64,000 nt of DNA from Glaucostegus cemiculus (Eukaryota): the NCBI GenBank assembly GCA_976551045.1, contig CDPCPM010000052.1, positions 11,036,001-11,100,000 of the forward strand. The letters run 5' to 3'. Shown here one piece after another: positions 1-64,000 of this stretch. The notes below the pieces were generated by a model. It was given only the letters and a program-made list of their open reading frames with translations, searched no databases and had not been told where the DNA came from. Each line of letters starts with the position of its first letter. Within the stretch, counting starts at the first letter, position 1. The translations under genes were made by a program, and so were the position numbers.

Positions 1-169
1 GAATATGAAGTGCTTCCCAATGGCTGTGAGGCTCACTGGGAGGTGGTCGAGAGAATCCTATTCATTTATGCCAAACTGAACCCAGGAATTGCTTATGTAC
101 AGGGCATGAATGAGATTGTGGGTCCGATTTACTATACCTTCGCTACCGATCCTAACACTGAGTGGAAAG
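1..169 (+). CDS. TBC1D13: TBC1D13 coding exon (5' end outside window)
   Basis: Frame 1 from base 1, YVQGMNEIVGP motif, donor AG|GTAAGG at 169/170. Confidence 0.95.
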
Positions 170-3100
170 GTAAGGTTCTGAGAGTTCTGTCATGAAGTGA
201 AAACCCCAGTATCAGGTACCCACAAGATTAATGAATGATGCATAATTTGGAGCCACTTGTCCTCTCCCTACATTCTCCCCCTTTAAGTGGATTTCATCCA
301 TTTTCCATCACCTTTGGGTGGTTGTTCTTGAACATATAGAAATTATGCCACAGAAATGGGCTGTTTGAACCAACTAGTGTACAGCAGTATTTATAAGAAA
401 TAATAAATGTAAATAACGTTATGTCATACAGCTCTTTGAACCTGCTACACATGTCAGCTCCACCTTTCTATTCTACCCCAATTACTCTTGATTCCATTGG
501 TATCCAAGTCTCTGTTATCCCTATCTAGAATATATTAAGTGACTGAGCATTCACAGCCCACTGGTGGTGGCAAATTCCAAAGATTCCAACTCTCTGTGTG
601 GAAATTCCTTATTTCAGTTCTGAAAGATCATCTTATCCTCCTCTCTATTTTTTTAAAAAAACAACCTACTCTTAGCACTCACTCTGTTAAGGCTGCCAAG
701 ACTTTTTCACATTTCAGTGAAATCTCTTCTAAATTTTTGTTAAACAGCAAAGATAAGCCTATTCTACTTTCCCTTGATAAGAAAACCCTCTCTTCCCAAG
801 AATACACGAGATTCTGCGGATGCTGGAATCTGGAGCAACACACACAAAATGCTGGAGGAACTTAGCAGGTCAGGCATCATCATGGGTCCTGATGAAGGGT
901 CTCGACCCAAATTGTCAACTGTTTATTTCCCTCCATAGATGCTGCCTGACCTGCTGAGTTCCTCCAGCATTTTGTGTGTGTTTTTCCCAGGAATAACTAG
1001 GTGCTCTGTTTGAGTCTCCTCCCATTCTACCTCATTTCAGTAGGTCTTTCCATAAATTTGTTCTTTAAGTGTTTAGACATCTTTCCCTGAAAAGGCATCT
1101 GGAATATTTTCATCAACAATCCAAAGTAGTAGCTCATTCCACATTCTTGTAACTCTGGAAAAAGTTTCTTAGGATTCATTAGTGACCATTTCATCATTAT
1201 GGCCTTTGTCCATCCAAAAGTTTGTCAATGTATATTGGTAAGCCACTTGTTCAAGCAAAGGTTCACAACTGAACCAGATCTTGTCCTTTCTGCACATATG
1301 TGTTTCCTATTGGGTCACTAAGCAGTTCTGACTGGTTTCCTTATTTACCCGCTACAAACAAATGAGGAGGCCTGGACACTATTGCAGTACCCATAACTGC
1401 ATAACTCAGCCCTGATTTTCAGTTGATGGTGGGCCATTCCTAGTCTGTGTGGCCGCAGAAGCCATCAAATGATGAAATGTTTTCTGTTTGATTGCTGATT
1501 TGAATAGTACATACAACTCATGCAACACTTCAATTTTTAGGATTTTTATTTTAGTTTTGAAATCCCTCCAAGGTCTCACTCACCAACTCACCAGCAACGC
1601 CCCCCCCCCCCACCGCCACACACCAACCACCACCATCTTCCACCACTGTACCAGTCTCTGTAATCTCTTCCAGCCCTACAACTCTTTGATACGTTAGTAC
1701 TCCTTTAAATTCTGTTCTGAAGTTACCTCTGAATTTAACTGATTCAAAATTGGTAGCCATATCTTCAGCCACCAAGGCACTAAGCTCCGGCCTTGCCACC
1801 CTAAATTTCTCTGTCTTTCTAGCTTTACTTCCTCCAAAGTACTCCATTAGAAAATTATCTGTTTGGCTGAATTTTGGGTCATTTGCCTTACTGTTTCCCT
1901 ATGAGGCTTGGTGTTAAATTCTGACTCTAAAGCACCTTGGCACATTTTGCAATGTTAAGGCCACGATATAGATACAAGTTTATTGTTGTGTGAATGTTCT
2001 TCTAGTTAGAAACTTGGGAGGGAAAATGGAATTCTGCTTATTTTATATTTTTCTTTGTTTCCCTGAATTATCCAGAACATGCAGAAGCAGACACGTTTTT
2101 CTGCTTCACAAACCTGATGTCAGAAATCAGGGACAATTTCATCAAGAGCCTAGATGACTCGCAGTGTGGGATCACTTGTAAAATGGAGAAAGTTTACTCT
2201 ACACTGAAGGAGAAAGACATGGATCTGTATCTCAAACTGGTATGAAAAGGTGTATTGAGACAAATAAGACTGAACAGTGGAGCGTGTTTCAGATCCATTC
2301 ATCCATCAAACCTTGTGCTCACTGACTGACATTAGATATTGGTCTGGCAAGGATGTGATTTTTAAAATATAAAATCTTTATTTTCAAAAGCATCCATAGT
2401 CTTGCTCCTCCATAAACTCTTCCATCCTCCAACTCCATACTCCCACTTCCAGAGACTTCTGCACTACTTCAGACTCATTGCGCATTTCTCATTCGTTTCA
2501 CTCAATCATTGGCAGACTTGCCTTCAGCCATCTAAATCTTATGCTCTGGAATTCCCTCCTTAAATCATTTGCCCCTCACCCTCTTCTCTTTTAAGACCCT
2601 TCTTAAAACCACTTTTTCTTCCTCTTGTTGTTCTCTTATTTAGTCGCTGGTTATTGGGTGTCAAACTTTGATTTGATAACTCTCCTTGTATGTTTCGGTA
2701 TGTTTGGCTTATAAATGATTATGCTAGGGAAATATTTAAGTGAAACTCCAAATAATAAGCTTCAAATAAGAGAGCTAAATATCAGGAATATGAGCAAGGG
2801 CTCCTTTTCACAAGAGGAAATACACTGAACATTTAGTGTTAGCTTTGTTATGCAAAAAGGGAATAGGAAAAGATTTCAGGGAAAATTGAATAGATATTTA
2901 AGGGAGTGATCCAAGGGGTTTTTATTAAGAAAGGCTTGCATATATCTCATCTCAGAATGTTGAAGTATGGTCAATTACTTTTTTTTAGGAGTAATATTTT
3001 GTAATGGTGAAAAGTGCAAAGAATGTAAGCATTTCTTTCTTTGCCAATTCACAGAACTCTCCCATCAGACAACAATGAAATGCTAATCAGCTTCAGCATA

Positions 3101-6100
3101 CTATCACTTCACAATCAGATTCTGTGGTCCCATGGACGTTATTACTGCTTGAGAGAACAATGCATTGTGCACATGTGGTATAACACTCCTACCCTTAAAA
3201 GTATTATCTGACTAAGTGTGAGCAAACCCATGTGAGATCTGCTAGTAGTAGCAACAGCTTGCATTTATAGAACCTTCAACATATCAAAATGTTCCAGTGC
3301 TTTAACAGACTTATCAGACAAAATTGATTCTCAATCAAAAGAGAAGACGTTAGTTCAGTTGGCCAAGTGTTTGGTCAAAGATATCGGTCATAAGCATTGT
3401 CTGCAAGAAGGAGATACAGTTGGAGATGTCTGTGGAAAGAATTCAGAGTTTTACAGTTGGGAGCGCTGAAAGCATGATCAGTCGTGAGGCAAAAGAAGTG
3501 CAGAATGCATCGAGAGGTTAGAACTGAAAGCACATGTCAATGAGTGTTGTAAGCCTAGAGGAATGTACAAAAGAAGGGAGGGGCCGGACAGGACAAGATA
3601 TGTAAAGAAAAGGAATTTTCAAATGAATAGGTTGGGGATGGAGTCAAATTTAATCAGTGAGCTCAGCAATAATAAATGGGAATTGTTGCAAGTTAGACAG
3701 CAGAACTAAAGTATTGGAATTGTCATTTAGCAGTAGCAAAAGCATGAATTGTGATTTCTACAGCAGATAGGGTGAGGCTGAGACAGATGGATAATTTTAT
3801 GGTGATAGACACAAGTAATCTTAAGTATTTTTGAGTAAAATAACCAATTGAGCAAATTGATTATGCATTAATATTTAGAAGCTGGTATAAATGGGATTAC
3901 GAAGAATTGTGTTGGGTAGTGTGGCTTAGATGAAAAGAGAAAATAATTCCCCTTGTGGAAGAGTCCAAACTTCAGAATATGAATACAAATTTGTAATTGC
4001 TCCAGTAGAAAGTTCATGAGAAACTTCTTTGTTTGGAGTGTGGTTACGTGCTGTCATGTTGTGCAGATGAGATAAGTGAGACAGGCGGTTAAAGGAAAAC
4101 TTGAAAAGTGGAAGGAAGATTTTACTTGTGGGATTGGAAGTGGAATAGGAGGAGGCCTGTGGGGAGCATTAACTCTGTGTAAATATGATTGCCTGTACAT
4201 GCACTGTAAATATCATGTTATAGCATCTATGTAATTTGAATAATTCATGCCATTGCTTCACATATTTGTACATATTGTATTCCAGCAAGAGCAGAATATC
4301 AAGCCACAATTTTTTGCCTTTCGCTGGCTCACACTGCTGCTATCCCAAGAGTTCCTTCTTCCTGATGTTATCCGAATATGGGATTCCCTCTTTTCTGATG
4401 TCGACAGATTTGACTTCCTAATCCTAGTCTGCTGTGCCATGTTGATGTAAGTAGCAAAATCCATCATTTTTCTGACATGGGAGAATCATTGTGCTATTTA
4501 AAAGATGCAGTGCTTTCATTTCAAACCAGCAATTTTGAATGTGAGGCCAATCAAGGCTGTCAGCCAGTCAAATTCATTGGAATTGCCTGTTATGTTCTTT
4601 TTATTAAGATCCTTCATGTTACTTGCTAGGGTAGGAGCCTGAGGTTCTCAGAACAAATTATCAGGGAACTGAGTCTCAGAACAGACCATTTAAGTAATTG
4701 ATATATTACAGACTCTTTTTAACAAATGTTTTATTTTGAAGAACAGCAGTGAGTAACATTCACCCGTTGTTCCTGTGCCAGTTCTTTGAAAGTTATATCT
4801 AGTTTGTCCCATTACTCTTGGTCCTTCCTCAGAACTTTGAGAATTTACCTTTTTCAAGTATTTAGGCTCCATTCATGCATTGACTCTGGGTCCTATGTAT
4901 GAGCCAGTTTCTGAATCACTTTCTGCAAGCTTGAGCCCATCTTCAGGGTCATGCTCCAGTACAGTACTGAGGGAATACCTAACCATTGGATGACCCCGCT
5001 TTTGCCTGCACTAACCCCTACATATCCTCATGGCACTATTTCAAAAGCAGGGGTTATTTTCAGGTTATCCTGGGCAATTACATCAGATAAGTATATTGAA
5101 GTATTTCACATATCAACAAATTTCCTTTGATTAGTTTGAGAGGGTGCTCTGTATACAGCTGACTTGAAGCTAGATGAACTTTATAAATTATTTTTAGCAA
5201 ATTGACTATATTTGACTATATGAAATAAATATATTTAAGTAGATTTAAAAAATTCCAGACATCATTATAATAGTTTTGTCTCATTGAGTGTAGAGTGTAC
5301 CTGTGTCAAGATATTTTTTTAAGCAATTATTGCAAGTTAGTGAAAGCTGTTGTATTTTTCTTGTAGTTTGATTCGGGATCAATTACTTGCTGGAGACTTC
5401 ACGATAAACATGAGACTGCTACAGGTAGGGAAATGTTTAAAAATATAATCACCTAATAAAACTGAATTTGAGAGTCTGGGGTATTAACGATGAAACAATA
5501 AGACTGCGACCATTTTAGCTGTTTATCTTTCAACTCTTAAAGAGTTTAGACTGATTAACAATCCAGAGGGTGGGAGTATTGTTGCACTTGTATTGTAGTC
5601 TGATAGGCCATGACATGAATACTCCATCAATGCCATATCAACTCTCATATGAATTGAGTGGGGAGGAGTGGGGTTAGTCTTATTACTGTGGGAAGGTGTT
5701 ATGGACTTGCAATGTGGAATGAGTTCACCCTTGTCCATTAAAACTGAGTTCCATTCTAGGGGACTGTTGAGAGTGCTTGAGCTCCATTTTGGGGGACTGA
5801 TGAGAGTGCAAGCTCTGTACCATCTCACTTAAAGGCAACAATGATACCATGTGGCTAAAACCTTACTCTGATATTCTACAGAGGCAAATGAACTGTACCA
5901 GCACAACCACTTAGTGTTCTTTTTTGTAGCATTTAATGTTTGCTGCAGCTGTCCCTGTCACTATGGAGTGAGATCTACAAGTTGAGCAGGATTTAAATTA
6001 TATTGATAAATGTTTGTTTCCTGCTGTCTCTTATGCTAGCTTAGTATCTCCCATTGCAGGACCATTTGTTTGCAGATGGTGTGGTATCACATTTTGGAGC

Positions 6101-9100
6101 AAGCTCTCCTAGTGTCACACAGCCTTTCCCACCTCCCTCACTCCAATGCCCACAGTGCTCTGGAAATACTCCATGTACCTTGGCAAGATAGGTGATGGTG
6201 AACTTATAAATAGTGCTTCTGTAATGCCAGTAGATCCAGCAACACTGTAGAATTGACTCCTGCTTGTAATTTCTAAAATAACCAGCCTATACCACCATAT
6301 GGACACAGAAAGTAAGGTAGTTGTTCAGAGATTGGAGGTCGATTCCTCAAACGTACAGAAGATGATGAATATCTGAAGGAAAGCTGTTTCAATTCCATTC
6401 TTATTGCCTCTGTTAATGAGGAATCCCATTTACCTCTGTATATCTTCTTGCCTCTTACACTGTATAAGCTTGCAGTCATCTGAAACTCTGCTGTCCATAT
6501 CCTAACTTGTGTGGTCTTATTCACTCATCATCCTTGTTCTCATTTACCCTTATTGGGTGTCAGTTAAGCAATAAATAAGTTCTCGCTCTAAAAGCTGTTA
6601 CCTTTGTTTTCAAATCACAACATGACATCAGCCCTCCTACTTTCTGTATTCTCCTCCAGCTTTCTAATGCCCTGTCCTTCATCCAACCACTGCCCAAGAA
6701 ACATGAGCACCTTCAGTTGTTGCCTCTTGAGCATGTGATTTTGATTGCTCCACCGTTGGCAGATGTGGCTTTTGGTGTCTCCTGTAATGTATTTCTAAAG
6801 TTTGCCATTTCTGAGTCTTTTTTTCTTCCTCTAAGTTGCTCTTTCAAGTTATCTTTTTGACCAAACTTTTGATCTTCTGCACTAATAGGTGCACTAGTGT
6901 CAAATTTTATTTGGTAACACTCCCATAAAAAGTCTTTGGATATTTTATTAAATTAAGGGTGCTTTATAAATACACATAGTTATTATGTATGATAACTACA
7001 TAATAAGCACTGCTGGCTGTCCAGCAACCTTGGTGGTTGGTGTGAGATTTTTTTCTTCTGAGGATTGGATACTTCAAGAAATGATCCAATTAAATCCCAA
7101 GAATCTTACGGATATAACAATGTGGAATGCATTGCTACTAGGGATTGATGATGGAAATATTCCAGGTGCATTTTCAGGGAAAGGTGTCTAAGTACTTAAA
7201 GGACAAATTTATGTAAAGACGTACTGAAATGGAATGGACGAGGCTTATACAGAGCATCCATTCATTTCCAGGGATGAGAGGGTTTTCTTACAAAGAGAAA
7301 GCAGAATAGGCTTATCTTTCCTGTTTAGAAAAAAATAAGAAGAGGTCTCATTGAAATGTGCAAAATTCTTGTCAGCCTTAACAGAGAAAGTGCTAAGAGT
7401 ATTTTTTTTTAAGTAGAGTGGGGATAAGAAGATGATCATTCAGATCTGAATAAAGAATTTCCACACACACAGTTGGGAATCTTTGGAATTCTCCACCATC
7501 AGTGGGCTGTGAATGTTCAGTCACTTAATATATTCAAGACTGGGATAACAGAGATTTGGATACTAATGGAATCAAGAGTTATTGAAATACAGTAGAAAAG
7601 TAGATATTGCATCAGTGCAGCAGGCTCAAGGAGCTGTATGATATAGAAATGTTGGTAATAATCTGTTAAAGTCTGGGTGGTGATGATACTTCCACTGTAG
7701 AAGGATTCAGGACTGCAACACAATAGTGAAGAACGCTTGGGCAATATATGTCCAGGTTGGGATGGTGTTTGATCTGGAGTGGAACTTGGTATTGAAATTA
7801 GAATGCTTTGAACTGGATCACGTTGAAACTCTTAGTTTTGTTTTGTATGTGGGCTACCAATGAAAATGATGTTGATGATAGAAGGAAAGCAGTTCCTCAC
7901 TCATGTTTGAATTTGCATTGTGAGTTTCTGAGCAGGGTTCAGAAGGAACTCCTGCAAAGCACCTGCCAGTCAGTTTCAAAATAGGAGAGCTGGCTACATC
8001 AGGAAAGGTTAATTAAAATATTTCTTTCCAGTGCAATTGTAAATAGAGCTGGAAATTAGATGGAGGCCAGAAAAAAGATGGGGTTAATAGTTAACTTGAA
8101 GACTTGCAGTGAATCTGATAACAACCCTAAGCTAAAATTTTGGTCAGACTTTTGTATGTTGAATTGTGTCACCTTGTGCAAAGCAGTGCAGTCAACATAA
8201 GTGACGTGCTTAAAATCATTTTGCATTTAAATGAGGTGATGGAGTTTAACTTTTACTTAGATGTAATAGATTAGATTAGTTTATTGTCATATACAGCAGA
8301 GTGCAATGACATTTCTTGTTCACATGAAGCTCACAACATAAACTGCACACTATTATTGTATTTTTGTATTATTACTATGACAAAGGCAAAACAGAATGGT
8401 ACAAATATTGTAGTGCAATCTGAAACAGTGCAAACAGAAATGCTAAGATTTTGCTAACTTGTCAGAATACTTTTTATAGTGCATCCTTAGAAGTTCAAGA
8501 GAATCCTCATGGACATGTCAAATCTTCTCAGGCACTTAAAGTAAATTCGCTTATGTGCTTTGTTTTTAATCAGTGTGAAGGGACCAGGTGAGGTTGCTGG
8601 TGATATTGGATGCCAATGAACTTGAAGCTGTCAACCATCTCTACAGCAGCTCTATTGATGAAGACAGGGTTGTGTTCACACCTGTTTTCCCGCCCCACTT
8701 CCCATTCCTAAGGTCAACAACCAACTTTTTCTTCTTGCTGACATGAAAGGCTAGATTGTTGTTCCGACACCATGACATAAGGTTCACATCTCTTTCCTGT
8801 ACTCTGTCTCATCATTGTTGTTGATCCAGCTGATTACAGTGGCATCATCGGTGATCTTAAAGACAGAGTTATCAGTGTAGATATAGCATGGTAATTTTAT
8901 TAGACCATAAGACATAACACATAGGAGCAGAATTAGGCCATTCAGCCCATCGAGTCTGCATTGCCATTCGATCGTGGTTGATTTATTTTTCCCTCTTATC
9001 CCATTCTCCTGCCTTTTCCCTATAACCTTTGATGCCCTTACTAATCAAGAACCTATCAACCTCCACTTTAAATATACCCAATAACTTGGCCTCCACAGCT

Positions 9101-12100
9101 GCCTGTGGCAATGAATTCCACAGATTCACCACCTTCTGGGTAAAGAAATTCCTCGTCATCTCAGTTCTAAAGGGACGTCATTTTATTCTGAGGCTGTGCC
9201 CTCTGGACGTGGAGAGATGTTTCCACTAGTGGAAGAGTCTCGAACCACTCTATCCAGGCCTTTCAATATTCAGTAGATTTCAATGAGATCCCCCCCCCCC
9301 CCATCCATCTAAACTCCAGCGAGTACAGGCCCAGAGCCATCAAACGTTCCTCATACATTAATCCTTTCATCCCTGGGATCATTCTCATAAACCTCCTTGG
9401 GACCCTCTGCAATGCACCTCAGATTTCTGAATTCTCTCCCCATTTAGAAAATAGTCTATGCCTTTATTCCTTCTACCACAGTGCATGACCATACACTTCC
9501 CTACACTGTATTCTATCTGCCACTTCTTTGCCCATTCTCCCAACCTGTCCCAGTCCTTCTGCAGACTCCCTGCTTCCTCAACACTACCTGCCCCTCCACC
9601 TATCTTTGCACCATCTGCAAATTTGGCCACAAAGTCATCAATTCCATCATCCAGATCATTAACATACAACACAAAAAGTAGTGGACCCAGCACCAACCCC
9701 TGAGGAACACCACTAGTCACCGACAGCCAACCAGAAAAGGCCCCCTTTATTGCCACTCCTTGCCTTCTGCCAGACAAGCCTTTATCCATGCTAGTACCTT
9801 TCCTGTAATACAAGGGATACTATCTTGTTTAGCAGCCTCATGTATGGCACCTTGTCAAACACTTTCTGAAAATCCAACAAAACAACATCCACTGACTCTC
9901 CTTTGTCTATTCTGCCATCATTAACCATCATCAGCATGCATCATTAAGGAGCCTCAGCACCCGGGACATGCCCCCTTCATGTTACTAGCATCAGCAGAGG
10001 TACAGGAGCCTGGAGACCCACACTCTAGATTAAGTGAAATCCTTGAACCTACCCAGAGTATTGCATTGTGACCAGAGTAGTTTCCCAGTATTATTTTACC
10101 ATTTGTCTGCCCTGTTCACCAGAGATTGGCCTTCGCTCCATGCAATCCTCCTTTATAATCCGAAATGATCTATACAGTGGCATGGGGATACATCCGGGGA
10201 GGAAGCTTGTTTGTTTCAGTCTCATGAAAAGTTGAAATGCTGGTTATCCAAAGTTGTTTAGTTTCAGAATCATATCATACAATAGAAAAGTGCCACATTA
10301 TGTTATATCAGTGTATACATTTGAATAACTATGCATTGAGTCCTACAACAAACTTGCTGTTAAGGGAAAATTCTATGTTTATCAATCCAAATCTTGGTTG
10401 AAGATCATAATTTCTCCATTTGGTTTCTTTATTTGAAAATTAAATTGCTTCAAATGCTTTATATTTATTTTGATTTACCAATCTCTGTGCTGCCTTAAGA
10501 TGGTGACTTCTGCTTTGGAACTGCAGTAAACTTAGTCAATTTAACAGGATAAAAGCAAGTTTAGTCAGACACTTAGTGACCGGCTGTCCTCAGATCTGTT
10601 TAATGTGATCTTGCAAAATTCTCTAATCCCTTTCTCTATACTTTAATAATGTTGCATTGGATTTTTGCAAAACCTGAGCCTTTAATTTCCTATCAATTCT
10701 AATGTACGTACTTTGCACTGGAGTGTCTGTGCTCATCTCTGCAGGTGCATGTGTGAATGTGTCTGCCCATCTCATTATGTCTGTCCACCCCGATTCTGTG
10801 TTTACCTGCCTGTCTTTCCCTCTTAGAGTGAGTGTGTGTGTGTCCATGTGCACTTTGGGCATGAACATATCTGTCTCCTATTGCTTGTGTGTCTGTATCT
10901 ATCTTTACCTATGCTCACATGAAACTACTTATCCCACTTTCTGCCCATGCATATTTACTTGATTTGTGCGTATCAGTCCTTTTGCCTGTTTGGATGTATT
11001 TGCTTGTCTCCTTGAATATATTTGCCCAATTCTGTATATTTGACTCTCTCTGTCTCGCTATGTTTATGTGTGTTTGTATGTACAATATATACTATTGAAC
11101 GTGTGACTTGTCACCTCAGTTCTCATCTGTCTCATGAACAAGATGCTTCCTATTTTCAAACTTGATAAGTGACTTCCTCTTATCAGACAGTGGGTTCCTT
11201 TCGAAAAGCAGCACGCTGGGAAGTGCCTTTGAGTCCCATCTCCAAAGATCAGGTGGGGGATTTCAGTGTGCCAAAGGCCCAGTATTTGGTGAGTACTGGA
11301 AAATCTATAACTTATTAAAAAAAAAAAAGGCCAAGAGGTTGGGACGATGTCAGTCATTTTGTAGTTTAGTTTGGCACATGCAAAAAGTCTTTTGTCTTTC
11401 GAAGTTAAAGTACATCAATAGTTTTTCACACAATAATGTCTCTTTCACAGTTCATTTGGGCACAATTTTTTAAAAAAATCTTTAATAAACAAAACACTAA
11501 AATAAAATCAGTATACTGCAGATGCTGGGAATTTGAAATAAAAACAGAGAAAACTGGAAAGGCAACAGATCAGGCAGCCTCTAAAGAAAATTATTATATG
11601 CATATCATACTTTTCATGTCCTCTAGGTATTCAAAAGCCCTTTGTAAAACTGTTCCATTGCTGACACTAGGAAACTAACTGGTTTGCACCCAACAGACTC
11701 CCACAAGCAGCAATGTGAATATGAAGAGATTTTGTGTTTTAGTGATGTTAGTCAGACACCATGGTGAACTCCCTTGCTCTTCAAAATAGTATAGCATCCG
11801 AGAGTACATATGGCTATCTTAGTTTAATAACTGACCCAAAGATGGCAGCCTTCCCTCAGAATGTGACCAATAATGTGAACCTAGTCTTTGGAGTGGAGCT
11901 TGAACCTACAACCTTCTGACTCAGAGGATCCACCCTCGAACCACAATCAGTTTTACCTAGTATCAGTAGAAGACAGGAGGTTTGTGGTTTATATACTGTA
12001 GATCCAAAAGAATGTTGTAGCCCGAAAGCAACTGTTAAGTGATAAATCCAAGTCTGTCAGCAAGTAAAGGAGCAGCTCAGGATATGACTCTATTTCATCA

Positions 12101-15100
12101 CTACGATTATGGATGTGCAGAAAATGCTGGAAACACACGCAGGTCAGGCAGCATCCGTGGAAAGAGAAACAGTTAATGTTTCAGATCAAAAATCTCCATC
12201 AGGCCTGGGAAAGAAAGAAAACAAATTAGTGTTAAATTGCAGAAAGGGTGGGGAAAGATGGATGGAATGGGGCCAAGATTGCCATGATTATAAGTTGTTC
12301 GTGACACCAGCTGGTTGATAGATTTATGAGAGTAGTGAGAAAGAGAGAATACAAATAAAAAGACATGCAAAGCCTGTGAAATGCAGGTCAGAAGTGTATG
12401 AAATGCCCAGCAGATCAAGCAATGTCAGTGAAGAGAGGAGAAACAGGTTACAGATACTGCAGATAACACATTACAGATCAATGATGCAGCAAAATTGGCC
12501 AGTTCTGGTACTGAGAGAGTGAATTAGCTCAAACTGTTGAATTAAATATTGAATCCCAAAGGCTGTAACAAGCTCAGACTGAAGTTGAGTTCTGGGCATG
12601 TTGCTGCTTTCAAGACTCCATATTCAATTCAATAATTTTAGTTAACTTGCTTTCCTTGTTTGTATTCATAAATGACCAGTAATGCTATAGATTGTCCATC
12701 TGTAACATTTAAGATTAAGATCTCTTTAGTAGTCACCTGTACATTGGAACACACAGTGAAATGCATCTTTTGCATAGAGTTTTCTGGGGGCAGCCTGCAA
12801 GTGTCACCACGCTTCCGGCGCCAACATAGCATGTCCACAACTTCCTAGCCTGTACGTCTTTAGAATGTGGGAGGAAACCCATGCAGTCACGGGGAGAACG
12901 TACAAGCTCCTTACAGACAGTGGCTGAAATTGAACCCAGGTTGCTGGCACTGTTATAGTGTTACACTAACCACTACACTACCGTGCCTGCCACATTTACT
13001 CTGTTTTCTCTCTCCACTGACGCTGTCTGATTTACTGAGCATTTCCCATATTTCTGATTGCATTCCACAGTTTTTAATTGGCACCCAGCTAGTTTTCTCT
13101 CACACAGCCTTCCAAGGGAATCCTGGCTCCATCTTTTCAGAAATAGTCTCTTTGCCCTGTCCATCCCTTCCTCTCTGCAACTTTAAACAAACTTTTCTCT
13201 TTCCCAGTTCTAATGAAGGGTGTTCAACCTGAAAAGTTAACTCTGTCTCTCTTTTTCAGCTGCCTAACCTGCTAAGTGCCTTCCTGCATTGTCTGTGTTT
13301 TTTTTATTTTCATATTTCCCACATTGGCAGTATTTTGATTTTCTTTATGAGCATACCTTTGTGTGAGGATGCCACAACTCTTCTCACAGTACACAGTTGT
13401 ACTAGGGAGTTATGCTGATCTAAATCATTATGGTTTGAGTTGAAAAACCATGGGAAGGATTTATGAAGACAGCTTGGTGAGATAATTGAGGTTTTAACAA
13501 TACCATGACAGAGTGAAACAAAAGTATCTTTTGCCATAAAAGTAGTTGACACTTCATTGAAGAATATATATCCAGGAGTGTGTCCCAGATGAGTAAGTTC
13601 TCCAGTGGACAAAGAACTAAGCATTGCTTCATTTAATTCTGGGGAAAGAAATGGTTAAAGTAGCTGAAGGGAAGTAGAAAAATAATTAGGAAATAATGTC
13701 TCCATAGAAATTCAGTGTGATTGTGGAGAAAGATAGCAGCCAATCAAAGGTAACTCTTCTAGATTTAGAAAAGGTGAAATTGAGTTAGATAAGAGATTTG
13801 TTTAAAATGAACTAGGCCAATAATTTACTTAGAAGGGACAATGGATCAGCACTGGGAAACACCCAAGTATGAAATGGATATAGTTCTAACTAAAATTACT
13901 GATTTAAAAAAAAGTTGGAGGTGATAAAATCCTTAATGAATGAATTAAGGATTTTCTCTCTTGAGGATCTCTCCCTCTCTCTCTCATTCTCTGCTCCAGA
14001 ATGTATATGCTGTTCCAATTCTGACACGCTGCATGTCCTTGAATTTCAACATTTCGCAACTGGAATCTGCACCTTCAGTTGCCTGGGCCCTATGCTCTAG
14101 AGTTCTCTTCATAGACCTCTACCTCTTCCTTTAGTTTGCTCCTTAAAATTCACCTGATGGACAAACTCTTGGTAATCTGTCTTAATCTCCCTTTCCATAT
14201 TGCTCAGTACCAATTTTTTTTCTTCTCTTTTGCTCAGAGAAGTAGAAAGTGTACCGTACTATTGGTAAATGAGAGGAGGTGAGTGTTGGGAGGAAAATTT
14301 ATATAATGAAAATATATGGTGGGAAGACATTTGAAAAAAGCAAACAGATCTTGAAAGTTAAAGAGGATAATTTTCTAAAAGTACATGTAGATATACTCAA
14401 GGATAATGGCATGTTGAATTTTTAAAAAGAATTGCATATAATTTACAGCATGGAATCAGCACGCTTCACCCAATCAGACTTTGTCAGTTTATGTTTTGCA
14501 TGCAAATCCTTGAAGCCCTCTTCATCCTTCTTTCTACCTCGTAACCAGTATCAGAAGGTGAGAATAGATTGAGCGGGTCTTTATTGACCATGTACAATAT
14601 GGGCCAAAGGGTCTCATTCTGTGTCATAAATTGGAGTTGGTTTATTATTGTCACTTGTACTGAGGAAAAACTTGTTTTGCATACCATTCATACAGACCAA
14701 TTCACTACACAGTGCATTGAGGTAGTACAAGGCAAAACAATGCAGAACACAGAGTAAAGTGTCACAGCTACAGAGAAAGTGTAGTGCTACAGAGAAAGTG
14801 TAGTGCAGATAGACAATAAGGCGCAAGGTCATAATGAGGTATAGGGTCCATCTTGGCATACTAGAGAACTGTTCAATAGTCTTATAACAGCAGATAGAAG
14901 TTGTCCTTAAGCCTGATGCTACATGCTTTCTGGCTTTTGTATCTTCTGCCCGATTGCAGAGGGGAGAAGGGAGAATGTCCAGTATGGGTAGGGTCTTTGA
15001 TTATGCTGGCTGAAATACTGAGGCAGTGAGAAGTGTGGACAGAGTCCATGGAGGGGAGGCTGGTTTCTGTGATGCGCTGAGCTGTGTCCACAACTCCCTG

Positions 15101-17923
15101 CAGTTTCTAGATGTCATGGGCAGAGCAGTTGCCATACCAAGCCATGATGCATCTTGATTGGATGTTTTCTATGGTGCATCAATTAAAATTGTTAAGTGTC
15201 AAAGGGGACATGCCAAATTTCTTTAGTGTCCTGAGGAAGTAGAGGTGCTGGTGAGCTTTCTTGGTTGTGGTGTCTACGTGGTTGGACCAGGCCAGGCTAA
15301 TGGTGATGTTCACTCTGAGGAACTTGAAGGTCTCAACCCTCTCGACCTCAGCACCATTTCCTTAAGTCAATGACCATCTCTTTTGTTCTGCTGACATTGA
15401 GGGAAAGGTTGTTGCCATGACACCACAGTACTAAGCTCTCTATCTCCTTTCTGTACTCCGACTCATTAATTCAATGATTCTCTGATTTCTGTGAAGGTGA
15501 CCACTGCCCAGTGGGTAAGAGGGGGTAACTTGCCCAGGCAAGCAGCCCAAAGTGTACCAGTGTTTCTGATTAAAGTCTGATGTGTAGTTGGGATGAGAGA
15601 GTTCTTAATTCTCTGGATTTCAGATAAATGGGATATATGCTTCTGGGGATGTTGAAATGGGTTACAAAGTTGTGGAGAGTGGGATGTAGCGAAGGGGAAC
15701 TCCCAGCCATGGAGGAGTTTGAAGAGAGTTTTAAATTGGAGGTGATGGTATATCAGGAATCCATGTAGATCAGCAAGGATGGGATAGGTGAATGTAACTT
15801 GATGCCAATTCAGACACAGTTTTGGATGGGTTGAAGTTTGTGGTAGATGTGAGCCTTTTAAGGAGATTGTTGGAATCGTCCACAGCTGGAGGTCCTGAGA
15901 GTTTTGACAGCAGGGATTCTGTGGCTGGTGTTATACTGCAGACATTTCTGGTTCAAGAATGCTTGCTTGGAGTTGCCAAAGGTGTGATTCCCTATTGGAG
16001 AGTTGCTGCAGTTGAATTCAATGCTGACTTCTTATTCTTACCCCTGCAATGCTTCTAGTTGCCCAAAAACCACTGAGGTTGCTGCATTTATCAAAGTCCA
16101 GTCTCCTGTGCATAACTACTTTTTTTCCTCCCTCCACTGATGGCCACCTATCTTGTCTCTTAACCCCAGATTCTTTCCCCACCCCTTAAAATCTCTCTTT
16201 CCCATTTCTGTCAATGGTCTTTTAAAGATGTCATGTGCATTGCTGAGTATTTCCAGCATTTTCTGTTTTTTACTCCTTGAAACCTGATCAAGGTTGGCCT
16301 CCCTTCCTGGTGTCTGTGTTAAATTTTGTTTGTTTAAACTCTTGTGAAAAGCGATGGAGAATTTTGCTATGTTAAAGCTGTCAAATAAATGCAGGCTCTT
16401 ATGCCTGGAATTTTCACTGTGGTACCTTTCATCCAAAATTCTGAGACTCAGGCAGTCAGCTTTCACAATGGTGGTAACCATGGAATTTTGTTTGGAGAAT
16501 CACTAATCCATGATGTCGATTTGAAGAGTCCATTTCCACTTTAACTCTATGGATGTGGCACCTTATGAATTAAAAGAATGGTGATTATTTTATTGAAAGA
16601 TGAGATCTCCCTTTCTCTTTTTGTTATTTCATTAAAAAAGTATTCCATCTTTAAATCCAATGAAAGTAGCATCTGAATTATTTAAGTGGTTGATGTGAAA
16701 GGTGGATATACTGCTGGGATTTTCTGATATCCCAGTTGTCTGTGTGGGTTGGAGAATTTATTCCATGTGTGTTAGAATACAGCTGATTTGGCTGCAGCTA
16801 CACAATACTTGGAAAGAAAGAATATTTATTTTGTATAGTGAGTTATGATCTAGAGTACATCACCTGATAAAAGTGGTAAAGGATGGTTCATTAATAACTT
16901 TGAGTATTAAAGATACATAAAGAAAATCTTGCATGGTTCTGTGGGGGAAAAAAAAGGGAATGTAGCTAATTACATCCCTCTTTTAAACAGCTAGTACAAA
17001 TATAAAAAGTTAATTCCCCTTCTGTGCTCTGATTTTGTATGGCTACTGAGGCAAAGTCAAATCAGCTCAGTCCCAACTCTTGGTGTATAACCATTGCAAC
17101 TTGTTCATATTATTCAGAGCATTATATGGACAAAGGAGACCTGTTTTTCACCAGACCTGAGTTTGTGCATTCATTTATTTGAATGTTTCAGCAGGATGTG
17201 AAACTGGGCCCCATGCACCTACCTAGTGGCTGAAATGCTGCTGTTGAATTCAAGTCTAGTTTTGACTCAGAATGGTTCACATGATGCTTGGAGAGTTTAT
17301 TTCCAGGGCAGAAATAAAACAGGGTAACCATGTCAATTCAGCTCTAAAGGGTTTGTGAGCTGCACAATGACATCAGTTATGGCTTTTTTGGTGGTTCTCG
17401 AGTTAGGTGTGTTTATTCTTGTCCTACTCCGACATGTAATCCAGACTGACACACCCAGTGCAGGTTTTTTTTTGAGGGGATGCTGCACTGTTGGGAAAGC
17501 CATTATTCAGATAGGATGTTAAAATGTGTGCCTTTCTTGTCTTTCAAATGAAAGTAAGAGGTCCGGGAGCAGTGGCTTAATATGGCATTCTGCCTCTAAT
17601 GTGTTGGCCAATATTTATCATATAACCATCACTAATTCAAAAAAAAGATTATATGGTTATCTTACTGTGTGGAACCTTCATATAAATTGATTATCATATT
17701 TACTGTGTTATATTTTATTGTAAAAAGTGCTTTGGGATATATAAATGCGAATCTTTATAAGGCTATAAACATGGCCCATGTAATGTTCTGCCAGTGGAGG
17801 TGTTCAAATGTTTTATTGGTATATTTTGATTTTTTTTCTTCCCATACTTCAAACTAGGATTATCCAATTTCTGATGTTGATCTCATCCTGAAGAAAGCAA
17901 AAGAACTACAGGAAACTGCATAG
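1..17923 (+). CDS. TBC1D13: TBC1 domain family member 13 (Rab GAP), 3' part of gene; exons <1-169, 2076-2239, 4286-4446, 5367-5424, 17858-17923
   Basis: Spliced translation EYEVLPNGCEAHWEVVERILFIYAKLNPGIAYVQGMNEIVGPIYY...EHAEADTFFCFTNLMSEIRDNFIKSLDDSQCGI...QEQNIKPQFFAFRWLTLLLSQEFLLPDVIRIWDSLF...LIRDQLLAGDFTINMRLLQ DYPISDVDLILKKAKELQETA*. TBC YxQGMNE motif present; all introns GT-AG with matching phases (1,0,2,0). Confidence 0.96.
420..800 (-). mobile_element. Decayed CR1-like LINE 3' fragment
   Basis: Reverse complement of the CR1-type 3' region (gggaatctttggaattc...gaatatattcaagac); near-mirror copy at 7262-7630. Confidence 0.65.
805..983 (+). mobile_element. Short palindromic Penelope-derived element with a degenerate hammerhead core
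   Basis: Inverted arms 838-881 / 938-981 enclose CTGATGA-AGGGTCTCGACCC-aaatt-GTC; candidate TSD ttcccaagaata (793-804) / ttcccaggaata (984-995). Confidence 0.7.
2076..2239 (+). CDS. TBC1D13: TBC1D13 coding exon
   Basis: Acceptor tccag at 2071-2075, (E)HAEADTFFCFTNLMSEIRDNFIKSLDD..., donor GTATGA at 2240. Confidence 0.95.
4286..4446 (+). CDS. TBC1D13: TBC1D13 coding exon
   Basis: Acceptor tccag, QEQNIKPQFFAFRWLTLLLSQEF...VCCAML, donor GTAAGT at 4447. Confidence 0.95.
5367..5424 (+). CDS. TBC1D13: TBC1D13 penultimate coding exon
   Basis: Acceptor ttgtag, LIRDQLLAGDFTINMRLLQ, donor GTAGGG at 5425. Confidence 0.92.
7262..7630 (+). mobile_element. Decayed CR1-like LINE 3' fragment
   Basis: Same family as 420-800 in the opposite orientation. 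Confidence 0.65.
8268..8885 (-). mobile_element. Rex/L2-like LINE 3' fragment
   Basis: Minus-strand tail (gacaataaac-taatctaa repeats at about 8270-8290) and RT C-terminal-like sequence (gttgttccgacaccatga...ctgtactctgtctcatcattgttg). Confidence 0.6.
8900..9912 (-). mobile_element. CR1 LINE, 5'-truncated, RT fragment
   Basis: ORF 9385-9813 reads VTSGVPQGLVLGPLLFVLYVNDLD...KFADGAKIGG...LGEWAKKWQIEYSVGKC (CR1 RT); short tandem 3' tail (cataaga-like) at about 8905-8925. Confidence 0.9.
11590..11945 (-). mobile_element. Deu-domain (SacSINE/AmnSINE-like) SINE, decayed
   Basis: Reverse complement of the Deu core (ctcccacaagcagcaatgtg...ttagtgatgtt...ccttgctcttcaaaatag) and tRNA-like head (cttgaacctacaaccttctgactcagagg). 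Confidence 0.6.
12110..13310. mobile_element. Old Penelope-derived element with inverted terminal arms (12110-12275 minus, 13140-13310 plus) and a nested SINE
   Basis: The arms are reverse complements of each other and each carries a decayed CTGATGA...GAAAC core (12171-12203 and 13206-13242). Confidence 0.55.
12701..12988 (-). mobile_element. tRNA-derived V-SINE (HE1-like)
   Basis: V-domain (gtgggaggaaacc...gtcacggggagaacgtacaagctccttacagacag), B-box-like ttgaacccagg, and a 3' tail of aagatt repeats. Confidence 0.8.
14635..15470 (-). mobile_element. Rex/L2-like LINE 3' fragment
   Basis: ORF 14882-15091 (DTAQRITETSLPSMDSVHTSHCL...IIKDPTHTGHSPFSPLQSGRRY) is a typical RT C-terminus; 3' tail gacaataataaacc. 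Confidence 0.85.
17425..17760 (+). mobile_element. Deu-domain SINE, decayed
   Basis: taatccagactgacac...cagtgcag...gagggatgctgcactgttgg...tggccaatatttatc...gctttgggatatataaatgcgaatcttt. Confidence 0.6.
17858..17923 (+). CDS. TBC1D13: TBC1D13 last coding exon
   Basis: Polypyrimidine tract plus ctag acceptor, DYPISDVDLILKKAKELQETA-TAG, resembling the vertebrate TBC1D13 C-terminus; follows a 12.4-kb intron. Confidence 0.92.
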   Translation, partial: DYPISDVDLILKKAKELQETA

Positions 17924-18522
17924 CAACATTGCAGACCTACTCAATATTCCAGAAACTGCCAGATACGCACATGCAGCAAATATATGGTGTGAAGGTGATC
18001 AAACCTGCCTCTGCTGTGCCTTCTGAGAAAACTTCTCCACACTGCTATGCAGTGTGTGGCTAAAGAGGTCTATTACTCTGTACTGTGCAATCCTGTGATT
18101 CCTCATCTCATCCCATTTGTGTCACCCCCTGCCTCCCCATTACCCTGCCCTGCCTCCCAAACACCATGGGGGGAAAAATCCCTGTGAGATTCTTGATCTG
18201 TCTCTTTCTGTCTCTCTCTCGTGAATCAATATGCACTAATGGTGCTAATTATGGCGTCTGTATGTTCGTATGTATTTAAATTTGCACTCCAAAATGAAGG
18301 CAATGACCTTTCCTCTAATGAAAGAGTATGGTAGAAGATGTTAATAAAGAAACTCTTATCACAGAGTTAAAGGAAGCAAAAGCACAATTCTATAACATTC
18401 TTAGTTGGTGCTAGATGTTTGCTCTCTTTATTGCTGTGATGGAGGTCTCTGGGCTTGGCTTGTGACAGATGGGTCAGAGGGTGAAAGATCAGTTACTAAA
18501 TCAGGTACTTCAATCGGAACTG

Positions 18523-18548
18523 CCCAAACCAAACCAAACCAAACCAAA
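18523..18548 (+). repeat. (CCAAA)n microsatellite in the putative TBC1D13 3' UTR
   Basis: cccaaaccaaaccaaaccaaaccaaa. Confidence 0.85.
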
Positions 18549-21500
18549 AAACACTTAAGCTAATGTTGTTTTGAAATGCAAAATCCTCACTGTCTTGAAT
18601 GTTGAAACACAGTGAGGTTTACTAAACTTTCAGTATCTACAGGAATGTGGCAACAAGAATTGAACGTTTTGCTGTGTTTAAAGGACCAGGACGTGATTGA
18701 CCAAAAATTTCATGGGCATCTAGGCAATACTTTACAGGTCTGCCCCACTGATTGTGGTAGTCAATATTGCCACAATGTCTTACGAGAGAATATTGTGGAA
18801 GTCCTTTTTTCATAGTCTTGTGCAACATTTGAATGATTATATGGATTTTCACACTGATTGCCTTCCAGAGTAAGATCTGATAATTGCTGCTGATTTGGAC
18901 AAAGTGCAAAAAGCTTTGTTCCTTGACATTTCAGTCGCTGTATCAAAGTTAGTAACTCACACTAAGAACTCTGATTTGCTAAATTTCAGATGAGCCAGTG
19001 GTCATATCACCACATTTACACCTGTAGTTAAGATTTGTACTACTTTCCCATATGAAGCTGTATAATATTTTTAGTGACTATATTTAGTGTCGCCCTTAGG
19101 GTGAGTGGTAGAGGGGCGTAAGGAGCTTTGGGATTCATTGAAATCAGTTCTCTTAAATTTACACCTTATAACCCCTGATTTTTTTTCTTTTATTCGTTTA
19201 GAACTGTGTTGAAGAATTCATGGTTCTGTTTCAGTGCTTCAAAAGAAATGTTTAACAGTTATAAGAGATTTAAGCCAAGGTTCAAAGCATACAAAAACAA
19301 TTTGCATATGTAGTTAAAAAAAAGCATCTGCTCGTATAATGTCAGATTTGGAGCTAATACTGGCTTTCCTAAAACTTTTATTACAGACTGTCTTTTTGTT
19401 TTCCTTTTCTACCTACTTTTTGTTTAATACTAAATCACTTCTGACATTCTGAGAAGAAAACTTCACTTCTAACAAAATGACTAGATTGCTGAGATGATGC
19501 CAGAATCATTAGAACTTGTAAAACATCTAGGGAATATTCCTCTGTTCTGTCGCTGACATTAATCCTTTCTTTTCCAAGGGGTTACCAAGGTGATTCTCAG
19601 CCAAGTTTGGTTAGCATTCGTCCATCACCATCACTGAATGTGATTTCTGAATTTAAAATGATTCCCTTTTAGGTTCACTTATGATTTTGGATTTGCCCTT
19701 CCCTGACATTATTGCAAATATATCATTTATATTACTGCCCACGTAAAACAATATTAACACTTTTAAATGAGTTGGAGTAAACTTTTCTCACTCCTTTAAC
19801 TGGTATTACCTTTGTGGTAAAGCCACAATCCTGATAGTTCTTGGGGGGACAATTATATTCCATAATGAAGTGTGAAGGCAGCATGAAATATTTTGTGACG
19901 TGTATAGATCCAGGAAATATCACCATTCTTCTTTTAATGTTGGCAATGTTTGCATGAATTTAAAATCATCCTAGATTTCTATTAGTCTCCAGTCTATATA
20001 ATTTTGTGGTTGTGTTTTGATAATTGGGGCAAACAATTTGTGACATTGGCAAGTCCCACAACTTTTTACCTGACATCATTACTTTGATCAGACAACAGCC
20101 TTTGCATAACTCTGAAAGTTCACTCTTTTTTTTGAGGTCCTAGGGTTGCCCCTTCATCCACCTAACAATAAGGTGCCTTTTCATGCAATTATTACAGTTA
20201 CTATGTCTGTTGATCTTGTATTTGGTCAGTTCTCTGCTGTCCATCTCGGCGTTCTTCAAAGTTTAAAAAAATTCTGATTGGAACAGCCAACAAGCAGACA
20301 ATTGCAAGACCAACTGAAAAACTCAAGTGTTGGGTGGGCAAAAGGAATCAGTAACTTTAAAAACGCAGCAATTAAAGGAAGAAACTAAGGGTTCCGCAGC
20401 CTGCAGTCAAAATATAACCATGCAATTTCTACTGTATTTTTTCACACAGTAGATTACATCCTCTCATAGTTGCATCTTCAGGATGTGTCATTATGATGTG
20501 ATGTCAAGATATCGAATATTCTGTTGTTTTGATGCCCCATTGTACTCTGCCTTGCTCTTTCTCTCATTGTATCCTTCTCTGACTGCCCTGTTTTATTCTC
20601 TATGAAGAGAAGTCTTGCTCGTCTTTTCAGTGGGGAAAAAGAGCCCTTTCTTGTTTGCTCAATATGACACAAGCCGCTGTACTGCACAGACATGATGTCA
20701 GTATTATTACAGAGTGCAAAACAATTTCACCTGGAAGTATTCAAATATCTGATTTCAAGGACTGCAGAGTCAATCTCATAGGGGTATGGACTCGTTTAGA
20801 TCTTGTGAAATTTCTATTCCATTTAATTCTAATGTATCCATCAAATTCACAGCACTTAAGAATGAACTAACCCTTTCCAATTCTCCAGTTGCATTAGCCC
20901 TATGAAACTGAAGAGGTAATTCAACCCCTCCAATCTTTTTTGCCATTCTATTGAATTGTGATCCGATTGTATCTTAGCTCTGTTTATCTGGTTGTGTTCT
21001 GTTAACAAACAAAAATTATGGAATCTTAGTCTTGAGATATTCTGTTGATCCCTGTCACCATCACTCATTTCTAGATATCCACCATTCTTCATTTCCTGAC
21101 ATTATGCCTGAATAACACGGGAGCAGTTTATGGTTATCCCCTTGTTCTGCACTAGATCAGAAGAAATAGTTTTGCCCTATCAATCCAGGAACTGATTTGA
21201 GCATCACAGTTTGTTTACGTTTTGTGGGAACAAACCACTGAAAATAGAAAATGTTGCAACAAGGATGCCTTGGCTGCAGAAGTTAAATCACTGGGTCTCA
21301 AACTGAGCATGGGAGGCAATTTTGGGACTGCAGCTTTATATCATAATACTAGCAGTGGGGCGATGCACTCGAGGACCAGACATTCTCTTCTCATCAAGGG
21401 AAAATTCCAATTTAGTCTTGGTTATTTTACAGTGTAATTTTAAGAGTAATTATAATTCATAAGATCATCTTTCATTTTATATTAGGCTAATCATTGTCTG

Positions 21501-24500
21501 CCACAACCTTTAAACCTTACTTATAGACATTTCTTTTCCCATTGATATTTACCACCACATGTAAATGCAGGCCTCCCAGGTCTCCTTCCTTAATGAAGCA
21601 CCTTTTCTATTGATCATCCTCCCAACCACAGGTGCCTGAATCTCCACTTTTTTTTGCTGAAGTGGGTGGTATTCCTTATAAGATCCATAAATAAATTCCT
21701 AATTCTTTAGTAAATGCTGATAGGGGAAATATTGTGACACAAGTATTTTCACACTTCTCCCATCTTTTCCCCATTTCACTTGCAATACCTGAGAACAAAG
21801 GGTTATATACTGCTAGTGTGACATAAATTTATGCTTGCAACTGCATGACAAGATTACCTTCCAGATTGTGGACAAAATAAAATAATGCTGTTTATTATAT
21901 TTTGTGGAGTCAGCACTTCAGAGTAGTGTGCAAAAAATTCAAGTTGGTCTGGATTTAAGTCTTTAATGTACAGAATGTATACTTTGGCTACCAGTGCAGT
22001 TTTGTGTTTGAAACACTTTTTCTTGTTTGGAATGCAATGAATGGCAAAAGCTTTTTTTAAAAAAAAAATCTTATTCTGGTGAATGTTGTTTGGGTTTTAG
22101 TTTCAAAAGGTGGTGATATACTTATTAATTCTCTGTTGATCTCTGGCAAAGGTACAATGTGTTCAAAACTCAGGTAAAGAAACGGTCACCAGCATTGCAA
22201 GATGTATCTGAATTAAGTGGTCATGCAGAGAAAACTGATAGTGCCCTGTGACTGCAGTAGTGATCCCAATTTCTACATGCATTGTCTTTCACATATTCTA
22301 CATATCTGTGTCTTGCTCATGCACCTTGTATGTATGCTAATGCTTGCTGTGGCACTGTATCTGCCTGTCTTTGTCTTAACTTTTCATGAGACATAACAAG
22401 TAGTCTGCATCTTCCTTGTATACTCTATTTGACTGCTTTTTACATAGGTGTTCTGTGTCTCACATATTGTGCACATCTCCTGTTTCTTGAAACACAGTGG
22501 TTGCAAGCTTGTGGTCTGTAAGCTGCTGGTTCCTCTCCTTGCATGAGACAACATCAATTGCCTTTCTTGTACAGCCTCTGTGTCTGTTTCTCGCTCAATC
22601 ACACATTTGTGTCACACTCGGCACTGTCCCTTTATAGGTGTTAGGGGAGAAGTGATGATCAATATTAGAACAGTGTGTTAAAATAAGTGGCAGTGGAAAG
22701 ACTTGCTCCTGCCATTGTGCAGTGTTATTTTAAAGGTTAGAATTGTGTTCATTTATAGCTGGATATCAAGTGATCGGTTATCTTTTATTGTGTTGATACT
22801 ACAGAGCCATGCAGGGCACGTTGACACTAATAGACCAAGAACACTTTCAGTGAGTGGTTTCACCTAAATGTGACAGTTATATATCTGTCGAACAGTGAGT
22901 ATTTTTTCTGTAGCTTTACAAGTTACAGTAAGTTTTGTTTTCAGTATCAGGATCAGAATGCAGGAGTTTTGCAGCACATTCCATCTGTGGGTAAAGCTCG
23001 ATTGTCAGTGTTTGTGGGGTAAATGAAAATGTTGAGAATTAGATGCCAAGCTGGAAAACTGATTTAAAGCTTTTTCTATGACACTTGCACTTGGCTACCC
23101 CTGAGAAGCTATAATAGGGGTAATGGATTCTGTGGAGTTGGCAGATGCAGTTTCTGGGTGTTGGCAAGAAGTACTGATAAGCTTCCTTCTGCTTCTGGGG
23201 TTTACCTAGAGCTGGGTAAGGTTTTATCCCAGCCCTTAGAAGGATAATGGTCCCCCTGATTGCACGTTTTGTGGAACGGTGATCCAACAGTTAGTGCTGC
23301 ATTTCTGCCTGGCTTGGATATGAGATTGTTAATTCCAGTGAAGAATTAACGTGAATCTGTGCTCTCAGAACAGAAAGTGGACTTAACAAATTGTGTTTTG
23401 TTTTTAAAAGCAAAACATGGTGATAGTGGTGGTAGAGAAGGAAGGGAAAAGGCAAGTCAACAGGTAATGTTTCCTACCATAAGCATGCAATATCTCCAAG
23501 AGAACTTAATTGTGAGTTAAATGACAACAGTTGCATTCACTTCCCAAAATTTGTAGTAAGTAATCATAAAAAATTTGAGGCTGAACTGGGATTGAAGGCA
23601 AAGAGAGGCAGGTTAAACAACCGCTGTACAGTATATGGCATTATTCTCTGAAGCTAATGCCCCATTCACAACTACTGATGTGTTACCATGACAGTCTTGG
23701 AATCCTGTATAGAATAAGACTGTTGATATGTTTATAAGTGTTGCCCTGCTTAAATGGAGTTGCATGTGCCATTAACATCATAAGAGTGGGGTTAAATAGC
23801 CAGCTGCCATTCTATGGTTCTGCTTGTGTTTTCTCATTAAATTATTCGGGGAAATTGATGAAGGCAGCAATGAAACGTGTACTAAATTACAATGCAGGAA
23901 GGAATAAATGTCAATTGCTAGTGTACAATGTATATAAACAGGAGTATACTGCATTGTAAGAGCCAGTAAATTATTTTTGCATCATTAATGATATAAACTT
24001 TTATTTCATGGTTGATGGTTGCCATTTATTGAGTGGCAAGTTTATAATTTGCTGCATTTTGCACAGGTCAGAAAAATCTAAATCAATTCAATGTAGCAGA
24101 AATGCAACAGAGAAAGGAAGATATTATTTACTGCTACAGCACAAGCTTTATATTTACTGAGGAAATACAAGACTGTTATATAAAGGGATCATATTTTTCC
24201 TGCTGATTATGACCTTGGATTAATATCTCCCCTCCTCTAGCCATATGTTATCACCTAACCAATGGTCACTGTAAGCATAAGCAGGGTTCATTATCTAAAT
24301 GCCTCCATTTCTTAAAATAAATCCCTGGCTCATCTATAAACCATCAGTGTCTAGCACCTTATGAAGGTTTTGGGGGAAGGGGCATTTCCATAGAACAATC
24401 ATTCATTTCATATGGGTTTCTTCCATATAAGCTCTCAATTGTGTTTTTTGTTTCAATGAAGGTTTACTTAATGTGTGATATTCCAATGACTGTTATTAAT

Positions 24501-24650
24501 GTTTTCCCAAAATGATGTGCACTTGTATTTAAAAAATTTTTTTTACAAATTGCGCTTAATGTCTGCGTCTGAATTTTAGAATGGAAAGAAATTGTTAGCG
24601 TATTTTGTTCAAAGTGCACATGGTTAATTGTTGTTTTTGGAAAAAAAATA

Positions 24651-24656
24651 ATTAAA
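24651..24656 (+). terminator. Candidate distal poly(A) signal of TBC1D13 (ATTAAA)
   Basis: ATTAAA preceded by U-rich sequence and followed by a GT/T-rich downstream element (ttttggttgctttgtgatctttgtg); ends a repeat-poor stretch after the stop codon. Confidence 0.45.
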
Positions 24657-26434
24657 AATATATACATATTATTTTGGTTGCTTTGTGATCTTTGTGCATC
24701 ACTAGTTGCAAGTACTTGTCCATCCACAGTTCTCATCGCTCTGCCACTTCGCATTCGAGTCTCATCTTCTGAGGCACCAGGCTCTACATTTCCATTCATA
24801 AGCTTCCTTCTGCTTCTGAGGTCTCTCCACCTCACTTTTCAAGATACTCCTTGAAACCTACCTTTTAACCAAATATTTGATCACCTGCCCTGAGGTTTCT
24901 TTTTGTGGTGATCAAATTTTGACCTGGACCAGAACATCATTCCTAGGTCTAGGATTGGATCTTCAAGCCTAATTTCCTGTCTTATTCCCATGAAGTCCAT
25001 TTATCTCGGCCTTAAATAAATAATAACATGAGATAAAATTATTCACATTTACAATCCTCTTCATTGTGAAATTTCTCATATCAGCTTGAGCCTGTTCCCC
25101 TCAAGAAAGGAGGCCCTTTGCATCTGTCCTGTCAACTTCTTTGTTTTGGTGAGAGCTCCTGAACTCCAGTGAGTATTGGCCAGTTTTATCTGATCTCTTC
25201 TCATACAACAAGCCCTTTATCCCTGGAATCTAGTGAATCTATTGTGGAGTGACTCAAAGGGAGCTCTTCATTCTTTTGGTGTGGAGTGTAAAACTTTGCA
25301 CAGTACTCATAGTAAGGTCTGGTGAATCTGAGGCTTTAATGAGCATGTGAGACAATACTTTTGATTTATTCTTCCTCCTTGCTTGTACCTGCATGTTTAC
25401 TTTCTACATCTCACAAGTATCAAGATCCCTCTGTTAATCAAAATTTATTAGTGTTTCTGTGTTCCAAAAAATAATTTTCCTACCAAAGTGCACCATATCA
25501 TATTAACCCAATTTCTATTGCAGCTGCACTACCTTGCCCACTCTCTCAACATGTGCATATATACCGAGGGAGACTGCCTTCGCCTCACGGTTCACTTTCT
25601 AACCTTACTCAATATCGTAGCCAATTAAGATAAATTGCAGAGGCCCAAGAAATGGACCCTCTAAAATCCCTTGGTACTCACCTGATTCTGTTTCCCACAT
25701 TCTCTTGAAACTTAACCGGAACTCATATCCCGCGCTCCTTTTAAACTTAATGGGTTCATTGGAAAATGTATTATTCCATCGTGTAACATTGAAAACAACG
25801 TAAATTAAAAGTGTGTTGTATTATCAATCCAATAGTGTATTAAAAAAACTGGCTGGCCCTACATTGGCGAAGTGCATGATTTACCGGATTAAAGGAGTTT
25901 TCCCCATTGTTTAATACTTGGCAATTTTACATTCTCTGTGGTAATTTCTCCCTGCGTTGTCTCTATGGACGCTCACTTGACGTTGTGTCGAAGTAATTTC
26001 ATCCTCGGAGAAGTAACTGCAAGAGTCGTCGCGATCAAGACTAATTGAGTAATTCAGCCAGTTGAGTATGAATTTTGTTAAAATCGCACAACCAAATTCT
26101 AATATATTACCATAGAGCTGTTGCAGAGTCTGCTGATTTTACCATGTTAGGTAACCGTCTTCACCCATGCACGTAACAAGACAGTGGTGCTCATCCTGAA
26201 CCAGTACGTCATTCCCAGGTCTAGGAACGGGTCTTCAATTGGGTAATCTCATTCCCCATCTCCGGCGACCAAAGGTCAAGAGCGTAGGACAAATCTGGCA
26301 CTGGGGGGACCAGGATGATGGAAAAAGCAGCATCTGTGGAAAAGAAAGCGAGAATAAACTGCCTCAAAGTGCTGCATGAATAATTATTGCCAACAATGCC
26401 CAGATCCTGAAAAAATGAATAACTCTCAAACTCC

Positions 26435-26673
26435 GGAGACACAGGAGACTGCAGATGCTGGAATCTAGAGCAACGACTAAGATGCTGTTTTCTGTTTTCT
26501 TGTGAAAGCTGATTACTATGTGCCTGGCTTGATGCTGCAGGTAAGTTTTCATTGCACCTATGCATACATGTACTTGGCCCAGATGAAGGGTCTCGACCCA
26601 AAAGGTCGACTGTCCAGTTCCCTCCACAGATGCTGCCTGACTCACTGAGTTTCCCCAGCATCTAGTTTGTTGT
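26435..26673 (+). mobile_element. Penelope-derived palindromic element with degenerate hammerhead core and a captured internal fragment
   Basis: Left arm gagactgcagatgctggaatctagagcaac; core CAGATGA-AGGGTCTCGACCC-AAAAG-GTC-GACTG at 26580-26612; right arm cagatgctgcctgactcactgagtttccccagca. Confidence 0.7.
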
Positions 26674-26794
26674 CCAACTTCATCTGGTCGTATTTAACGA
26701 TAAAGCTTTTCATCTCAAAAGAACATGTCACAAGCCATCATCTTCCTAGTGGGCCCTTTAATATGAATTTGGTTTGTTAGGCGATGCATTGCCC

Positions 26795-27465
26795 TTTTGA
26801 GCCAGGCGTCACTTCCTGGCGTAAGTTACATTTCATTTTTTTTTGGGCGCGGCGCATGCGCAAGGTCGTGTCTCATTGACAAAGTTACATTCACAAAGTA
26901 TCTCCCGGGCAGTGACGCCGCTCCGGGATGCGCCGCGTTCTCGGCTCACGGTGGCTGCTGGCGGGAGTCTCCCTGGCCGCGGGAGCCGGGTTGGGGCTCG
27001 GGTACGGAACCCGCCGGCACCAAGAGGCTTCCGATCACCTCCTCCGTCTCCCTGTGATTCCGATCCCGGCAGTAACCGCGGATGCCATTGGCAACAAGTC
27101 CTTGGTACCAATCGGTCCGACTCAGCCCAGCCTCGGCAAGACGACTGAAATCATGAAGTTCGGGTTCCCCTCTCTGTCCCACATCAAGACCCGCGAATCA
27201 TACGTGTTGGCCTATGACCCACGCACCAGGAATGCCCTGTGGGTACTGGAGCAATTGGACGCGGCCAGGCTGGGCCAGTCCTGCTCCGACCGCAGTCAAA
27301 GTGAGTTCAAGGAGGACGAATCTGTGCACGAATACCACCGAGCACAGAACGGCGACTACAAAGGGAGCGGTTTTGACCGGGGTCACTTGGCAGCAGCCGG
27401 CAACCATAAGCAGAGCCAGAAATGCATGGATGATACCTTCTACCTCAGCAACATAGTACCGCAGG
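26795..27465 (+). promoter_or_regulatory. ENDOG CpG-island promoter and first exon; ETS/CRE composite (26806-26818) and NRF1 site (26851-26862)
   Basis: Sharp rise in CpG density; GCGTCACTTCCTG (reverse: CAGGAAGTGACGC) and GGCGCATGCGCA within 125 bp upstream of the ATG. Confidence 0.75.
26928..27464 (+). CDS. ENDOG: ENDOG exon 1
   Basis: ATG at 26928, 179 codons including DRGH, donor CAG|GTAAAA. Confidence 0.95.
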
Positions 27466-30400
27466 TAAAACGTACAAAGCTCCAGATGCTAGATATCCGA
27501 AACACAGAGAGAGAAAGCTGGAAACTCAGCAGGTCAGGAAGCATCAGTGAGGAGAGACACAGAGCCAATAAACAATCTGCTGGAGCAATACAGCAGTAGC
27601 AATATAAGAAATAGGAGATATACAAATGAATTATTGCTTCACCGGTTGAGGACAAGGAAACTTTATCCTTGTTCTGGCCAGGAGGAAACAGTTCAGAGGG
27701 AACTGTTCCCTCCCTGACTCCCTGGTCCACTCTTCCATCTCCACAAGCCACTCCCCTTCTCACAGCACTTTCCTGTGCAACTGTGGGAGATACATTACCT
27801 GTTCTCTCACCTTGGCCCTTCCCACCATCAAGGAACCCAAACAGCCCTTGCAGGTGAGGAAGCATTTCATTTGCACTTCAGTGTAGTGTAGTGCATTGCA
27901 TTTGGTCCTTATGATGTGATCCCTTCAACAGTGGAAAAAACAAATGCAGATTTGGTGAACACATTGCAGAACACCTCCCTTATGTTCACATGGGTGACTC
28001 TGACCTTCCAGTCGCCTGTCACATTAATTCTCCATCCCACTGCTATTCTGACCTCTGCCTTTGGCCTTCAATGTTGCTCCAAAGTTATTCAGGATCAGGC
28101 TTAAGGATCAGCAGCTCATCTTCTGCCTTGTCATGTTACAACCATTGGGACTTGATATTGATTTTAATAATTTAAAGTAAAACCCTCTTTTTTGTAAATG
28201 TGGCTAAACCTTTGTTTTATTTTGTTATGTTTCAGTTTCTCTCTATCATTTTGTCCCAGTTGCGGGTTCTTAAAGTCATTTGGAGTCTTCCAGTCCTCTA
28301 ATCAAAGAATATAGGGAAATTAAGTTCAGATCCTTTTTCATTTCCTTCCTTGCTTCCTTCAATATGCATTTTATCTATTTGGTCTCTGTCTCTTTCTCTC
28401 TCTCCCTATTATAATACAATATTTCAGAATCAGAATCAGTTTTATTGTCACAACCACATACATACAAAGTATGCAGAGGAGCGATATACCGTCCTCCTCA
28501 TGGTCTCGTCCCATACAAAAAATGACATAACAACCAACAGAGACACATACACACTTGGCAGAATACATAGTATAGATCATTACACCTTAAAAGCTAAGGG
28601 GATTGAACTTAAATTCAGGATCGATTTATCGAATTTCACTTACACGTATACATGTGCAAAAGACATCAAAGACAACAAAGGACACCTGGACAAAAACATC
28701 AAAACATTAACAGCCCCCCTGCCTCACCCCGCACCGACGACCACCTCCAACCCCCCCAGTCCTACAACCTCAGGGCCCACAGACCATCAACAACCCCCGG
28801 CCCACAGTCCGACCACCTCCGGCTCCTTCGCCTCCGGCACCACCTCCAGCCCACAGTCCGACCACCTCTGGCCCACAGTCCGACCACCTCCGGCCCACAG
28901 TCCGACCACCTCCGGCACCTCCGACTCCGCAGTCCGACGACCTCCGGACCCGAATTCCAGCTCCGCAGTCCGACGACCTCCGACCCGAATTCCGGCCTCG
29001 CATTCCGACGACCTCCGGCCCGAATTCCGACTCCGCAGGCCGACCACCTCCGACCCGAATTCCAGCCTCGCAGTCCGACGACCTCCGACCCGAATTCCGA
29101 CTCCGCAGGCCGACCACCTCCGGCCCGAGCAGCCCCCTCACCGCCCGCATCCCGACGCCACCACGAGGCTCCCGGGCCTTCAAGACGCTGCCGCCTCCGA
29201 CGAGCTCCGACGAGCCGTCTTCTTGCACAATATCCACAATGTCAGTGTCTACATCCCATCTCCTTTATGTAGAGGGTTGCAAATTACTAATTTCTCTACA
29301 CTTGGGCTAACCTTAATCATTCTTTGCTATTATTTTTCTCATAATAATAAAATAGCTGAGGGCTTTCTAATTTTAACTTGCCAATATATTTTTCCTGCTC
29401 CCTCTCTGCCTTCCTAATTGTTTGTTTTATTTTCAGAGCCCCTTCTGTTTAGCTTTCTTTTGGCATTGTGAAAGACTGCAGTGGGCAAAATGACATTTCG
29501 GTAGCAATTCAAGTAATTTAACATTCTGTTACTTTTACACTTGAATATGGTAATTGTTAGTCAATAGGAACAGCACCCATTTAGCATCACATGATGAAAC
29601 ACTAGCAGAGTTGTTAAATAATCATATCAATTGGTCTCAATTAATCCACAATAGACATAAGATTTAAACAGAAATCCTCAGGGGCAGAGTTTTGGGAACT
29701 CTTAAGTTCAGTATCACCTGTTTTTTCTAAATTTGCTACATTTATCACATGTCACATTTCAAATTTATTCAAGTACTTTAATCATATGTTGTTGCAGAAG
29801 AATAATATAGTATAAAACACTGTTGTAAGTATATAAATGTAGTCATGGCTGCAGTTGAGAGGAATGCTGGAAAATAATATTAACATAGAAAAGCTAAGTT
29901 TGAAACATTGACATATTTGAGCTGGAGTTTGGGAATGTGTTTCTAATCTACCAAGAAATAAGGAAATATTTCCACAGACAAATAGACAGCTGCAGGGAAT
30001 GGCATATCATGGTCAATAACTTCATTCTCACTGGTTCTAAAATGTGGTCACAGCAATCTGATGGCGTTTAGGGGAAAGCATGTTTTCAATTCTGGTATAT
30101 AGTAAATTTCTGGTAAAGTTACAGCTTCTTGCAGTTGAGAACTAAGCAGCCTTTGATAGGGATATTAATACAGTCTGAAGCATAACCTCTCTTCACCTTA
30201 AGAGAAAGAAATGAATCCGAGGGATACATTCAGAGAACAGTGCTGGCACTCTGACCAGCAATGGATTTTGTTTTCATTTTAGTAACTATTGTTTTAATAC
30301 TGATGTGTATTCATTTTCTCTGGAGAAATAAAACCAACTGCTTGTGACCATGTTGTTGTCAAATTGAATCATGAACCCACACACAAAAGCACATTTTACT

Positions 30401-31982
30401 ATCTATTCATTGTCTTTTTCTGTGCTAGATTTAGTTTGTATCTACTTCATTACTTTCCTTTAGAATCCTAATTTAAATAAGAGTGCCTGGAACAATCTGG
30501 AGAAGTACTGCCGGAGCCTGACCAAGTACAACAAAAATGTGTATGTTTGCACTGGACCCCTTTATCTGCCGAGGTATGTCTCTGACCCTTCCATTGGGTT
30601 GCTTAGGACAGCAGATGATCCATTATTAAACTCAGTATAATCTAAGCCACTTAAAAGCAAAGTAACTTTTCACAGCATAGAGGTGGAAGTCTTACTTTGG
30701 AGGAAGATGCCATAGCAAGTATCCATTCGGTGTTAGTTGATCACAGATAGAGCAACATATTGCTTCGCAGCTTGGGAAAGGTTCCCTGCTCCTTATTACT
30801 ATCCAGAGAACCTTTCTGCAAACTTTGTCGGGACTGTTGATGAGGACAGCCTCTCCTGCAATGAATTTGTTCAACAAGTAACCTTGTGGGTTGCTGAGAT
30901 TCACATGGTGAACTTGGGTATGCAAGAGGAAGCTGCCACCTTTGGTTAAGTGATGTAAAGAGATGATTGAACACCTTGAGGAGGAGTGGGAGAGGGATAA
31001 TGGGTGTGACAAGCATTGGATAATAGTACACCACCAAATCCTGTGCTACCCTCTTCCCGAATTCTGCAGCTTCTGCTCTGGAGAAGGGAGGGCCAGGAAT
31101 AAGTGTGGAATATTGGCAGGTCAGGCCTTACAGTCTTGGGAGCTGGGTTCTGGTGTTAGACACCAACAGCAAGATATAGGGGAAAATGGAGAATGAGCAA
31201 CATTGCACCCTACCCACTTAAAAATAAATACTCATAGGTACAGTGAAAAGGGATCTGTATAACGTCATGAAGAAGCAGCTCCCCCCAAAGCCATTAGCTC
31301 CTTAAATACGGTGGACTGAAGGGCCTATTTTTATACTGTACAACACTTTGACTAAGTTGAGTTTCCTTGTCAATTAATACTGCACTACTGGAGTGTTATC
31401 TGTCAGCTGAGGCACCAGACTAAAGCCCTGCCTGTGTTATTAAATGTGGGTAAATGGTCACTGCTTCAAAGAAGAGCAAGGGAATTCTCACTGGCCAATA
31501 TTTATCCCAAATACAACATTAAACTTGTTATCTGGGTGCTTGTGAAACCTTGCTGTGTGTAGATTGGTCACAGTGTTTCTCGCATTACAACAAAGCACTT
31601 CTTAATTGCTTTGAATATAAAACATTTTGGGACTTCCTGAAGTCATGTATAAATCCCATGTTATTTTAAAATGGAGTTGTCTGGTTATGTTTTGACCAGG
31701 AGGGAGCCAGATGGAAAGATGTATGTTAAGTATCAGGTCATCGGGAAGAATAACGTTGCAGTTCCAACACACATCTTTAAAGTGGTGATACTGGAGAAAC
31801 ACAGCGGGGAAATTGAACTGCGGTCGTATGTAATGCCAAATCTGCCAGTTTCGGAGAATATTCCTCTTGAAAGTTTCTTGGTGCCAATCGAAAGCATTGA
31901 GCGTGCATCTGGCCTTCTGTTTGTCAGCAACATTCTGAAAAGAACCAATAACCTGAAAGCCATAAGTGCCAGTAATAAATAA
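26928..31982 (+). CDS. ENDOG: Endonuclease G, mitochondrial; exons 26928-27464, 30464-30573, 31700-31982 (930 nt, 309 aa)
   Basis: Basic/hydrophobic N-terminal targeting-like peptide, GFDRGHLAAAGNH catalytic DRGH motif, NLNKSAWNNLEKYCR metal-binding Asn region, C-terminal VPIESIERASGLLFV; GT-AG introns of phase 0 and 2. Confidence 0.97.
27475..28180 (+). mobile_element. Penelope-like element remnant (GIY-YIG endonuclease region)
   Basis: Frameshifted pieces resembling the PLE endonuclease (T-IKEPKQPLQVRKHFICT..., GDSDLPVACHINSPSH), preceded by the family terminal arm at 27478-27565. Confidence 0.7.
28423..29226 (-). mobile_element. Composite non-autonomous retroposon with internal GC-rich VNTR
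   Basis: On the minus strand: GC-rich head, VNTR, then AATAAAA-CTGATTCTGATTCTG tail shared with 59024 and 55031; candidate TSD acaatat at 28416-28422 and 29227-29233. Confidence 0.65.
28735..29128. repeat. Two-tier minisatellite (about 22-bp units, then 35-bp units)
   Basis: cagtccgaccacctccggccca units, then cgcagtccgacgacctccgacccgaattccagcct-type units with GAATTC at 28952, 28987, 29022, 29057 and 29092 (exact 35-bp period). Confidence 0.95.
30464..30573 (+). CDS. ENDOG: ENDOG exon 2
   Basis: Acceptor ctttag, NPNLNKSAWNNLEKYCRSLTKYNKNVYVCTGPLYLPR, donor GTATGT. Confidence 0.95.
31365..31660 (+). mobile_element. Deu-domain SINE, decayed
   Basis: cttcaaagaagagcaagggaattctcactggccaatatttatccc...ccttgctgtgtgtagattgg...cattacaaca...tttgggacttcctgaagtcatg. 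Confidence 0.65.
31700..31982 (+). CDS. ENDOG: ENDOG exon 3
   Basis: Acceptor gaccag, REPDGKMYVKYQVIGKNNVAVPTH...KAISASNK-TAA. Confidence 0.95.
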
Positions 31983-32029
31983 ATGGCATATAGGGCAGTG
32001 ACTTGAGGTAGGAAATTACCAGGATGGGG

Positions 32030-32088
32030 AATAAAGATTTGTTTTTGAATGAATTGCACCCCTTCATTTTATGGCTTGAATAAATAAA
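32030..32088 (+). terminator. ENDOG poly(A) signals
   Basis: AATAAA at 32030-32035 and overlapping AATAAA at 32079-32084 and 32083-32088, 50-100 nt after the stop, followed by T-rich sequence. Confidence 0.6.
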
Positions 32089-33249
32089 GTTTATCCTTAA
32101 TTCCCTTATTTAGGTTATCTCCTCATTTGAATGTTTTATGCACCTCTCATGTTATTTATGATGTTTAACTGAAATTATTATTAAACTCAAAACTGCAAAG
32201 GAAGCACTGTTAACATGGAGATGACTATTATTGGAATATTCTACAGTTTTTCTTACTGGACTTAAACATTATTTCAGGCCTTATTGCGGCTTCCGGGGAT
32301 CAGATGGGTCAGCTCTTTTTTCTTAGAGTGTGGACATTGTTGGCAAGGCCAGCACGCATTCACCATTTGGAGTTGTGAGTGCGGGTGAAAAAAATCCTGT
32401 TACATTAATTGAAGGAGAATGGAGAGTTCATCTAGCAGCATTTGAACCTCAAAGGTCCTATTTTGTAAAAAGCAAACTGGTTGATTAATCCTTCTGTTTG
32501 TGGGTGCTTGCTGTTCAGAAATTAGCTTTTCCAAAATACTTAGGACATGACCTGAAACATTCTCTCCACAGATACTGCCTGAATTACTACTTCCATCCAG
32601 CATTTTAATGTCTTTTTTAATTTCAGGACTTCAAGTATTTGCCTTTTGCTTCAGAAGTACTCCATTGACTCCCTGGATTGTTTTGAGGTTGTGAAAGCTG
32701 TAGTATAACCAAGTACTTTTTCTTTTAAACCACCCCTAAGTGTTTCACATGCAGTAAGCGGAAATAAGCAATAGAACAGTGGGGGACATCCAAAATTGTG
32801 GTAAAAAAAATTGGCTTCTGTAGAGAAAAGAGAAGTAAAAACTGTAAACATTTTTGCAAGGTGATCACTATATTGATCTTTTTGCTGCTGGTCACACACC
32901 AAAAAAAGGATTTGTTTTGTCAAGTTCCATGTTTGTTGAAGTGTGTTGTTTGTTACAACTTTTAAAAGCCAGGATCATTACATTTGGTTTATATTTATTG
33001 TTTATAATTTTTATTAAAATTAAGTTTTGATTGTAAGGGTGTCATTGCTGATTTTGTTGTTTGAGCCATAATCAGATGTACATCATCTTGATTTGAGCTG
33101 CAAGTTCAAGAACCACAACAGGGACTTCATTCAGGTTGAATTCCATCAGTTTAAAACGATTACAGCTTTACAGATAGGAAATTCATTTATTGAAATGTCT
33201 CTAATTTAAAGTTAAATGTACCTTTTCCTTCTCAGCATGGAAAAGTAGT

Positions 33250-33925
33250 GCTTAGGGCTGGCGACCCAGAGTCATATAAGAAGTCCAGGTACGATCTCCA
33301 GAAGGGCACTCTAAACTGGAATCACAGGTAGATGCTTGATAGCTGTGGCAGGGCTTGCACAATAACTTTATACAAGGAGAGATCAGGTAGCATCAGTGGC
33401 AATGACCCATCACTCCCAGATGAGCTCAATGCCTTTTATGCATGTTTTGATAGGGAGAACTATGACACACCCACACACACACCCACATCTCTGGGTGACC
33501 CTGTAATTTCAGTCTCAGGTTGACTTCCAGGCATCCTTCAAGAGGGTGAATCCACAAAAGGCTTCTGGTCCAGACGGTGTACCTGGCCGAGTACTAAAGA
33601 TCTGTGCAGACCAACTGGCTGGAGTATTTACGTACATATTCAATCATTCACTTCTGTGGTCTGAGGTCCCCATCTACTTCAAAAAGCTATCTATTGTACC
33701 AGTGCCCAAGAAGAGCATGGTGACCTGTCTCAATGACTACTGTCCGGTAGTGTTTACATCAACTGTAATGAAGTGCTTCAAGGGGTTGGTTATGGCACAA
33801 ATCAACTCTTTCCTCAGAGGTGAACTGGATCTGCTCCAATTTGTCTACCACCACAACAGGTCAACAGCATTAGTGATTCCTCTGGATCTTTACTCTGCTC
33901 TGGACCAGCTGGACAAAAGGAACTT
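33250..33925 (+). mobile_element. Rex/Babar-like LINE internal RT fragment
   Basis: ORFs 33332-33523 (SLPDELNAFYACFD) and 33546-33995 (NPQKASGPDGVPGRVLKICADQLAGVFTYIFN...VPVPKK...CLNDYCPV). Confidence 0.9.
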
Positions 33926-34144
33926 GTGTCAGGCTGAATCCACTGTCATTATTTTCCTAGCGATATCAAAGTGCCTAAATTCAGTGGTGGTATAACTTTC
34001 ACTAATGGAATGGCATTCAGATTTGTTGCTGGAGGACAGACCTGACCAGTGACAGCTATATAGCTGGTGCGGCTTTTTTTTTAAAAAAACAAGATTACTT
34101 AATTTCAAACAAAAATGTAGAATGTGTACGTTCACAGTTCACAC

Positions 34145-34850
34145 ACAGAAACAAAGAAAATAGGATCAAGAGTAGCTCATTCAGCCCATTAGACTTGCTC
34201 CATTGTTCAATATGATCGTTCCTAATCATCCACTTTAGTATCCTGTTCCTCTCTTCTTAATGCTAAAAGAATTAAAATATATATCTATCTTCTTAAATAT
34301 ATTTAATGACTTGGCCTCCACTGTCTTCTGTGGCAGAAGATTTCACAGTTTCATTACCATCTGGATGAAGAAATTTCTTATCTTGGTTATGGCCTTGCAC
34401 CTTATTGTCTGCCTGCAATGTACTTTCTCTGTAACACAATATTCTGCATTCTGTCGTTGCTTTTCCCTTGTCCTACCTTGATGTACTGATGTGATGACCT
34501 GTACGGATGGCATGCAAAATAAAGTTTTTCATTGCACCTCGGTACATGTGACAATAATAAACCAATTACCCCCTATCCTGAGGCTGTGACGTCTGGTCTG
34601 GACTCCTTAGGTATCAAGAACATGTTTCCCCTGTCTTTCTAGTCCTCTAAGAATTACATAGGTTTCTCTGACATCGCCCCTCATTCTCTACAGTCCGACG
34701 AGTGTCGGTCTCCTCCACCCAGTCGCTCCACAGGGCTGCCGTCCCGGGAACCGACTGAGGAAACCTTTGATGCATTCACAACAGGACAAGAACATCCTTT
34801 GTCAGATAAGGAAACCAAGACCGCACGCAACCCCATGTGGGGTCAAATCA
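34145..34850 (-). mobile_element. CR1-like 3' fragment with a nested plus-strand LINE tail (34381-34570)
   Basis: CR1 3' UTR signature (atttaatgacttggcctccactgtcttctgtggcagaaga), interrupted by a Rex/L2-like tail ending gacaataataaaccaattacc. Confidence 0.6.
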
Positions 34851-34879
34851 CACGAAGCGTCAAATACACCAGTGTGAAG

Positions 34880-35280
34880 CAAATTTCATCCCCCCGTTTC
34901 GTTCACCTGTTGAGCAGACGGCAAAGGGCCCGTCACTCACGTCGGCTCCCCAGCCTACTGGATGGGCCAATAGGAGAGCGGCTTACTAGGCAGGCCTTCT
35001 CAGCGACCAGTAGGAGCGGCTCTTGTTGAGTCTTGGCTACCGAGTGGAAGCAGGCATGTCCGAGTTGCAGCAGCCGCTGAAGCGGTGGAAGGGGATGCAG
35101 GTGAGTCCTCCCAGGTCTCTCGTTAGATAGATGGATGGAGGGGAGGGACGGTCGGTCTGCAGGTGCTCACGGGCTCTCCGGGAACCCTGCGGTCTCCCCT
35201 GGCCGCGCCGTGGGGAGGGGTTCAGCTTCCCCCTTCAAACCCACGTTGCCGGCGTGTGTGGCCGGGCGCGGGTTGATTTA
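34880..35280 (+). promoter_or_regulatory. SPOUT1 CpG-island promoter and first exon
   Basis: Local CpG enrichment, CCAAT box at 34967-34971 (GGGCCAATAGGA), CRE-like CGTCA/CACGTC at 34931-34943, ATG at 35056. Confidence 0.65.
35056..35100 (+). CDS. SPOUT1: SPOUT1 exon 1
   Basis: ATG in CpG island, MSELQQPLKRWKGMQ, strong donor CAG|GTGAGT. Confidence 0.8.
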
Positions 35281-38200
35281 ATTTGTCACTGGTGGAAGTT
35301 TCTTTCTTGTTATCTCCACACTCGGAATAAACGATGGCAGTGCCAATAGTTTATCCAATGTGTGACAAATGGTGTTAATTCCTGTCCAAGTTGGCAGATA
35401 CAGATCACACTGTTCAGATTTACAACTAATCAACCAGATAACAAGGTCAGGATCAGTCTTTTTCCAAACCTTTTAGCCAAATAAAATTCAAGCAGGATGA
35501 GGTGATGAGTAAGAAATCTAAGCATCAAACAAGGACATTTCCATTGTTCGAGAAGTGAAGATAGAATTAAATATAGGCTCGTTGGCTTAATAACTATTGT
35601 TGCAAGATGCTGAAGCCTATAATAGAGGAAGACATAATTAGTTATTTAGAGAAGCTCAACGTAATTAAAGCAAGTCAATATGGTTTTATGAAAAGTAAAC
35701 CATGTTTGACAAATTTGCTAGAATTCTTCAAGGATGTAACAAGCAGAGTCAATAGAGGGGAATACGTATTTGGATTTCTAGAAAATATTTGACAAGACGC
35801 TGCATAAAAGTCTGATGCACAAGGTAAGAGCTTGTGGTATTAGGGGAAGTATGTTATCACAGATTGGAGACTGATTATCGCATAATAAGCAGAGTCTGAA
35901 TAAACAGTAGGCTGGATGGATGTAATCAGTGGAGTGCCCCAAGGCATTCATGGCCTTCAATTATTTATGATTTATATTAATGACCTGTAGGAGGAGGCAG
36001 AGTGTAAGGTATCCAAGTTTGCCAATGTCACAAAAATAGGTGAGGTGAGTTGGGAGGAGGATGATGCAATGAGGATATTTGGACCCTGCAATAGGATACA
36101 GTCAAGTTGAGTGAATGAATGAAAATTTGACAATGGAGTTTAATGTAGGAAAGTGTAATCTTTTGCACATTAGTAAGAGGCAGACTATTATTTAAATGGA
36201 GAAAGATTGCAAATGAGTGAAGTACAGAGGGATCTAGGTATTTATGTGCGCAGATCACAAAATATTTCCAAGCTGGTGCAGCAAGTGGTAAGGGAGCCAT
36301 ATTGACCTTTATCACAAGAGGGCTGGAAATAAGGAAGTATATAGAGAAATAAGGGTACTGGTGAGGCCAGTACCTGGAGCACTGTTTCGGTCCCTTTAAG
36401 GATTTATTGGCATTGGAGGCAGTACAAAAGAGATTCACTAGGCTAATTCCTAGGATGAGAGGGTTGTCCTAACACAAGCAGTGGAAGAAATTTCATCTGT
36501 ATTCTTTGCAGTTTAAAAGACTGAAGGGTGAGATTTATTGAAATATATAAGTATCCAAGGGAGCAGGACAGAATAGAGCTGGTGTTTCCATTATCTCAAA
36601 AGAGGGGACATAGTTACAAGATCAGGGCATGGTCAAATAAAACTGAGGTACATAAGAACTATTTCCTGCAGAAGGTGATGAATCTCTGGAATTCCCAGAA
36701 GGTAATGGGGGTATTTAATGCATAAGTAGATAAATGTTTGAATGATCAGGGAATTGAGGGCTACCATTAATGGCATAGAAGAGGAACCGAGGTCTGGAGC
36801 TGATCAGCCATTATCATATTGAATGGCAGGACAGGCCTGAGGGGCCATGTTACCTACTGCTGCTCCTATTTTCTGATCACATTTTTCCACATTATATGCC
36901 ATCTGCAATGTTGTCACCCACTCATTCGGTATGACAGCATTCTCTTGAAGTCCTTTTGCATCCTCATCACTACTCAGCTTCCTACTGGATTTCAGCTGGA
37001 ATTCTTTCATCTTTTATTTTAACTACATTGCTTTTTGTTTGAAACACACATGCAATCTACTCCCCCAGGATTTTGTGGACTAGTTTACCAAAGCATATGT
37101 TCAATGTGCACAAGACTAAGGTTTTCTACCAACCAGCCTGTACTGCACCACACCATCTTCAAACAATGAAGACCTTGGATCACTTCCCAAATCTCAGGAG
37201 CTATGCTTCAGCAAAGCCAGACATCAGTAAGAAATTTACCACTGCCTTCAATGTGCCAGTAAAGCCTTTGGTCAATTAAAGAAAAGGGCATGAATGGCCT
37301 GCTCTTGCTTCTGTTTCTTATGCACAGATAAATTAACGCTTTACAGGTAATGATCTGTAATTATCTGTAAAATGATACAGGCTCATAGCATTTAAAGTGC
37401 AACTAATGCTTGGGTTTGAAGTGATACCACATATTTCAATTGTATTTATTGGAGCACAGCAAAAGGAAGAGTAGCAGGTCCTTGATAAGGTAAATGCTAA
37501 GCAGATGTTACCCCCCCCCCACCACCGAGGAAATCTAGAATGTAGAAAAACTTGCACTGTATAGTTTAAAATAATAGATGGAAGAATTCCATGAAATCCA
37601 GTGGGAAGCCTCAGAAGTGGGTTTGCCCATTTAAGGTGAAAAGGAGAAAATTACATATGTGGGTTGTGAATCTTTGATATATTCTCCCAGAGAGCTGTGG
37701 AAGTTGAATCGTTGAAAATTATCAAGGCTGAGATGAGAGGTTTATGGTCTAAGGGACAGTTAAGGTTTTTGAGAAGTAGACAAGAAGGTGGAACCATAAC
37801 CTGATCACCCACAATCTTATTTGATAGTGCAACGGGCTCAAGGGGTCACATGGACTGTTCCTTGCACTTATGTTCTTATCTGATCCAATCAAATATTCAC
37901 ATCTGCTCTTTCATACAAAACACATAACAAAACTGAGTGCTATTAATTTATTTTCTTTTCAGAACAAATTAGAAATTTTGTTGCTTAAAACTGGAAGGAT
38001 ATCTTCCACAGATAACAATATGTCAGTATCTTGCATCCATTAATCAACACACATGGTATGTGTTTATATAATTTATTGCCTTGGTGTTCTCTCAGGATGA
38101 AATGACCGGAGCTTACTGGAGGAAAACAAAAGAAGCCAGTGAGTGTTTAATTTTTACATTGTATTATATTACATTTATGTCTCCATTCCAGTTTATTTAT

Positions 38201-41200
38201 TTCCTCTTCCAGTTTTTTTTTTGCTAATTACCCTGGGTTTCCAGTAGCCAAGAAGATGGGATGGTTTCTAACTGTGATTTCTCTCGAGTCCCTAATTATT
38301 CCATGGGTAAATGTTTTTGATGTCATTTACAAGTGAAGAAACCAGCCAATTCCCAAATGTCAAGGGAAGAAAAAGTAGGAGAGATTGACCCCTCTGGCTG
38401 CTCTTGTGCACCTCTTACTGTTCCTGAGGAGGCATTGGCAAATTATAGAAGCACAGATAAATAGGAGCAGGAGTAGATTATTTGGCATCAAGAAATATAT
38501 CTACCTCCTCCTTGAATATATTTAATTATTTGGCCTCCACTGGCTACTGTGGTAGAGAATTCCACATGTTCATGCCTTCTCAGTGGAGAAGTTTCTCCTG
38601 ATTGCAGTTCGAAATGGCATACCCTGTCATTTCTGGTTCTGGAACCTCCACCATCAGGAACATATTTCCTGTTTCTAGTTTGTCTAGTCATATTAGAATC
38701 TTATAGATTTCAATGAAATGACCCCTTATTCTCCTGCACACCAATGAATGTAGGCTTAACTGACCTAATCTCTCCTCCTACATCTGACTTGCATCCCTGG
38801 GAATCAGTCTAGAAAAGACCAAGACTGCAGACAAAACTCTAGATAGGGTCTCATTATAGAGCTGCAGCAAAACATTCTTGCTCCTCTACTCAAAATCCTC
38901 CTGCAATGGCCAACATACCATTTGTCTTCCCAACTGCTTGCTGCAGCTGAACGCTTCCTTTCAGCAACCAGTGTACCAGGACAGCCAGGTTTTGTTGCAC
39001 CTTCTCTTTTCTCAAACTATCACCATTCAGTTAATCTGACCTGTTTTTGGAACCTTGCATTTATCCCTGTTAAGTTGGGCGAGTGGACAAATCCAGTTTA
39101 TCTAAATCACATTGGAGCCTTTTTGCATCCTCCTCACAGCACACACTCCTCCCACTTTCCAGCTTTGTGTCATAGAGTAATACGGCTTGGAAACAGGCCC
39201 TTCAGCCTAACTGGTCCGTCCTGACCACAGCATCCTCCCTGCTAGTCCCAGTTGCCTGTGTTTGGACCATAACCTTCCAAGCCCCTCCCCCCTATGTACC
39301 TATCCAAATGCCTCTAAAATGTTGTGATTGTACCCACCTCAACCACTTCCTGTGGCAACTTGTTCCAGGTACGCACTACCCTCTGTGTAAAGAAGTTACC
39401 TCTTAGGTCTCTCAAATCTCTCCGCTCTTATCTTGTATCTGTGCCGTTTAATTATGGACTCTTCAACCCTAGGGAAAAGACTGTAACTGTCCACCTTACC
39501 CACGTGTCATCTGCATACTTGGAGGTATTACATTTCATACTGTCATCTAAATCAATGTTATGTGTTGTGAGTAGCAGTGACCCAAGTACTGATCCCTGCA
39601 ACACTCCACTAGTCAATGCCTGGCACCCAGAAAAAGACCCATTCATTCATACTCTCTGCTTCATGTCTGTCAACCAATTCTCAATCCACATTAGTGGCAA
39701 CATTTCCAGTCTGCTGTTCAGTGCAGGTGCACCATATGGTAATAATTAAGTAGAGAAGGCTGAAAGCCAGAAAGAGTGCCTGCTAGCAGGCTAATTTTCA
39801 AATTAGTGTTAAACACAGAGTGCCTTTAGTTGGAGTAACATATTTTGGAGTAAAGGATGTTAAAATGGAACTTGAATCCAAGAATAGAAAAGAATACAGG
39901 CAAATTCCTGTCCTGAATTCAGTGATACGTTGGCCAATTTAGCCTGCTGATGACAAAAAGAATTAGTTGATTTTTCTTTTGTCTGTAGGAAAACAGGCAA
40001 CAAAACAATTCAAAGAATTGAAATTCTTGAAGAAGCTTGAGAAACAAATGGTGGAACAGCAGAAAACAGAAGAGGATCAAGAGGAAAAAAAAGAACAAAA
40101 AGGTACAAAATAAAATGATTCAGAACTTCATTGTATAATCTCTAAAATAACACACAGCTGCCATGTTAGCTGTCCTTTGTGAAACACCATGACACAGCTG
40201 AGTGGATGAGCAGAGATCTTACTTCCTTTCATTCTCTTTAGCCAAGATAGTGGAGGAAGTCTGAGAAAACAGCTGAATTTACAGTGTCTTCACAATGATT
40301 AATGTTACAAATAAGGGGTGTAAATTGTAACTGTAAAGAAATATGCAATCATATTTTGAACTTGTCAATAAAATCACCTTTAACAGAGTCAATTGATGCT
40401 TGATGTTTTAAAGAAGTGTGTACATTTTCTGTTGTCTGCTGATTAGAGTTTGAATTCAAGTGCTAGAAATATACACAGTCTGCAGGTTAAACATAAAGTA
40501 AACCCTCTTTCAGCTTGAGTTTTAAGAGAAGAAGAGCAGAGAGATATCTTGCTCTTCATGTCAATAGTCCTCCTTCAACACCACCTGAAGTAGGAGAATT
40601 TTTCTCATTACTGATGGTGGGATCTTGTGTGGAAAAATGTTGCTGTGATGGACTGTATAATGTGAAGGTACTTCACAACTAATAGTTTGTAAAAGTATTT
40701 TGAGACATTTAAAAAGTATGAGGTGTTTTGTTAATGCAGATTTTAATTCTTGATTGAACCAATAACCAAAGCATTCAGCATTTTCCATAGCTTATGCGGC
40801 ACAAGACCAACAATAAGACAGCTCTACTTTTAATAGTGACCTGCAGAAATGTTTAGCATGCAGTGAAAAAAAATTGGAAATGTTATCCAGCTTGTTCATT
40901 CAGATGATTTTTTAAAATAATCATTCACAGTTGACACTGTTATGTCAAAAGCAAACACTTGTAATTTAAAGTTTGGCCCTTGGTGCGATGGAGAATCCAA
41001 TAAGCCCTTCACCATTCTCCAGAAAGAACTAACAACTGGTTGTGTATGATGATCCACTGTGCCAACTAGCAACTAATTTTTGATATGTACAGGTGATTTT
41101 TATATTTTCTAGGTCGTCTGCCTACTGTTAGTGTGGCATTACCAGGGTCAGTTCTGGACAATGCCCAGTCTCCAGAACTAAGGACGTACTTGGCTGGACA

Positions 41201-44200
41201 GATAGCTCGTGCATGCACTGTGTTCTGTGTGGATGAAATTGTAGTCTTTGATGAACAAGGAGAAGATGCAAAGTAAGATAGCTCATAAATATTAATTAAT
41301 CATACCTCATGCTAATTTATCTAACGTATACACATTTAATTCTGCAACATACAAAAAGTGTAGCATTAAATGTTTCAAACTTAATTATTCCAACTTATCG
41401 TGGTTATTAAGTAACATTTATTTCTATTTCATGTGTGCTTAGAAAATAACTGTGGTCTGATCTGGTTGCTCCAGCTTTTCTATTGTGTATATGTATAAAA
41501 AGGAACAGAAGTAGGCCATTCATTGCCTTAAACATGATCCAATATTCATTTATATCACCTCAGTTCTGTATGTTGAGCCTACTGATCTACCTTTACCTAA
41601 TGTCTCTTAATACAGTTACTCAACAAAAATCCTACCAACCCTGATCTGATCCACATAACCCCACAATCCACAGATTTTATTATGTGCTTCTTGATTACTT
41701 TACTATATAATGTGGATGTAATATAAATCTTGGTTCTGCATGACCCAACAAGAGTAAATAGTTTTCAGTATCAACCCTCTCTAATCTTATTAACATTTTG
41801 AACAGCTTGGATCAATCTCCCCTTGATGTTTTAAACTTGGGATAGTTTCTGTCTGAGAACCAAAGAAAGTTCTAGGACAGAGCAACTTTTGACACCTGTA
41901 CTGAAGGGAGTGAACTATATTTGTTATTAATTTGCATTTATTTAGCACTTTTACTGTGATAATCATGATGAAGACATAAGGAATATGGGAGCTTTTGATT
42001 ATTAAATATTGAATTGGGTCTTGTTTTTGTAACTACAGAACTGTGGAAGGTACATTCCAAGGAATTGGGAAGAAGGGACATGCCAGCGTGCAGCTTGCAC
42101 GGATCCTGCAATACCTTGAATGTCCACAGTGAGTCACTTTGGAGTGGCAATGTGCCATAATAAGCCATCCCTGGCTAACAAATTTTTGCAGACATCGACA
42201 AGTCAATTTTGTTCATTGGTCAGAAAATACACAAAAATCACTTGGTATTGTAACCATACCTCAGCAGTATTGTAACGAATAGCATCAAAAGCATATGGCC
42301 AATAGGAAAGAGTAATTACTTGAAGTGGAGAGAGAGAGAACAAACTAGTTCTGCTGTTCATAGGAACGAGCATATGTATGTACCAGACTTTTGAGCTTAA
42401 TAATATGAGCTCAGTTGTGTGTAGGGGTGGCTGTAAATTGGGCATTCATAACCCAGGGAAGGGCTGTAGTTCTTCAATAAGAGCAGCACACATTTATGCA
42501 GATCCTTTACTGCAGCAAGTAATCTCTAAATGCTTCTCGGAAGTGGAATCAGAAAAAAAGTTGATTGAGCTAAACAAAAGTGTATAAATTGGGAATACTG
42601 AAAGCTTGCACAAAATTTTAGGTGCTTTAAAGGACATGAGAGAGGCTGACATCTTTAAGGAATTAATTCACGAGCTTTGGGTGAAAAGCGTCCTAACTCA
42701 TTTTACTAAAAACTGCTAATAGCCATTGATGGAGAGAAGATTTTTGGTTCATGGAGATCACTGTCCAAATCCTATTCTCCATAGTTTAATGCATCACATC
42801 CAGTTTTCTCAGAGGGCCTTGCTAATGCAAGGCCTTCCTTTCTCACAGGAAGGGCCTATCAAAGTTTTATCCAGTGTTGAGACTCTACATTAACAGTACA
42901 TACTAAAGGAATCCAGCCTACAGTCACAATCCAGTTGCCTATTTGGTTATAAAATCAACAAATACTAGTTAGGGTTCAGAAACCAGCCCCCAGGTTTTGT
43001 TGTGAATGTAGAGAATTTTTACTTTTCTGTATGATTAAAGATTCTTATCCTTTGTTTGTAACCAGGTACCTAAGGAAATCCTTCTTTCCAAAACATCAGG
43101 ATTTACAGTTTGCAGGTAAGCTGGTCTATTATGGTACCATAAGATGGCAACACATTTTAAATGGAATGAACCACAGCAGTGAGATAAATGGCTCTGTGTT
43201 TGTGTGCCTGGTTTTGTATGGCTTGCATGTCTGCCACATTTGCCTACATAACTACAGAAGTGGTTTGGGATGTCACAAGGATGTAAGAGTGCTTTATAAA
43301 TTATTTCATTGTTTGGTTAGAATAAATTCAAGTAATTCAGAAAAAGACTACCTGGATGATGGTTATGTTGTGAAACTCACTATCACCTAGAGTGGTTGAA
43401 TTGACTGGCATAGAAGCACTTAAGAGTAGATGAACATAAAAGAGGAAGGATGTGTTAAAAATTTTACTGCCCAATCGCCATTAAGTTATATTGCATGCTT
43501 TCCCCTCTTCAAGCTGTTACCTGGAAACCATGTATCTTTCCAATCTTCTAGTGGAATTCAGCAGCTGATTTGCACAGTTATTAAAATCAAGGACTTAATC
43601 CCATCCGATGAGGGGATACTTAAAGAGTGGTCTACTGTTTTTAAATGAGATGGTTGATGAAACTTTATTTCACTGTGTGTAATATGCTACATGGTTATAC
43701 ACTTTGTGCACATAGACTGCAATGCATGTGTTCTTATGGGCCCTTTCTTGCTCCTAGCTTGCCACTATTTAAGTTTTTCGATATACATTCCTCTCTGTGG
43801 CCCTTGCAACATAGTTGGCTTGGGCACAGAAATAAATTGCTGTCTAATATTGCACTGAAACAGAGGGAAGATGATGAAGTGCAAAGTAACAATAGTCATC
43901 TGGATCTGTGAATCCCTGTACCTCTAGCAGCACCAGCAGTAAGGCAGACCTAATTATACCGGGCATTGTAGATTCTACACTAGTGAAACCTGGGGTTCAT
44001 AGATATTTCTAAACACTTACTTTGAAACCAATAGCAAGATTTAAGATTAGAAATCACTGCACTTTCAGAATCTGGAAAAAGCTTGCAAAAACCACCATTT
44101 TAGTGATTATAAACTGGGATCAATAACTGTTCTTTCAAAAGGCATGAATTTGCCTCCAGTATTTGAACCAGTGGGGTTAGCGTGTTGGTGCAGCTTTTAT

Positions 44201-47200
44201 ATCTGCCTCATAGATCCAGGAACCTGGGTTCAATTCTGGCCTCTGCTGCTGTCTGTGTGGAGTTTGCAATTCTCCCTGTGATCAAATGGTTTTCTTCTTG
44301 TGCTCTGGTTTCCTCCCCCATCCCAAAGATTGTGGTAGATTAATTGGCTACGGTAAATTATCCTGTAATGTGGACAAATGACAAAAAGAAAAAATGATGA
44401 GCATGAGCAGGAGAAATAGATGAGGGGAATGGGACTGATGCTATGTTGGGAACTAGCCTGGGTTCAATGGGGCAAATGACTTTCCTGTGTCGTAATGATA
44501 AGTAAACTGCTAACTCTAATGGGTCTGCCTGGATCCCCAATGGTGGGGCCATTGGCCAGCCTGAGGGCCAGGAGGTTACACAAGCTGTACGTTGTAGCAG
44601 AGGCTTCTGCTGATCAGTGAGCAACCAATCAAAAAACAGATGATGGGCATCCTCACCTGCTTGTTGATTTAAGTCTCTAAGTGCTGGCAACTAATGGATT
44701 AACGTGCCTTTGAATGGTACCATCGCAGACCCTGCCTTATTTTCTTTCCTCCACTCGTACTTGTTTTGCATCTTGAAAACTTGTTGTGTCTCTTAACTTT
44801 TCCCAGCTCTCATTAACCAATACATTTTGCTCTCCACATATGCTGCCTGACCTGCTGAGTTTTTATATTAATTTATGCTTTTATTTCAGATTTATTTCAG
44901 TATTTTTCTTTTGGATGTATTTCTGCATATTGTTCTCTAGGTCTCCTGAATCCATTGGACAGCCCACACCATATGAGGATTGACGAAGATTCAGAATATC
45001 GGGAGGGGGTGGTTGTTGATAGGCCATCTAAGCCCAAGAAAGGATCATTTGTCAACTGTGGCATGAGAAAGGTTTGTCTTACAAGGATCTAAGTTCAATG
45101 CAAATACTGATTTGTAATTTTAATACGTGCAAAGCATTGTACCTTGTTTTCAATGTGTCATTCCTAAACATTGGCAGAAGAGCTAAACAAGTTCCTGATC
45201 ATGCTAATGAGTAGTCATGCCATCTATTTGGACTTGAATCCTAATGTCATCCAATGTAAAAGGAAGCCAATTGGTCCCTAGCCTTTGTGTTAACTCTTTG
45301 AAAGAACAGTCTAAATAGTCCCACTCTCCTGCCTGCAAAAACATCTTCCTTTCGTTTGGTCAACTTTGCTCCATGAGATTCTTGCACTGCAATTTTTCCA
45401 TTTTTGCTTTTCTAATTTAAATTAGGAAGTACAGATTGACAGACAACTTCAACCTGGCCTCCGTGTTACAGTTCAATTACACAAGAGTGAAAACCCAGGT
45501 AAGATCAGGACATGCTGATTATGTTTCTAGTTATTATACCTGAGATTGAAGCTGTACTGGTGAAAAAAATACAGTTTTACTTTCTAGAAGCATTCTTTAC
45601 AACACCTAGTTGTAGCTGTAGAGTAAGAAGAGACAGTAACTTTGTAAATTACTCCAGTATTTCTTAGACCATTGAAAGAGATACAAAAAAACTAACAATA
45701 TGTCTAATGTAATATTAGTCTTAGTAGCAAGAAGATCAGTGTGTAAAACTTAAGACATCTTACTACAAACCCTAGTTGGTCCTTACTGGTAATATTTTTT
45801 TTATAGTTATGACAATCACAGAATGAACCCCACATGTCAGTTGTAGAGGGGGGGAGGTTGTGAATTTTAGTGCATGTGTACTAAGGCAGTTGAAAGGATC
45901 CCAGACCACTCACCATCTGCTGGTTCTGTGTGTGATTCTGTAAGCTTCCTTCAGAAAGGAGAAAGTGAGCAAAAGGAGTGCAGTCCAAATTTAAAAGGGA
46001 ACTTAAGTTGTATGGCAAGATCATATATAAGACTTGTAAAACTGGAACATTAAAAGGAGAGAATTGATTAGGTTAAGAGGATTTGAAAGGAACAGATAAT
46101 GTATTAAAATTAATATTTTCCATGGAGTCAACAGAGCTGGGATTTTCAGGAGAGAACTTAGGAAACATTTCAGGCAAAGGGCGTTTCACACATGGATCAC
46201 TCCAAAATTAAGCTTGAGACCATAGTTTTCAATTAATAATTTTAAATCCAAGCTCAGTAGCTTTTTTTCTAGACTAATTTGCATGGCGTCAAGGCAGATA
46301 AAGAAAGTTTTCAGATCAGCCATCTCATTGAATAGTGTAAAAAAAAATTGAGGGGCTAAGTGCACTAATTCTGTTCCTTTATTTCTGGTGGCATAGTACT
46401 TTAGAACACAGGATCTATTGCAAGGAGAGGCCATTGAATTCCACAGCTTTTTTTTTACCCCCTTCCATGTTATTTAGAATTTAATGGTTTGTTTTTTGGT
46501 GATTATTAAATAGCTTAAATTTGCTTGTTGGAACATTATTGCATCTGCATTATGTTCTATTAGACCATTGCTCAGAATTGGATTAAGTTACCACAGTGAG
46601 ATATTTCACATTCTTGCCATTGATTCACTGTCCTAAAAAGGGGTATAATTTCTTCACGGTCCACATGGTTTTGAAAGTTGTTCTTCTAAATATTTTCAGA
46701 GGCCAAAAATTTGAAGGGTACAGTTGTCGCCCCTCATGTTCCCCGGACAGAGTCTGGTCTTTACTGGGGTTACACGGTTCGACTTGCTTCTTGCCTCAGT
46801 GAGTTCTTAATCTTCCTTTGAATCTTAGTGATGTTACTGAACCAATAGTGAAAAATTAAAAAAAGGAAAGGCCTGATTGTCTGTGTTTGGTAGGTGCTGT
46901 GTTTACGGAGTGCCCATTCGAAGATGGCTACGATCTTACAATTGGTACATCTGAGCGAGGGTCAAACACTGACAGCACTACACTTCCCTCATTCAAGTAA
47001 GATGTCAGCTATGCCTTGTCCTCTAAACTGTTACTTCTAAGCGACTGCAGACATTTAGTAAAAGCTGCAGGTTCACGAGTATTTTTTATTAATAACCTTA
47101 TCTAAGCTGATTACCATTTACTACAGAATCTATTTTGTAATCACATTGACTGTGGTTTTCTTGTCTGTGGAATTTTCTTCACTTTTTCCTGCCACATAAT

Positions 47201-50200
47201 TCCCAAAAAATGAAGTGGTAGAACTCTTCTGCACTACCTTCTCTGAGATGTATTAGCATATTATAAGCAGGATGTAATCATCTAATCTACCCACCCAAAT
47301 TTTTAATGAAATGGTGAGACATCACATTCTGCTTCTGACTTAACCCCTTCCCTGTAGGTTCCCTGATCTAATATCAACATCTGCAGGGAAAAAAGGGGAA
47401 AAAAATATCCCTCAAGCTGGACCCACCATTAAGTCCATGGCTGATGCTGTGTCTCAAATGTATCTGACTGCTCAATCCCCATATCCTCTTGTTTCCTTTG
47501 TGTCCGAAATGTACATTTTTCCCCCACCCCTGTTGGTTTTGGGGAAATTTCCCTCTCAATCTATTATATTTCATTGAGGTAACCTCTCATTACTCTAAAC
47601 TCCATTGAGCTGAGTCAAGTCTTGCTCAGATTGTCTTCATAGAACCATTTTTCATCCTAGGAATTTTATTAATTCCAAAGCAAGTATAACATTTAGGTGG
47701 AGAGGCAAAATTACACACAATAGGTCTCACCAAAGCTCTGTACAATATCAATAAAATTTTCTTACTTTTCAATTCCACAACTCCGTGCATTGTTTGCCTG
47801 CTCTGCCTATAGGTTTACTTTATGCACTTACTGAGCCAGCACATTATGATCTCAAACTCTAATTCACCTCAGCACCTATTATTGGAATTAGGCTTGCTTT
47901 CTTTTAAGGGCACAATCATTCTCAATCTACAGAGAAAAATTCACAGTGACAAGTTATTAATTTTATGATGCTACTGTTTAATAGCCTTAAGGTACAAATC
48001 CACTTACAAACAACCAAACTTCAACAGTGGCATAGTATTGCAGCATATTTTAGGAAGATTGCCATCTATTAAGTTCGCAGCTGTATTTATAAAAAGTTTC
48101 GCTCTTATTGTTGATTTAATTATTGAGGGTTATTGTTCCATCCTCATCCTCTTTACAGAATTTGACTCTCTACATGTAACTTTCTTCCCTTGTATTAGGC
48201 ACATGTTGGTAGTATTTGGTGGTCTTCAGGGACTTGAAGCCAGTGTTGATGCTGATGAAAACCTCAAGCTTACAGAGCCTAGTGTCCTCTTTCACCACTA
48301 CCTGAACACCTGTCCTGGTCAAGGCAGCCGTACCATCCGCACTGAGGTATGCTTCATTTTGCTCAAAAATCTCACTGGTAGGCAACGCACTAACTACACT
48401 GATTATGTACTCAACATCCAAGGTAGTATCTTCCCCACTATTATCCTTCATACAAGCATTTGTGTACCTAAATAATTTTCATAAAAATGGTCCAGACCAT
48501 CATGTTATTTAATATTATCAATCATGGCAGACATCCTTATGTAAAGAGAGTAGAAGTTTTAATACATTTGGTGTCACATGTTATTTGTGACGTAGTGCTT
48601 TGGAGACATTAAGAATTGCTGATGTAATTCAGTTATTTTGCTGCTTTAATATTCCATGAAATGTAGTCTCAATGAGTTCTGCCTTTTCTCTTTATAGCAG
48701 AGGAGAAAAATTTTAAAAAAATAGTGCAACACCAGTTTGGCTATCTCCTGCAAAAATATATTGCAGGAAGTGAAATTTAGGTTTTAGTTTTACCAACTGT
48801 GACCTCACATCATTTGCTATTTGGCTGTTGGGTGGGTGTGACTGCCTGAACCACCTCAATTATCCTCCCTAAATTCTTCAAGCAGTATTTAAACTTATTG
48901 TGTGGAACAATAGCTATATGCAGGCATCTGAATTAAATTTCGATATTTATATCGAGTTCCTCCGTTACTGGGCCAGTTTGGTATGACTTTGATGTTTCAA
49001 ACTCAACCGCGCAAAATAAGTTTTCTTTTACTGGTTTCCAGAACAGTGTTGCATTTAGTGAGTTGTTTGAGTCTGTCAGATGTTTGAAACATTTGAACAT
49101 TGAAATTTAATTTCTTCCATTTTTATAAATTAGAAAATTCTCATCGTGGAAAAGTAACCCTTTTTCAATGCTTGCCTGCTGCTCCACTTAAATTAAGAAC
49201 CAGGCTGAATCATAGAGACTGTTGGCTAAAATTGAGGATTTGAAGCTGCATTATTGATGTGGCTAGGAAGCTGGCTGTGTGACAGAAAGTGGAGAGTAAA
49301 GATAATAAGCACACATTCTAATTGGCTAATTATCTCCCACCGTGATGTATATCAAGACCACAACTATTCACCATGTAAAGAATTTAGATGATGGGATTAA
49401 AAAAAGTCATGTTTGTTTGCTTGACTGGATAAATGGCATTGTTCACTCTGCAGTAGGAAACATTAATTTACACACACATTAATGGAATGTAGGCAAAACT
49501 GCAAATGGACTTCTGAGTTCCCCAATAAGAAGTCACACACCTTTGATCTAAAAATTTGCTAAACTGTTAAAAGCTAAAAGTAATGGAGGTACAAAGAGAC
49601 ATGGGACTCATGTATGTTGAGCATTAAAATGTCACAGAGGAAACAAGCAAGATAGCTAAAATGTTGGACTTGATATCTAGACCCTGAATTCAGGGGAGTA
49701 GTGGTTTTCCTGCAGTTATGCTGAGAAAACCATAGCTATATCATAATAAATATATTGTGGGCAGTTCTATGTGCTGTAGTTTAAAGAGAAAATATTGGTC
49801 TCAGAGAAAATAGAGCAGTTTTAAAATCAGAATGACATCTGGATTCCAATGTTATGAGGTGAGGTTACACAAATTAGGGAAGTAATTCTGCAAATTTAGA
49901 AGTTCAGGGAGTGCTTTAAATGATTTTTTTGTTAGATTTTAAGGGGAATTGATAGGGTAGGCATTAATTTCATCGTTTGGGGAGTTTGAGATTTAGGGAA
50001 CTTAATCCAAACATTAAAACCAGGCCTTTCACAATTGAAATAAAGTATTTCTACAGGAAAGGATGATCAAACTTCTCCACAAATGAGAATTGATGCTACA
50101 TCAGTTAGTTTTAAATCTGAGATTAACAGATTTTTGTTAAGCAAAGGTATTAAAGGATATTGGGAAATATGGGAATAAGGAGCTAGGTTACAGATCAACC

Positions 50201-50457
50201 TTCATTGAATGTTTAAACAGTCTTGAGAGGCTAATAGCCCATATTCCCATGTGTCTCCCTCCAGAGTCATTTGCATTCTGTGGATAAATGCGTGGCATTC
50301 CCACTGGTCCTTCCACTTAGACCAATATCTCAATGTTTAGGGATTGAATTTTACAGCAAATTGTATTTTTGTCCTTTTCCAGGAAGCTATTCTCATCACT
50401 CTTTCTATATTACGACCAAAGATTGACAAAGCACTCAGAAGATCCGATTCAAGATGA
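35056..50457 (+). CDS. SPOUT1: SPOUT-domain RNA methyltransferase 1 (C9orf114/CENP-32); 12 exons, 1131 nt, 376 aa
   Basis: Exons 35056-35100, 38096-38138, 39989-40102, 41113-41272, 42039-42128, 43066-43115, 44941-45071, 45426-45498, 46700-46798, 46894-46996, 48199-48346, 50383-50457 join in frame. Motifs: VSVALPGSVLDNAQSPELRTYLAGQIARA, LECPQYLRKSFFP, GLLNPLDSPHH, YWGYTVRLA, IGTSERG, VVFGGLQGLE, NTCPGQGSRTIRTEEA. Confidence 0.96.
35575..36875 (+). mobile_element. CR1 LINE, degenerate RT and 3' end
   Basis: ORF 35607-35792 (SQYGFMKSKPCLTNLLEFFKDVTSRV), degenerate SGVPQG and SKFA-D motifs, CR1 3' UTR (gatcagccattatcatattgaatggc). Confidence 0.85.
38096..38138 (+). CDS. SPOUT1: SPOUT1 exon 2
   Basis: Acceptor ctctcag, DEMTGAYWRKTKEA, donor GTGAGT; phases 0/1 fit the flanking exons. 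Confidence 0.8.
38445..39700 (-). mobile_element. Nested CR1-like LINE fragments
   Basis: ORF 39452-39646 (TSGVLQGSVLGSLL...SKYADDT); a second CR1 3' end is inserted at about 39170-39500. Confidence 0.75.
39989..40102 (+). CDS. SPOUT1: SPOUT1 exon 3 (charged, coiled-coil-like)
   Basis: Acceptor ctgtag, RKQATKQFKELKFLKKLEKQMVEQQKTEEDQEEKKEQK, donor GTACAA. Confidence 0.85.
41113..41272 (+). CDS. SPOUT1: SPOUT1 exon 4
   Basis: GRLPTVSVALPGSVLDNAQSPELRTYLAGQIARACTVFCVDEIVVFDE; ttctag / GTAAGA. Confidence 0.95.
42039..42128 (+). CDS. SPOUT1: SPOUT1 exon 5
   Basis: TVEGTFQGIGKKGHASVQLARILQYLECP; tacag / GTGAGT. Confidence 0.95.
43066..43115 (+). CDS. SPOUT1: SPOUT1 exon 6
   Basis: YLRKSFFPKHQDLQFA; accag / GTAAGC. 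Confidence 0.95.
44170..44500 (+). mobile_element. tRNA-derived V-SINE (HE1-like)
   Basis: B-box cctgggttcaattc and V-domain ctgtctgtgtggagtttgca...ctggtttcctcccccatcccaaaga. Confidence 0.75.
44941..45071 (+). CDS. SPOUT1: SPOUT1 exon 7
   Basis: GLLNPLDSPHHMRIDEDSEYREGVVVDRPSKPKKGSFVNCGMRK; ctctag / GTTTGT. Confidence 0.95.
45426..45498 (+). CDS. SPOUT1: SPOUT1 exon 8
   Basis: EVQIDRQLQPGLRVTVQLHKSENP; attag / GTAAGA. Confidence 0.93.
46700..46798 (+). CDS. SPOUT1: SPOUT1 exon 9
   Basis: AKNLKGTVVAPHVPRTESGLYWGYTVRLASCL; tttcag / GTGAGT. Confidence 0.95.
46894..46996 (+). CDS. SPOUT1: SPOUT1 exon 10
   Basis: AVFTECPFEDGYDLTIGTSERGSNTDSTTLPSF; follows a 95-bp intron; donor GTAAGA. Confidence 0.95.
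48199..48346 (+). CDS. SPOUT1: SPOUT1 exon 11
   Basis: HMLVVFGGLQGLEASVDADENLKLTEPSVLFHHYLNTCPGQGSRTIRTE; tattag / GTATGC. Confidence 0.95.
50383..50457 (+). CDS. SPOUT1: SPOUT1 exon 12 (last)
   Basis: Acceptor ttttccag, EAILITLSILRPKIDKALRRSDSR-TGA; candidate AATAAA at 50782-50787. Confidence 0.92.
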   Translation, partial: EAILITLSILRPKIDKALRRSDSR

Positions 50458-51825
50458 ATTCATGGAAACATTTTATAACATGTCTCTTTTTACTCTAATC
50501 TTGGAGGATCATTAATTATCAGCCATTGCTCATTCTCCTTACGGATATTGCTTATCTCTATATTACAGAGATCCGTTCCAGCATGTGTTGCTACATTTAT
50601 GTAGGAATCTGGAGAATGCTTACCAGATTAAAAGAACTGTTAGGGAAGATTTATAATGCATATTTTCCAACAATCATGTTATTCATCTTCAAGCATTCAA
50701 GTAATTATATAGAATGTGTAGAACAGGAGCCAAACTGACTTATCGTACAACTGATATTCTGGTGTTTTCTGTCAATTCCAGAATAAATGGTTTTATAGAC
50801 AAGCTGATACAGTGTCTCCGAGTAGGTTCAGGGAAGCTTCTTGTTACCCTTCTTGGTGTATTGACTTCCATGCAGAATCACTCCAGGCTGTTAAATTGTA
50901 TTTTTATGATGAATTATTGACATTATATGTGAAGTAAAGACTTATTTTTTAAAAAAAACTTATGATTTTTAGTTGAACTGTTACTTTGGAGAAGTTGTCG
51001 CAGATCAGGGGAAGACCATTGATTATACTCATGATTTTGTAATTCTCATAAGAAGATACAAAAAAGATTATGGAGGCTGATGAGGACACTGCCCATTTGC
51101 TGTTCCCTTCCTCACCACATAAACCATCTTGAAGAAACCTTGGCAAAGGCTGAATGGAACAATTACTGCTTTGAGACCTACTTTTTCCTTTTGTATTTTC
51201 AGGCTGTGGGCAATATTTGAAAGGATACAATCATTGCCCTGATGTTGGAGATCACCACTGCCTCACCATGATTATCTCCTATTAACGTCATTGAAAAATG
51301 AACATCTAAGAAAATTTGGCTTCTGTGTTTCCTACAATAGTACTGTTACACTACTAGCTGTGAAGTACTTTTGGGTGTCTTAATGTCATGAAAAGATGCT
51401 CTATGATGCAAGTCTTTTTTACTACTTGACCTGAGATTAATTGTACTTTATGAAATGGGAAGTACCAACCATACAGAAACTTCTGTGTCCTGGGCTGTCC
51501 CAATGTGGAATCTGCTATCCATTCCCTTCATTGTTACCTTAATGGTCCCTGGGAAGGGAAGGATTCAATTTACTGGTCTTGAGTAAAATCTTTCATTGAG
51601 GTAGCTGGGACGAGAAGGAAAAGCTCTCTATATATTTTTTAAATTTTATTTACAGCGTGGTAACAGGCTCTTTTGGCCCAACGAGTCCGCACTGCCCTTT
51701 TTAAACCTGCAAATTAACCTACCCGTACATCTCTATAGCTGGTAGTCTATTCATGAATGCAGATGGGTCAATCTAACCAGTAAGACAAAGGTAAACATCT
51801 AAAAGATGAGGTCTAAAATTATCGG

Positions 51826-51831
51826 TTTATT
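51826..51831 (-). terminator. CEL poly(A) signal
   Basis: TTTATT on + strand (AATAAA on minus), about 40 nt after the CEL stop. Confidence 0.65.
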
Positions 51832-51868
51832 TCAGAGTCATGCACTGATCAAACCCTTCCACACAGGT

Positions 51869-60303
<8,435 letters not shown>

Positions 60304-61251
60304 TTAAAAAATATTGAAGAATTCATTACTTGTGGGAATGACAGGCAACAGTTTAAATTGTTCTCTCTCTGGGCCAGAGGTTGATTGCTAATGCATTAAT
60401 TATGATTTAACTGGATGTCCAAACACACACACACTATTATGAAGTTTAGCTTACTGTGGTGGTGAGTTGAAAGATTAATTAATGTCCATCAAGTTCTTAA
60501 AAATAATGCAGATGTTGAGAGCACGTCAGCATTTACAGCACACTGGATGCACTTTTTGTAGGATTCAATGTACCATTACTGTCAGGATGAAGGTTAAGAA
60601 AACAATGTCCTATGGACATTGTCCACATACATTAAGTGTCATCAGGGTACAGCAGCTCAATAACTGAGTTTACAACGACCTTAGCTTTGGAGTAGAGGTA
60701 GTGAAGGTTGACCAGTTTCCCATTTGTCTTATAGATTTACTTCAGGGCAGAGTCTATCTTGAGCAGTTCTTAGATAGAGGATCAATCATGATCACATTGG
60801 CGCAACAGGCTTGAAGGGTCAAATTGCTGACTCCAGCACTTAATTTCTATGTTTCCAATGGGCACTGACAGGCTTTGTTCTCCAAGCTCTCCTCTACATC
60901 CGGACGGGCCTTTAAGGTTTTGTGTTGTAGATGATCTTGTGAAGCGACTAGCTGTGCAGTAAATCCAACAACTTGCTGTTAACTACAATATTTGTGAAGA
61001 ATCCATGAGTATTGTGGTTAACAGCTAGTTGCTGGATTTCCTGCACTCTTTCCAAACATCACCTGTTCTTTAGATCAGAATTTTATGCACATCACCCTTG
61101 AGGTGCCTGTAGTTTTTTTTCTGTTTCTCTTTGATGCATGGTAGAGGTTCATATCCGAGAAGACCATGCTTTTGTAGTTAATTACCTACTGGTCGTTCTT
61201 GCCTCAATCCTAGTATTTACTGGTAATGAAGCCAAGAGTCTCTTTACGGGT

Positions 61252-62348
61252 TACAAACAAACTGCTGGAGGAAGCCAGCGGGTCGAGCAGCATCTGTGGG
61301 AGGAAAAGGATTGTCGATGTTTCGTGTTGAAACCCAGCATCAGGACTGCAAGTGGAGAGGTGAGATGGGGAGTGGTGAGAAAGGATTCCGAGGTGATTGG
61401 TGGACTGAGGAGGGGTGTAAGGTGACAGCCAGGTAGTGGAGGTGAGTCGGGGTGGAGTTGGGAGACTGGCTGGTGAACGATACATGGAGGCGGACAGAGA
61501 GAGGAAAACAGGAAAAAAAAGATGGAGCAAAGTGGGTGGAGGGGAGTATGAAGGACACAGCTGCTCTTTTTTCCTCTCGCTCTTTGTCTGCCTCCAAGAT
61601 CCAAGATTGCTTTATTGTCATTGAGTCGTTGAGACAACAGAACAATGAGATTTCATTGGCACTCCCATGTCAGACAATAGGCACAGTACTTAAATATTAA
61701 ATATAGAATAAATTAAGTTAGAGTTTACACTGTAGGGTTTACTTGATGTATTAGAGGGAGAGAGAGAAGTGAGAAAGAACTAGTGCAATCTGTGAAATTT
61801 AAAGTCCTTGTTTAAGATTTTCACGGCGTTGGGGAAGAAGCTATTCCTCAATCTGGCCGTGGATGTGTGGAATGTCCTGAAGCGTTTCTTTGAGGGGAGC
61901 AGGCTGAAGAGGTGATGGGCCGGGTGGGTAGAGTCCTTAATGATGTTTGTAGCCTTGTTCAGACACTGGGACCCATAAATGTCCGCCAGTGCGGTTAGGT
62001 GCACCCCTGTGATCTTCCGTGCCGTGTCAATCACCATCTCCATTTATCTCCATCTATCGTTCACCACTCACTGTCTTCCAACTCCACCCCAACTCACCTC
62101 CCCTACCTAGCACTACCACCTGTCACCTTGCAACCCTCTTCAGTCCACCAGTCGTCTCAGAATCCTTTCTCACCACTCCCCATCTCCCCCCTATACCGGC
62201 CATCTCGCCTCTCTACTCACAGTCCTGATGCAGGGTTTCGACCTGAAACATCGACAATCCCTTTCCTCCCACAGATGCTGCACGACCCACTGAGGTCCTC
62301 TAGCAGATTGTTTGTTGCTCCAGATTCCAGCATCTGCAGTCTCTTGTA
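61252..62348. mobile_element. Penelope-derived element with long inverted terminal arms, hammerhead-like cores and a 13-bp TSD
   Basis: Arms 61252-61490 and 62045-62348 are reverse complements; exact flanking direct repeat TCTCTTTACGGGT at 61239-61251 and 62349-62361. Confidence 0.8.
61595..62040 (-). mobile_element. Rex/L2-like LINE 3' fragment nested in the Penelope-derived element
   Basis: ORF 61780-62043 (ARKITGVHLTALADIY...IIKDSTHPAHHLFSLLPSKKRFRT...RLRNSFFPNAVKILN); tail gacaataaagcaatcttggatcttgg. Confidence 0.85.
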
Positions 62349-64000
62349 TCTCTTTACGGGTGTCTAATTATGGTGGAGGTCGGGATAGACTAAGACTGTG
62401 GACACACTGTAGCTCCTGTTAATTGGGAATCATCTGGTTGCTTGAGAGAGGCTGAGGCATCTTGCAGCCTTTTTTTGTTACAGTATTTTTGTTCTCATCA
62501 TTGTTTATGGGTCAGGCTGAGGGAAATGACAGGACAAGGATGGTCAATTCAACTGTAATAGCAGTGCTGATGAGAATTTCCTTGTGGTCTCCTGCTTGCA
62601 TAATGACTGTCTAACAGGTGCCAACGCCCAGACAGGGGATTTTGTCATGAGGTTATTGTTTCTCTAAAAAGAGATTGTTGATTTTAACAAGACTATTTTC
62701 CAAACACTTTTTAAGGAGAGCTCCGGTGAAATTAGCTGCTTCTTTTCCTTCCTTGCCAATCATACATTTCTAGACATTTGCTTCCTTTCCAACTCTAGCA
62801 TTTATCTTCCTTTGGGACTCGGGCCATGGTTGGGGGAAGTTCTCCTTGACTTAACCTGTAGCTTCCAGGATGGGACTGTACATACTGATGACTGCAGCAT
62901 GCTGGTTCTCTGTTGGATGAGCTGCAGCATCACAAGATACTCAGTGCTCGGGAGGGAAGTTGCTCATCCTTGACAGTGGAACTCACTCAATGGTAATGCA
63001 TTCTAAAAGGAAGTGTACCCATCACCTTGCTACCTTGTTTGTTGAGCTGGTTTTCTGTTGCCTCTCACTCAAGGCAATGACGTCAGCAATGTACAGAGTG
63101 GTTGAGTACCCAGGCGACGATAGCCGAGCAACATCAAGTCTGCAGCTTCTGGAGCTGCCCATGAGGGCCCTGACATTCTAATTAATTTCATATTAAGGAG
63201 TGGAATCTGCTTGTGGGTGAATTCTTTTATTGTGGGTTACCACTGCACATTGACTACTACAAAGTCTTAAGCAGAGGAAGATCTTCATCCAGTGGTAAGA
63301 CAATTGGAGAGCAGGCTACACACAGGGGTGCACACACGTGGATTCCAGTTCCAGTGATGGTAGAGGCTTCAGTCCCTCCCCTGAGAAGAAAAATCTATTT
63401 CCTTGACCAGTAAAAGGTGCATCGACAACCAACAACGTGCCCGTAACACACCAGGAACCTGCACACTACCAGCATCAAGGCAGGCACTAGCAGCTGTAGA
63501 AAATCTCTCAAAGGAGACCTGGGACTAGACAAGAAACTATTCAGTCAACTCCAGGCAGCATTTAACAAATGACTGGAAATTTTACTTTAAGTTTCTAAGG
63601 CCAGATAGAGGGGTAGGGCAAAGAGGGAGGGTCAGTGGAGGGGTAGGATCTGGGGGTGGGTGCATGCAGTGGACTGGAGGGCTAAAGGGTGAGTGGGAGG
63701 GAGGAGGTAAAAGATATGAAAAGGAGGGGAGTTTGAAAGAAGAGAGAAAGAGGAGGGGTCTGAATAGGAAAGGACACAAGAGAAAGGGTTGGACAGAGAA
63801 AGGCTGAGGTTTGGGACCTGGAGGTAAAGGAATTCAGAGGTGGTGGAGAGGGTGTGTGAGGGAGGAGCAAGGAGCAGGTAGGAGGGCAACCTTGTATGTG
63901 TCTGTGGCCACCTGATCATATAGCATTACAACATTATGCTGCATTTATATAGCAAATTAAACATAGCAAAATGTCCTTAAGGCTGTATAATAGAAACCTG

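Follow-up and report, generated by a model that had tools for sequence, protein, structure and literature searches.

Mutated minimal hammerhead motifs in Glaucostegus cemiculus, very probably from the end repeats of truncated Penelope-like elements

Minimal type I hammerhead ribozymes (min-HHRs) are found in the pLTRs of metazoan Penelope-like elements (PLEs), where some of them form opposite-strand pairs roughly 100 to 700 bp apart, according to those parts of the survey by Cervera and De la Peña (2014; PMC4209133) on which we draw throughout. Inverted arrangements of PLE copies are known from the same survey and from the work of Craig et al. (2021; PMC8557442) on Neptune-type PLEs, whose linker is of the form CX2-5CxxC, and PLEs have a tail of 30 to 40 bp at one end only (PMC8557442; PMC11167929). 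The Anolis element PAc, of the Poseidon clade, is intact and has been assayed; its hammerhead cleaves only with the protein, and one of its start regions lies 111 to 118 nt into the ORF (Frangieh et al. 2024; PMC11167929). Non-LTR retrozymes, which reach up to 120,000 copies in the axolotl, consist of 150- to 450-bp units in head-to-tail tandem, in which consecutive units each carry a hammerhead, mostly of canonical type, and are expressed as circles (Cervera and De la Peña 2020, PMC7229834, and the portion of Li et al. 2026 used here).

The window analysed here is a stretch of 64,000 nucleotides from G. cemiculus (contig CDPCPM010000052.1, positions 11,036,001 to 11,100,000). It contains six motifs that are very probably mutated minimal type I hammerheads in the pLTRs of 5'-truncated PLEs, grouped into four head-to-head insertions and likely to have lost cleavage (Table 1). 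The sequence anatomy, ORF remnants, inverted layout, tail asymmetry and broken cores are seen directly.

Table 1. Features of the repeat family and of PLE ORFs in the window (positions are those of the window)
Feature	Position	Strand	Description
Insertion 1	797..988	.	Fold-back: inverted tail ~800-881 (-, ends +102), hammerhead and tail 885-988 (+, ends ~+63)
min-HHR copy 1 (889)	884..921	+	G12A, A15.1U; stem II 4/4, stem I 3/5 pairs; intron of TBC-domain gene, sense
Tail-only family fragment	11506..11600	-	Profile search
Insertion 2, left arm	12107..12460	-	Pyrimidine-rich spacer between upstream tail fragment and hammerhead; short tail (ends +57)
min-HHR copy 2 (12202)	12170..12207	-	A9G; stem II 2/4; intronic, antisense
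Insertion 2, right arm	12991..13349	+	Long tail; 214/276 columns identical to left arm
min-HHR copy 3 (13210)	13205..13243	+	G5A; intronic, sense
Tail-only family fragment	16241..16276	+	Profile search, E 0.004
Insertion 3	26431..26685	.	Inverted tail 26431-26487 (-, ends +100); hammerhead and tail 26576-26685 (ends +70)
min-HHR copy 4 (26580)	26575..26612	+	U4A, G12A; 5' of ENDOG-like gene
Inverted family tail(s) without hammerhead	27476..27596	-	~100 nt upstream of endonuclease (EN) remnant
PLE linker and GIY-YIG EN remnant	27692..28186	+	tblastn E 4e-14; frameshifts and a stop; ENDOG-like intron 1
Tail-only family fragment	32549..32625	+	Profile search, E 2e-6
Tail-only family fragment	44827..44893	+	Profile search, E 3e-8
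Inverted family tail	52117..52182	-	Abuts reverse transcriptase (RT) remnant
PLE RT remnant	52173..52619	+	E 3e-10 to 1e-9; several stops
Insertion 4	61244..62360	.	Head-to-head arms, 207/237 columns identical, meeting near 61552; tails end +63, +100
min-HHR copy 5 (61343)	61311..61348	-	A9C; stem II 3/4, stem I 3/5; likely intronic, carboxylesterase gene, sense
min-HHR copy 6 (62225)	62220..62257	+	A9C; stem II 4/4, stem I 3/5; likely intronic, antisense

All six motif strings of the original prediction occur in the window letter for letter, and five of their starts are correct; C3 of the fifth copy lies at 61343 and not at 61344. By column majority, the six copies spell CUGANGA, GAAA and NUH in type I order, which bears out the proposed minimal anatomy, with an intact core, an extra base between positions 9 and 10.1, a G at 10.1 and no loop 3. 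G10.1 is present in every copy, its partner being C in three and U in three. Across the six, 87.5% of stem II cells and 66.7% of stem I cells are paired, compared with 17 to 48% after sliding. The hammerhead fold, with stem I and stem II, is the predicted MFE structure of one copy only, that at 13210. Directly 5' of the motif, four of the six copies have a polypyrimidine tract and CAG.

A min-HHR descriptor finds no intact copy in the window. With at most one core mismatch allowed, it finds three sites (13210, 61343 and 62225), against 0.3 on average and no more than 2 in 20 shuffles. Allowing at most two mismatches, it finds 13 (20 shuffles: mean 4.2, maximum 13), and copy 12202 is missed even then. 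The motif by itself is weaker evidence than the wider relatedness of the repeats. Two other candidates were rejected: a site at 57978(-) that has a few core letters only and lacks tail homology in the profile search, and a decayed half-motif near 12465-12483(-), spotted by eye as a seventh copy, which does not rise above shuffles and is uncounted. The likeness to a hammerhead could in principle have arisen by chance in an ordinary repeat resembling a SINE or MITE, as an Rfam search of the window gave no hammerhead match at E≤10 (gathering threshold not reached), shuffles equal the relaxed descriptor, and stem covariation is not significant (one pair with two-sided change, with 365/500 shuffles as high, in six sequences from four events). 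However, the majority sequence has all core bases together with the PLE-specific extra base, and the position relative to the PLE ORF and the tail asymmetry, both described below, are PLE hammerhead features. We regard a chance pattern as very improbable.

The six copies are mutually 73 to 86% identical over 92 to 116 nt, far above chance and reaching beyond the motif. A profile trained on 11 window regions matches the window 17 times, 15 of them with E<0.01 (four of the 15 from outside the training set), and the reversed window once (E 0.83). The family had been predicted to be very numerous, at about one copy per 10 kb and with at least two subfamilies. Contig depth likewise suggests a very high copy number, and at least two tail subfamilies are supported, but the density is about one per 4 kb (15 family fragments). 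At 26435, contigs of other copies break off abruptly into unrelated flanks (195, 986 and 1057 contigs in three runs), and the summed contig depth of the hammerhead bin is about 170 to 360 times that of the EN remnant. Joints between inverted tail and hammerhead are seen repeatedly, in several contigs from other organisms. Repeat-bearing contigs are also present in run X14 (organism D), whose RNA nature is a guess and which is uninformative on strand, ends and level. A search of metagenome contigs gave no extra copies, and prokaryotic collections gave no PLE locus among 226 pattern matches; three matches in actinobacterial bins were taken as chance and not used.

The six motifs, first counted as six copies, represent four insertion events, and all six lie in inverted arrangements. 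The RNA hairpin of insertion 1 has a predicted energy of -111.6 kcal/mol (z -12.8). An unrelated repeat, with another copy at 59638-59727, sits at 26495-26575 inside insertion 3, and an insert of about 450 bp (~61598-62047) splits the right arm of insertion 4, both arms of which share A9C. Counted from the cleavage site, the arms of the three subfamily-A events end at +63/+102, +70/+100 and +63/+100, and those of insertion 2 at +57 and about +92 to +108. One arm is about 30 to 40 nt longer in all four insertions, the long-arm end of insertion 2 being approximate.

Although the family had been called retrozyme-like, no unit of the window has two hammerheads, TRF finds no tandem array of the family, and the ends lie +57 to +108 past the cleavage site, i.e., some 60 to 100 nt beyond it and not at it, so that the term is unsupported. 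The sole retrozyme hint is a partial tandem (a tail, then a hammerhead copy) with a period of 237/271 nt in both arms of the 12.2/13.2 kb pair. It is possible, though unlikely, that some members of the family belong to a short, non-autonomous derivative amplified via PLE proteins, perhaps through circular RNA, and consisting of a retrozyme-like unit (about 240 to 270 nt) or a ~190-nt fold-back. Such a derivative would fit the upstream tail fragment found 237/271 nt before the next tail in both arms, the agreement of the two upstream fragments with each other (58/75; 0/500 shuffles as high), the depth excess of the hammerhead bin, the recurrent inverted joints in other organisms, and the non-LTR retrozymes described for one sampled chondrichthyan in the portion of Li et al. 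(2026; bioRxiv 10.64898/2026.07.22.740005) used here. Yet double-hammerhead units, a tandem array and ends at the cleavage site are all missing, and autonomous PLEs are themselves normally truncated at the 5' end and partly tandem. A depth excess would also follow from such truncation and from an EN remnant of greater age, and the upstream fragments do not match their own downstream tails above shuffles.

Origin from the ends of truncated PLEs is supported by the coding remnants. Both the GIY-YIG and the RT remnant recognized earlier were confirmed by tblastn, and their matches are proteins with RVT_1 and GIY-YIG, the GIY-YIG Pfam scores being mostly just under the curated cut-off. Pfam searches with four remnant translations gave no GIY-YIG or RT match. 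The CX4CxxC linker motif is present in the best homologues (P0017-P0021), and the window retains a decayed vestige of it. P0001 and P0004 gave no match in word-index searches, and a full phmmer search gave 12, of which one, P0008, was discarded as a PLE relative because the match is spurious (gustatory receptor repeat). In keeping with the proposed association with Penelope ORFs, family tails adjoin both remnants, and an inverted tail lies within about 100 nt upstream of each (two of two; rough chance 3e-4). The C-terminal read-through of P0017, a PLE protein of Stegostoma tigrinum (zebra shark), matches the hammerheads of 13210, 889 and 26580, at ranks 1, 2 and 4 of 127,906 positions for a segment picked after the resemblance was noticed; this match indirectly places the hammerhead in sense and 3' of the RT-EN ORF. 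Within the window itself, an intact PLE is lacking, none of the hammerheads directly follows an ORF on its 3' side, and in the 3' flank of the EN remnant neither an alignment to the pLTR nor a hammerhead was found.

As the original prediction had cautioned, no copy retains a fully intact core (0/6), each having one or two core substitutions. The palindromic ACGU of stem III is likewise absent as such from all six. The CG at 15.2/16.2 is gone throughout, with C15.2 kept in three copies and G16.2 in the other three, and four of the six losses are of the suspected CpG type. From this split survival and the CpG-type losses, we infer the palindrome for the ancestor only. Conservation of the core does not exceed that of the tail (deviations 8/66 vs 32/211, Fisher p 0.69, with little power from six copies and four events). 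With no intact core, no ACGU, conservation of the core like that of the tail and no significant covariation, the copies look dead and, judged by their sequence, are likely inert and unable to cleave.

Five of the six copies are intronic (three by flanking exons, two presumptively), so their proposed placement in pre-mRNAs largely holds, but only three are sense to the host gene (889, 13210 and 61343). Together with the polypyrimidine tract and CAG before four of the motifs, this might suggest that some intronic copies have been domesticated to cleave or otherwise process host pre-mRNA. Such a role is highly unlikely, as invariant core positions are substituted in every copy, none keeps the dimer palindrome, and the core is conserved no better than the tail. 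The paired copies also lie on opposite strands, so that of each pair a single transcript has only one copy in the sense orientation. With one or two core substitutions per copy, and only three of six in sense, the sequences lend no support to activity in pre-mRNA.

We infer the insertion mechanism, cleavage in the parent element and the inactivity of the present copies, the first two by analogy with published work on other PLEs. After nicking genomic DNA, the RT-GIY-YIG protein would prime reverse transcription internally on its own RNA, using either of two sites that lie 3' of the hammerhead. Reverse transcription would usually halt early, depositing the pLTR end alone, and a second priming on the opposite strand would give the inverted arm; use of both priming sites would produce the arm difference of 30 to 40 nt. 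In the parent RNA, the hammerhead would cleave after GUC/GUU only if two copies pair via ACGU to form stem III, probably aided by the element's protein. Neutral decay would follow insertion, with CpG sites affected first.

A bolder and rather doubtful proposal is that the PLE hammerheads of sharks and rays number on the order of 100,000, with much of this total stemming from short non-autonomous elements, namely a ~190-nt fold-back and a ~250-nt unit, and that one whole subfamily amplified while carrying the core change A9C. Were this subfamily real, it would be natural genomic evidence of a fold kept for protein recognition or priming and not for cleavage; alternatively, the extra base after position 9 may be able to replace A9. 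If A9C is a subfamily trait, it offers a direct test of whether retrotransposition needs PLE hammerhead cleavage. Because the family is so abundant, PLE priming sites and inversion junctions could also be mapped across a large set of natural copies.

The arrangement is already known, being that of the PLE min-HHR class of Cervera and De la Peña (2014; PMC4209133), which the present result extends to one more, chondrichthyan, genome; this matters little as the copies look dead. Shared with that class are the type I form, a 5-bp stem I, the extra base 9/10.1 and G10.1-C11.1, a palindromic 15.2-16.2 (here presumably in the ancestor) without loop 3, the occurrence mostly as dispersed single motifs of truncated PLEs, and, as in D. 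virilis, a splice-acceptor-like sequence where helix I begins. Here, however, the opposite-strand pairs are about 0.9 to 1.0 kb apart, wider than in that survey (in one pair because of the later insert), stem II has 4 bp versus 7 to 8 bp in S. mansoni, and the family seems to be far more numerous than the 4,000 motifs reported for the coelacanth or the 9,000 for Xenopus. Unlike the min-HHRs described there, all copies are broken, and the host belongs to the cartilaginous fishes, which the portions of the survey used here do not mention. Neptune-type PLEs (PMC8557442) have in common the order RT, linker and C-terminal GIY-YIG, with CX4CxxC in homologues, as well as 5' truncation, an inverted copy at the 5' end and a one-sided tail of 30 to 40 bp; only fragments are present here, which by domains and linker may be of either the Neptune or the Nematis type. 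PAc (PMC11167929), which belongs to a different clade and is intact, also has copy ends at two sites downstream of the hammerhead, and its start lies by subtraction about 85 to 92 nt past the cut site, where the long arms here end at about +100. Non-LTR retrozymes (PMC7229834; Li et al. 2026, in part) share a type I hammerhead, a short non-coding pLTR-related repeat and high copy number, but their tandem layout contrasts with the head-to-head arms described here, each of which carries a single hammerhead that is minimal and broken.

All six hammerhead motifs of the original prediction are found in the sequence, with the C3 position of the fifth corrected to 61343, and the copies are mutually 73-86% identical over 92-116 nt in alignments that extend past the motif. 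A profile of the family was trained on 11 regions of the window and gave 17 matches, 15 of them with E<0.01 (four of these outside the training set), against one match at E 0.83 in the reversed window used as control. Because identity continues past the motif and the profile matches exceed the control, the family is real and, at about one fragment per 4 kb, denser than the one copy per 10 kb first claimed; the hammerhead region is retained in six fragments. The motif on its own is weaker evidence than this relatedness. A descriptor of the minimal type I hammerhead ribozyme (min-HHR) finds no intact copy in the window; allowing one core mismatch gives three, where 20 shuffles average 0.3 and reach at most 2, and allowing two gives 13, where they average 4.2 and reach at most 13. 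An Rfam search of the window returned no hammerhead match at E<=10.

The column majority of the six copies recovers a full hammerhead core, and the stems are paired in 76% of cells compared with 17-48% when slid; stem covariation across the six is not above shuffles (365/500 equally high). As had been anticipated, every copy carries at least one core substitution, and CpG-type decay is seen in four of the six losses of the ACGU palindrome, which no copy retains. The copies are likely inert at their window sites. A core-versus-tail test of low power shows no trace of selection since insertion, deviation being 8/66 in the core and 32/211 in the tail (Fisher p 0.69), or 61/335 when a wider tail is taken (p 0.29).

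Rather than six separate copies, the motifs belong to four insertion events, listed below. In event (iv), the right arm resumes beyond an insert (32/38 match, 0/500 shuffles) that we take to resemble a LINE (Rex1/L2-type) C-terminus. The 889 fold-back occupies the stretch around 803-1032 in which the left copy of a large inverted duplication is interrupted; the empty site may therefore survive in the right copy. Inverted truncated copies with a one-sided 30-40 bp tail are described as a signature of Penelope-like elements (PLEs) in PMC8557442. PMC11167929 relates the one-sided tail to reverse transcription starting at two internal sites; the hammerhead studied there required protein for cleavage and was dispensable for insertion in vitro.

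Hammerhead copies, insertion events and other features of the window (arm ends relative to the cleavage site)
Feature	Position	Strand	Details
Copy 889	889	+	G12A, A15.1U
Copy 12202	12202	-	A9G; stem II 2/4
Copy 13210	13210	+	G5A
Copy 26580	26580	+	U4A, G12A
Copy 61343	61343	-	A9C
Copy 62225	62225	+	A9C
Event (i)	797-988		fold-back, z -12.8; ends +63/+102
Event (ii)	12107-12460; 12991-13349	-; +	head-to-head arms, 214/276 identical columns; ends +57/about +92-108
Event (iii)	26431-26685		fold-back interrupted by another repeat; ends +70/+100
Event (iv)	61244-62360		arms 207/237 identical, junction near 61552; ends +63/+100
Event (iv) insert	61598-62047	-	~450 bp; 87-aa stop-free frame, no Pfam match
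Inverted duplication	459-1151; 7113-7604		84-87% over 119-145 nt blocks
PLE linker and GIY-YIG (EN) remnant	27692-28186	+	
PLE RT remnant	52173-52619	+	
RabGAP-TBC gene	1-17923	+	presumably TBC1D13
ENDOG-like nuclease gene	26916-31982	+	
PF02598 RNA methyltransferase gene	~43000-48400	+	presumably SPOUT1
Carboxylesterase gene	~53600-60250	-	presumably CEL
Minisatellite in ENDOG-like gene	28793-29128		GC- and CpG-rich; 22-nt and 35-nt units, several open frames
Hairpin	60954-61046		long, near-perfect; weak matches to miRNA precursor families, far under gathering scores; possibly a small inverted-repeat element
LINE-type RT fragment	9385-9819	-	RVT_1 match; unrelated to PLE family
LINE-type RT fragment	33507-33995	+	no RVT_1 match; unrelated to PLE family

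The two arms of event (iv) also have in common G16.2A and an identically altered 3' strand of stem I; being common to both, these changes and A9C were probably already present in the source RNA. In 62225, the A that follows A9C might stand in for A9. A9C is the one lead that stands out; since both carriers are arms of a single event, it is at most a candidate subfamily trait.

The Penelope GIY-YIG and RT remnants of the original prediction hold, since longer relatives (GIY-YIG in 5/5, RVT_1 in 4/5) align to the former at E 4e-14 and to the latter at E 3e-10 to 1e-9; all five relatives whose source was looked up come from sharks or a skate, pointing to a cartilaginous fish as the likely host. 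The 27870-28070 translation, read with X in place of the stop, gave 12 phmmer matches, with weak GIY-YIG in four and one spurious. Homologues contain a CX4CxxC linker, a type given as a Neptune/Nematis feature in PMC8557442. An inverted family tail lies at most about 100 nt upstream of both remnants (rough chance 3e-4). The C-terminal read-through of the zebra-shark protein P0017, a segment picked after the fact, has its first, second and fourth best matches among 127,906 positions at hammerheads 13210, 889 and 26580, which places the motif 3' of an RT-EN ORF in a relative. However, no hammerhead was found 3' of the EN remnant in the window, which counts against a link between repeat and ORF.

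In contigs at 80% likeness, the repeat family is very abundant: summed depth, which is no copy number, reaches 1.7e5, 1.6e6 and 1.6e6 over 26595-26659 (runs X1, X4 and X6), while for ENDOG-like exon 1 it is 3.4, 10.4 and 14.3, giving ratios of 5e4 to 1.5e5. Depth in the EN bins is up to 460-9,200. Hundreds of contigs show an abrupt end of the match at 26435 and have unrelated sequence beyond it, which marks this point as a terminus common to the family. Contigs from organisms C and D span 26635-28308 with about 94-95% identity, covering only the last ~40 nt of the 26580 copy, so the inverted tail and EN remnant are older than the split of these organisms from organism A.

The RabGAP-TBC gene (three exons by Pfam, and a last exon near 17860-17923 read by eye) has copies 889, 12202 and 13210 between its exons, and 26580 lies upstream of the ENDOG-like gene. 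Copies 61343 and 62225 are likely intronic, as they lie upstream of an exon for the middle of the carboxylesterase protein. Of the six copies, three run in the sense direction of their host gene, and the core of each of these is broken. A polypyrimidine tract and CAG abut the start of stem I in four of six copies (12202, 13210, 61343 and 62225), resembling the intron end at helix I of D. virilis Penelope; in sense copies this is possibly a cryptic splice acceptor. The methyltransferase and ENDOG-like genes share a strand here, and we take their human counterparts to be on opposite strands.

The family had also been called retrozyme-like, a designation that the window does not support. As described in PMC7229834, retrozymes consist of 150-450 bp units in tandem and are expressed as circles, and Li et al. 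2026 (bioRxiv 10.64898/2026.07.22.740005) ask for two consecutive units with complete hammerheads. Unlike such tandems, the family has no consecutive complete-hammerhead units in the window, and its element ends lie off the cleavage site. The sole remaining clue, a hint from sequence, is a repeat of tail fragments in event (ii), where both arms have one upstream (237 and 271 nt before the next tail); these match one another (58/75) and other family tails, with no clear match to their own downstream tails.

No published description of the present shark/ray family was found in the literature searched, some supplements and Lünse et al. lying outside that search. In the single chondrichthyan of their study, Li et al. 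report both PLEs and retrozymes. PMC4209133 describes min-HHRs in PLE end repeats (pLTRs), dispersed as single motifs of truncated elements, as well as opposite-strand min-HHR pairs and low dimer activity. The hammerhead family in this window is real, was correctly recognized from the start and is known in kind.
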